Shown one piece after another: positions 1-64,000 of a stretch of DNA of 64,000 nucleotides. The stretch is from positions 48,918,001 to 48,982,000 of the forward strand of contig OX597817.1 in assembly GCA_951406725.2 (NCBI GenBank), given 5' to 3'. Source of the stretch: Octopus vulgaris (taxonomy: Eukaryota). The notes beneath the pieces are model-generated. The model did not search any database. It was not told the origin of the DNA and saw only the letters and a program-made list of their open reading frames with translations. Position 1 is the stretch's first letter. The number at the start of each line of letters is the position of its first letter. The position numbers were made by a program, and so were the translations under genes.

Positions 1-199
1 TTAAGGTAACTGCTTATTTCATAAAATTAACATCCACTTGAAAGCTGAACATACTGGAACACCTCCGGATTTCACCAAACACACTGAAGTTCTAAACTAC
101 TAGCTTATCTCTCTACATTATTGGTACGATTAGTCCAGTACCCAGCTTTGGCTTGCTGAGACGCTTCTAAAATATTTTGTATTCAAGACGATATCGAAA

Positions 200-475
200 C
201 CGTTTTCATGACACTAGCAGGCAAAATGGAAAAGGCGTTGCCCCGGATAATAGCGATGGAGCTTAATTCATCGAACTGAAAATAAAGTTGTTAACATGGT
301 GAGTCCTTTTCTTTCTATTAAGTTGGAAACTTTGACTGAACGTTGAAATATATCTTCATTGTGTCTTTTCTATAAGTATTTCCATGGTCATTGCTCTGAT
401 TAACTTTCTAGTTTAGTACACTTTGCCAAGATCTTTAAACGTGTCACCCGCTTCTCTTCTCAGGTGCATCGTTCA
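200..475 (-). mobile_element. Possible C-terminal remnant of a CRE/REL-type non-LTR retrotransposon
   Basis: Minus strand 269-222 reads ELSSIAIIRGNAFSIL, resembling the 'LSIAIQRGNA' C-terminal motif of restriction-like-endonuclease LINEs; the surrounding frames are broken. Confidence 0.3.
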
Positions 476-488
476 CTTCGATGCTTCC

Positions 489-697
489 AAAAGGGGTAAC
501 CAACCGGCGGGTTAATTCACTAACCCGGACCCAAATTTCATCCAACCATCATTTATATTTTTAACTCCCATCCGCAAAATATATGTAAATCCATCCGTTT
601 TTCATATATAAGAAGCGTGTTTGTACCCTAAATGTCCCTTGTTTATCCTTGTAATGTCCCCTCTATGTAAACCTTTTTATAGGTAAATAAAGAAATA
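489..697 (+). mobile_element. 5'-truncated non-LTR retroposon 3' end (AATAAAGAAATA-tailed family)
   Basis: TSD tc(a/t)cttcgatgcttcc at 473-488 and 698-713; ends TGTAATGTCCCCTCTATGTAA-ACCT-ttttat-AGGT-AAATAAAGAAATA. Confidence 0.7.
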
Positions 698-792
698 TCT
701 CTTCGATGCTTCCTGTTAGTCAAATGTCCTTTTATTCTAATAGCTTCTTTCCTTGAACTGCTGCTCTCTGGAGCACACTACAATACTCTTTT

Positions 793-1178
793 CTTCTGGT
801 TCATTCATGAAAAGTTAAAGGACTGGGGAAAGGCAGAAATGTCAGATAGATGGGATGTTGTTGGAGGAGCAAGTGAAAGAACTTGAAAATAAACTTGGTG
901 ATGTATACGTGTTGCTTAGGGGAAGATTGGTACAGAAAAAGAGAAATAAACTCTGGAAAATATACGAGTTAAAATTTGGGGATTTCGTAGATTTTGCAGT
1001 AAAATAAGAAAAGGACAAGTAAGTGATGTTGACTGATGGGACAGTTAACATCACTTTCACCTCTCATCTATCACCTTTTTTTCCATCCTATCATTCGACT
1101 ATTTTTTTTTGATGTTTTGTGTCTCCAGTGTGTTGTAATGTCTTATCTATATAAAACCGTATGGTGAATAAAGAAATA
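793..1178 (+). mobile_element. 5'-truncated relative of the ORF1-only retroposon at 39718-41377
   Basis: TSD aatactctttt at 782-792 and 1179-1189; purine-rich open frame ends in TAA at ~1007; 3'UTR hairpin AAGTGATGTTGAC..GTTAACATCACTT is homologous to 41229-41263; same AATAAAGAAATA tail. Confidence 0.7.
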
Positions 1179-2027
1179 AATACTCTTTTAAGATTTCTGT
1201 CAATTAACGTCTTTTAAATTTGTAGGGCCCTTCATTGATGTTCCTTATGCTATAGTAACATCAAACGTTGTTTGAGATAAAAATTATAAAAATATTGCAA
1301 GATGAATCAATTGATTAAACTTCAATTAGAAAATGGTACTGGAAAGACTTCTGTCCCCCTCCCTCCATTTTCTCCCAAATTTGTTTAGTTTCATAATTAA
1401 TTTTTTTGCCAAAAATCGCCGTTTTTGGATACGGAGGTTCCGGAAAATTGCCAAAAATTGGCATTGTGAATTTTTTCCCCCCAACTTCTTCAATTTTAAC
1501 TTTTTTTCCAACACTAATCCTAAAACCGTAACTGTAAGTACAGAACTGTTTTGAAATGTCCGCATTTTTCCGTATATTTAAAAAACAAATTTGTAAAATT
1601 TTTTTGAAATTTTTTTCAGAATCATAATCTCCGTATTTTTCTGCATATTTTGAAAAAAAAAATTGTGTAAAAAGTTAGTGGGGTGGGGTGGGGGCAATTT
1701 AGAAATGTCGATTTTTGCCAATTTTTTGCATATTCGAAAAGCGGGGGTTGGTGTCGAAAAAAAAATTTTTTAAGGGTGATTGGCGGGGGAGGTGAAGTCT
1801 TGCCATGGTGCCATTAGAATTTGAATATAAATAAGCATTCAATTTTATCAAACCTCGCGTCGATAAAATTAAATGCTTATGTAATACAAATATTACAGTA
1901 AAAAAATAAATATCCATTAAAGACTGGAATTAGAAATAAAGAACCGCAAAACTTAGTATTTATTGAAGCCGATTCTAAAATGGGTTTGCATTTAATATGG
2001 CAAGTTGAATATTGCTAAACTCGCTTA

Positions 2028-2235
2028 GGCTGCGAGCTGGCAGAAACGTTAGCACACAAGACAAAATACGTAATGGCGTTTCTTCCAGCTTTACGCTCGG
2101 TGTGCATATGCTGTCGAGGTCGACTTTACCTCTCATCTTTTCAGGGTTGAAAACGAAATACTAGTTGAGCACTGGTAGTCGATGTAATTGACTTGCTCCG
2201 TCCCTTAAAATTGCTGGCTCTGTGTCAAAATTAGA
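2028..2235 (+). mobile_element. tRNA-derived SINE family A (Deu/Nin-like domain), older copy
   Basis: GGC.GCGAGCTGGCAGAA head, degenerate GCCTTTCATCCTTTCGGGGTCGAT core, AAATTGCTGGC tail running into (ATT)n. Confidence 0.75.
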
Positions 2236-2254
2236 ATATTATTACTATTGTTTA

Positions 2255-2600
2255 GGCGGCGAGCTGGCAGAATCGTTAGCACGCCGGACGAAATGTTTAG
2301 CGGTATTTCGCCCGTCGCTACGTTCTGAGTTCAAATTCCGCCGAGGTCGACTTTGCCTTTCATCCTTTCGGAGTCGATTAAATAAGTACCAGTTATGCAC
2401 TGGGGTCGATATAATCGACTAATCCGTTTGCCTGTCCTTGATTGTCCTCTCTGTGTTTAGCCCCTTGTGGGTTGTAAAGAAATAGGTATTTCGTCTGTCT
2501 TTACGTTCTGAATTCAAATTCCACCGAGGTCGACTTTACCTTCCATCCTTTTGGGGTCAATGAAATAAGTACCAGGCTTGAAACCAATATTATTACTATT
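2255..2600 (+). mobile_element. SINE A dimer (A2 unit plus 5'-truncated unit)
   Basis: A/B-box head, Nin-like core, tail ..TAAAGAAATA, then restart at GGTATTTCGTCTG. Confidence 0.85.
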
Positions 2601-2619
2601 GTTGATAATGTAATTGATT

Positions 2620-3420
2620 TGAATATTGAAAATGAATTGATCGCACGTGTTAAATATTCGGAATTTTCACTTTCACAAAAATGCAAGCCACAATTCGACT
2701 CCGTCCATGTACGAAACCGAATAAATGGAAGACTAGACGACTGACATTTACAAAAAAAAAAAAGAAGCAAATTGGCAAGCGAAGGATTAGAAACTGAAAT
2801 CTGAAGCAATGCATTATAACCAACTGATAACAGCGACGAAACTGTATCAACCATCAGAAACTGGATGACAAAGTTTGAAACTGAAGCAATATAAAAGCCA
2901 CTATAAGCATACTGAAGTTGATTGTTATTAGTGCACCTGGGAAAAGATTCAAGAATTCTGATGCTCCTAAAAATTACCAATTCCAAAAAAATGTAAACTC
3001 GTCATTAATATTATTTTCAGAATATTCGTTAATCATGACAAATCTTAAAGCACCTTTAAAAAAACTGACAAAAAAAATTAAATGACTGCCAATAAAACTT
3101 TAACGAGTTCAAACGAGTTGGTAATTATTAATTTTGCTGTCAAATTTTACGGGTGTAATATTCCTAAAGTATTACCAACAAAAATTTTGACTCAACTTTT
3201 GAATGTCATCGTGGCTTGACTCGAATAAAGCAAATGAGTTTTAGACACTGCTATTGGTGAGAAATACAAGCCTATATACGTGCAGCCGTTTAAATATCTA
3301 ACATGTGAATTGGTTGCTATTGCAACTGATAAAAAGTGTAATGAATGGCCAAAAGCATTTGTGCTAAGTCAAGGAATAGACATCGGCTACTCCGAACTAT
3401 CTATCTACTGTTATTTATGA
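2620..3420 (+). mobile_element. Decayed gypsy-type pol remnant (integrase zinc-binding region)
   Basis: ~3200-3290 translates ECHRGLTRIKQMSFRHCYW*EIQAYIRAAV, matching the H-x-G-xx-R-x-K...YW integrase N-terminal pattern; many stops. Confidence 0.5.
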
Positions 3421-3429
3421 CATCGCTCG

Positions 3430-3775
3430 TGCGTTTATACTGGTTTTAGCTTTAAGGTTTTAGGGTTAGGGTTAAGATGTCAGGGTTTTAGGGTTAGGGT
3501 TGTAATAAATGACAAACGAAATATACACTGCCGACTGTTGTTGTTGACAAACAATGGCAGTAATTTTATTCAGCTGAATACACGTCATTGATTGGTTGAA
3601 ATTACCGAAATAGGACAACTTTAACGTGAAATAACTTCGTAAATATAAGTTTTTCTCAAAAATGCCAAGAGTAAAAGATGTTTTATATTACACATTCTAA
3701 CAGTGTCCGAAGTTTGAAAGTGTTTAGTTACAAAAAAATATTTTTAAAAATTTGTAGGTCAAAAGGTAAAGATCC
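3430..3775. mobile_element. Partial GGATC-ended MITE with internal TTAGGG repeats
   Basis: Ends ..AAAGATCC like 8732-9141; shares the ACGTCA.TGATTGGTTGAAATT block with 8950-8975 and, inverted, with 58390-58420; TTTAGGGTTAGGG at 3459-3500. Confidence 0.6.
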
Positions 3776-3795
3776 CAATACATTTATATTTTGAA

Positions 3796-4180
3796 GGCGG
3801 TGAGCTGGCGAAAACGTTAGCACGTCGGGCGAAATGCTTAGTGGTATTTCGTCTACCTCTACGTTCTCAGTTCAAATTCCGCCGAGTTACGCACTGAGAT
3901 TGATATAATCGACTAATCCGTTTGTCTGTCCTTGTTTGTCCCCTCTGTGTTTAGCCCCTTGTGGGTAGTAAAGAAATAAGTATTTCGTCTGCCGCTACGT
4001 TCTGAGTTCAAATTACGCCGATGTCGACTTTGCCTTTCATTCTTTCGGGGTCGATTAAATAAGTATCAGTTATGCACTGGGGTCGATATAATCGACTTAA
4101 TCCGTTTGTCTGTCCTTGTTTGTCCCTTCTGTGTAGTAAAGAAATAGGAATTTCGTCTGCCTTTACGTTCTAAGTTCAAA
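3796..4180 (+). mobile_element. SINE A2 tandem (three partial units)
   Basis: Two internal AAAGAAATA|(G/A)G.ATTTCGTCTG junctions. Confidence 0.85.
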
Positions 4181-5216
4181 ACCACGTGGTTGCGAAGTGA
4201 ACTTCTTAACTACAGAGCCATGCCTGCACTTACATGGTAGAGATTATTGTATTGTAAGAATCCGCATTCTATTACTACAGCATTTAATCCCTCTTTCAAT
4301 TAGGTAGGGCTAACTTTTAGGGAATCTGCTGAATGAATTTGTCAAGTAATTTAACCTTCGAAATGATTCAATTACCCGGTCGTTTTATCTCTATGAACAT
4401 GTAAGAAAACCTACATATCTAGAACATAAATTCGGCAAAGTAGTTCCCTCACAAATCTGATTATAGAATTATTAAAAGCGGGGCTTCTGTATTTTACAGG
4501 GCCGATGAAAACGTTTGATATCTGAAAGTTAAATTCCTCATTGAAATGAACCAAGAAAATAATTTGCTGACAGTAACAATTATACAAACTACAGGGTATT
4601 GTAGTTCAGATCAGTCGAGAATTAAGGATTATTTATGGATAAAGCAACGTAGAATTCAGATTTGTTACAAGATACAAAATTTCCAAAATACAGTAACCGA
4701 ATCTCCGATAACATATTTAAAAGACAGATTGACATTTTTCTAGGAATTAAGCATATGTATTATAAGCTGTAAAATGCTGTGTACGCTGTTTGTTGATATA
4801 AAACTCTACTTATTTATCTATATATTATGTGTATATTCATCTATCTTAAATCTATATTTACCGATATAAAATCTTTGTATGCATGTATATACGTGTCTGT
4901 CTGTCTTTGATTACGACGGTAAGCAATTAAAATAAAGTGAAACAAACTTGAACATTTGTAACGTTATAAAAACATTAAAAAGTTTAGAGCAGAATCAACT
5001 TTAGCAAATTTTGGTTCTCGACGGAAAAGATAAGTAGATTTTTTGCATAAATTTACATACAATTAAGCTGCTTTAAGCTGTTTCATAACAAAAGGTGTAA
5101 GATATTTGGAACTAGTTAAAAATACATAGTTGAAGTAACAAATAAGCCCAGTCATATTGTAGAAAGTAGCCTTTTTTAAAGCTCAGAAGTTAAAATATAT
5201 GATTTTATACACAGCC

Positions 5217-5443
5217 TGGCCTTTTAGGCTGCCGGGTTCGATCTTTTAAACTTTTATTCGTTTTCTTTCTTTGTTTTCTTTTTATTTAAAAAAAAATTCT
5301 AGTTTAAAGGAAATTAATCATTGTATAAAATATTTTTAGTAAATTTTTAAAACGATATTCATACGAACTCGTGTAACATTTTTTTTGTTTGTCTCGTAAT
5401 GTCCCTTTCTATGTAAGATCATTTTGATCATAACAAAGATTTC
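5217..5443 (+). mobile_element. Short retroposon 3' end of the same tail family
   Basis: 15-bp TSD attttatacacagcc at 5202-5216 and 5444-5458; GTAATGTCCCTTTCTATGTAA-GATCA-ttt-TGATC followed by a degenerate AACAAAGA tail. Confidence 0.6.
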
Positions 5444-7769
5444 ATTTTATACACAGCCATTGTCAATGTTAGTTTGACAACATTAAAGTTAAGAAAAGTA
5501 TATGTAAATTGTTTTAGAATGATTCTTATCATTTAGTGTCTCAACCGCCGAATGGACTGTAACTTAGTATTCTATTTAACACCAGACCAGTAAGTTTTGA
5601 GGAAGGCGGCAAGTCGATTACATCGGCCCAGTAGTTGACTGGTACTCGTCTTATGGACCCTGAAAGGATCAAAGTCGATCTCAGTGACATTTGAATTCAG
5701 ACCGTGAAGCTTGAAGAAATGCTGCTAAGGAGAAAATGAGTCTAACCTGTCCGTTATTTTCACCATTTCATATAACAGATTTATTCCAAACTGCATTGTT
5801 TGTATCGTAGAAAAAAAAATAAATAAAAATCTCCATCGGCTTATTGGGATCATCTCACTTGATTCTTACACAAAAGGAAATTTTTATCAACTAACTGCTT
5901 CGATAATCGCAGTTGAGTGAAAATTTTCAACCCGCTATAAGGTATGTGTTAATTCCAACCGTATATGTATTCATTAAGCAGAAAATCTCACCTGAATCCT
6001 TTCTTCGCATTCATCTTATTGGCTTTCATTTATGATTCTTCTATTCTCCACTGAATAAATATTCCAGGTAATCCTTTTACAGTTTATTCAATCCTCAGCA
6101 ATATTATTACTATTTTGCTTGTCGCAGCGTTAGTGTTTCGAAGTGCTTGTTATGCTTTCAAAAATCTTAACTAAATCTAAACCATAATGGAGCGATGATA
6201 TGAATACCAAAATTGAAATAAGGAAATTTATAATTGTGGAATTTCCATGGGCTTCTCTAGTTTCGCTTTATATTATTCGATAAACTTCATGTCTCAATAA
6301 TATTCAATTTTAACAAAATGGAATTTTTACAGTTAAATTTATAAACTGAACACAATTGTTTAACCATTGCTTAGTATTTTCGTTCTTGTTTCCAGATTTC
6401 AGTTACATATTTTCAGGGACCATTGTCATAATTTGGAGCAGTTTTTCCTTCTCCCATTGAATTAAAAATAAATATACTTGCTTCATTTTTTTCTATAGCA
6501 ATTTTCTCTCAATTACTTTTGGAATAATATTAAAAAAGTTACAATATTTTCCGAAATTTGTGGTGAGAATGTGTATGCGTGGGCTTGCCAGTGTCACAAA
6601 GTTTTGATGTGTAGTAAAACATTTTAAATAGTACATGTAGATATAATAAATATAAACATGTTCGATTGCGCGATGAACAGCTGAGAAGTTAATAAAATAT
6701 TGAACAGAAGTTGAGGGACAGGCAAACATTTTTGAAACTCATAAAGTAGGGCAGAAGTATTAATTATTTTATAATTGGCGTCGCTCATTGGACTGTGGGC
6801 TATGCTAGAGGAACGCCATCCTGCAATACCATCGATTGACATTTCATAAGTTTTAAATATACAATTCACTTTCTTACGCGGGAACATTTATTGCTAAAAA
6901 GAAAATCATTATATTTGTGAGTCAAACAATACAATGGAAAGAAAAAAAAATTAAGAAAATTGATTGCTTTGCAATTTTCCCATTTTAACGTCACATAAAT
7001 CTGTCGATTACAGGAATTTTGTTTCGTCATATATTTTGTTTTGATTTTATCGAGTAAGTAAAACCGAGACTAGAAAGATAGGAATCGGACGTCCTCATCG
7101 ATTATTTCTAGGCTGCCTCGGGTTGTCTCAGCATCAGTTTCGACAGAGTATGTGCTCTGGATAAATTATTGGAAGAAAAGTAAATGGATACAAGCGCTAT
7201 GCTTCTAAATGCGTGCAAAACAATAAAATACATATTGATAGGAAAAACAATGAAATTTAAAAACAACAACAGAAAAACAACCTCTGGCATTAATGTAGAA
7301 CATTGCGATTATGACCCAGTTTAAACTATAGAATATCACTTGATTGATTTGTCTGTAATCTTGAGCAAATGATGACAATTCCTTACAGCATTCTTTTAGA
7401 ATTCGACGACAGAAAAACAATTATTTAAAATTTCCCTTCTCGCTATAATCGATAAATAGATAGTGAGGTCATTGAGAGAGAAGTAAAAGTGTTCATCAAT
7501 ATCAAAAGTAGTTTATAAATTATCAGAAACGTGGGAGTAAAGATCGATACATATTTCTGGTGTTTATGATATCGGAAAATAAGTGGAAATTTAAATCGTA
7601 TTATCTGTTATTTGACGTCAAATATTTACTATTATAAGTAGCTCTGAAATTTTGGGAGAGAGGACTAGTGGGTTACAGCGACCCCAGTGCTATACTGGTA
7701 CTTAATTTATCGACCTTTGCGAAATTTGAACTCAGAATGTAATGAGTCGGGACTATGGTTGCAGTCCAA

Positions 7770-7815
<46 letters not shown>

Positions 7816-7851
7816 AATCTCTGAGCGGGGTATAAACAGTAGCTGCACGAC

Positions 7852-8053
7852 ATCGTGAAGTATATTTGCCACTTCAATGTGGCTAACCCTTAAGGGTGGA
7901 TGCTACTGTAGCTTGTAGCCCCAGAAGGACACACTTTCTGATAGGGCACAGAAAGTGTGTCAATAGCCAGCTGGAAGTGTCCTCCTGGGGCTACAAGCTA
8001 CAGTAGCATCCACCCTTAAGAGTTAGCCACTTTTAAGTGGCAAATATATTTCA

Positions 8054-8057
<4 letters not shown>
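7852..8057. repeat. Nested fold-back (inverted repeat) embedded in (TA)n
   Basis: ~80-bp arms ATCGTGAA..GGACAC / GTGTCC..TTCACGAT; inner hairpin GACACACTTTCTG-8nt-CAGAAAGTGTGTC. Confidence 0.9.
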
Positions 8058-8101
<44 letters not shown>

Positions 8102-8140
8102 TATAATATATATAATAGTATATTTATATATATTATATTA

Positions 8141-8425
8141 TTTCAGTTTCTTTCTTTGTTGACTACAAATTTCATTTCGTTTTTGGATTTGGTTTGCAAA
8201 ATTCTTTATGTGAGTTCGTGTTTTGAAGTATATTTTGTGTCTGGGGAGAGTCGTTATATTTTAATACCTTGTTATTGAACACACTCACCGGTGAAATTCC
8301 CACTCATTTATTCATTTGTTTTTCTAAAATTTTCGTTGCGTCTTGCAACATTTTCAATTGTTGTTGAGTGTGTTAAATAATAAGGCACTAAAAGAGAATG
8401 ACACTCCCCAGACACCACAGAATAC
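8141..8425. mobile_element. Penelope-like terminal repeat fragment with local inversion
   Basis: 8231-8288 is inverted at 8364-8424; an opposite-orientation homolog lies at 54590-54790; degenerate hammerhead-like GTTGC-aagac-GCAAC-GAAA on the minus strand. Confidence 0.45.
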
Positions 8426-8731
8426 ACATTTTAAATTTGAATATGATATTCTAAATATGTATTTGCAGTTTTGTCTGTGGATCAGGAATTATATTTATCA
8501 CAAATTTCATAAATTATCGCTTAAAACTAGATGTTTTTAATGCTCATTAAATATTATTTGGAGAATTTTTTTTTCCAAAAGTTAAAATATGTTAGTTTAT
8601 GAATTGACTTTCTACACATAAACATTTACAGACCTGCATCTATATGCACGATATGATTGCATGATGGGTTTCATGTTTGTGTGAGGATGTCTTTATATTT
8701 ATCTACCGTCGTTTAGAGCAGAACATTTAGC

Positions 8732-9141
8732 GGATCTTTTCGGCTTGAACGGCAGTTTTTTCTAGCGGTGTCATATGAAATTGTCACCCATAATTATGAC
8801 CCTAGAATCGATCTATTGCATTTCAATCTGTTTTAGGGTTAGGGGTGGGGGAAGGGTATCTTTTTTTTCTTCACAGACGTAAATAAACCCAATCTGTTTC
8901 TTAAACGAGGGACATATTCATACGGCACAGAATGCTTTTTAATTCAATAGACGTCACTGATTGGTTGAAATTGCAGAAATTGAAGAAAAAAACAACAAAT
9001 ATCTTACAAACTATAGAATTTTCTCAATAAAGCCAAGAGAAAAAGATGTTTTATAAACACATTCTACCAGTATACGAAGTTTAAAATTTTTTAGTTACCT
9101 AGAAATTATGTTAAAAACTACCGTTCAAACCGAAAAGATCC
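8732..9141. mobile_element. Complete MITE, GGATCTTTTCGG TIRs, 8-bp TSD (Merlin-like)
   Basis: ~30-bp TIR GGATCTTTTCGG(C/T)TTGAACGG(C/T)AGTTTTT; TSD catttagc at 8724-8731 and 9142-9149; internal TTAGGGTTAGGG. Confidence 0.85.
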
Positions 9142-9357
9142 CATTTAGCTCCAGCGATCACCACCTTGCACAAGCATTCGATACTGTCCGCTTTGTCGAC
9201 GTCTTTCATGGCATTTGAAGTCTTCAACTAAGATTCCCAACATACAGTCAAGATAGGCATAAACGTTTTCTGTCTCTGTCAACTCCAACAAAACAATTAT
9301 TCAGCAATATATAGCTTAAAAGATCACGCGCGTCTATTTGAAATTAGTTATCACTGT

Positions 9358-9735
9358 GGAGGTGCAATGGCCCAGTAGTTAGAGTAGCGGACTCGCGGTC
9401 ATAGAATTGCGGTTTCGATTCCCAGACCGGGCGTTGTGAGTGTTTATTGAATGAAAACACTTAAAGCTCCACAAAGCTCCGGCAGGGGATGGTGGCGAAC
9501 CCTGCTGTACTCCTTCACCACAACCTTCTTCCACTCGTTCTTCCTGTCTCTGTTGTACCTGTATTTCAAAGGGCCAGCCTTGTCACACTCTTTGTCTCAC
9601 TGATTCTCCCCGAGAACAACGTTAAGGGTACACGGGAATGTGGAGTGCTCAGCCATTTGCACGTTAATTTCACGAGCAGGCTGTTTCGTTGATTGGATCA
9701 ACTGGAACACTCGTCGTCGTAACCGACGGAGTGCC
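9358..9735 (+). mobile_element. tRNA-derived SINE family C
   Basis: GGAGG.GCAATGGCCCAGT.GTTAG A box, GGTTTCGATTCCC B box; homologs at 15525-15826 and 42893-43192. Confidence 0.85.
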
Positions 9736-9825
9736 GTAGTAGATATCGCTCATCATTCTGGTCTGTCAAGTACTGTGCTGTGATTCTTTGAATTATTATT
9801 AAAAGAAATCATTGCTATAATTATA

Positions 9826-10165
9826 GCGAGCACATAGAGAGCGTAAACCTCCACCAAGGCGACACCAACGTCCTCTCAACGATTAGCCAGAGATGATTTT
9901 TAAAATGAGAATGTCTGAAATAAACTCGACTGCTCTCACAAAAGAGAATACTAAAAATGAAAATGAATGCTCTCAAAAATTAAGTAAAAATAATCTAGAA
10001 TTTTTGTCCAAAAATCTAATCAGCTCGTTCCAGTCACGTGGTCAAACATCTCTGGGTGTTTCATTTGAATCTATCCAGCGATTCTTGAGATATCTTGTCC
10101 ATGGAGAAACAAACGAACAAACACGTCCGAAAACATTACCTCCGCCTTCGCTAAGTCGCAGTTAA
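9826..10165 (+). mobile_element. Non-autonomous Helentron-like (HINE-type) element
   Basis: 5' GAGCAC..AGAGAGCG.AAACCTCC.CCAAGG and 3' degenerate palindrome ACCTCCGCCTT-cgct-AAG.CG.AG.T. Confidence 0.5.
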
Positions 10166-10211
10166 TAATAATGATAATAATAATTGTTATTATTAATTTC
10201 AGGCCTTATTG

Positions 10212-10420
10212 TGAGGGTGTATGGCCTAGTGTTAAGGCTATCGTATTCACGATCGTGAGATGGCGGTTTCAATTCCTAGACCGGATGGTGCGTTGTGTTC
10301 TTGAGCAAAGCACTTCATCTCGTGTTGCTCTGCAATCACTCCGACACCTGTTCAGGCAACGTCGATGTGATGATGGAGGGAGTGAGCTAATATAGGGGAC
10401 AAACATTTGATCACTATAAA
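10212..10420 (+). mobile_element. tRNA-derived SINE family D (Meta-like domain)
   Basis: TGGCCTAGTGTTAAG head, GCGTTGTGTTCTTGAGCAAAGCACTT core. Confidence 0.7.
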
Positions 10421-10796
10421 AAAAATCCCTTGTTTCGCGAGGCCGTAACTTTGTCTTAGCTTTAAGTTTGTTCATGTATTTAAAAAATGGAAAAAAATTA
10501 GTTAATGGCATTGCTGGAACATTTAGTCTTGCTTATGGCAATTAAATTTAATCACTTATAGTCATTCAACAGATCACTTCCCTTCCAGTATGTCTTAAGT
10601 CATGCATATCAAACGCATTCGCCTGTGTAACATACGTTAAGTTTCCGAGGAAAAAGGTGATATATTACATGTTTCTAATTCTTTTCTGACATACCCCTCA
10701 TCTTGTATTAAACGGGGTCAACGTGAATCACTGGGTCGATGTAATCGAATAATCACCTCAAAACAAATTTCAGGCCTTGTGCCTTTAGTAGAAAGG

Positions 10797-10835
<39 letters not shown>

Positions 10836-10989
10836 TGCCTTATACCATTTAAAACTGAGCATTACTTCCTCTGCCTTTTCAGCCAAGCGTCATTTGCTAG
10901 AGAACTGAGCGTGACTCAGCCAGGAGCGCATTGCCTTCGCTATCGTCCACAGTCCATTTTATTCCGGCAGCTGGTTCATTCATCGCTTT

Positions 10990-11470
10990 CCACAGGACAA
11001 ACGATGACCAGAAAAAATAGCAGTAGTCTCTACAGATTACTTAAGATCATCGACAGGAGCAGAATCACAAACTTCAACGTCCTGAGAAGAAACAATCGGC
11101 ACAGCTTGCAGAAGATGGTGGCACAAAGAAGAGTGAGACTTGCAGGTCATGTTTTCCGCCTGGCAGAAGAACAAGTACCCAGGATGGCTATATAATGGGA
11201 TGGCTAGCGGAGGTAGGTGGGGCGAAGGAAGAAAGGTAGCCTCAAGAAGACATGATGTCCTAATACCTAAGACATCTATACAATAGGTAGCAGCAGAGGG
11301 AAGAAGGAAGTCAGGGAGCCTCAAGTAAGCATGATACCCCACCTTCAAAGAAGACCTGAGGCAGTATAACATCAACTGGGAAGATGCAGGTAACTTAACT
11401 CAAAACCGGGAAGAATTGGAGATATCTTGCTGCCCGATGTGCAGGCCAACTATACGGGAAGGACTAAGAC
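10990..11470 (+). mobile_element. RTE-clade LINE 3' fragment
   Basis: RITNFNVLRR..SLQKMVAQRRVRLAGHVFRL..VPRMAI..TFKEDLRQYNINWEDA, the typical RTE post-RT region. Confidence 0.8.
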
Positions 11471-12009
11471 CATGGTTCGCTCCTCTACGTCTTCACAATA
11501 CACAATATTGGGTTTGATAGAGAATCCTTACTTTCTTCAAGTGAAGGAGTTTCTACTGACGATTGATCACCTTCACCCATGGTTTGATTGAATGCGGTCA
11601 TGAGGGGAGATGTATTGTTGCCACTACATACTCCCTTTCTCTTTTTCTCTCCTATGAACAAAAGTCTGAATCCTTAGAGGTAACATTGCCAGCTAGCATT
11701 TTATGCGACATTTCTATTTATTTTTGCATGTCGAGAAGGCGATTGTTTTTAATGTCACGTCAGAGAGCTTCAAATTACCATCGATGAAACAGCTGGACTT
11801 TCATCCCCAATACCCCATCAGTATAACTTACATATTCCCGCTCTGTTTGCAAAAAAAGAACAGCTCCGCGACATTGAATATAGTCCTTGAGTAAGTTTTG
11901 GACCGTAAATGAAACTACGAAATACATTTCTTAGATATTAAATTCACTTGAAATTTAATGCCTTTATGTACAAGGATGCTGCTTTCTCAATATTATTATA
12001 TCCTAGGAC

Positions 12010-12410
12010 TGAGAGATGGCAGAATCGTTAGCTCGCCAGGCGAAATGCTTAGCGGTATTTCGTCTGCCGCTGCGTTCTGAGTTCAAATTCCGCCGAGGTC
12101 GATTTTGCTTTTCATCCTTTCGGGGGTCGATTAAATAAGTACCAGTTACGCACTGGGATCGATGTAATCGACTTAATCTCTTTGTCTGTCCTTGTTTGTC
12201 CTCTCTGTGTTTAGCCCCTTGTGGGTAGTAAAGAAATAGGTATTTTGTCTGTTTTCAAATTCCGCCGAGGTCGATTTTGCTTTTCATCCTTTCGGGGTCG
12301 ATTAAATAAGTACCAGTTTCGCACTGGGGGCGATGTAATCGACTTAATCCCTTTGTCTGGCCTTGTTTGTCCTGTCTATGTTTAGCTCCCTGTGGACAAT
12401 AAAGAAATAA
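12010..12410 (+). mobile_element. SINE A2 dimer
   Basis: First tail GTAGTAAAGAAATA|GGTATTT, second tail CAATAAAGAAATA; flanked by aatattatt repeats. Confidence 0.9.
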
Positions 12411-12458
12411 ATATTATTGCAGCTTCCCTGTACATAAAGGCATTACATTTCAAGTGAA

Positions 12459-12757
12459 TGAAAGGTAAAGTCGACCTCGGCGGAATTTGAACTCAGAACG
12501 TAACGGCAGACGAAATACCTATTTCTATTTCTTTATTACCCACAAGGGGCTAAACACAGAGTGGACAAACAAGGACAGACAAACGGATTAAGTCGATTAC
12601 ATCGATCCCAGTGCGTAACTGGTACTTAATTTATTGACCTCGAAAGGATGAAAGGCAAAGTCGACCTCGGCGGAATTTGAACTCAGAACGTAGCGGCAGA
12701 CGAAATACGGCTACGCATTTCGCCTGGCGTGCTAACGTTTCTGACAGCTCGCCGCCT
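12459..12757 (-). mobile_element. SINE A2 (full unit plus partial second unit)
   Basis: Reverse complement of the A2 consensus; tail-to-tail with 12010-12410. Confidence 0.9.
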
Positions 12758-13207
12758 TAGTACCTCGTTAATATTGAGATTACGATAATGTTGACCCATA
12801 CAAACAAGACAGTTATGAATAGGGTTTTAAAATTTTTCATTGCTCAAAATGATATAAACATTTTGACAGGTAAAAAGAATTAGTCGACCGATTCAAAAAT
12901 ACTGAGAGAGTAAAATATTTTCTAACATACACGTTTAGATATTATACAAAAAGCGACAATTGACTGTTTGTGAATATGTTTAATACAGAAGATTCTGCTC
13001 ACGTTTTAATTGAGACAAAATATAAAACCCGCATTACTTTGCATAATAATTCTGAGTTATGCAAACTTTATGACAAAAGTCTTAATGTAAATTTTGCAAA
13101 TCCCTTCTCTTTAACTTTTTATGATTTTAATTCGGCTTTTTATGATTTTAGTTCGGCTTTTCAGTAGACCTGCTAAGCAGTGTTGTTAATGTTGGCATTG
13201 TCTAGCC

Positions 13208-13577
13208 CAGTGCTCCGCAACCTTTTTTCACTTGCTGTACACTTATATTCTTTTCAAAATTCTGCGGCACACCTGAACTAAAAATGTAACTAAAAGTATA
13301 GAGAGAAAAAAATCCAAGTTACACTGCGGCACACCTGAACTAAAAACGTAACTAAAAGTATTGAGGGAAAAAAATTCCAAGTTACACTGCGACACACCTG
13401 AACTAAAAACGTAACTAAAAGTATTGAGGGAAAAAAATTCCAAGTTACACTGCGACACACCTGAACTAAAAATGTAAGTAAAAGTATAGAAGGGAAAAAA
13501 TCAAGTTACACTGCGGCACACCTAGCATCGTCTCGTGATACACCCGTGTACCGCAATTTACTGGTTACAGAGCACTA
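13208..13577. mobile_element. hAT/Charlie-like MITE with internal 61-63-bp tandem repeat
   Basis: TIR CAGTGCTCCGCAACC / GGTTACAGAGCACTA; degenerate 8-bp TSD gtctagcc / gtttagtt; 4 full units starting at 13262, 13324, 13387 and 13450 plus a partial at 13511. Confidence 0.75.
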
Positions 13578-13838
13578 GTTTAGTTCCATGTTAACATTCA
13601 ATTATGCAGACTTATTTATTAAAGGCATTCCAGTTGCAATCAACCTCTTTTACACGTATCTAGGACTATATTATGTAATGTGTTCTTACCTTTCTTGATA
13701 AGGTTGGGTGAGATTTGAGGGTCAGTTGCTGACAATTTCCAGCAAGCTGATTGGTGACAGTATTGCATATTGCCTTGTAACGCATGTAAACATACCACGC
13801 CCATTCACTGAAATACACACGGGCTCCTGCAACCCCTT

Positions 13839-14073
13839 AAGGCGGCGAGCTGGCAGAAACGTTAGCATGCCGGGCGAAATGCTCAGCAGTATTTCGACTA
13901 TCACTACGTTCTGAGTTCAAATTCCGCCGAGGTCGACTTTGCCTTTCATTCTTTCGGAGTCGATTAAAAAAGTACCAGTTACGCAGTGGGGTCGATATAA
14001 TCGACTTAATCCGTTTGTCTGTCCTTGTTTGTCCTCTCTGTGTTTAGCCCCTTGTGGGTAGTAAAAGAAATGA
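13839..14073 (+). mobile_element. SINE A2 monomer with TSD
   Basis: 16-bp TSD gctcctgcaacccctt at 13823-13838 and 14074-14089. Confidence 0.92.
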
Positions 14074-14725
14074 GCTCCTGCAACCCCTTCCTCTCCCTCA
14101 CGCTCTCACATATCCACTTCCACAGACACCCCCCATTCACACGCGTGCGCGCAGATAGACATGTAAACGGTTTCAGTAATTGGATAGTGGAATTACTGTG
14201 ACACTACATGTATAGAATCGATTAAATCGATTCCAGTACTTAAAATGTTACTTGATCAATATAAAATGCGAAAGGCAACATCAACCTGAGTGGGATTCGA
14301 AATCAGAACGTATACATGAAATGTTCTGCCCGACACCCTACCGATTCTACCACCTATAGCTACAAACGTATATACAAAACAATCAGATTTGAACTGACGT
14401 AACGTTATTATCAACACCCGAACACCAATAAAACATTGAAATCATTCCACATAAAATTGAACTCCTGTATTGTTTGCTGTTAAAGCTATAAAAATGTTTT
14501 CTCTCGTAGACGAAGTCGATTTATGTCAAAGGATGTTTATCTTCTATTGTTACAACAGCTTGCAAGTTTAATCGTTTCATAGCAGACTACGCCCCACAGC
14601 TAAGCAAAAAATGATCTTCTGCTGTTTCTGATCACCTAACAACAGCCACCAAATTAACCTCAAATCACACCTTATCGTTTAAGAATCGAGGCACAGTAGA
14701 AAATATAATCCTATCTACTTTATGT

Positions 14726-14970
14726 GGAGGTGCGTGGCTTAGTGGTTAGGGTGTCAGCATCATGATCGTAAGATTGTGGTTTCGATTCCTGGACCGGGCG
14801 ACGTGTTGTGTTCTTGAGCAAAACACTTCATTTCACGTTGCTCCAGTCCACTCAGCTGGCAAAAATGAGTAACGCCGCGATGGACTGGCGTCCTGTCCAG
14901 CTGGGGAACACATACGCCATAGAAACCGAGAAACCGGGCCCATGAGCCTGGCTAGGCTTTCAAAGGGTGC
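14726..14970 (+). mobile_element. SINE family D (Meta-like)
   Basis: TGGCTTAGTGGTTAG / GGTTTCGATTCC boxes; TGTGTTCTTGAGCAAAACACTT..CTCCAGTCCACTCAGCTG core. Confidence 0.85.
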
Positions 14971-15524
14971 ATTTATTTTTTTTTTTTATCTACTTTATAC
15001 CTGAAATATATATTTTTCAGATCTAGATTGTAGTTCTGTTGGATGAGGACTGACCTGAGGCTAAACAACCTCAATACCTGTTCCATAAGATATGTGTTCT
15101 CGCCCGCTGTTCCTTATAATTTTTGACAAGAGAGTTTACTACCATCATTGATGAAAATGAAATTAGCGAACAATAAACGAATGTCTTTATATTAAAATCA
15201 TAAGAAAGAACAAGGATTTAACACATCCAAACACATCATTAACTGGTGCCCTTTAAGCCTTAAAGCCAGTGTTCTTGGCCATTCTGTTTAATTCCTGTTA
15301 CGGTATTCAAATCACACATGCTTTTAAGTACTTTGGTACTGACGCGTTTAAAGAATGACAGTCGGGCCATTTCGAATAAAGGACTTAGCATTTAGAATGT
15401 TTAAAATTTACTTCTTAAATCCCATAGAGGCCGACAAAGTATTTCATTTTTTTTTTAAATGCTGTAAGTTTATGTCAATAGTTATGAAAACAGTGATGTA
15501 TAATGAAAACAAATATAATCCATA

Positions 15525-15826
15525 TCACCGTGACCGACCAGGCTATCAGATGTTGCTACACATCGCTGGTCACAATGCGCTTCGCCTTGTTTTAGCCTTC
15601 AAATGATGCCACCCCGCTGGCTAAGCGAGCAGGCCAACAGAAGAAAGAGTGAGAGAAAGTTTTGGCGAAAGAGTACAGCAGGGATCGGCACCACACCCTG
15701 TCGGAGCCTCGTGGAGCTTTAGGTGTTTTCGCTCAATAAACACTCACATCGCCCGGTCTGGGAATCGAAACCGCGATCCTACAACCGCGAGTCCGCTGCC
15801 CTAACCACTGGGCCATTGCGCCTCCA
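15525..15826 (-). mobile_element. SINE family C
   Basis: Reverse complement of the family C head, with an alternative tail ending GGTCACGGTGAT. Confidence 0.85.
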
Positions 15827-16539
15827 CATAATCCATATATAAAGTATAAATGAAAATAGTTATGTATAAAGTATAAATACATATGTAAAGCATAAAATAT
15901 ATATAAAACAATTTTTAATATTTTTGTTACAAGTAAAACAATACAAAACTATGCAAACATTTACTGCTGTGTAATCATTCTATTATTTGGGACTTTAAAA
16001 GTTATGCCTTGCTTGCCCTTATTTTAGCTAATTTATTGAATCATTACAGCTCTTCTCATTACTAATTTACATCACCATTTTAAAACTGTTTTTCTTACTT
16101 TTACGATTCACACGTAACAATAATATGGAGATTTATCTGTGGAGGTTCGTTACGCCAGTAATAAACACACGCATTGGTTCTATTCTGCTTCTTTGTATTT
16201 TAATTAGACTAATTGCTTGGTCAATCAAACATTTAGTTAGGTTTGCCAAAATTCTTGCGAAAGGACCTAGGAGACAGATATACAGTGCTGGAAGAGAGGG
16301 AGAAAGAGGAGGGTGGAAGCACGTAATTGATGAGGTTGCGAATGGAGACGAAAGAACTTTGACAAATCTGATTGATTGATTGAACGAATGATTAATTAAA
16401 CTATCGAATGGCTAACCAAGTGAAAATTTAAAAAATAATAAAGAAGTAAAATAGAATCAGTATGTGTGTGATTATTATTATTGGCACAATGACCCTCTCG
16501 AGATACAAAGTATATTTCAATACACGAGCTCACATTCAC

Positions 16540-17115
16540 TCATTTGACTGCGGCCATGCTGGAGCACCGCCTTTAGTCGAGCAAATAGACCCCGGGACTT
16601 ATTCTTTGGAAGCCTAGTACTTATTCTATCGGTCTCTTTTGCGGAACCGCTAAGTTACGAGTACGTAAACACACCAGCATTGGTTGTCGAGCGATGTTGG
16701 GGGCGGGGGGGCAAACACAGACACACAAACACACACACACACATATATATATGTATATATATATATGTTTCCGTGAAGAGCTCCGCTCGAAACCTTCCTT
16801 CTTCCCTTCTTTCCTGAGCGTCCAATAATACTATATTTGTTCCACGTCCTCGCGTTGTGTTTTTTTTTGTGTTTTCTTGTTTGGATTAACTTTATATATA
16901 TATATACATATACATATATACGACGGGCTTCTTTCAGTTTCCACCAACCAAATCCATTCACAAAGCTTTGGTCGGCAGAGGCTATAGTAGAAGACACTTG
17001 CCCAAGGTGCCTCGCAGTGGAACTGAACCCAGAACCATGTGGTTGGTAAGCAACCGAGCCAACTAGCAGGAGACCTTGGGAGTAACCCTAAGTACTACAC
17101 AGCCACTCCTAGGCC
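16540..17115 (-). mobile_element. tRNA-derived SINE family B (CORE-like), with inserts
   Basis: GGAGTGGCTGTG head, GGCACCTTGGGCAAGT core, internal (TA/TG)n, GCTCCAGCATGGCCGCAGTCAAATGA tail; ~105-bp foreign piece at 16787-16890 inside its TA tract. Confidence 0.85.
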
Positions 17116-17588
17116 TATAAATAATATCATAATATATTAAACAAATCCATCCTTAAACCACTCTTTGAAAAACTTCCATGCATATTTTATCGTTTTAAAA
17201 TGTACAGATGGACACAGGAGTGTTTTACACAATATTGATATATAAAATGGAAAGTGACGTATCAAGTTCCTTTTTGTATGCTGCTTGTTTTATCTTTTGC
17301 CATATTATGAAGGTAGATGACCTAGATAAATATATATAGGCGACTGAGAAGGTGTGAGTCTGCAGCTTGTGAGACAAACAGTTATGCAAGCAGACGGTTA
17401 AATATAGACAGAGTGAGAAAGTATAGAGTTAAAGCATGTTAAGGATATCGTGAGTTTTCTTTGTGACGGCCTCAATAACGTTGTAACAAAATGATAGAGA
17501 AAGAGAGAGAAATGCATGGATGCTATTGAAGTGTGAGGGGAATGTTAAGAAATTAAGAACAAGGGCAGAAGCAGGATTTGATTATATA

Positions 17589-17823
17589 TATTTCTTTACT
17601 ACCCACAAGGGGCTAAACACAGAGGAGACAAACAAGGACAGACAAACGGATTAAGTCAATTACATCGAATCCAATGCGTAACTGGTACTTAATTTATCGA
17701 CCCCGGAAGGATGAAAGGCAAAGTCGATCTCGGCGGAATTTGAACTCGGAACGTAACGGCAGACGAAATACGGCAACGCATTTCGCCCGGCGTGCTAACG
17801 TTTCTGCCAGCTCGCCGCCTTCA
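17589..17823 (-). mobile_element. SINE A2 monomer with TSD
   Basis: 16-bp TSD aggatttgattatata at 17573-17588 and 17824-17839. Confidence 0.92.
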
Positions 17824-17849
17824 AGGATTTGATTATATAGACAGACAAG

Positions 17850-18262
17850 GGGTGGGAGCTGGCAGGCACGTTAGCGCGCCGGGCGAAATGCTGAGCGGTA
17901 TTTCGTCTGCCGTTACGTTCTGAGTTCAAATTCCGCTTAGGTCGACTTTGCCTTTCATCCTTTCGCGGTCGATACATTAAGTATCAGTTACGTACTGGGG
18001 GTCGATGTAATCGACTTAATCCGTTTGTCTGTCCTTGTTTGTCCTCTCTGTGCTTAGCCCCTTATGGGTAGTAAAGAAATAGGTATTTCGTCTGCCGTTA
18101 CGTTCTGAGTTCAAATTCTGCCGAGGTCGACTTTGCCTTTCATCTTTTCGGGGTCGATAAATATAGTACCAGTTTCGCACTGGGGTAGATGTAATTGACT
18201 TAATCCGTTTGTCTGTCCTTGTTTGTCCCCTCTATGTTTAGCCTCTTGGGCAATAAAGAAAT
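17850..18262 (+). mobile_element. SINE A2 dimer
   Basis: GTAGTAAAGAAATA|GGTATTTCG junction at ~18081; final GCAATAAAGAAATA. Confidence 0.9.
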
Positions 18263-18639
18263 ATATATAGACAAAAAAAAAACTGAAAAGCGCACACACG
18301 CATACGAAAAAAAGGAGAAAATGAAAAGCAAGAAGAAAATAGATTAATATTTGAAACAAACCCATAAATACTTGAAACGAAACTAATAGGAAACAAATAA
18401 TCTCCATCGTTTTTCACAGGTACTGCACTAGTTAATATTTAATAATAAATGCGAATTCTGATATCGATGACCACTGTCGATCAGAGCTGACCATGTATCA
18501 CGTATGTGCACCTATATGCACAAGCCTAGTCAAGATTTATTTTTTGTAAAAGGAGCAGTTGTCCTTGCATACAAGTTTCCTCTGCCCAAGGGAAATGTAA
18601 GGCAAAGTCCGTTACAACGAAAACACATGGTATCCCATC

Positions 18640-19350
18640 TGTTGCCCTACCAGTTCCAGCAATCCATTGCTCTAGATTGGTACCTCATTTTATCGACTCC
18701 AATAAATCTGAAAGGTAAAGTTGACCAGCACGAGATGTGGACCCAGCATGTAGAGAGCCAAAGTACTGTGCAAGGCTTTCTATACGACGTTCTACCGATT
18801 CAGCCAATATGTCATATATTCCAGCAACTAAGTAACTTGTTCTAATTTTGACACAAAAAACTTTTTTGACACAAAAAACTTTTTTAGGCTAACTGAAGTC
18901 GATTACAATGACACATTGCTCGACTGATATTTGTTTTATCGATCATGAAGGGATGAACGACAAATTCGATCTTGGTGGTATTTGAACCCAGAACGTAAAA
19001 GAGCTGGGCGAAATGCCGCTAAGCATCCTGTCCGGCTTGCTAATTATTCTACCAGCTTGCTGTTTTATTCCAGTAACTATTTAATATCTTGTTAAAAACA
19101 TTAACAGGTGAAATAAGAATCCCTTTTAATATTTTATTCAAATGTAAGGCGGCGAGCTGGCAGAATCGTTAGCACTCCGGGCAAAATGCCCAGCGGCGTT
19201 TCGTCCGTCTGCACCTTTCCAGTTCAAATTCCACCGAGGTCAACTTTGCCTTTCATCCTTTCGAGGTCGATAAAATAAGTACCAGTTGAGCACTGGGATC
19301 GATGTAACTGACTTACCCAATTCCCCGAAATTGCTGGCCTTGTGCAAAAA
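18640..19350. mobile_element. Cluster of older SINE A copies (two minus, one plus)
   Basis: Degenerate Nin-like cores at ~18680 and ~18930; near-consensus plus-strand copy at 19148-19350. Confidence 0.7.
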
Positions 19351-20171
19351 TCTTAAGTAAATATCTTATTCATGTGTAATTGATATATTCTAGCGTGACA
19401 TGAATTTCTCTGTTGATACCGAAAACATTAACCGCTCCTATTAAATATTTAACTTATCAACATAAACGATTTGCCTTACTATCTCGGCCAATTATGAGAA
19501 TGGACGAGCAAATTAACATATTTTCTTTCTATCTATCTATCTGTCAATGTTTGTGTGCCTGAACTTATCTATATAATCTATCAGTGTGTGCGTGTGTGTT
19601 GTACATAAGTATGTATGAAGGTATGTATACTAGCAAAGATACCCGTTATTGGCAAAAATAAAGGAAAGCTTTTTTTCCCTTTTCTTTCCTTTGTTTTGTT
19701 GTTAAACTTGATATACTGTAATTCTTCAGACTGGGCATTTTGTGTGGAGTGTATTATCATTGCAGTATATACAAATACATGTTTAAAGTTGAGAAATTTT
19801 GGGCTTCTACGTATCACATAAAATACAAACAAGGCCAAAGTGGGCCTTCAGGGTACAAGGTGAATAAGAATAAGTGAGACAGGGTTGCCAAGAGTGAATG
19901 GGAGGAATAGGGGGTATGTGATGCGGACGAAATAGACATGATGATGCAACACAAAGATGCGCACGCACGCATATTTAGTATGTAAGTAGAGTTATGATCC
20001 AAGGTGTGTCCCCATGAAACTATTCTGCATATTCTAGTGCCCAAAAATTGTATATAAATGGTATACTTCTGTGAGGCATGCATAAGAGTTGAAAAATACT
20101 GGAAAATAAATTTTCTGAAATAATTACATCTCAAAACAGGAGATTGGAAATTTTTTCAGTCTCCTGCTTTC

Positions 20172-20203
<32 letters not shown>

Positions 20204-20246
20204 GCGGTGCTCCAGCATGGCCGCAGTCAAATGAAACAAGTAAAAG

Positions 20247-20297
<51 letters not shown>

Positions 20298-20832
20298 CTT
20301 CTTGCCTAATGCGGGCCCGGAATAGGGTTTTAGACTGGTTCGGTGTTACGTGTCAAAAGTGAAAAAATAAGGTCTATATTGTAATGTGCAACAATATTGT
20401 TTCACTTTTAATTCTAATGTGATAAGACTATAATATTGTTTCACTTTTATCCTTTCACTTTTAATTCCGAGATCATCTTATTTCTATTATATTTGAAATA
20501 AATGGATAATGTATATCCTATTGTGAACAACATTACGTCTTTACGGCCACAACAACGGAATGGTGTGTCAGTATAAGTGTGTTGACTGACATAATGAACG
20601 GCCATAGGTGAATCTCTTGACAGAAAAAAAAACAAAAAAAAAACAATGAGGTGGCTGGTCAATTAGCAGTCAATAATTATCGCAGCAGTTGCAAGGTATT
20701 TACAGCTACATATTAACCCTTAAATTAAAATTTTATATATATGCTTAATATATATATATATGTATTAGGAAATTTATCTAAATATTAAAATTTCTAAGTC
20801 TATTTAAAAGAGACCACGGCAGCGGTACTAGA

Positions 20833-21122
20833 AATTAACAGTTATCGCCAAGCTAATATGGCAGTCCATAAATATAAGACTAAAGCTGCCGTTGATTAGC
20901 TCCAAGAGGCCATCGCCTCTAGCTAGCTATATGACACACGAACCTGTGTCCGTTATAACCTTCGAACAGGGGAGGTCGGCCGCTTCCCCTTGAATGTTAT
21001 AATGGACACTGGTCCGTGTGTCATATAGCTAGCTAGAGGCGATGGCCTCTTGGAGCTAATCAACGGCAGTTTTAGTCTTATATTTATGGACTGCCATATT
21101 AGCTTGGCGATAACAGTTAATT
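20833..21122. repeat. Long fold-back palindrome (~125-bp arms)
   Basis: AATTAAC.GTTATCGCCAAGC...GTTATAAC arm inverted at ~20996-21122; the spacer itself contains AGGGGA..TCCCCT. Confidence 0.92.
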
Positions 21123-21439
21123 ATTGTGGAATTTACCGTTAAATTAGCAGTTCGTGTGAGTGCTTCTGTTTGGTTAATTTGCTTATACTTGGTTCATTTA
21201 CGCTGCATACAAAAATAAAGACATACAACTGCTTACAAAAATAGATATTAATGTATAACTTTTTTAAAAAAGCTCACTTTTTTATATTTATCATGTTTAA
21301 TATCTGTTAAATGTGTATAATTTTGAATTTTGTTTATAATTTTATTGTTTTTCTTTTTAACAATTTTATTTTCATTCCTGTTGGATACGTCTTATTTGTC
21401 CACGACTGCTTTTTTTCGATTTGGCAGCAATCATTTTCT

Positions 21440-21700
21440 TTACCTCCACCCCCAAGTTGGAGCAATCATTTAACTTAGTTTAAAGAACACATTCAGTTAG
21501 CAGTGCAGGAGCTAACTCCTGAAATGCTTCAAAATGTGCTTCACAACGCTAAGGAGAGATTTGAAGAATGCAAGGATAGAGACGTTGAAAATTTTCCATG
21601 AAAGTTTGACATAAGATCAATAAATTTGTTTTGGTATCATAATTAAATAATAAACATAAAATCCTGGGTTTTTTTAATTTGCTCAATTTCATTGAAACAG
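21440..21700 (+). mobile_element. Tc1/mariner-superfamily transposase C-terminal remnant
   Basis: LKEHIQLAVQELTPEMLQNVLHNAKERFEECKDRD resembles the C-terminal helices of Tc1-like transposases. Confidence 0.45.
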
Positions 21701-22244
21701 AGAGTTAATTCTGTAACAGCCTATATGGTGCAGCGTTGTTAGTTGTTGCGTTGCTCGAGTAAATATTAAAATCAAAGGTTTTCGCGGCGTAAACATCCCA
21801 TCTTTTTGTTAAGCGTATTGTATCAAGGAGTATATTATCCAAGATGTATCTCTCCTTTATAGGCGTGGCTGTGTTGTTGAAAAGCTTGCTTTCTAACCAT
21901 GTCACCTTGGGTTCAGTCCCACTGTGCGGCACGTTGGGCAATTCTCTTACATTACAATTCCGTGCCAACCAAATCCCTGTGTATTATATAATTGCCATTA
22001 CTGTATTGATATATAGAATAACATGTACAGCTCACTTATTATTGTCATATAATAAACAAACAGAAGTTCCTGTATGAAATTGATCTTTTTTCTACTTCAA
22101 TTATTACATATTTCTCTTATAAAATGCACACATACAGGAGGAGTAAATCTCTATATATAATAACACTTTGAATGTGGGTCCGAAAAAGAGTAAAATTACC
22201 CGATCAACGACGGGTATTGTTGCTAATGTGTGTGCGTGTGTGTA

Positions 22245-22960
22245 TTGGGTTGTCCGGAAAGTTCATGCCGACTTTTAGTCGTTCATGTTCCAACACGATA
22301 GAACACGTCATATTTATCGATACATATAATATGCTTGTATTTCCGGTTAGCGCACACTTCAAACTATCTCTTGAGAAAGGCAGTTTAAAATTACTTAATT
22401 CATGTCAATTTTGCATCCCAAAGAAACTGAAAGATTATAAGGTGCATTTTAGACACTTGATTTTTTTTATTATCGTAAAGGCAAAAATGCCTCGCAAGTC
22501 ACCCCCTCCCCCAGATATGGTGTGTGTACGGTGAATATACTTTTAGCTGGCAGAACTGTACGGAAGTGGTTCACTAAGTTTAGAGTTGGTGATTGTAGCC
22601 TTATTGATGAAGAACGCTCAAGAAGCCCCACTACCACCACTTCAGATGACGACCAAATCAAGACATTGATTGAGAATAACCCGTACTACATAACGCGGGA
22701 ATAGGCAGAAACACTAAATTTATGAAATTGCACCATCCATCAGCACTTAGGGAAGCTTGGACACTCTTATCGCTACGATGTTTGGGCACCACATGATCCG
22801 AATGAAAAGAATCTTTCCGTGATTTAGATGCATAAACGCGATGAAAAGGCACCTTTTTTTAAGCAAATTGTGACGAGTGATGCGATGTGGATCGTTTACA
22901 ACAATGTTCAGCGAAAATGATCCTGAGTTAAGCGACATGAGACACCTTTAGCCACCCACA
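22245..22960 (+). mobile_element. Mariner element, 5' half, pseudogenised
   Basis: TA + TIR TTGGGTTGTCCGGAAAG; HTH region (RTVRKWFTKFRVGDCSLIDEERS), WAPHD (=WVPHEL), QIVTSDAMWIVYNN (first D); frameshifts and stops. Confidence 0.88.
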
Positions 22961-23469
22961 TGGCTTTAATACACTTGCCCAAGGTGCCACGTAACGGGAG
23001 TGAACTCGGAACAATGTGGTTGAGAAGCAAGCCTTGCCTGCACCTATATAACTAAGAGTTTCAACAAAACGGTTAACTAGAGTAGAAGACGTATCAATGT
23101 TGACGACATACCTTTATGGCAACGATGGCGGATCCAAGTTAATTTAGGAATTTATCTGAGACATCACAATCGTGTGTTTTACTAAAATAATTCTTGATTA
23201 ATTGTGTAGTGTACCTCGTTTCAACTCAAATCATTAAGACTGTTTAATTTTGCAAAGGAAATAATGATCAGAATTTATGCAATAATCTCGGAGATAAAAT
23301 CAAAATAATGAAAGGCTGCCCTTGGAACAGCTTTGGACTTTTTCTCTCCAAATGTGCTTTTTAAACCCGGTATTTACATGTTGTTTTATAGCTTTATCTA
23401 CTTCTTGTACAACCGTTAAAAACGAATCATTTCACTTTCTCTCGAAGTTTCTATAATCTTATGGTGTAA

Positions 23470-24130
23470 ACAATACATTCCATCATTTCATGCATCATTG
23501 TATCGCAGTAGCGGCCAGACCATCAAATGCTGTTATACACCACTGGTCACAATGCGCTTCTAATTCTGTCTTGATTGCACCATTCTTTTCCATCTTGAGC
23601 CAAATTGTTTTACTAAATCGTCTTCCCATCGTCGTTGAGGTCTTCCTAATGGCTTTCCCGATCTCGCTGATACTACCTGACAACTGTATGGTTTCATCTG
23701 TTGTCTGTGAACTTTGTGACACGTCAGGCCCAGCGGAACTTGTGCTTTCGGCATTCTGTGATCACATCGTTCACTCCACTTCGTTCTCGAATCATTTCAT
23801 TTCAAATATACCCTCCTAATGATATTCCTTGCATGGATCTTTCCAAGGTCCTTTGCGTCCGAGCCAACCGATGTTCCGCCCTCTTCGTAGTAATCCACGT
23901 CGCACTTGCGTAAAGACCGCAGGCAGGATAGTGTTATTGAAGATGTTAGCACGTATGGTATTGTCGAGCTTTGCTTTGAGCACATCCTTTATTGAGTTAA
24001 ATGCCTTTCATCCTTCCCGTATTCTCTTTGAGATTTCAGCATCCATAACGTGGCGCATATTTACTATCTAACCTAAATAGACGTACTCCTTCGTCTCCTA
24101 GATTCCATTTTTTCCAACCTCTATTCGGCC
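23470..24130 (-). mobile_element. RTE-clade LINE 3' fragment
   Basis: Minus strand YASATW..TQRTLERSMQGISL...NEMIRERSGVNDVI..KFRWA..GRPQRRWEDDL. Confidence 0.85.
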
Positions 24131-24194
24131 TTGTGATACGTCTTCCGAACTTAGTAGTAGGTCTTAAAATGAACCGCATGAAAACAAATTGCAT

Positions 24195-24292
24195 ATGTAT
24201 GCATACATACATGCATGCATGCATGCATACATGCATGCATGCATGCATGCATACATACATACATGCATGCATGCATACATGCATACATGTAT
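24195..24292. repeat. (ATGC/ATAC)n microsatellite
   Basis: Direct inspection. Confidence 0.95.
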
Positions 24293-25594
24293 GCGTTATA
24301 TAAAACAAAACAGGAGAGCTTGCTTGTATTACAGTTAGTCACATGATCTTAACCTCGTTTCACTTTCACTCAATAAATATCAGTAATAAAGAAAAACTTA
24401 TTTGCATTGTCAAATGCCGAGGAAGTGCGTAATACTCATTATTTATTTTCATACTGAGTGAAGCAGCGATGTTGCGTAAACAATGCTTAAGTACTCCTCT
24501 ACTTATACTCCATGACATGCGTAACTATAGATACCAACAAGATGAACCTTAAACTGTAATATGAGTCTTTTTCAGAGTTACTCTCTGGATAACCTAGAAA
24601 ACAAACAGATTTTTGAATACGACACTTTTTCGTTCGATTTTAACTTAAATCGGTACACAACAGCTATTTATTTTATTGACCTAAAAAAGGTGAAAGGCAA
24701 AATCGACCTCGGCGGTATTCGAACTCAGAATGTAAAGCCAAAATGTAAAGCCGCTAAGCATTTTGTCCAGTGTGCTAATGATTATTTCAGATCACTGACT
24801 AAATAAAGGTTTCAAGTTTTGGCACAAGGCCAATAACCTTAGGAATGCGGATGTCATAACTAGTACTTATTTTATTAATCCCGAAAGGAAAAAAGGTGAA
24901 GTCCTGAAAAGATTAAAGGCAAAGCCAACCTCGCGTGAGTTTGAACCCAGAACGTAATAAGTCGAAAGTAATACATCTAAGATTTTTTTCCAACGCGTTG
25001 ACAATTCTGCCAACTCGCTACCTAATAATAATAATAAAAATGTTCCTTTCTACTAAAGGTACAAGGCCTAAATAATTTTAGGGGAGAGGGCGAGTCGATT
25101 ATATCCAGTACTCCGAATGGATGAAAGGCAAAATCAAGCAATATGCAGCTTTAAGCTAATGTTTGTTTTGTCTTTCCTAGAATTATCAAGAATTAACTAT
25201 AAACCACGCAACTCGTGATATCTGAGATGTCAATGTTCTCAAAGAATATTGTCCCATTAAGCCTAGTGTAAATAATAAATAGGTCACTGAATTTTTAGAA
25301 TATGAATATCCTTAGCTATACGTCACATACTGCCAATTCAGTCCAGGTTTAGCCACTTTAATTCTGACAATTGCTGGATTACGAAAACTGATTTTTGTTT
25401 TAAAGGCACCGTACAAGAACCCTCTGTGCAAATATATACGTAGAACATACACATTACTATGTTATCAAAGGTAGAACCAAGCTTAAAGAAGGAAATAGTA
25501 TAGTGGAAGACACTTGCCCAAGGAGCCCCGCAGGGTGACTGAACCATGAACCATATAGTTGGGAAACAAACTTCTTGCCACACAGCCACACCTG

Positions 25595-25635
<41 letters not shown>

Positions 25636-25649
25636 TCTGCTTCGAAGTC

Positions 25650-26270
25650 CCTCGTTACAGAGAAGGACATCCCTTCAAGTTGGTGCTAAACGTAGTTGAT
25701 GAACTTGCTGATGTGGGCGGAGAACAAAAGCGGAGCGGCAGAGTTTTCCACAAGTCAGACAAGGGACGGATGAGCTGGGTGTTGGCGATCCAGTAGCAGC
25801 AACAGCACGCCTCGCTCGACGCTCATCGAACCATTGACGACGTCTTGTCTCGATGCTCTCACGGATGCCAGATGGTCCGCCATCTGTAGCAAGAGTTTCC
25901 ACATATGTAGGAGAAATGTTGAATTTCCGCTGGATTGCAACAACTTAATCTGTGTGTCTCTTCTTCAGTCCGCCAACTACTAAACCACATGGTTCCGGGT
26001 TTAGTCCTACTGCGTGGCACCTTGGGCAAGGGTCTTCCACTATAGCCTCGGGCAGACCAGAGCATTGTGAAAGAAGTCCGTCGTATCCCCGTTGAAGACA
26101 ATACTAGGGAGACGGAAGGGTGACATCCTGACGAGATGGCCAGTCTAGTGAAGTTGGTGCTTGTCAATAAGAAGTTCGATGCTGCAGGAGTTGCAGCGTA
26201 CCAAGATTGTTCAATGTGGAATCCTGTCTTCCCATGAGACGATCAGAAAGGTCTGGACGTTTCGTGCGCT
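25650..26270 (-). mobile_element. RTE/BovB-like LINE 3' fragment with C2H2 finger
   Basis: SWEDRIPH..SIELLIDKHQL..GHLVRM..RLPSIVFNG, then GGLKKR..; C-terminal CLTCGKLCRSAFVLRPHQQVH; interrupted at 25983-26086. Confidence 0.85.
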
Positions 26271-26404
26271 TTTAAACTAAATCTTTTAACGCTTCATTGA
26301 ACACACACACATACATACATACATACATACATACATACATGCATACATGCATACATACATACATGCATGCATGCATGCATGCATGCATACATATAGATAA
26401 GTAC

Positions 26405-26540
26405 AAGAGTGGCTGTGTGGAAAGAAATTGCTTCCCAACCACATGGTTCCGGGTTTAGTCCTACTGCGTGGCACCTTGGGCAAGGGTCTTCCACTATAGC
26501 CTCGGGCAGACCAGAGCATTGTGAAAGAAGTCCGTCGTAT
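26405..26540 (+). mobile_element. SINE family B, internally deleted head
   Basis: GAGTGGCTGTGTGG..GGCACCTTGGGCAAG; source of the identical 104-bp copy at 25983-26086. Confidence 0.85.
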
Positions 26541-27527
26541 ACATATATATATATATATATAATGTGTGTGTGTTACGGGGACATAAACACTTTTAAAACA
26601 AGAGATTAATATAAGATTTTGCAGTCATTTTCGTACGTTAGTCATTCAATTTGATCATCGGGTCATTCAAATTCGCGAAAAAAATTAACGTCATGAAGTT
26701 GGTCATTCAAATTCGTTTTTTGATCATTCAATTTCACGCTTCGGTCAAAGAATTTGGCATTTACATCATTTAAATTAAAATACCCGTCGAGCGCATTCAA
26801 ATTCGAGTTCGGAATAAGTTTATTCAATTTAGCACTAATTTTACATGTGTCTTTTAACTCACAAGTGGATGTTAAAAGTGACAAATTTAAATGACATGTT
26901 GTGTCATGCAAATTTTGTTATGTTGTAGTTATAAGAAGTAAATAAATTACGTGTCTCTTTTGTCCACGAAAGGTCATAGCAACAGTCGTAACCAGTCGGT
27001 ATCAGTTGCATTTTATATCCCTTTCTCTTACGACAAACTTGTAATCCCTGAGCCACGCGTACGGTACATGCGTATATCGGACGAAGATAGAGCAAGGCTG
27101 GTTGATGCCTTCGAGGGGAATCAAAAGGATTACCTGAAACTAACAGACACACCTGGCATTAAAAGGAGTAGTGTCCGATCCATAGTAGAGACCTACCTAC
27201 TGTCTGGGCGGCGCCACAAGTTGCCCAGAGGAGATGCCCACCACGTTAAGGTTGATGAGGAAATACGAGCCAGGCATCAGCTGATTAATGATGCCAACTC
27301 ACTGACAACACTCCAACAGATGAAGAAGGACTTAGAGGCAGCATTGTCCAGAAAGCCACCTGCTTCCGTGTCTGCAATCTCCCGCGCTCTAGATGGGATG
27401 TTGATAACTATGAAGTTGGCTGAAGACATTCCAGATGCAAGACATGCTCCAAGAACGCCGGAAAAGCGTTGAGTACGCGCAATGGTTCGTGGAAGAGGGA
27501 ATCGTTGGCCATTGCGTATTCATTGAT

Positions 27528-27760
27528 AAGGCGACGAGCTGGCAGAAACGTTAGCACGCCAGGCGAAATGCTTAGCGGTATTTCGTCTGCCGTTACGTTC
27601 TGAGTTCAAATTCCGCCGAGGTCGACTTTGCCTTTTATCCTTTCGGGGTCGATAAATTTAGTACCAGTTGCGCACTGGGTCGATGTAATCGACTTAATCT
27701 GTTTGCCTGTCCTTGTTTGTCCCCTCTGTGTTTAGCCCCTTGTGGGCAGTAAAGAAATAT
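27528..27760 (+). mobile_element. SINE A2 inserted in the transposase DDE motif
   Basis: 17-bp TSD attgcgtattcattgat at 27511-27527 and 27761-27777. Confidence 0.93.
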
Positions 27761-28417
27761 ATTGCGTATTCATTGATGAATGTGGGTGCAACATTTGGAC
27801 CAGGCTGTCTTTTGGACGAGCCCCTCGAAGAGTTCCTGTTGTCAACCGTCAGCGTGGGAAAAAACTGTCACGTCACTTTCGCGGTGTCGGGAGAAATCGG
27901 TCTGATTCACCACTCCATTGCGAACAATACCGTTACACGAAACGCTTTTGCGGAGTTCTTGGCGGAAACAATTCGAGCATGTGCCGACATGTTCCCGGCG
28001 GATGAATCTGTCTACTTGATCTACAACAACTCGTGGCCACACGTTCGTGCCGAGCTCCCAGCTGACGCCTCCCTACTCGGCGTTTCTTAATGTACAGAAA
28101 TGGTGCACTCTGCCTTTAAGGCGGCTGTCAAGCGGGACGTCGTTCGTGCTGAGCTGCAGCAAAGAGTTGGCGGCCAGGCAGCTGCCGAAGAAGCCGGAAT
28201 AACCATGGAAGAATGGCGAGTACATATCATACAACAGGTTGCAAGGTGTAACGTCGACGCTATCACTCCAGAAAATTGAGTTCGTTGGTATCTACACACA
28301 TAGACCTACCCCACCCCGGGGTTCCCCGACCACCAAGAAATAGACGGCTAAATCCTCTCAAACGAACTCTCCTTATCAAGACTGTAAATCAATAATTATC
28401 TTAGTGTATATAATACC

Positions 28418-28644
28418 TATTTCTTTACTACCCACAAGAGATAGAGGGGACAAACAAGGACAGACAAACGGATTAAGTAGATTACATCGACCCCAGTGCG
28501 TAACTGGTACTTAATTTATCGACCCCGAAAGGATGAAAGGTAAGGTCGACCTCGGCGGAATTTGAACTCAGAACGTAACGGCAGAGGAAATACGGCTACC
28601 CATTTCGCCCGGCGTGCTTACGATTCTGCCAGCTCGCCGCCTTG
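28418..28644 (-). mobile_element. SINE A2 monomer with TSD
   Basis: 16-bp TSD tagtgtatataatacc at 28402-28417 and 28645-28660. Confidence 0.93.
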
Positions 28645-29784
28645 TAGTGTATATAATACCCTTTCCCCGATGAAAGAAAAAATGCAAAATCAAAGATGTA
28701 TATACTTTTCCCAACCAAACATATTATACAAAGGAAGAACATATATCACAACATGATGTATTCATAATCAAAGAAAATGAGCATCTGTTGTAATGGTGAG
28801 TTATTTTTAAAAAAAGATTGGAAAGGCTGAAATGCAATTTCATGAAGTTTTTGACAATAAATACATGTATCTGTGCATAAATAAAAGAATACATCGTAAA
28901 GACATGGGCAGGATAAAGTGCTTTAAGCATAAACAATGGATGAAAACATGATTATGATAACAATGATTACAAGATAAAACTAAACCAGCTATCGTGCTAA
29001 TTTGATTGCTGAAAGTTTTAAATAGATTGCTCCGAAAGGAATTTAAATGCTCGAAAAGACGCTTCCTCGCATTCCGACTAATTTGAATGCTGTCGACTAA
29101 TTTGGATGATGTAAATTTGACTGAAGTGCGAAACTGAATGATCAAAAAACGAATTTGAATGATAAACTTCATGGCGCTAATTTTCTTTTTTTTTTAGCGA
29201 CTTTGAATGACAGGCTTATCAAATTGAATTAGAAACGTACGAAAATAACTGCTAAAACCTATATTTAGTTTCAAATACGTGAGTGTGTGTATGTGTGTGT
29301 GCAAAATTGATAATACACAAATTATTTACGATAATAATTTGCGGTTTCATTTTCATTGAAATAGTAGAGTATTCAGAGTGAAATCTTACCCTTCGCCTGC
29401 ATTTAAGTTTCTGAATGTCACTCACTCCAGTTCCGTAAGCTGTTTAGTTTAATTTAGCTTACATCTCCCAGCTAGACCGACGTGTAATATCGCACTTAAT
29501 ATTACAGAAGTACAATCAACGATGCCGGATGGAATAAAAATGTTCTTTGCTGAATTAAAACATTAAGGAGGAAAACTGTATGGTTTTCACACCGTACTTG
29601 GCTGGAAGAATTAAAAGGATGTGTATATGAACAACACCACTTATCAATTCAAAATGTGCTAGTTATAAAACAGTAATTTAATCTCTCTAATTGTCAGCAA
29701 TATTTATATCTTCTCATATAACGATAAGGTACTCTAAAGCGACAAAAGGACAATGTTCTAGTTATGACGACGTTAAAACATGTG

Positions 29785-30339
29785 GTGAACGGACAGAAAC
29801 GTTAGCACGCCGGGTAAAATGCTTAGTAGTATTTCGTCCGTCTTTCCGTTCTGAGTTCAAATTCCACCGAGGTTGACTCTGCCTTTCATCCTTTCGGGGT
29901 CGATTAAATAAGTACCACTTACGCACTGGAGTCGATGTAATCGACTTAATCCGTTTGTCTGTCCTTGTTTGTCCTCTGTGTGTAGCCCCTTGTGGGTAGT
30001 AAAGAAATAGGTATTTCGTCTGTCGTTCCGTTGTGAGTTCAAATTCCGCCCAGGTCGACTTTGCCTTTCATCCTTTCGGGGTCGATAAATTAAGTACCAG
30101 TTACGCACTGGGGCCGATGTAATCGACTTAATCCCTTTGTCTGTCCTTGTTTGTACCCTCTATATTTAGCTCCTTGTGCGCAATAAAGAAATAAGAAACG
30201 TTAGCACGCCGGGTAAAATGCTTAGTAGTATTTCGTCCGTCTTTCCGTTCTGAGTTCAAATTCCACCGAGGTTGACTATACCTTTAATCCTTTCGAAGCT
30301 GATAAAATGAATACCAGTTAAGTACTGGGGTCGGTGTTT

Positions 30340-30370
<31 letters not shown>

Positions 30371-30377
30371 TATTATA

Positions 30378-30409
<32 letters not shown>

Positions 30410-30760
30410 GAAGGCGGCGACCTGGCAGAATCGTTAGCGGTATTCCACCCGTCGCTCCATTCTGAGTTCAAATTCCGCTGAGGTCGACTTTGCCTTTCAT
30501 CCTTTCGGAGTCACTAAAACAAGTACCAGTTGAACACTGGGTCGATGTAATCGACTCATACCCACCTTTCCAAAGCTACCCTTGTGACAAAAACTTGAAG
30601 TAATTATTATGATTATTATTTCGGCGGTGAGCTGGCAGGAACGTTAGCACCCCAGATAAAGCGCGTAGCGGTATTTCGTCCGTGTTTACGTTCTAAATAC
30701 CAGTGAAACAAGCCCTCTCCCTCAAAACATTTCAGGCTTTGTGCCCATAGAACAAAGGAT
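29785..30760 (+). mobile_element. SINE A cluster: A2 dimer nested in an older A copy, plus two tandem A copies
   Basis: ~80-bp head sequence 29797-29878 repeated at 30194-30278; further heads at 30413 and 30623. Confidence 0.85.
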
Positions 30761-31033
30761 TTTATTTATTTATTTGTGTATGTATGTGTGTCTCTTCTAT
30801 TTTTTAATTATTATAAATCTTCCGCTGAAGAGGGAGCCGGTTTCCAACAAGATTCCATCTTTGGGATGTAGTTAACACTGACAAATCCACATTTGGAACT
30901 GGAGATGAGTCTTGCATATTTCTACTGTTCCAGTCACAGATTGCCCTTGTAATGTACAAATTAGCCGGTCGATTACTCTTTCTTGAAATATCAGTTTATC
31001 CAGACTCTCCTTTAAGCATTTACTAACAAAACC

Positions 31034-31035
<2 letters not shown>

Positions 31036-31064
<29 letters not shown>

Positions 31065-31210
31065 TGTATGTATCTATGTATGTATGTATGCATGTATGTA
31101 TGTATGTATGTATGTATGCATGCATGCATGCATGTATGTATGCATGCATGCATGCATGCATGCATGTATGTATGTATGCATGCATGCATGCATGTATGTA
31201 TGCATGCATG
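31036..31210. repeat. (ATGT/ATGC)n microsatellite
   Basis: Direct inspection. Confidence 0.95.
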
Positions 31211-31266
31211 TCATGATTCAGTTTTCTTGCCAATAGAGAAAGAGCAATTTCAAAATAAGGTGATTA

Positions 31267-31349
31267 AAATCAAAATAAGCAACAAGGATATCCAGAGGTA
31301 ATGCAGTACGATCGTTTCACGCAACTCCATTTGTTGCTTATTTTGATTT
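31267..31349 (-). mobile_element. Short fold-back carrying the 3' half of a hammerhead-like motif (Penelope-like terminus)
   Basis: 19-bp arms; the minus-strand spacer reads GAAA-CGATCG-TA-CTGCA (palindromic stem III); the CUGANGA half is absent. Confidence 0.5.
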
Positions 31350-31499
31350 ATATATATATATATATATATATATAGCTTTGTTAAGCAATAAGCAAACAAA
31401 CTAGTGGAGAAGAGACATTTATCAGAGGTTTATTACTTTAAGTATATCAGGGCTTAAATCGCCAGTTATTTCTGTTTAGTTCATTCAAATTTGTTTAAC

Positions 31500-32440
31500 A
31501 CTCACTGTCGACATTCTTCTCTTTTTCTTCTCCTACCAGAAGTCCCTTTCACTGCTGACCAACTTCCTAGCTAGCCCGCAGATATCCCTGCCGTAATGCT
31601 TCACTTCTATATAATACGCCAGCTTCATTTAATTCGTCTTTAGTCGAACGACACCTGTTGATAATGTCTTCTTATTTGTGTTTGTGTACCATTTCTCCGT
31701 TTTTTTCCGTCTTTGTTTTCGTATAGATTCGCTGCTTTCTTCCAAGGAATCTAGTGCTCTTAGTTTAATTTTTCCTTGGAGCTGACCAGATTGGAGCAAT
31801 CTCGAGTATAACTAGCCGAAATTGCAAAGATAATCTGTAACTCAACTGAGGAAAGAAAACTCCGAATGACCTGTCCTTTCTTTTTCCTTGTCTCTTTTTT
31901 ATGTATCAGCTGTCTGGATGTTTTTCTGTCCCTTTCTTGTATCATCTTACTGTCTGGATGTTTTGCGTTCTTGTCCCATTTTTTGTACTCCTTTTTATAT
32001 ATATACTAGTAGCTAAGCCCGGTTTCACCCGGTTTGTTTGCATGGTGTGGCTGTAAAGCCTGCTCTGTATAAGCATTCAATTTGTTTGGGCACGCTTACG
32101 TTAAAAAACAATTTTATAATGACTTTTTTCTGTCAAAACGCTAAAAATAACTGACCAACAAAAAAAATCCAAGATGCAACCAAATCAAAAATGAACCCAA
32201 ATGCTAAGAGAACAAAGATGCAAAACAACAAAAGCAAACATAAAATATAAAACAAAAATTAAAAGAATAAAAAATAGGTAAAAAAATCTTTTATATTTTC
32301 AAAATGTTTTAAATTTTCAAAATCTGGAACTCAACTGAGGAAAGAAAACTCTGATTGACCTGTCCTTGTTTTTTCTTGTCCCTTTTTTGTATCATCTAAC
32401 TGTCTGGATGTTTTGCGTTTTTGTCCCATTTTTTGTATTC
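31500..32440 (+). mobile_element. Penelope-like terminal repeat with a partial direct duplicate
   Basis: AACTCAACTGAGGAAAGAAAACTC...TTGTCCCATTTTTTGTA at 31839-31987 and again at 32328-32437; the first copy runs into (TA)n, the second into a (TC/CA/TA)n tract. Confidence 0.45.
32006..32320 (-). mobile_element. Helitron 3' end
   Basis: Minus strand CCGG-GTGAAA-CCGG hairpin followed by ..CTACTAG|T. Confidence 0.65.
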
Positions 32441-32461
32441 TCTCTCTCACACACACACACA

Positions 32462-32479
<18 letters not shown>

Positions 32480-32497
<18 letters not shown>

Positions 32498-32872
32498 TGA
32501 AGTTGTGTGAGTGTCTGTCTCCTACGATTTAGATTCCTAACTACTCCCACATTTTGCGGTGCAGTTTAACCAAAACCGGGTATCTTTTAGTCGTGATTTA
32601 TATCGAGCCCTTCTGGGTATTAGCGCGCGTCTACGATGAGTCTACGATTTTAAAAATAATTTACCATAATTTTTTTCTATTTTAAAGCATATTTTTTAAA
32701 TAAAGGGAAGTAACTGTCTAAAAATGTCTACGATGAATCAACGATTTAAAAAATTTACCATAATTTTTTTCCCAATTTTAATGCATTTTTTGCTGTTTTT
32801 TGGCTATAACTCTCTAAAAATGCTTTATAGTTATTTCCCTTACAAACCCGAGCAACGCCGGGCGATACTGCT

Positions 32873-32874
<2 letters not shown>
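32480..32874 (+). mobile_element. Non-autonomous Helitron
   Basis: 5' TATATATAAAAGTGAAG..GTCTGTCT; 3' CCCGAGCAACGCCGGGCGATACTGCT(G/A)G|T, the same end as the element at 45499. Confidence 0.8.
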
Positions 32875-32908
<34 letters not shown>

Positions 32909-32913
<5 letters not shown>

Positions 32914-34145
32914 GTTGCACAAAATAACGGAAACACATAGCATCATAATTTTGAAATATCTATGAAACCATGAAAAGCTTGTTTACTTCTATGTTTTTTA
33001 TTTATTATTAGTGTTGCTTAATATGTTTTGCTAAAATTGCTGTTTCTTTTCAGATATCATTAGAAAAAGATAATTAATATTCATTAAAATGTCAGATCTA
33101 TCGGACTTTCAAAGATGTCAAGTTGTTAGTGCTCGTATGGCAGGTGCTAGCGTGACGAAAGCAACCGAAATGTTTGGTGTATCAAGAAGTACTGTCTCGA
33201 AAGTAAGCCTTTGAGAAAGGGAAAAACCACCTCGTCGAAACAAAACTCCAGAAGAAAACCAACACTTTCAGATAGGGACCGTCGGACTCTTACGCGAATT
33301 GTTAGAAGGGATCGCAAAAGTACAGCTCCCAAAATTACTGCAGAACTTAATGACCACCTCAAGAACCCAGTTTCCACAAAAGCTGTTCAGCGGGATATGC
33401 ACAAAGCCAGATCTAACGGGAGGGCTGCAATCAGAAAACCACTACTTTCAAAAGCAAGCGTTGCAAAGCGTTTAGAGTGGAGTAAAAACCTACAGAATTG
33501 GTCCCTAGAGCAGTGGAAGAATGTTATTTTCTCGAACAGGTCATCCTTTACCTTATTTCCGACCACTGTCCGAGTATACGCGTGGAGACAGCCAAAAGAA
33601 GCCTTTGATCCAGACTACCTTCTTCCAACTGTTAAACATGGAGAAGGATCTGTGATGATCTGGGTGGGGGGCTATATCTTGGAAATCCGCCGGCTCATTG
33701 GTTTCCCTTCATGGCAAGACTATTTAAGCATTTTATCTGATCAAATTCATCATATGGTTGTGCAACTGCTTCCGGAGGGAAACGCAATCTTTCAAGATGA
33801 TAGTGCATCAATTCACAAAGCTAAAGTTGTTACTGAATGGCATGAGGAACATTTTAGTATAGTTGAACATCTTATCTGGCCTTCAAAGTCCAAAGATCTC
33901 AAAATTATTGAACATTTATAGATCATTTTAGAAAAACAAGTAAGGAGTCGACATACTCCACCATCATCACTACAAGAACTAGAGACTGACTGTTTTAGCT
34001 GAAGAATGGACAAAAATTCCTTTGGAAACAATTCAAACTTTGTACGAGACCATAGCTCATAGAATTCAAGCTGTGATTACTGCCAAAGGCAGTCCTAACC
34101 CATATTAATATAAATTTGTTTTAAATTTTAAGGTGCTTCTATTAT
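32909..34145 (+). mobile_element. Tc1-like (DD34E) transposon, pseudogenised
   Basis: TA|CAGAAGTTGCACAAAATAA TIR; ORF 33089-34108 MSDLSDFQR..GRAAIRKPLL..WKNVIFSNRSSF..FQDDSASIH..WPSKSKDLKIIEHL; frameshifts; 3' TIR truncated by (TA)n. Confidence 0.92.
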
Positions 34146-34150
34146 ATATA

Positions 34151-34186
<36 letters not shown>

Positions 34187-34212
34187 TGTATGTATGTATG
34201 CATGCATGCATG

Positions 34213-34707
34213 GTCGTGTCGTCGGCGACTAAACCGGCAACCCCACCAAGCTTGCTTGGTGAGGAGGGTGTTTATTGAACACCCTGTGGGATGAAAAACA
34301 AAACTCGTCAAAGGGCGGAGGAACTCTTGAGAATCAACGGCCATCCAATAAATGTCTTAGGGCTGTATCATGCGCGGGGACATAGAAATAATTGGACTGA
34401 ATACCCAATCGCGCGGTTAAACCATTGGGAGTGAAGGACTCTTAGCCTTTGTTAGGGCATCCTTCTAGGAGAAGGTAACTCAGGTAACTGGGATAACTCC
34501 GACATAAAACCTGCGGCTCAGTGGTTACCGATGATGTTGACTTGTTATTCTTTTTGGATTATGGCTGCTGTTGCTTAGTGAGAGGGATTGACTCAGTGCA
34601 CAGCCTTTCCTCACTTTAAAAAAATCTTCTTGCATAGACATTGCACGATAACAACATTGATTGAGCTTCGTGCAATGGCCATACTCGATAATGAGGGGGC
34701 AGCCACC
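34213..34707 (+). mobile_element. Probable LINE (RTE-like) 5' fragment inserted in microsatellite
   Basis: GC-richer block bounded by microsatellites; starts GGTCGTGTCGTCGGCGACTAAACCGGCAACCCC; the RTE-like assignment is only a recollected resemblance. Confidence 0.35.
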
Positions 34708-34755
<48 letters not shown>

Positions 34756-34834
34756 ATATGTATATGTGTATATATGTATTTATATATATATTTATATATG
34801 CTCATGTATATATATATATACATATATATATTTA

Positions 34835-34874
<40 letters not shown>

Positions 34875-34967
34875 CTCATGTATATATATATATTTATATA
34901 TGTACGTTTTATATATATATATATATATACACTCACACTTTTATATATACTTATACATATATATATG

Positions 34968-35000
<33 letters not shown>

Positions 35001-35057
35001 CATACATACGCACACACATTATATACATACATATATATATGTATACGTATGTTTTAT

Positions 35058-35102
<45 letters not shown>

Positions 35103-35155
35103 CATATACACACGCATCTAGATAAATACACGCGCGCGCGCGCATTCACACACAT
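34708..35155. repeat. Compound (TA)/(TG)/(CA) microsatellite
   Basis: Direct inspection; explains six spurious ORFs. Confidence 0.95.
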
Positions 35156-36322
35156 AGGCGTTCCCGATTCGTGTGTAATCACCGTAATTGAAAGCAATGT
35201 TTACGAATGTCCATAGAAATGTTGATGAATATGTATGTCAGCTGTATTAAATAAATATGGTAAGCAAAATTAATATGTCACATTATATATATCCAAGTCA
35301 TTTAATTAATGCTAATTATTACTTATTTGGTTTTTAAAATGCTAATTAATCCTCGGAAATTTCCCCGGTGCTGCTAAATGTAAATATTTTATGCGAAAAA
35401 AAAAATCGAGATAAATATATAAGGTCGGACCACTTACCTACTTCGTAACTTTCCGTTATGTTTTTATATGTATATATACATATGTATCAAGTAGATGTTT
35501 CTGTTTGCTTGTGGTGGTGTGTGGTTTTATCACAGAAATTTAGCATTTCATGCCAAATGTTGAAAAGTTTTAAAATTACTTGCTTATTTTGTAAAATCAA
35601 ACCAAACAGGCTGATGGTCTCTGATTCAAACTATTTTACATAATAAATATTGATAATAAACGGGTGAGATAGTGTTTTTAGTTTTTGAAATTAAAAAAAA
35701 GGATTTAAAATGTTTTTATGTTCAGAATAGTTTATAAATATGAATAATAATCAACGCAAACGTGTTATAAAAAGCAGAAATTTATCAACCTGTGAACTAA
35801 AAACTTAGTTTTCCAGTGACTATAAACTATTCGTTAGTGAATAAATCTGCTGTTTACATTCTCGGAATGTTATTGATGTTCGTTCATTCTCTAGATAAAT
35901 TTTTGTTTATATAGAGTAGTTTTGAAGAGAACCAGCCTCGATATGGCTGTGACCTGGTCAACTTCCATATTAGCTCTGCTCATACAGGTGTGTACCGGTG
36001 TGCGCGTGAGTGACTACCTGTGAGGAAGAGGGAGAGAGAAAGAGTGAGAATATGAGTTTTTCTTTTATATTAGCCGCCTGAAGCTATGCCTGCAACATTT
36101 TATTTTCCTTATCCTCGGGTTAAAAAGTCAAGAAGATCACCTGGAGTGTCTGTCAGCACTGACAAGTTATTCAGGTTATACGTGCTTTTTAAATATAGGT
36201 ATGCGTAAAAACATGCATATATATTTACAACACGTAACGAAAGTCTGGGACTGTTTTAAGTATAAACATCTTAGAACCATACGTCAAGGCAACAACCGCG
36301 CAAGCGAATATTATTATCATTG

Positions 36323-37130
36323 CTGGCAGAAACGTTAGCACGCCGGGCGAAATGCGTAGCCGTATTTCGTTACGTTCTGAGTTCAAATTCCGCCGAGGTC
36401 GACTTTGCCTTTCATCCTTTCGGGGGTCGATTAAATAAGTACCAGTTACGCACTGGGGTCGATATAACCGACTTAATCCGTTTGTCTGTCCTTGTTTGTC
36501 CTCTCTGTGTTTAGCCCCTTGTGGGTAGTAAAGAAATAGGTATTTCGTCTGTCTTTACATTCTGAGTTCAAATTCCGCCGAGGTCGACTTTGCCTTTCAT
36601 CCCTTTGGGGTCGATAAATTAAGTACCAGTTGCGTACTGAGTCGATCTAATCGACTGACCCCCTCCTCCAAAATTTCGAGCCTTGTGCCTGGAGTAGAGA
36701 AAAAAATTATTATATCGAAGACGGCGAGCTAGCAGAGTCATTAGCACTCTGGACGATATGCTTAGCCGTAATTCTCCCGTCGCTACGTTCTGAATGCAAA
36801 TTCGTCGAGGTCGACTTTGCCTTTCATCCTTTCGAGGTCGATAAAATATGTACCAGTGGAATCCTGGGGTCGATGTAATCGACTAGCCACTCTCCCAAAA
36901 ATGTCAAGCCTTCTGCCTATAATAGAATGGATTATTATTATTATTATTATTATTGTTATTATTATTATTATTATTGAGTGAGAGAGCAGTGCATGCCATC
37001 AAAGTGACACTGAGTTCAAATTCGGTCAAGGTCGACCTTTCATCGTGTTGGGAATTATAAAATAAATTCCAATTGAGCATTAGGGGGTCAATTTTATCAA
37101 TTATAACCCTCCCCACAAATTTCAGGACTT
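36323..37130 (+). mobile_element. SINE A cluster (A2+A dimer, A, partial A)
   Basis: AAAGAAATA|GGTATTTCG junction at ~36539; second head at ~36720. Confidence 0.85.
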
Positions 37131-37641
37131 AACATTTAGTATTCATATTTGGAAACACTACTATTCAAGGCAATGCGCGGGGGTACGCGAATATGTATGG
37201 ATATTTACTGCGAGATAGTAAACGACAAACCTGTAACTATGACTAGACTACAACCTACAACACCTTCCTTCTTTCTTCCTCCCCTTCTTCCTTCGTCTCC
37301 TTCTTCCCTTCTTCCCAAACAACTCCACCCACTTCTCACTCTTGAATCTTTGACTTCCTTTTCTTATGCCTGTTCTCATATTCATGTGTGTCGATCTGTA
37401 TCGGAGAAGAAAAAATGCAATCAAATCCGTGTTATGGGCGTGGAGGCTTATATTTTATTTTAAAAATCTTAAATGTTTTTGTGTGCGGAAAAATCAGACA
37501 CAAAAGCTCGCATTGTAGAGCGAAACAAGAAAATAAAACAGGTTGAAGCCAATATTTACTAGCAAAGATTTTAAGCGAGGCTCTGAAAAGAAAATTTGTT
37601 TCCATAAAAATGAATAATGTGAATATCAAGTTAAAATTGTA

Positions 37642-38167
37642 CAGTGATATCACGATAATTACAATTGGGCAGTGACATCACGATAATTACATTTGGGCAG
37701 TGATATCACGATAATTACAATTTGGGCAGTGATATCACGATGATTACAATTGGGCAGTGACATCACGATAATTACAATTGGGCAGTGATATCACGATAAT
37801 TACAATTGGGCAGTGACATCACGATAATTACAATTGGGCAGTGACATCACGATAATTACAATTGGGCAGTGACATCACGATAATTACAATTGGGCAGTGA
37901 CATCACGATAATTACAATTGGGCAGTGATATCACGATAATTACAATTGGGCAGTGATATCACGATAATTACAATTGGGCAGTGATCTCACGATAATTACA
38001 ATTGGGCAGTGATATCACGATGATTACATTTGGGAAGTGATATCACGATGATTACATTTGGGAAGTGATATCACGATGATTACAATTGGGAAGTGATATC
38101 ACGATGATTACAATTGGGAAGTGATATCACGATAATTACATTTGGGCAGTGATTTCACGATAATTAA
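37642..38167. repeat. 28-bp minisatellite, ~19 copies
   Basis: Unit CAGTGA(T/C)ATCACGATAATTACAATTGGG in direct tandem with no spacers. Confidence 0.97.
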
Positions 38168-38641
38168 CATGGAGAAAAATCGGGAAACCGTGATTGAAAG
38201 AATCTTCGAAAATTGCATGTGGTGTTTCAAGGAAAAAAATTACATTTTAAGGGTGAAATGATAAGTGATGTTACATTTCGTGGGAAAACTTTGAAAACCA
38301 AAGCTTTTATGCTGAATAATACGAGCAATTTATTTGGAACAGACGGGATAGAATTAATTATTTAACTGAGGAGACTTTATCCGTTCTTCCGCCAGTACAA
38401 ATAAGGAATTAAAGAAAAGAATTAAAAAAGATTTTTCCTGAAGTTTTTTCTAATGAATTAGAAATTATCGCTAGTGAAAGTTGTGATTTTACACAAATAT
38501 GAAGATGGTTGCTTGAAAGCTGTAGCCCATACTTCGCGTTAGAGAGAAAGGAAGAGAGAGAGAGACTGACAGCCAGAGAAAGAGAGAGAGAGGGGGAAGA
38601 GAGAATGTGTATGCGTGCGTGCGTGTGTGTCTATGTGTGTG

Positions 38642-38706
<65 letters not shown>

Positions 38707-38889
38707 CTATATATATCTATCTATCTATCTATCTATCTCTCTCTCTCTATATATATATATATATTTTTTTTTTTCTAATGCCAAATATGCCGAAAAATTG
38801 GACATATTGTCCATTAACCATATAATTTTTCCATAATATGCACGCTACTCGAAAAAAGGTGGACAGAAATTTCTAAAAAATTCCATTAT

Positions 38890-38947
38890 TACCATATCGG
38901 ACCGATTTCAGGGTTAGCTTATAACAGCCCTCCCTTCGTCAGTGATA
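38890..38947 (-). ncRNA. Minimal type-I hammerhead ribozyme, copy 1
   Basis: UAUCA-CUGACGA-AGGG..CCCU-GAA-AUCGG-U-CCGAU-A-UGGUA: all core nucleotides and stems I, II, III present. Confidence 0.8.
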
Positions 38948-39364
38948 CATGTGGCAAAAGAAATAAATGAGATACTTACTCATACCCCTGGAAGAAGCAA
39001 ACACTAAGTCATGAGCACAATTAAGTACCCCAAATACATCCAAAATAGAAATACTCTAGCCCATTCGAGACACGTGCGATTTGAACTGATGCTCTCACAG
39101 AGTGAAAGATTCCGGAAGTGAACGCTTAAATTTATATATCTAATGTAGGATAAAATTCTTTTCCAAAAAATTATTTTCCAAAAAAATTTTATCAATGTCC
39201 AGCATATTAAAAAATACCTTTTAAAGGTTAAAATTATAAACAATTCATAAATAAGGGCAAACGAAAAAAATTCTGTATTTGGGGTACTTAATTGTGCTCA
39301 TGACTTAGTGTTTGCTTCTTCCATGGGTATGAGTAAGTATCTCATTTATTTCTTTTGCCACATG

Positions 39365-39422
39365 TATCACTGACGAAGGGAGGGCTGTTATAAGCTAACC
39401 CTGAAATCGGTCCGATATGGTG
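39365..39422 (+). ncRNA. Minimal type-I hammerhead ribozyme, copy 2
   Basis: CUGACGA 39370-39376; stem II AGGG/CCCU; GAAA 39403-39406; palindromic stem III; predicted cleavage after A39417. Confidence 0.8.
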
Positions 39423-39717
39423 ATAATGGAATTTTTTAGAAATTTCTGTCCACCTTTTTTCGAGTAGCGTGCATATTGTGAAAAAATTATATGGTTAATG
39501 GACAATATGTCCAATTTCTCGGCATATTTGGCATTAGAAATTTTTTCGTTTGCCCTTATTTATGAATTGTTTATAATTTTAACCTTTAATGGTATTTTTT
39601 AATATGCTGGCCATTGATAAAATTTTTTTGGAAAAGAATTTTTCGAAAAAAATTTTATCCTACATTAGATATATAAATTTAAGCGTTCACTTCCGAACTC
39701 TTTCACTCTGTGAAAGC

Positions 39718-41377
39718 CTTTTGTTCGAGCCGCACGTGTTTATTGTAAGTTGCCAATTATTTGCTGTTGAATTTGCTGTTGAACGTTTTGTGATACGGGT
39801 TTTTGTTATACTGTTTTTTGTTCTGTTGGCCGTTGTCTGTCTGCGTTGAGACAGACAAAAAGTGGTGGACCGCCTCTCCCTAATGGGAGAGATGGCTGAA
39901 GAAAGGCTATTCGAGAGTCTATCGGAGGCATCGACCTCCGAGGACGAGCTAATTGGTGCCGTCAATAAGAAGGATATAAAGGTCGGTAAGACGTATGCTG
40001 GAGCAGCAAGGAAGACGGAGGAAAAGGAGATAGACCTGGAAAAGTTGCCAGGCTTCCAGGCATATATGACGAAGGAAGGAGGAGAGGTAAAACTATTACC
40101 ACCAGAAAAACGTGGTGAATGGTTTGAGAAAAGAGTTATTAAATACCGGACATACGTAAACGATAACAAGAGAGTGGAGATGATAAAAATGGAAGATATT
40201 GAGGAGGCGTTAAGGAGAGTGGAAGAAGAAATAGTATTTGTGGCGAGAGGTAGTGAGTTCGAAACGATAATGGTGCAGTTCGGAAATAAGAATATGGCGA
40301 GAAAAATGGCAGCAAAGGCGATCAAAACAGAAAAGGTAATCTTATTACCAACATATATGAACAAGAGAACCACAAGAATAAAAGTGGAGGGATACCCCCC
40401 CCCCCCACATAGAAGGTGAATGGGTCGTTGCAGCGGTAATAAAAGAAGTCGAAGAAGAGGTAGACATCTTGCAGGCTACCGTAAAGAGTGAAGGCTGGCG
40501 AGGTAAGACGCTTGAAATAAGTGTACAAGCGGAGGAGGGTACACTCGAAAGAATGACCGACAACGTAAACATGGGAAACATTGTAATGAGAGTATGGGTG
40601 GAGGGCAGAGCACCAAGATGCTATAAGCGTGGCCTGAGGGGCCACATAAGAGCTTACTGCCCTCCCCCACAAAAGGAAACTGTGAACCAGGAAAAGGAGG
40701 AGGTGGAGCAAAAACAAGTTGAGGAGGAAGAAACTTAGGAGGAGGAAGCTCAGACTGGATGGGAAGATGTAAGAAAGAAGAGAAAAAGAAGAAAAGTGAA
40801 CTATGGTGAACCCCAACCCACCCCAACACCACCCGCACCCTCTGAGTCCCATCCTTCCCCTACAAACAGTGATTCTACCCACTCCCCGCCTACAAGAAAA
40901 CCAAAAAAAAATAATGCAGACACACAAAGTAAACAAGACCCCAAGCCCCATATTTTATGTTTTGTGAAAAGGGAGGACACGAAGGATTCGAAAGACGTAA
41001 TAGATAATTATTCATGGTATGAGAGAGCAGATGGGAGTTATGCGGTGGTGCCTAGGGAGCAAATGGAAGGAATTATGGCGAAGCGTGTAAATGAGGGCGT
41101 GAAAGTGATTAAGGTAGCATTTACGGATGAGACGGTGAGAGAGTATGAAAGGAAGGCTAAGAGAATGATAAAGAAATATGGCTTTTGATTGGAGATGATA
41201 AATGACGATAGGTTATAAAGGACAGGTAAGTGGTGCTGGCGGAAGGGGGCGTTAGCATCACTTTCATATTATCATTTTCAAAATTTCATCTTACATACTT
41301 TTATTTTATAATGTTCTATGTCCCCAATGTCTTGTAGTGTCCACTCTATGTCGCCCCTAGTGGGTAATAAAGAAATA
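39718..41377 (+). mobile_element. Complete ORF1-only non-LTR retroposon (HAL1-like, Tx1/L1-type ORF1)
   Basis: 17-bp TSD tttcactctg(t/c)ga(a/g)agc at 39701-39717 and 41378-41394; T-rich 5'UTR, single ORF, ~190-nt 3'UTR, AATAAAGAAATA end; no room for EN/RT. Confidence 0.85.
39883..41188 (+). pseudogene. ORF1p-like protein (~430 aa): RRM-like region, CCHC zinc knuckle, acidic/basic/Pro-rich linker
   Basis: Three ORF-track pieces join into one frame with a +1 slip in C12 (40395-40406) and one TAG (40736-40738); RTTRIKVEGYPPHI..MRVWVEGRAPRCYK(R)GLRGHIRAYC. Confidence 0.8.
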
Positions 41378-41533
41378 TTTCACTCTGCGAGAGCATCAGT
41401 TCAAATCGCACGTGTCTCGAATGGGCTAGAGTATTTCTATTTTGGGTGTATTTGGGGTACTTAATTGTGCTCATGACTTAGTGTTTGCTTCTTCCATGCG
41501 TATGAGTATCTCATTTATTTCTTTTGCCACATG

Positions 41534-41591
41534 TATCACTGACGAAGGGAGGGCTGTTATAAGCTAACCCTGAAATCGGTCCGATATGGTG
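41534..41591 (+). ncRNA. Minimal type-I hammerhead ribozyme, copy 3
   Basis: CUGACGA 41539-41545, GAAA 41572-41575, predicted cleavage after A41586; identical to copy 2. Confidence 0.8.
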
Positions 41592-41706
41592 ATAATGGAA
41601 TTTTTTTAGAAATTTCTGTCCACATTTTTTCGAGTAGCGTGCATATTGTGAAAAAATTATATGGTTAATGGACAATATGTCCAATTTTTCGGCATATTTG
41701 GCATTA

Positions 41707-41751
<45 letters not shown>

Positions 41752-42039
41752 GTGTGTGTAGAGAGAGAGAGAGGTAGATAGATAAATAGATACATACATA
41801 TAGACATACACGCACGCACGCACACATACACATTCTCTCTTTGCATATTGTGAAAAAATTATATGGTTAATGGACAATATGTCCAATTTCTCGGCATGTT
41901 TGGCATTAGAAATTTTTTCGTTTGCCCTTATTTATGAATTGTTTATAATTTTAACCTTTAAAGGTATCTTTTAATATGCTGGCCATTGATAAAATATTAT
42001 TGGAAAAGAATTTTTTCGAAAAAATTTTTATCCTACATT

Positions 42040-42087
<48 letters not shown>

Positions 42088-42091
42088 ATAG

Positions 42092-42293
42092 AATCGGACA
42101 TGGAGAAAACCCCAGATATTAAAAAACATATCGTTTGGACCACATTTATAGCTTATTTTTTAATACAAAGAATGACACAACAAATAGGTGAAGTCGCCTA
42201 TTTGTTATGTCATGCTTTGTATCAAAAAAGAAGCTATAAATGTGGTCCAAACGATGTGTTTGTTAATATCTGGGGTTTTCTCCATTTCCGATT
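42092..42293. repeat. Fold-back hairpin (~98-bp arms, ~4-nt loop) next to (TA)n
   Basis: AATCGGA.ATGGAGAAAACCCCAGATATT...ACAAATAGGTGA-AG-TCGCCTATTTGT...AATATCTGGGGTTTTCTCCAT.TCCGATT. Confidence 0.92.
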
Positions 42294-42438
42294 ATTTGTA
42301 TTTGTTTCTTGATAAACATTTGTTTATCTTGTTGTTACCTGCACACTAATGCCCTGGATATAACACGGGTAACGGATACCGACAGTACGTAGGGATATTT
42401 TATTCCTTAGTCGGTTACTATAATCGCTAACTCTGTTT

Positions 42439-42477
<39 letters not shown>

Positions 42478-42527
42478 TTATCATAAGAGATGTGTGTGTG
42501 TGTGTGTGTGAGTGTATGTGTGTGTGA

Positions 42528-42866
42528 AGGCACAGGGCTCAGTGGTTAGAACGCCGAGCTTACGATCACGAGGTTGTGAGTTCGAATCCCGGACCGGGCT
42601 GCGCGTTGTGTTCTTGAGCAAGAGACTTTATTTCACGTTGCTCCAGTTCACTCAGCTGTAGAAATGAGTTGCGACGTCACAGGTACCAAGCTGTATCGGC
42701 CCCTTTGCCTTTCCCTTGGATAACACTGGTGGCGTGGAGAGGGGAGGCTGGTATGCATGGGCGCCTGCTGGTCTTCCGTAAACAACCTTGCCCGGACTTG
42801 TGCCTCGGAGGGTAACTTTCTAGGGGCAATCCCATGGTCATTCATGACCGAAGGGGGTGTCAGCAG

Positions 42867-42898
<32 letters not shown>

Positions 42899-43191
42899 AT
42901 CATGTGACCGACCAGGCTATCAGATGTTGCTACACATCGCTGGTCACAATGTCTTCGCATTGTTTTAGCCTTCGAATGACGCCACCCCGCTAGCTAAGCG
43001 AGCAGGCCAACAGAAGAAAGAGTGAGAGAAAGAGTGGTGAAAGAGTACAGCAGGGATCACCATCCTCTGCCGGAGCCTTGCGGAGCTTTTAGGTGTTTTC
43101 GCTTAATAAACACTCACAACGCCTGGTCTGGGAATCGAAACCGCGATCCTACGACCGCGAGTCCGCTGCCCTAACCACTGGGCCATTGCGC

Positions 43192-43253
<62 letters not shown>

Positions 43254-44010
43254 GTGTGTGTGTGTATATATTTCTTTATTGCCTGCAAGGGGCTAAACAT
43301 AGAGGGGACAAGGAGATTAAGTCGATTACATTGACCCCAGTGCGAAACTGGTACTTTATTTATCGACCCCGAAAGGATGAAATGCAAAGTCGACCTCGGC
43401 GGAATTTGAACTCAGAACGTAACGACAGACGAAATACCGATAAGCATTTCACCGGCGCGCTAACGTTTCAGCCAACTCGCCGCCTTGTATGTGTGTATAT
43501 ATATATATAGGCTTACCACAACGCTATTTATATCCGTGCCCTTTATATTGATGTTATCGTTATCGTTTTTAGTGGTACTTTGACCCTCCCCTCCCGATTT
43601 TTCTTCTTCTTCTGCTGCTGCTGCTGCTACCGCCGCTGTTCTTGACCCTCCCTTTTCATATTGTTCTTTTTGTGTTTGTGAGTTCGTTCATGTAGTTGTT
43701 GTTGTTTAAGCTATTGTTGTTATTACGGCTGTTTGTGAAGTTTGTCTACGTGTGTTTGTCTGTATTTATGGGTTTGCTTACTATGTTGTTTGTACCGTGA
43801 CGAAGGCGCATGGCTTACTGGTTAGAGCATTCGATTAGCGATTGTAAGGTCGTTAGTTTAATTCCCGACGATGCGTTGTGTCCTTGAGCAAGACACTTTA
43901 TTTCACGTTGCTCCAGTCCACTCTGTTGGCAAAAATGAGTAGAACCCGTATTTCAAAGGGCCAGCCTTGTCACACTCTGTGTCACACTGAATCCCCCTGA
44001 GAACTAAGTT
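42528..44010. mobile_element. SINE cluster: D(+) 42528-42860, C(-) 42893-43192, A2(-) 43270-43485, D(+) 43805-44010
   Basis: Matches to the family consensus seen elsewhere in the window. Confidence 0.85.
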
Positions 44011-44130
44011 CTGCTTGAGCATATTGGTAGAACCCTGACGAGCCTTTCATCTCTTTCAGCTCCCTCCAGTGTACGCCTATTCCCTCCCCTATACTGCGTG
44101 CCGTCTCTTCAATGTAAGTTGTCGTGTTAC

Positions 44131-44180
<50 letters not shown>

Positions 44181-44187
44181 AAATAAG

Positions 44188-44625
44188 AAAATGGAGAAAT
44201 ACATCCAAATCAAATATCAACTACCAGATAATACCCAATCACATACTTTATTAAACCACTACATAAGAAACTTTAAGGTCAAACATAATAATGTAGAACA
44301 AAACAGTGTACATAAAGGAGTGTACATAAAGGAGTAATATGATACAATAAGTACAATATGTATAAGAGAATATAAATATAAATATATATATAAATATATA
44401 TGAGAATATAAATATAAATAAATATAAATATATATTTATATTTATTTATATTTATATTCTCTTATACATGTTGTACTTATTGTATCATATTACTCCTTTA
44501 TGTACACTGTTTTGTTCTATATTATTATGTTTGACCTTAAAGTTTCTTATGTAGTGGTTTAATAAAGTATGTGATTGAGTATTATCTGGTAGTTGATATT
44601 TGATTTGGATGTATTTCTCCATTTT
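44188..44625. repeat. Long fold-back (~190-bp arms) with AT-rich centre, flanked by (TA)n
   Basis: AAAATGGAGAAATACATCCAAATC.. inverted at ..GATTTGGATGTATTTCTCCATTTT; the left arm has an extra 14-bp tandem duplication. Confidence 0.92.
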
Positions 44626-44795
44626 GTATTATTAATTTGTGGTAAGACATTTTACCTCTGCCCATATAATACAGTAAATGAATTAACTGCATCGCAATTC
44701 TTAACATTTATGTATTAACTTTGTTGGGTACTTCAGCAGTATATTGGATATATGTTATCCCATGGAGGGTTGCATTTACAACCCCTGTCTCTATT

Positions 44796-44832
<37 letters not shown>

Positions 44833-44834
44833 GC

Positions 44835-45146
44835 GTGCGGCTATGAACTCCTCCCCCATCCCCCTACTCTCCTGACCTTGCACCCTCTGATTTTCACCCC
44901 TTCCCAGTCATGAAATTGTTTTTGAAAGGAAAGAGTTTCCCAGATGATGCAGCCTTGATTTCTGAAGTCATGTCGTGGTCGGAGGGCCAAGCTGGGGTCG
45001 TCTACAAAAACAGTCTCCAGAGCTGCATCAAACGATAGGAGAAATGGGTGGTTCCTATGTAGAAAAAGACTAATAACTGTGCCAAGTTTCGTTGCTCTAC
45101 TGCTATGGGAAGTGGGTCAGGGGCATTACTTATTGAACGCCCCTCG
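44835..45146 (+). mobile_element. Mariner (DD34D) 3' fragment
   Basis: ELLPHPPYSPDLAPSDFH..LKGKSF; 3' TIR TTATTGAACGCCCCTCG|TA. Confidence 0.9.
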
Positions 45147-45498
45147 TATATATATATATATATATCTTGGGTCAGTTTAAATTTCTGCTTGTGTCAACTT
45201 TCACTATGTTCTGTTTTTTTTTGTGAGGAATCTTAAGTTTTAAATTTTGATCTTATATTCACCTGAAGAAAACATTTTTGTTTGATGCAACACTTTTGTC
45301 CATTAACAAAGAAAACGTCTGAAACAGCTGTAGCGAACATGAACCTGTGTTTGTTTCTGTGTGCATGTATGTGTGTTTGCATGTGTATGTATGTATATAT
45401 GTACGGATATATATGATAAATACGTATGTAGGAATATATACGTATGTATAAAGATGTATGCATATATATATTTATATGCATGTATACATATAAATATA

Positions 45499-47166
45499 CT
45501 AGCAGTATCGCCCGGCGTTGCTCGGGTTTGTTTCGACCCGCTGGAATTGTAATTTTGAAAAGTAAAAATTTTGTGAACATTTTTCTGGTCGAAATACACC
45601 GAAAAGTGGTGACACAGCAGTGAAAAAATCGTAAAAAATAGGGATTTTCATAGAAAAAAGCATCTTTTTGATGTAAATAATTTTTGGTGTTAACATGGTC
45701 CGATTTGAATTTTATGTTCTACGGTAGGAAGAGCAACCCTTCTACCATACTCTCAAATTTGGTCAACTTGCGCCGCAGGGTCTCGGAGGAGATAGTGTTA
45801 GTTGAAGGTTACCATTCTAGGTGCCTGAGTAACAACCTCGCGGATTTACAGATAAATGAATTAATTACTATTTTACAGAATAAAATTAAATAATTCTTGA
45901 AAATTAATTAATATTAATATTTTTTGAACAAAGTAAATAATTTTTAAAACTTAAATAATAATTTTTTTTACACAAACGCGAACGGGGAAAAGGGGGTGGC
46001 GAATTCGATTTACATACCTAATTTTTTTCTTTTTCATGACATTGTAGCAAAATAGTAGTGAATTATATAAATACCAGCAGTACATTTTTTTTTCTGGGGT
46101 ATTTTTTTTCAACCTCGTCACATATTTGCCCCTTTCAATTTAAACAAAGTCTTAATTAAGCAATTACGGCAGCTTAGTAATGGTTTCAGTACAGGCGTGA
46201 CATCTCTATCTCAATTGTTCAAAACCCTTCGAATTTTTTCGCACATGATGATATCATAGTGAAAACTTTCAATTACGCGCGCTTAGAAGTACGCTCGCAA
46301 ATTAATACTACCAAAATTTTGAAGTTCGCGCTCCGCTTGTGTGTGTGTGTGTGCGTGCTTTAGGTGTACGTAGGTATGTGTTTTTGTGTGTGTGTGTGTG
46401 TCACTGAAGCCATACATACATATATACATACATAACCTCTCTCTCTCTTTTCTCTCTCAGTCACTCACTACAAAAAGTGAATAAAAAAAGTTCAGTTATT
46501 TCTGTCTTTCACTCTGTCTGTCTCTTTACACACACTAACAAAAGCACTTCACTTACACACCACACTTTGTGTGTCGCACAACCCATCAAACACACACACA
46601 CACACACACACACACTCACGCACGCACACATGTACATCAATGCTTTCGGAGTGAAATGTTAAAATATTGAGTTTTCTCGAATTTTGTCTAAATTGGGGGT
46701 GAAATTGAAAGAAATATATTATGGCATGACCGAATGGAGTACTTTGAAAAATCTTAGGTAAACTCTAATTGAAGAAATTGTGTGAGGAGTAAATCGTTAT
46801 GTATTTATTTGTTTCTGTTTGCTGTGTTTTTTTATTTTTTGAGTAGTGGTTTAAATACTTTCAGTTTAGTCTTCCTCAAATCACTCTGTCGCTATTTACT
46901 TTTATTTTATTCGTTGCACACTGTGTGTGTGCGTGTGCGTGTGGTGTAAACCACATTAAGAAAAGCATTTGACATACACACCAGAATGTGAGTTTTCTGT
47001 AAATTTTGCTTAATTGGAGTTTAAATTTTAAAAACTGGACCTGGCATGACCCGATGCATTCTACTCTTAAAAATGCTAGGTAAATTGTAATTGAAGAAAT
47101 CCTATATTGTAGATTTCTATAAGTTACAAAGGGAGGCAGATAAAATCTGCCTTTTATAATAAGAGA
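45499..47166 (-). mobile_element. Complete non-autonomous Helitron (1668 bp)
   Basis: A|TCTCTTATTATAAAAG 5' end, CCCGAGCAACGCCGGG hairpin, CTAG|T 3' end; no TSD. Confidence 0.88.
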
Positions 47167-47204
47167 TATGCATACATCTTTATAAATACGTATATAAGTG
47201 CCGA

Positions 47205-47585
47205 AAATCCTTCAAATTCCTCTTGCTACTGTTAATAGAATTATAGTGTAATTCAAAAGCCAAGGGAAAGAATCAACAGATTCTCTTCCCAGCTAACCTG
47301 GGCCCTCAGAAAGGAAGCTTCGCTGTTTGAAGAGAATTGTGGAAAACGAACCCCGATCGATGGCTTCTGATATTGCAAAACAGCTAGGAGCTAGTCCAAG
47401 AACGTGTGTTACATATCTGCATAAGCTTGGGCATTATGGACGAGCAGCTAGAAGAAAACCTCACCTTCAACCGATTAATATCATGAAAAGAAAGAAATGG
47501 GCTGAGGAGATGTCAAAAAAATCCAGTTCATTTTGGGATAGTGATTTTCTCAGATGCATCCAGATTTGCATTATTTTCAGACTTT
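47205..47585 (+). mobile_element. Tc1-like transposase fragment
   Basis: LKRIVENEPR..LHKLGHYGRAARRKPHL..KRKKWA..FW + IFSDASRF (first D). Confidence 0.85.
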
Positions 47586-47879
47586 ATTTTAACCAGTTAG
47601 CTTGTGGTTTATGTGCAATGGTTTTATGTGTGAGAAAACTTAACTGGTTTCGATCGTTTTTATTTCAGTTGGTAGGAGTTTCTGTAATTTGTGTATATTC
47701 ATATGTTAAAGATATTCTTTTAATCGACATCATTAACTGGTTGTTACATTATTGTTGTTATTTCTGTTCAAAGCAGGTTTCACCTTTTTAATAAGCTGTT
47801 TTTCATTTATCTTTCTTCCAACCGCACTTGTGTCGTGTAGTTTGTGGAAAGGAAAAAAATATATATATTATTAGTTGTA

Positions 47880-48429
47880 ATAACCATAAGAACCCTTCTT
47901 TCTTTAAGAAATCCACTTTGAAATTATCCTATTCCTCTGCACCAAATTTAGAATCTATCATCGCCTCCTCTAATAAACGTAAACTTAGCCCATACTATCT
48001 AAATACAGTCAACCCTACCATAGACCTAAACAATGAAAACACTAACACCGATCGCAATAACATATCTAACACCCATGGCCCGATCACTTTAAACAACTTA
48101 AACATACATAATATAATCCCCACCTCAGAGGGTAATGGGTGCACACCTGAAACCGACGCAAACACTAATAGGTACACTGATACTAACAACACTAATTATG
48201 TTATAACCACTACAACTAATAATGCATATACTTCAATTACTAATAAGACGAGCAATAATATTATTTCTAATACCAACGGCAATATTGGCCATTACTGAAA
48301 ACCGTCCTACCAGAAACACAACTATTAATAGGCGCAATAATATCACTAATACCACCTCCTCGACCACCGCCAATACTAATACTACTACTAATGATACGAC
48401 TACTGCCGCTGCTGCTGCTGCTGCTGCTG

Positions 48430-48515
<86 letters not shown>

Positions 48516-49084
48516 CATAGCTAATGCCCTGATGCAGTACCAGGCAGTGGCTCTCGTGGCTTCTGATTTTAACTCATTGGAAGTGTTATCATTCATGTAC
48601 ATTGTTTTGTCTTGGTATAAAAGATGGGCTACAGCAAATATTCTGCTCAATAACACAGATTTGCTTGGCAGTTGTTTGACCTTAACCAGTTGAGCATGTC
48701 CCTTAGTGGCTGACGATATGTGCATCTCTGATCATGAGCAGAAGTAGTGGGGGAGCATCATAGCCGTGTGTTGAGAGGAATCTTTGAGATTTGAATAATT
48801 CACCTCTGGAAACATGGGTGTTTCGTTCAACGTCCTTAAACAACCCTTATTTAGGGACCTATTGAGCGGGATGGGTTACTCGACCAGGAGAAAATTCTAA
48901 CTGGGCCCCACCTGCAAGGTCATGTGCTGTTTATCTTGATATGAGATCACCATGTCGCGCACACATGGTTGTGATGCATGTGCCTAGTGTACCCTTATCA
49001 GACGAGTAGTCATGATGGATATACTGGGCTTCGTATATTTTACCCAAGTGTCACTTTGATGGCATGCACTGCTCTTTCACTCAA

Positions 49085-49115
<31 letters not shown>

Positions 49116-50740
49116 TACAAAGCGATGCCGATAACGAAAATGACGATAATAATGATAATGGTAATGCTGGCGTTGATATCAATACTAGAAACGACAGCAA
49201 TAACAGCAATATCACGATCGATTCACCAGATACCACCCTACCGACTACCAGCAGCACTACTTCGTGTTTCTCTCCAGTTAACCATCATAAAACCTATAAC
49301 TGCAACTTCAGGTCTAGGACAGATTGCCCGCTGGAAGCCCAATGCAGAAGATTCAACGTCGTATACCGATGCACCGTTCCCAACTTGGTAAATAAATCCT
49401 GTAGCTACTATATTGGATCCAGCACCGATTTTAAACAAAAAAGTATTATGCACATTTAAATTCGTTTAAATATAAGAATAGCAATTCCACATCACTAGCC
49501 AGCCATATACACCACCTAATTAATAGAAAAATACAGTATAAACTTTCCTGGGGTATAATAGACTCGGGTACCCCATATCAGGGCCAACAATCCAGTTGTG
49601 GACTTGCTTAAAAGAAGCTCTCAAAATTCTAGCCACAACCCACCACAATTACGTAATAAATACAACGAGACCTTCACTATGTGTAAGCACTAATTCTTCC
49701 GCATTTTAAATTCTTTCATGAATCTAAATGTAAGCTCACCCTCCACGAATAGCACCCACATTCAAACCCCTATGATCTTTAACACATACCCCTTCTATAT
49801 CTCTATAACTCTTATTTCTACCTTGTCTTTCCACTCTTCTATCTACCTTACCTCATCACACTATGTGATAGATATTAATTCTTTAATTTATCCTTAATTT
49901 ATTTTTAAACCTTAACCCAATAAACCCCTTAATAAAAGTCTCCTAACTCTAACTCCCATTCATAAATAATTCAAAATTCAACTAGCTCTTCTTTTCTCAC
50001 GATCTACATACCACACACCTCATTGCTAAAAATAATTCTACAGTCACTGGCCTTAGCTAGAACAGATACAAACAGTTAATACTAAATTTCCTTCCCCAAC
50101 AACTTTAGACTTTGAAACTACCAGACATCTATTACTCTCTCTAAATTCCTTTCATTTTGGTCTATTATTTTAGCCTATCTTCCTCTACCTCCTCATCTTC
50201 TCGGCTACACCGTTCACAATTCTTAGACACCCAACACCTTGATCCTATAGCCAATCCTTAAAATCCACCTGCCACCTCAATCTATCTACCTCTGTCTAAT
50301 TTCTTTTCTTTACTTTTACCACTTAATAGCCATCTCCGCTATCATTCTGTTAGTGAAGGTCAATATATTCGCGTCTTTTTTCTTGGGAATTCTACTATAT
50401 CAGGTTTTTAACCCACATAGATATACGCAGGATTGCGCCTAAGGACTTACACTCACAGATCTACGCAGGATTGCACCTAAGGACTCATGCTCTGATTTCT
50501 ATAACTTCCGAAAGTTGAACTATGAACTTATATGCTTCTTTTTTCTTCTTTCTTTCTAAGTTGTCCTTACCCTCGAACGCGGAGTAGACGAAACAGGGAC
50601 AACTGAAGAAGGAGGATATTCCTTGTGTTGTATGTCTTGTACTCTGTCTTTTCGTTGTTTGAAAAAAGTCCGTTTCCATGTTTTTGTTTTTATGTTTCCG
50701 TTTCTCATTGTGTTCAACGTATTTTTGATGTCCTGTACCC
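47880..50740 (+). mobile_element. Penelope-like retroelement 3' part (thumb, Asn/Thr-rich linker, GIY-YIG endonuclease, 3' repeat)
   Basis: KLSYSSAPNLESIIASSNKRKL at ~47920; NCNFR..DCPLEAQC..VVYRCTV...YYIGSSTDFK at ~49300-49440; STSLASHIHHL..LSWGII..C..KEAL..RNK..MCKH. Confidence 0.85.
48520..49084 (+). mobile_element. (AAT)n-tailed retroposon inserted in the trinucleotide linker of the Penelope-like element
   Basis: Ends GTGTCACTTTGATGGCATGCACTGCTCT.TCACTC(AAT)n; the same end occurs on the minus strand at 36975-37012. Confidence 0.65.
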
Positions 50741-51216
50741 ATGTATGCATGTATATATACATATAGATGTAGGTATGTACATATGTGTGTATATATGCAT
50801 ATATTTATATATTATTTATATTATATATGTGTGTGTGTGTGTATTTACAGTATCTATGTATCATATTAAATGTATATTTACTGTTGGAAGGCTGTTGCTG
50901 TGTAACTGTCTGAGATAAAATCTCTTCCGTGGGCTTGTTGTGTTAGCTTCTTATTTTATCTTACCTATTCATCTGTAGTCAGGTGGTAAGCTGTTGGCAT
51001 CGTTAACAGGTCAAACAAAATGCTAACCGCAATTTCTTCCGGCTCTTTACCTTTCATCCCTTTGGGGTCAATAACGTAATATACAACTCAACGTACGGAA
51101 TCAATGTAATCAATTTGTCCCCTCAAATAGAAATTGATCCCTTCAACAGGTCAACGTCTCTAATCTCGATCTATTTCATACAACAAAAACCGAAAAACAA
51201 CCTCATGAGTCCTAGG

Positions 51217-51273
<57 letters not shown>

Positions 51274-51635
51274 AATAAAGCAATGGTTTGTTCAATTGTG
51301 GTTTTGTTAGCATGACATTTTCCCACTTCTTTTGTTCGCCGGTTGCAAACTGGCGATCAAGAAGTGAAGGACCGTTCGTATGTTACTCTAGTTAATTTTT
51401 TAGGCAGAGCTGCTAGCTTTCCCACATTCAGCACTTCGATTACAACTGTAATTAAAATTTTACTGTAACTCCTGCTGCGTTGTCATCTTCAAATATCCCC
51501 AGAAGATTGAAGAGTTATCTACGCAACCCTATGGAACAAGATCAGTTGAATAATTTCGCTCCGTTTTGTATTTAAGAGACGCATGCAAAAGCAATTCTGT
51601 ATGAAGATGATATAAATATTAAAGTTATAAAAAAA

Positions 51636-52860
51636 GGCGGCTAGCTGGCAAAATCGTTAGCACGCCGAGCGTCTTCATGTTCTGAGTTCAAATTCCGTAG
51701 AGGTCAACTTTGCCTTTTATCCTTTCGGAGTCGATAAAATAAGTACCAGTTAAGCACTGGGGTCAATGTAATTGACTTGCCCCATCCCCCGAAAACTGCT
51801 GGTCTTGTGCCAAACTTTGAAATCAATATTAAGGATGTATAAGCTGGCGAATTGGCAGAAACGCTAGCACGCCGGGCAATGGTCTGAGTTCAAATTCTGC
51901 CGAGGTCGACTTTGCCTTACATCTTTTTGAGGTCGATAAAATGAGTAACAGTTGAGCACTGAGATCAATGTAATCGATTTAACCCCACCCCCAAAATTGC
52001 TGCCAGAATTTGTAACCAATATGAACGATGTATTCGGCTTTAGGAAGCATAGGAGGTCTCTTCTGTTCTCGGGTGTTGCTTGGATTTCATCCCTGATGTG
52101 ACAATGAAATATTAAAAGCGACGTCAAAGATTTTTATTTCACAATTCAATTTTGCATTTTTTTTTTTTTTGCATAACTATTACAGTTTTAATCTTGAATA
52201 CGTTATTCTTTTCTACACTAAACACAAGGCCCGAAATATTGGGGGAAGGGGGCAGTCGATTAGATCGATCTCAGTACACAACTGGTACTTAATTTATCGA
52301 CCTCGAAAGGATGAAAGGCAAAGTCGACCTCGACGGAAATTGAACTCAGAACGTAACGGCAAATCTCATGTACCGAATTATCAAGACACTGCTTGCATGG
52401 TGGTGACACTTGCTTACAACGATCACGCAAAACCAAGGCAAGAAGATATTAACACACACGCGTGCACATACACACACACGAACTTCTTTCAGTTCCTGTC
52501 TACCAAATCCGTTCATAAGGCTTTGGTCCATCCGGTGCTATAATAAAAGACACCTGCCTAAGATGCCACGCAGTGGGATTGAACTCGAAATCATGTAGTT
52601 TAAAATAAAACTTATTACCACACAGTCACACCTATTTCTTTACTACCCACAAGGGGCTAAACACAGAGGTGACAAACAAGGACAGACAATCGGATTAAGT
52701 CGATTACATCAACCCCAGTGCGTAACTGGTACTTAATTTATCAACCCCGAAAGGATGAAAGGCAAAGTCGACCTCGGTTGAATTTGAACTCAGAACGTAA
52801 CGGCAGACGAAATACCGCTAAGCATTTCGCCCGGCGTCTCATAGTCACATCTACGCCTAG
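51636..52860. mobile_element. SINE cluster: A(+), A(+), A(-), B-variant(-) with nested A2(-) at 52633-52839
   Basis: Nested A2 has TSD ca(c/t)agtcaca(c/t)ct at 52621-52633 and 52840-52852. Confidence 0.8.
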
Positions 52861-52933
52861 GTTCAATAAAGAAAGAGAATTTCCAAGCAAAAACAATTTC
52901 TAGAAATAGTGAATAATATTAGCAAAATTTATG

Positions 52934-53030
52934 TTTATTATTTTCAATGAATAGGAATATATTACAAAACAGTACAAGGCACAAAATTGCATATCTATCA
53001 CGTGTGGCGCTTCTGGGTGGCCGTTTTATT
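52934..53030 (-). promoter_or_regulatory. Candidate polyadenylation signals of the SLCO gene
   Basis: Minus-strand AATAAA at 53030-53025 and 52939-52934, just downstream of the stop codon. Confidence 0.45.
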
Positions 53031-53067
53031 TTTAGTTAACACAGTTTTCGAAAGGTTAGTCAAATAC

Positions 53068-53351
53068 TCAAAGAGCTGTGAAGGTTTCGCTCACGTAGTT
53101 GTCACTCAATCGATATTGCTGGCCGACGTTTGATCTAGTTTTTGACGGAGGTGGTTTATAAAGGCATTTGGCGATTACGAGAAAGAAAATGGATAATGCC
53201 CGTACAAAGATTGTTAATAAAAAGAAATTGCGAGATAATAATTCTTTTTGGTAAATCCAACAAGAAGTTCCATTCTTGGAACAGGAACTTTTCCACACTC
53301 TACAAGCTTTGTCAATGGCGAATCCAAACAGTAATGGACCTTGGAATGTAC
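53068..53351 (-). CDS. SLCO: SLCO/OATP organic anion transporter, last coding exon
   Basis: tttcag acceptor; GTFQGPLLFGFAIDKACRVWKSSC..GTSCWIY (conserved GP..FG..ID..C..W...C....C..Y), TM12, LYKPP, ends SETFTAL*. Confidence 0.95.
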
Positions 53352-53499
53352 CTGAAATGAATAATTCTATATACTGAAACAACAATGTACCTTTCAAAAT
53401 AATTTAAGAAAATTGTGTATCGAAGGTTATGCGTTTGAATGATGCATTAACAAAAAAAAAAACAGAGAAAAGTGATTTTAACTTGAAGCTGATGACGTT

Positions 53500-54128
53500 A
53501 TTCTTTTCTACTCTAGGAACAATGGCCGAAATTTTTGTGGGTAAGGAACCAGTCGATTAGATCGATCCCAGTACGCAAATAGTACTTAATTTATCAACAC
53601 TGAAAGGCAAAGTCGACCTCGGCGGAAATTTGAACTCAGAACGTAGCGACAGACAAAATACCTATTTCTTTACTACCCACAAGGGGCTAAACACAGAGGG
53701 AACAAACAAGGACAGACAAACGGATTAAGTCGATTATATCGACCCCAGTGAGTAACTGGTCCTTAATTTATCGACCCCGAAAGGATGAAAGGCAAAGTCG
53801 ACCTCGGCGGAATTTGAACTCAGAACGTAATGCCAGACGAAAATGCGGCTACGCATTTCGCCCGGAGTGCTAACGTTTCTGCCAGCTAACGTTTCTTATT
53901 TTACTGCCAACAAAGGGCTACACACAGAGGGGACAAACAAGGAAGGACAGACAAACGGATTAAGTCGATTACATCGACCCCAGTACATAACTGGTACTTA
54001 TTTAATCGATCTCGAAAGGATGAAAGGCAAAGTCGACCTCGGCGGAAATTGAACTCAGAACGTAGCGGCAGACGAAATACTGCTAAGCATTTCACCCGGC
54101 GTGCTAAAGTTTCTGCCAGCTCGCCACC
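53500..54128 (-). mobile_element. SINE A2/A cluster in the last SLCO intron
   Basis: Three successive units with an AAAGAAATA|GGTATTT junction. Confidence 0.85.
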
Positions 54129-54273
54129 TTTTCCCGGCTTTTTAACTAACCTATTCATTTGGGTTCACAATTACTTGAATTTTTGATAAAGTAGGGAAGG
54201 AGAGGGAAAAATAATGATTTTAATTTTTATTATTAAATAATGCAAAATGAAGGATAAAAGAAGATTCTTTTAC

Positions 54274-54338
54274 CTAGTAAACGTGCAATGAAAGCAGATA
54301 TTCCAATGGCATGGGACCGATGACTATCTGGTGTGCAT
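54274..54338 (-). CDS. SLCO: SLCO/OATP penultimate coding exon (65 nt)
   Basis: ttcttag / gtaaaa splice sites; (R)CTPDSHRSHAIGISAFIARLL(G); phases 2 and 1 join both neighbouring exons in frame. Confidence 0.95.
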
Positions 54339-54849
54339 CTAAGAACAGAAATGAAAATATTTGTTGCATACATATTAATTAGTGAAGACATGTTATTTGG
54401 TTGATTATACTAATTTTAAACTTTGAAAAGACGACGCAAATTTTGGAGATCGGATACAGCAGTCGATTACAATCAACTGATCGGGAAGATTTGACCTAAC
54501 GAATGGACTTAAATGACCGACTCCTCTAAAGGAAGGGCCAATGTCCGTGGTCTTTGCAAGCTTTCTTTGACCAGTGAGATTAGTGTTGTTAACTTTCCTT
54601 GCAAGACGCAATGAAATTTTAGAAAAAATAAATAAGTAAATGAGTGGAAATTTTACCGGTGATTATGTTAAATTATAAAGCACTAAAAGAGAATGGCTCT
54701 CCCCAGACACAACAGAATATGCTTCCACACACAAACTCACATAAAGAATCTTGCAAAGCAAATCCAAAGACGAAGCTTTCCTCTTGTTCTTTAGTAAATC
54801 AACAGCACCGGGAAAGATTGAGCAAGGAGAGAATTCCAAGAGGACCACG

Positions 54850-54991
54850 TTTCAGTCATTTGACTGTGGCCATGCTGGAGCACCGCCGTTAGTCGAGCAA
54901 ATCGACCCCAGGACTTATTCTTTGTAAGCCTAGTACTTATTCTATCGGCCTCTTTTGCCGAACCGCTACAGACACACAAACATATACACAC

Positions 54992-55051
<60 letters not shown>

Positions 55052-55977
55052 ATATATACGACGGACTTCTTTCAGTTTCCGTCTACCAAATTCACTCACA
55101 ATGCTTTGGTCGGCCCGAGGCTATAATAGAAGACACTTGCCCAAGGTGCCACGCAGTGGGACTGAACCCGGAACCATGTGGTTGGTAAGCAAGCTACTTA
55201 CCACACAGCCACCCCTACGCCTAGTCTCAAGACTGTGATGTTGAGAAAAAGCATCAGATTCAATAAGGTCCCCCACCCTCTCGTGGGCTAAAAAATAAGG
55301 AAAAGGCGTTCGGCAACATCCCACCTATTTCCAACACCGTTCTTTTTTTTTTTTCGATTATGTTCAGTTATAAATTACATGTTTTTCATTATATTCATTT
55401 ACAAGCTACCTATAATAATTTTTACCACACACACACACATACATGTTATTGCTTCCCAACCACATTGTTGTGGGTTCAGTCCCACTACGTGGCACCTTGG
55501 GCAAGTGTCTTCTACTACAGCTTTGGGCCGACCAAAGCCTTGAGATTGGGTTTGGTAGAAAGAAACTGAAAGAACCCCGTCATATATGTAAATATCAATG
55601 TGTGGGTTTTGTGTCTGTGTTTGTACCACCACGCCCCATCACACCACTTGACAACTGGTGTTGGTGTGTTTACGTCCCCTTAACTTCAGTGGTTCGGTAA
55701 AAGAAACTGATAGAGTAGGTACTAGACTTTAAAAAAGTCCTGGGGTCGATTTGTTCGTCTAAAACCTTTCAAGGTGGTGCCCCAGCATGGTCACAATCAA
55801 ATGACTGAAACACAGGCGCAGGAGTGGCTGTGTGGTTAGTAGCTTGTTTACCAACCACATGGTTCCGGGTTCATTCCCACTGCGTGGCACCTTGGGCAAG
55901 TGTCTTCTACTATAGCCTCGAGCCGACCAAAGCATTGTGAGTGGATTTGGTAGACGGAAACTGAAAAAAGCCTGTCG

Positions 55978-56014
<37 letters not shown>

Positions 56015-57302
56015 CCCCAACATCGCTTGACAACCGATGGTGGTGTGTTTACATCCCCGTAACCTAGCAGTTTTGAAAAAAGAGCGATAGAATAAGTACT
56101 TGGCTTACAAATAATAAGTCCTGGGGTTGATTTGCTCGACTAAAAGGCGGTGCTCCAGCATGGTCGCAGTCAAATGACTGAAACGAGTAAAAGAGTATAT
56201 ATACTCTTTTACACATTTCAGTTATTTGACTGCGGCCATGCAGGAGCATGAAATTATATATTTCTTCACACATACACACATACCCTGTACTATTCGTATT
56301 GTTGTAACAAAGGTAGAACTTTGTCATTCAGAACCGATAATGATATGCTTAGAGCAAAGGGCTTGAGTTTTGGAAGATAACTTCACAATGAATACACCAC
56401 AATGAATACACCACCAAATCACTTTTATTTTTCAGTGATAGACCTATCACTTCTGACCCTTAAATTGATTTATTGTAGATTGTTAAATAGCCAATACACT
56501 TGTAAATAAACTCTATGCATTTTTTTTCTTTATGTTTATAGTTTGACTGGTTTGAAACAAGCATATTTTGCCACGGACCAGGGGTATCACGTGCATAACA
56601 AAACACAATCACGTGTATGATATAGAATTTAATTACTTTTACTCTTTCACTTGTTTCAGTCAGTTCGCTGTGGCCATGCTGGAGCATCACCTTTAGTCGA
56701 ATACATCGACCCCAGGACTTATTTTTCGTAAGCCTAAACACACCAACATCGGTTGTCAAGCGATGGTGGCGGACAAACACGGACACAAACAACACACACA
56801 CACACACACACATATATACGACGAGCTTCTTTCAGTTTCCGTCTACCAAATCCACTCACAAGGCTTTGGTCGGTCCGAGGCTATAGTAGAAGATACTTAT
56901 CCAAGTTTTAGTCATTGATGCAGGAGCACCGCCTTTAGACGAGCAAATCTACCCCAGGACTTATTCTTTGTAAGCTTAGTACTTATTCTATCGGTTTCTT
57001 ATGCCAAACCGCTATGTTAAGGGGACTTAAACACACCAGCATTGGTTATAAAAGCGATGATGGGGGACAAACATACACACACATACACACATACACACAC
57101 ACACACATACATATGTATGTATATATAAATATATATATACAACGGGCTTCTTTCGGTGTCCGTCTTCCGAATCCACTCACAAGGCTTTGGTCGACCCGAG
57201 GCTATAGTAGAAGATACTTGCCCAAGGTGCCACTCAGTGGGACTGAACCCAGAACCATATGGTTGGTAAGCAAGCTACTTACCACACAGCCACTCCTACG
57301 CT
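54850..57302. mobile_element. SINE B cluster in an SLCO intron: (-)54850-55222, (+)55450-55810, (+)55815-56190, (-)56640-56905, (-)56905-57302
   Basis: Family B head, CORE-like core and tail motifs in both orientations. Confidence 0.85.
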
Positions 57303-57497
57303 TATACTTAACAAACTGCAGCTTAAGAATCGTATTGGAGACGATGGTGTTGGGGTCAGGTAATGCGAAAGTAAAATATAATAGAAAAGGGGCCAAGCGA
57401 AAAAATGAAAGTAGTTTTTCTTTAGACAACATGCTCTATGTACAATTATATATCATATTTATATAATTTACGAAAATATTACTATTAGCTAGCTTAC

Positions 57498-57664
57498 CTG
57501 AGAATTATAGAAACCATTGGCGTTTGTGCTGCAAACGTGAAGAATGTTGCCACGAATAATATGGCGATGACCATATAATAAAAGTTGCATTTCTCTGTGG
57601 GACACTTTCCTTCGGAAGCTGTTGGAGTCGTTGAGTTCGTAATGCATGAACAATTAAAATGTGT
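57498..57664 (-). CDS. SLCO: SLCO/OATP internal exon (167 nt; end of extracellular loop 5 plus TM10)
   Basis: cttttccag / gtaagc splice sites; THFNCSCITNSTTPTASEGKCPTEKCNFYYMVIAILFVATFFTFAAQTPMVSIIL(R); absent from the ORF track; upstream exons not found in the window. Confidence 0.95.
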
Positions 57665-57724
57665 CTGGAAAAGAATTAAATAATTTATACATACATAAAT
57701 ATATACATACGCACATACATATGC

Positions 57725-57790
<66 letters not shown>

Positions 57791-58224
57791 ATGCGTATAC
57801 ATAAATATATACACATATACATTACTATATGTATACAGGTATATACATAAGAATATATATAAACATGTATATAAATATATATACACATATACATTACTAT
57901 ATGTATACAGGCATATACATAAGTATATATATATACATTCATACATACATTTAAATACATATATATATATACATATGCATATTTATACATATACATCAAT
58001 ACATATCCATACATAGATACATGCATACATACATATGCATTAATATATATATATATATATACATACATAAATACACATACAGTGGCGAAGGGTGACTAGG
58101 AAACGAGGGCATGCAGTCCACCCTACCCACTGAGTTTGGTGGTGATGGTGGGGTTCCGAATCTTCCACCCTCCCCCGTTTTCCGCGAAAAGTGTAGTATT
58201 ATAAATGTTTTGAGATATGGGGAG

Positions 58225-58460
58225 GGATCTCTTCAGTTTGGCTCACAGATCTTTTAATTATTTTTTTTTAGCTAAATAGTTTGAAACTTCGTATTCTGGT
58301 GTAATTTCTCACGCTGAACACAGTTTACTTTCAACACGTTTGTCAAAATTTCGTATTTTAGCAGTTATTTCGTGTTAAAGTTGTCGCATTTGGGTAATTT
58401 TAACCAATCAACGACGTGCACTCAGCTGAAGAAACCTATTGCTGTTTGCGATAGTAATCG
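58225..58460. mobile_element. Partial GGATC-ended MITE
   Basis: Starts GGGATCTCTTCAGTTTGG; inverted homolog of 3540-3775. Confidence 0.55.
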
Positions 58461-58569
58461 AAGAGCAACAACTTCCGGGTCATCTCTACTAAATATATTT
58501 TTCAACGACGTGTGGATTATTCCGTGTGTTCTTTGACCCGGAAATTGTTGCTCTGGACGGACACACGCG

Positions 58570-58600
<31 letters not shown>

Positions 58601-59249
58601 CTGTGCCTCATACTCAAACGCATCACGGAAAGCCAATGTAATAACTGAGGTATCAGCACGAAAATAATATCTCTTATGGACATACTGTGTTTAATAAACC
58701 TGTCATTGCTTTCTCTGTAACCACTAGGTTACTGAGACGTAAGCGATGCAGCACTTGCTGAGGCGGTTGTGGGGTGGACACACACACACATACACACACA
58801 TAAATATATGTCGCATTTCAGCATAGTTTCCCCTCTCTCAAATTCACTCACAAATCAAGGATTGGTTCGGGGCTATAGTAGAACGCATTTGCCCATGTGC
58901 TGCACGTTGGGAGACTACGTGTTGACAACACGAATATCTTAAATCTGGCGATATTGGAGCCCACAATAACACTGAGAAATAACTATGAACATAATTTCCT
59001 TTGAGTTCAATGTTTCACTTGCCTTACACTAAAATTGGCTGATTTTCAAAACTGCAATCTCATTTCTTCTATCTCATCGTGTATGTTTTTTTTTCTACAG
59101 CTTACTCACTGAACAAGCCCAAGTGTATTGTTTGTTTGTAAGTAAAAAGGCGGTCAACCGAGTGCTTTTATTATTTTACTGATAAAGAGAAAAACTTTTT
59201 CAGATCTGGTGGTTTAGGTTGAATTTTTGAAAAGCATGGTTGCATGTTA

Positions 59250-59456
59250 CTCTCTACTCTCTCTTTTACTTGTTTCAGTCATTTGACTGCGGCCATGCTG
59301 GAGCACCGCCTTTAGTCGAGCAAATCGACCCCAGAACTTATTCCTTGTAAGCCCAGTACTTATTCTATCGGTCTCTTTTGCCGAACCGCTAAGTGACGGG
59401 GACGTAAACACACCAGCATCGGTTGTCAAGCAATGCCAGGGGGACAAACACACACA

Positions 59457-59508
<52 letters not shown>

Positions 59509-59680
59509 CATATATACGACAGGCTTCTTTCAGTTTCCGTCTACCAAATCCACTCACAAGGCATTGGTCGGCCCGGGGCTATAACAGAAGACACTTGCCC
59601 AAGATGCCACGCAGTGGGACTGAACCCGGAACCATGTGGTTGGTAAGCAAGCTACTTATCACACAGCCACTCCTGCGCCT
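59250..59680 (-). mobile_element. Full-length SINE B
   Basis: Near-consensus head to tail. Confidence 0.9.
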
Positions 59681-60002
59681 ATGTTGTTATTTTTGGGGGG
59701 TGGGGGGGAATTTGAAACTAAGTCACAATTATTGGCCAATCAGATGCCGCAGCTGGTCTTTAGTCCTTAAAAGTCAACTTTCTGTTTGATGATGGAAGCG
59801 GGGGTGGGGTGAACTGTCTTGGTGCATGAAATTACATGAATGTGGCCAAAATATAGGAGTGACAAGAACTGTGAGGGGGGGGGTTGAAGAAGAGAGAGCG
59901 CGGAAGCGAGAGAGAGAAAGAAAAAGACAGCAAATAAGACTGTATTTGAAAGAAATTGACCGATTCAGATCACACATAAAATGCAATAAGTAAAGCAAAA
60001 TG

Positions 60003-61170
60003 GGGCCTGGTTGGTTTTGGCTGCCAGCATTTCAAAACTTAAAGCTTACTCTTTTACGCTTTTACTTGTTTCAGCCATTTGAGTGCGGTCATGCTGGAGC
60101 AGCGCCTTTAGTCGAGCAAATCGACCCCAAGACTTATTCTTTGTAAGCCTAGTACTTATTATATCGGTTTCTTTTGCCGATACCGCTAAGTTACGGTGAC
60201 GTAAACAAACAGCATCAGTTGTCAAGCGATGTTGAGGGGGGAACAGACACACAGACATATATTCACACACACACATACACATATACTTTCAGTTTCCGTC
60301 TACTAAATCCACTCACAAGGCTTTGGTTGGCTCGAGGCTATAGTAGAAGACACTTGCTCAAGGTGCCACGCAGTGGGACTGAACCCGGAACCATGTGGCT
60401 GGTAAGCAAGCTACTTACCACACAGCCATTCCTACGCCTTATCGAAAATTTTAAAATTTGGCACAGTAATATCTTTTCCAAACTGAATTGCTGGAGTTAT
60501 TTCACTTTTTCAAGAAAAATGGTTTTAAAAAGTTGGATTATTTTCACCCAGTCAGGAATCAGGATTTGGAAAAAAAAACTCCAGCATATTTTCAATGACA
60601 GTACCCTGAAAATAGCATGTGTTGCAATATCTGTTAACAACACGTGTTTTATAGTTCGAAGCACTCATTATGCTTTTAAGTTTTATCCGAAAAACGATAC
60701 TTTGCTGTTATTTTTAGCACACCTCAATGGCAAAAAGAAACGAGTAAACAAATAGTTTTAAGTATTCAATATGCATTTAATGCGAATGCGATGAACAACA
60801 CGTCACAAATTAAATATTTTTTTTTAAAAACAAGCGTTTTGTTGAACAGCTCATAAATTTACGTGCTCAATTGTCAACAGACAGGTGAAACAAGTGGTTT
60901 CAATATATTTGTCAGTACGTGCTTTCTCGCAGACAAGTGGGTTCTCATGATACGCTTGTTACTGTGGAAACAGGCATGAGTGCATCTGTGGCTTACGATT
61001 AGCTAAAATTACCCCAAATTTTCAAACCTTAATTACTAATAACTCTTTATTTATTGATTTATAGCGAAATGATTTTCACGTCATTCGTTAACCAATAAAA
61101 GTGTATCATTACCCTGAATATGAAATCAATTCGAACAGAATTGATGCTGGCAGCCAAACCGACTAGATCC
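60003..61170. mobile_element. MITE with GG-start TIRs and 8-bp TSD, containing a nested SINE B (60046-60440)
   Basis: TIR GG(G/A)(C/T)CT(G/A)GT(T/C)GGTTT(T)GGCTGCCAGCAT; TSD g(c/t)aaaatg at 59995-60002 and 61171-61178. Confidence 0.8.
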
Positions 61171-61229
61171 GTAAAATGTACGTGAAAGCAAATAAATACC
61201 GAACAATAACTTTGCACATAAATATAATG

Positions 61230-61350
61230 TTATTCATTTATATTATATAGAGGGCACTATTACACATAGATGTCTCACGCTGGGAGGGAGTCCCTCCCAG
61301 CGTGAGGCATCTATGTATAACAGTGCCCTCTATATAATATAAATAAATAA
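61230..61350. repeat. Hairpin palindrome (60-bp arms, ~1-nt loop)
   Basis: TTTATATTATATAGAGGGCACT..CTCACGCTGGGAGGGA-G-TCCCTCCCAGCGTGAG..AGTGCCCTCTATATAATATAAA. Confidence 0.92.
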
Positions 61351-61575
61351 ATTTAAAAGAAAAAATTGATGTTTTTTTTTCTCTTATGAGGTTTTTCACG
61401 CTAACTACTTGGTAAATTCTTATGAAGATTTTATTCTATTTTTATAATGTTATTCATGTAGATGAGCAGAGAGAGAGAGAGAGAGAAGGAGAAAGAGAGA
61501 AGGAGTGAGAATGGTGTGAATAACCGAACGAGACCATTACATTGTAACTAAATGTTTTGAAAAAGCAACAAATTT

Positions 61576-62443
61576 GGCGATCTTTCGTTTGTAGTAGCAC
61601 GTTTCCGTCGATGATTTCCGTAAAAAACTTTTATTTTTTTACATATGGGTTTGCGGGAACATTTGAAGTAATGAGAGCGAAAGAGACTAAGAGGAAGCGA
61701 TTTTATGACGAGGGAATTTGTTTTGAAGTTACCGAAGCATTGATGTACATGTGTGTGTGTGTATGTTTGATGGGGTGTGGGAGACAGACAGTATGTTGTG
61801 TAAGTGAAGTGCTTCTGTTAGTGTGTGTGAAGAGACAGAGAGAGTAATGTGTGAAAGAGAGAGATAACTGAAATTTTTTACTCGGTGGATGTGTATATGT
61901 ATGTCTGAATGTATGTGTGTGTGTATGTGTGTAAGTATGTGTGTGTGTATGTATGTATGTATGTATGGCCGATTCAGTGTACACTGAATCGGCCATACAT
62001 ACATACATACACACATACACACATACAGATACATACACACATACACACACACACACATACATACACACACACATACATAGATACATACACACACACACAC
62101 ATACATGCATACATACATACATATACACATACACCGAGTAAAAAATTTCAGTTATCTCTCTCTTTCACACATTACTCTCTCTGTCTCTTCACACACACTA
62201 ACAGAAGCACTTCACTTACACAACATACTGTCTGTCTCCCACACCCCATCAAACATACACACACACACATGTACATCAAAGCTTCGATAACTTCAAAACA
62301 AATTCCCTCGTCATAAAATCGCTTCCTCTTAGTCTCTTTCGCTCTCATTACTTCAAATGTTCCCGCAAACCCATATGTAAAAAAATAAAAGTTTTTTACG
62401 GAAATCATCGACGGAAACGTGCTACTACAAACGAAAGATCCCC
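61576..62443. mobile_element. Fully palindromic fold-back element (868 bp) with 8-bp TSD
   Basis: Ends GGCGATCTTTCGTTT / AAACGAAAGATCCCC; TSD acaaattt at 61568-61575 and 62444-62451; zero-spacer centre GATTCAGTGT|ACACTGAATC at 61980/61981. Confidence 0.9.
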
Positions 62444-63344
62444 ACAAATTTTCTTTCAGACCACACCTTTCTGTCATATAATACTCCTTATTCACCATAT
62501 GCCTGTATGTGTGTGTGTGTATGTGTGTGTGCATGTGTATCTGCATTTTTGTTAGTTAGTGTATACGAACAAGCAATTGTTCGTCAACTTTTCGGCGACG
62601 GCCGTCTAAGATCAGTTCATGAATTTTCGTGATGTTTTCATTCGCGGTCGCCCTGAACGAGGTAGAAATAACACACAGAGGAACAAACGTGTACACACAC
62701 ACACACACACAGAGGAACAAGCGCGCGCACACACACACACGCACGCGCAACCCATTAGCTTTCTCTTCCCAACTGACAAGTGACAAAACAACATGTGGTC
62801 ACGGAAATCACCGAATTCATTGCTTACATTATTTCGAGTCAAAACGAAAGATCGCCACTAATTTTAATCGACTCCGAAAGGATGAAATGCAAAGGTGACC
62901 TTGGCGGTTAGGGTTACTATTAAATAGCAGATATCAACAACAGTAATCGAGACACTGCAAACTGCTAAGTGTCTCCTAATTGTCAAATGTGCTAAGCAGA
63001 GCATGTGTTGAGTGATAATGAACGACCCATCGGTGAAGTGGAAATTACAAAGTGCCCACATAATAAGCCTAAGAAAAGAAAAATACTGCGTAAAAGCGAC
63101 CTAAAAAAACATATGGACGGGTGTAAACGATTGGGAAGTATATCAGAATGATAGCAGGTCATTTGAGACGGAAAGATATATGTTTGACAAGTTTGACAGG
63201 TCAGGTTTCAACATATTGAGCTGAGAGCTAGTTTAAGTAAATATATTTTTAATCAATCACATGTAATGGGAATGTAATACTTGTAGATGTACTCATCTTT
63301 CGATTGTAGGCTATGTTAATCAATTGTAACGCTCTTACTCCACA

Positions 63345-63780
63345 CATCACAGCATCATTTAACGTCCATTTTCCCCTACTTGCATGGGTCCGAGGGAGTT
63401 TATTTGTGGCAGGTTTTGTACGATCGCATGCCTCTCTTGTCGCCAATCCTCACCTGTTTGCAAGCTAAGTAATATTTCTCCAGTTTCCACGACCAGACAT
63501 GTTTTCGCAGAATACTGGAAATGAATAATACTATGCGTATGACAGTGACGCTTATGTACAACTATCACGTGATTTCAAGACAAGCGCATACACACATACA
63601 AACACACACACATGTATACAATGAGCTTCTTTTAGTTTCCGTCTATCAAATCCACTCACAAGGCTTGGTCGGCCTGAAGTTATCGTAAAAAACGCTTGCC
63701 CAAGGTAGCAAGCAGTTGGAACTGAACCTGGAACCATGTTGTTAGGCAGCAATCTTCTTATCACACAGCCACGCTACGCC
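63345..63780 (-). mobile_element. SINE B variant with alternative tail
   Basis: GGCGTAGCGTGGCTGTGTG head, CCTTGGGCAAG core; tail ends GGACGTTAAATGATG. Confidence 0.75.
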
Positions 63781-64000
63781 TCTTCTATAAAATACTACTC
63801 GTGTAAGCGTATAGAACACTAAGTGTTAACGTCAACTACCAAACATACGACGGTACACAAGAATGTCATTCGATTACGGTCAGACTGGCTCAGTTAAAAG
63901 TACGAAAGAAGGGCCAGTAAAAGAATCAATTTCTTGTTGTAGAGGAGCTACATGGCTACTCAAATTATAAGTGTGGGTGGAAGTGAGAGCATTGAATCTG

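Follow-up and report, generated by a model that had tools for sequence, protein, structure and literature searches.

The window, a stretch of 64,000 nucleotides of Octopus vulgaris DNA, contains four retroposed insertions and 19 SINE A2 tails with one type of 3′ end. The features are as follows (TSD, target-site duplication).

489..697, + strand: Tx1-like 3′ UTR-only copy of an autonomous family, 5′-truncated; TSD 473-488 / 698-713
638..697, +: 3′ signal of 489-697; upstream motif, hairpin 671-674/681-684, hexamer 686-691, end 697
793..1178, +: copy of an ORF1-only family, 5′-truncated (full length ~1.70 kb); TSD 782-792 / 1179-1189
1122..1178, +: 3′ signal of 793-1178; 3-bp hairpin 1156-1158/1163-1165, hexamer 1167-1172
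5217..5443, +: copy of a second autonomous Tx1-like family, 5′-truncated; TSD 5202-5216 / 5444-5458
5383..5443, +: 3′ signal of 5217-5443; 5-bp hairpin 5417-5421/5425-5429, mutated hexamer 5432-5437
39718..41377, +: ORF1-only (HAL1-like) element, full-length, 1.66 kb; TSD 39701-39717 / 41378-41394
39883..41188, +: broken ORF1 within 39718-41377; frameshift in C run 40395-40406, stop 40736-40738
41321..41377, +: 3′ signal of 39718-41377; hairpin 41353-41356/41362-41365, hexamer 41366-41371
39091..39107, −: empty paralogous target site of 39718-41377, one copy of the duplicated 17 bp
27527..27759, +: SINE A2 monomer, full-length, Tx1-like tail; 17-bp TSD
13839..14072, +: SINE A2 monomer, full-length; 16-bp TSD
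17589..17823, −: SINE A2 monomer, full-length; 16-bp TSD
28418..28644, −: SINE A2 monomer, hairpin 5′ arm deleted; 16-bp TSD
2427..53951, both strands: span of all 19 SINE A2 tails
SINE A2 tail ends, +: 2484, 3978, 4146, 12238, 12409, 14072, 18081, 18263, 27759, 30009, 30193, 36538
SINE A2 tail ends, −: 12526, 17589, 28418, 43269, 52633, 53663, 53894

The TSDs of the four insertions, which the earlier note had put at 11-17 bp, were all found where it had placed them: 16 bp with one mismatch (489-697), 11 bp, exact (793-1178), 15 bp, exact (5217-5443), and 17 bp with two mismatches (39718-41377). The inverted paralogue at 39091-39107 bears the target of the last insertion only once and is therefore its empty site. 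Relatives of 489-697 have variable 5′ ends and carry the ORF2 C-terminus upstream; ORF2 also lies upstream in relatives of 5217-5443, which is 83% identical over 115 nt to the intact L366. The 39718-41377 family is multi-copy (69-94% identity), and no ORF2 match for this element was detected within the window. The five items in the window are two 5′-truncated Tx1-like 3′ ends, a truncated and a full-length ORF1-only member, and a SINE with a Tx1-like tail. They had been regarded as five otherwise different sequences, which does not hold for 793-1178 and 39718-41377; these share 70% identity over the last 170 nt and belong to one ORF1 lineage.

The hairpins in the window pair as had been claimed. 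The consensus end proposed for all items is exact at 489-697, 793-1178, and 39718-41377; the SINE spacer is one base shorter, and 5217-5443 differs. The end of 5217-5443 had been called degenerate, but for the most part it is what this family normally has, AATAAAGATT(T/C)(C/T), rather than a GAAATA that has decayed.

Tx1-like families with the shared 3′ end

In the shared cassette (~45-60 nt), a pyrimidine/GU-rich motif is followed by a hairpin, whose stem measures 3-5 bp and whose loop measures 4-6 nt. An A-rich spacer of 12-16 nt then leads to the terminus of the element, which lacks poly(A). The spacer includes a hexamer, A(A/G)TAAA, after the hairpin, followed by six further bases to the element end. 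These terminal six bases vary between families (GAAATA is not universal), and their position is constant. In the window, a covariance model built partly from ends of the kind that it then found gave 23 matches at E<1e-5, namely, 19 SINE tails and four other ends, and the next-best match had an E value of 0.11. A genome search with a tight pattern gave 62 exact matches, and the reversed control gave none.

We sampled 40 loci by RT similarity alone, using an outside Keno-like element as the query. Of these, 39 terminated in the whole signal: the pyrimidine/GU-rich motif, the hairpin (3-5 bp), A(A/G)TAAA, and the six bases after it, without poly(A). The A run after the hexamer was five at longest in all 39 signal-bearing loci, in line with the claimed lack of poly(A); Xenopus Tx1L is likewise not known to have a poly(A) tail. 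Almost every autonomous family sampled had the cassette, as did ORF1-only elements and one SINE, and the signal is thus common to RT-bearing LINEs and to both kinds of passenger, as had been expected. The shared 3′ end belongs to the whole Tx1-like clade, which comprises many autonomous families.

Both ORF1 and ORF2 are intact in many Tx1-like L1-group families of the genome, and ORF2 was open over at least 1100 codons in 29 of the 40 loci. Pfam searches of ORF2 of L115 and L118 detected an APE endonuclease, an RT, and a C-terminal zinc-binding domain. The best solved relative of ORF2 was human L1 ORF2p (E 8e-67 for the whole protein and 5e-33 for the RT region), ahead of R2. The RTs were 40-44% identical to that of a U2-flanked Keno-like element, although a quick tree had no single supported branch joining both. 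In this tree, from which L066, L197, and L157 were left out because of short RT coverage, the 17 placed RTs formed one clade. These results bear out the assignment of the partner to the L1 group as Tx1-like. Tx1-clade ORF1 proteins combine an RRM fold with a CCHC knuckle; zf-CCHC was found in 22 of 26 ORF1s here, and an ORF1 structure model (pLDDT 81.5) matched tandem RRM proteins best.

The families target the SINE head, (TC)n, (TATC)n, (ATT)n, or other repeats. In the SINE-targeting family, the same seven bases follow 27 of 28 copies. A single unseen autonomous LINE had been proposed to mobilise all five sequences, and one model does fit all the ends. However, many families are intact, each has a hairpin sequence and in many cases a target of its own, and the best partner differs among the four non-SINE items; the single-LINE model was therefore rejected.

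Pairing and covariation of the hairpin

To evaluate pairing, 21 clusters of ends were defined without any hairpin criterion. A stem of at least 4 bp adjoining the hexamer was present in 19 of them, against 7.5 ± 2.1 in shuffles (maximum 14 over 1000) and 1, 5, and 6 clusters at upstream control positions. The stem was just 3 bp in two clusters. When 34 ends were aligned by sequence only, 72% of cells paired versus 57% in shuffles, although these cells are not independent because the families are related. Covariation on this alignment was 0.41 versus 0.22 in shuffles (0/500), and slid registers scored lower. Two of the five pairing measures did not exceed the shuffles (143 and 118 of 500), and RNAalifold on a MAFFT alignment returned zero consensus pairs. 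By the cluster counts and the covariation values, the stems covary between families, which is in favour of the earlier note.

The hairpin sequence is specific to each family, with pairing kept through compensatory changes on both sides. Since the sequence differs between RT subclades while pairing persists, the stem is probably read mainly as structure rather than as sequence.

Passenger elements and their partners

Passengers matched autonomous partners only in the last 24-60 bases. The SINE A2 tail matched L128 over 56-60 nt (82-90% identity) and L395 over 46 nt (89%). The last 46 nt of 39718-41377 were 96% identical to the autonomous L369, and the last 24 nt of 793-1178 were 96% identical to a (TC)n-targeting autonomous family; a further passenger-partner pair matched over the terminal 44 nt (91%). 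Octopus SINEs of the tRNA-derived type (OR1, OR2, and OK) have a head with A and B boxes. The SINE A2 head is Pol III-type, with A- and B-box-like motifs recognised by eye, and had no ARAGORN match and no Rfam tRNA match. The tail lacks a T-run terminator, its hexamer is mostly AGTAAA, and the hairpin is lost in two tails (4146 and 28418). As read by eye, 9 of the 19 tails abut an internal site of the head of the same SINE rather than unique flank.

The ORF1-only elements form a separate ORF1 clade, 29-49% identical to Tx1-like ORF1s, with a median dN/dS of 0.13 and saturated synonymous divergence. Intact relatives of the ORF1 at 39883-41188 carry a single CCHC knuckle and are predicted to fold as tandem RRMs. 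This lineage is old and under purifying selection, as judged from these sequence comparisons. Full-length copies bounded by TSDs measure 1.65-1.70 kb, and the 1.70-kb copies L164, L169, and L181 have ORF1 homology and no ORF2. ORF2 matches occurred at 5 of 42 ORF1-only loci, none of them between ORF1 and the element end. Two autonomous families that differ in their hairpins had 3 of 43 ORF1-only copies inside their specific targets, against a null mean of 0.06; this was a refined test with complex targets and a tighter offset, and an earlier, cruder version was not significant (4/82 against a null of 2.6). HAL1 has a poly(A) tail.

The shared end might reflect common descent alone, each LINE copying itself in cis and the hairpin having no recognition role. 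The 17 placed RTs do form one clade, and two of the five items are nothing more than truncated copies of LINEs. However, the SINE and ORF1-only elements lack RT, bear the terminal cassette only, and have TSDs, and the stems change on both sides. Because RT-less passengers exist, this explanation is largely refuted, and we regard it as very improbable.

Initiation of reverse transcription and known systems

In 31 of 62 insertions, the left TSD edge lay exactly at +12, counted from the start of the hexamer; in 52, it fell between +10 and +15. The TSDs, mostly 13-18 bp, start directly after the cassette, and the last six bases are not supplied by pre-insertion flanks. Poly(A)/T-primer pairing as in L1 was not seen; the TSDs begin with T-rich rather than A-rich sequence. 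Where the first bases of the TSD were mismatched, they leaned 7:1 to the family consensus in the 3′ copy, a weak tendency that would mean that one or two extra RNA bases are sometimes templated.

The ORF2 proteins of the Tx1-like clade probably recognise the shared cassette on the RNA, and target-primed reverse transcription would then begin at a set spacing from it. Passengers without RT may gain the terminal cassette of one partner and then be mobilised in trans, with enzymes of several families probably taking part. Since many copies lie within repeats or tandem arrays, and since the tail of the SINE lacks a T-run terminator, transcripts likely extend beyond the element end, and the enzyme, not the RNA end, would set the start point. 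The target is likely chosen by the endonuclease of each family. Shared tails and stem-loop binding have precedents in a monocot L1 with ZmSINE2-3 and in L2, respectively (PMC3472496, PMC4176376).

The cassette could instead be an RNA 3′-processing signal, in which AATAAA and upstream TGTA direct a cut six bases downstream and RT copies from the RNA end. Nearly all families have the hexamer in register, with TGTA motifs upstream, and TA or CA closes many of the ends. On the other hand, the SINE with its Pol III-type head has the same ends, mostly with AGTAAA, no poly(A) is copied, and the SINE-targeting family ends in GAAATA in 28 of 28 copies although it has no in-register hexamer. Six bases are also fewer than the usual distance from AAUAAA to the cut, 10-30 nt. 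We consider a processing signal unlikely. Even less likely is clade-wide guidance of site and end point by a target-complementary 3′ UTR stretch ~80-88 nt before the end. Two SINE-targeting subfamilies have exact complements of 9 and 8 nt and a Penelope-targeting family has one of 7 nt, with a permutation p of ~0.017 for this slot, but the slot was picked post hoc from four tried, and related pairs drive the signal. The mean longest complement over 27 ends was 4.9 nt to the own target versus 4.4 nt to others, and microsatellite-targeting families had none. Such a guide is confined to two lineages and was rejected as a general one.

Animal L1-group elements are textbook examples of relaxed, poly(A)-reading LINEs. 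We suggest, tentatively, that the RTs of this animal L1-group clade might start cDNA at a measured internal position of read-through RNA without poly(A) or terminal repeats. A portable hairpin cassette of ~45 nt would be read by shape, several enzymes that differ in target could act on one passenger tail, and cassette swapping would let an ORF1-only lineage survive over long times.

Stringent tail sharing between LINEs and SINEs is a known kind of system, and the octopus elements represent a variant of it in an animal L1-group clade. LINE1-1_ZM with ZmSINE2/3 (monocot) and L1-1_CR with SINEX-3 (Chlamydomonas) are L1-clade pairs that likewise share ~45-80 nt tails with a compensatory hairpin, but they end in repeats, whereas the octopus signal lacks a terminal repeat and spans a multi-family animal clade (PMC3472496, PMC3747384). 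In a 2012 survey, L1-clade tails occurred in just three SINEs, which came from plants or algae and none from animals (PMC3472496, PMC3747384). The Tx1 clade (Tx1L, Keno, Kibi, Koshi, and crocodilian Tx1-Mar) and its SINEU passengers resemble the octopus elements as APE-endonuclease L1-group LINEs that target transposons and microsatellites, with passengers sharing targets, and SINEU-3 has a 16-bp TSD (PMC4494074). In contrast, all SINEU groups end in poly(A), whereas the octopus passengers share the structured, poly(A)-free tail of their partners, and that study found no LINE with the SINEU-1 3′ end (PMC4494074). ZfL2-1/2 and UnaL2 also have a 3′ stem-loop copied by SINEs; they belong to another clade, with strict cognate loop recognition and short-repeat ends, whereas reading by octopus ORF2 is predicted and cross-family mobilisation is suggested (PMC4176376). 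HAL1 (half-L1), HeT-A, and Ag-Sponge are similarly non-autonomous and encode ORF1p only; HAL1 derived from L1 proper, and the octopus lineage differs from the three in its Tx1-like origin, lack of poly(A), saturated synonymous divergence, and cassettes matching different partners (PMC5753468, PMC5786205).

Neither this tail nor an octopus SINE with a Tx1-type tail was described in the literature searched; these families may be recorded in Repbase, Dfam, subscription journals, or paper supplements, which lay outside that search. Outside cephalopods, no cassette scored below E 0.4 in 34 of 80 metagenome loci, which are little informative, being ~25-30% identical and in many cases lacking the 3′ end. 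With an animal clade of many families that has a defined, covarying, poly(A)-free tail, a very abundant partner SINE, and passengers encoding ORF1 only, the "stringent ancestor" hypothesis for L1-group RTs can be tested in animals. Since its enzymes form a natural series in which targets differ and tails are swapped, recognition of the RNA can also be told apart from the choice of target. A repeat annotation of Octopus vulgaris counted 13 L1-Tx1 families with recent activity, along with many SINE families left unclassified, and its accessible part does not describe tails or SINE partners (PMC13282606). SINE tails occur at ~100-300 per Mb.

Insertions in the window

SINE A2 copies and four other insertions in the window shared a 3′ end consisting of an upstream motif, a hairpin, the hexamer A(A/G)TAAA, and six more bases. 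The coordinates and TSDs that the earlier note had proposed for the four non-SINE insertions were all confirmed as placed.

Table. Non-SINE insertions in the window.
489-697, truncated LINE copy, TSD of 16 bp with 1 mismatch
793-1178, 3′ part of an ORF1-only element, TSD of 11 bp
5217-5443, truncated LINE copy, TSD of 15 bp
39718-41377, ORF1-only element, TSD of 17 bp with 2 mismatches

Relatives of 489-697 and of 5217-5443 had variable 5′ ends and the ORF2 C-terminus upstream, which identifies both as truncated LINE copies. 39718-41377 is a member of a 1.65-1.70-kb family (identity 69-94%), many copies of which have TSDs. Its sole ORF, disrupted by one frameshift and one stop, showed 29-49% identity with ORF1s of autonomous elements. 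Since the 17-bp target occurs once in an inverted paralogue (window 39091-39107), the duplication around 39718-41377 arose at insertion. The second ORF1-only family, which includes 793-1178, has full copies of 1.70 kb. No ORF2 match was found in the window. A repeat of several hundred bp, in inverted and direct copies, flanks 39718-41377 (window ~38950-42050), and fragments at 10641-11399, 26942-28090, 33151-33921, and 47297-47791 resembled, by eye, an RTE-type LINE and Tc1/mariner transposases.

SINE A2 monomers were 227-235 bp with TSDs of 16-17 bp. Of the 19 window tails, 9 led into the head of the same SINE, at an internal position (by eye). The units ending at 2484, 3978, 4146, 12238, 12526, 18081, 30009, 36538, and 53663 were in dimers whose junction lay at a single internal site of the head; some whole dimers had their own TSD, and one ended in a different, ATT-rich tail. 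Thus, the Tx1-like tail can be internal. With the covariance model that had been suggested, the window matches at E<1e-5 were 19 SINE tails and four other ends, and no further window match fell below E 0.1.

Autonomous elements carrying the signal

The RT-bearing partner that had been postulated was sought by extending pattern matches upstream, which reached ORF2 sequence. A protein search then identified intact 5.4-kb elements with ORF1 and an ORF2 of 1133-1140 residues containing endonuclease, RT, and zf-RVT domains. Human L1 ORF2p was the top solved-structure relative of this ORF2, and an Argonauta hians protein was the nearest named relative of the RT (64%). For sampling blind to the tail, the query was the RT of an outside Keno-like element with U2 flanks, and we fetched 40 loci from 113 scored matches, picked to span ORF-length classes. 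Hairpin, hexamer, and six bases ended 39 of the 40 loci, the remaining one being interrupted, and 29 had an open ORF2 of at least 1100 codons. Downstream of the hexamer, no A run exceeded 5 in any of the 39 signal-bearing loci. The tight pattern gave 62 exact matches in the genome (2.8 Gb, 227 contigs) versus 0 for the reversed control.

The insertion target varied by family (SINE head, (TC)n, (TATC)n, (ATT)n, and other repeats), and the SINE-head family had the same seven bases downstream in 27 of 28 copies. In a quick tree, 17 RTs and two outside proteins formed one clade (SH-aLRT 99), within which hairpin types tracked RT subclades. No single supported branch united this clade with the Keno-like group; thus, the basis for the label "Tx1-like" is element architecture, target preference, and an RT identity of 40-44% instead of a reference tree.

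A young 5.44-kb family (L112-L117 and L401-L420, e.g., G000 C9:14299900-14308600) enters the head of a second abundant SINE at one base. At its 5′ junction a target-like stretch stays constant, also at insertion sites with a different local target, and a 9-nt target complement lies in its 3′ UTR ~80 nt before the end; such complementarity held in two lineages only. One repeated site was the target of several Tx1-like families (L061-L069, L127, and L129), and L064 contained a Penelope-like ORF (RT + GIY-YIG). The 4.3-kb element at L074:3676-7964 is bounded by TSDs; its stem of 6-7 bp is distinct, and its ORF1 is divergent.

Hairpin pairing and junction position

We examined 21 clusters of ends set by TSD or post-ORF2 position, the hairpin not being a criterion. 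A stem of at least 4 bp whose end lay no more than 3 nt from the hexamer was present in 19 clusters, and the other two had 3 bp. The same stem criterion gave 7.5 ± 2.1 clusters in dinucleotide-shuffled sequences (maximum 14, 1000 shuffles) and 1, 5, and 6 clusters in upstream control windows. When 34 ends were aligned with MAFFT, pairing was seen in 72% of cells versus 57% when shuffled, covariation was 0.41 versus 0.22 (0 of 500 shuffles), and slid registers scored lower; a structure-fitted, and hence biased, alignment gave 82% pairing. The pairing described in the earlier note was supported by the cluster counts and covariation score, but RNAalifold predicted zero pairs on the ends, and two of five measures on the 34-end alignment were no higher than in shuffles. 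Approximately eight distinct stem sequences were observed; since the families are related, the stem changes are not independent events.

A permissive pattern, whose matches include false ones, yielded 443 ends. Of these, 62 lay in non-repeated flanks with an exact TSD of 12-22 bp. Counted from the hexamer's first base, the TSD left edge was at +12 in 31 of the 62 and at +10 to +15 in 52; most departures from +12 reflect mismatched or coincidentally identical bases at that edge. The last six bases differed by family and were absent from the pre-insertion flank, and TSD starts were T-rich. In agreement with the lack of poly(A) noted earlier, A runs of at least 9 occurred in 2 of the 443 ends. 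In the SINE-targeting family the spacer is longer and lacks a hexamer in register, yet the GAAATA end was present in 28/28 copies. At first-TSD-base mismatches, the 3′ copy leaned 7:1 to the family consensus (6 uninformative), a weak hint of occasional RNA extension by 1-2 bases. The final six bases were duplicated at the junction in window 12526 (minus strand), L239, and L247, as template slippage at the onset of reverse transcription would give.

RT-less passengers and the proposed mechanism

Similarity of the RT-less passengers to autonomous 3′ UTRs was confined to the extreme end.

Table. Terminal identity between passengers and autonomous elements.
39718-41377 and L369, last 46 nt, 96%
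L182 and the SINE-targeting family, last 44 nt, 91%
793-1178 and the (TC)n family, last 24 nt, 96%
SINE A2 and L128, last 56-60 nt, 82-90%

In the ORF1 tree, 13 ORF1s of ORF1-only elements formed a clade separate from 15 autonomous ORF1s (support 1.0), and no ORF2 was found between ORF1 and the end in 42 further ORF1-only loci. Across 44 pairs of ORF1-only ORF1s, the median dN/dS was 0.13; dS often exceeded 1.5, and the copies had been selected for open frames (9 candidates dropped). ORF1 is predicted to fold into two RRMs and a CCHC knuckle. Among 43 ORF1-only copies, three were located in sites specifically targeted by two autonomous families whose hairpins differ (null mean 0.06, maximum 1); a first, cruder target-sharing test was not significant. 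By eye, L002 lay in the same target as a third autonomous family. Young ORF1-only units, often with an open ORF1, formed head-to-tail arrays with a period of ~1.6-1.75 kb (L451-L462, e.g., G000:C8:32265500-32275400).

The DNA thus displays a common cassette, a fixed junction, absence of poly(A), compensatory stems, and TSD-bounded passengers that lack RT. By analogy with stringent LINEs (PMC4176376, PMC3472496), ORF2p would bind the cassette, its endonuclease would nick its own target, and cDNA would begin 12-16 nt beyond the stem. The arrays and the SINE, which has no terminator, suggest that the RNA reads past the element end; if it does run on, the enzyme would set the start point. The main rival is that RNA processing at the hexamer, instead of the enzyme, defines the end.

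Precedents exist separately for Tx1 targeting, ORF1-only LINEs, and stringent tails. Xenopus Tx1L is not known to carry a poly(A) tail. We found no description of this tail of the octopus elements in the open literature searched. L1-Tx1 families are tallied in an octopus repeat annotation (PMC13282606), and Ohshima reported three SINEs with L1-clade tails, plant or algal only (PMC3472496, PMC3747384). Crocodilian SINEU elements end in poly(A), and a LINE with the SINEU-1 3′ end was not found there (PMC4494074). L264, a Keno-like element on a metagenome contig, has U2 snRNA flanks and an A-rich end, and the octopus signal is absent from it. P0003-P0080 on long ENA contigs form a large sister group (~53% RT identity), whose 3′ ends could date the signal.
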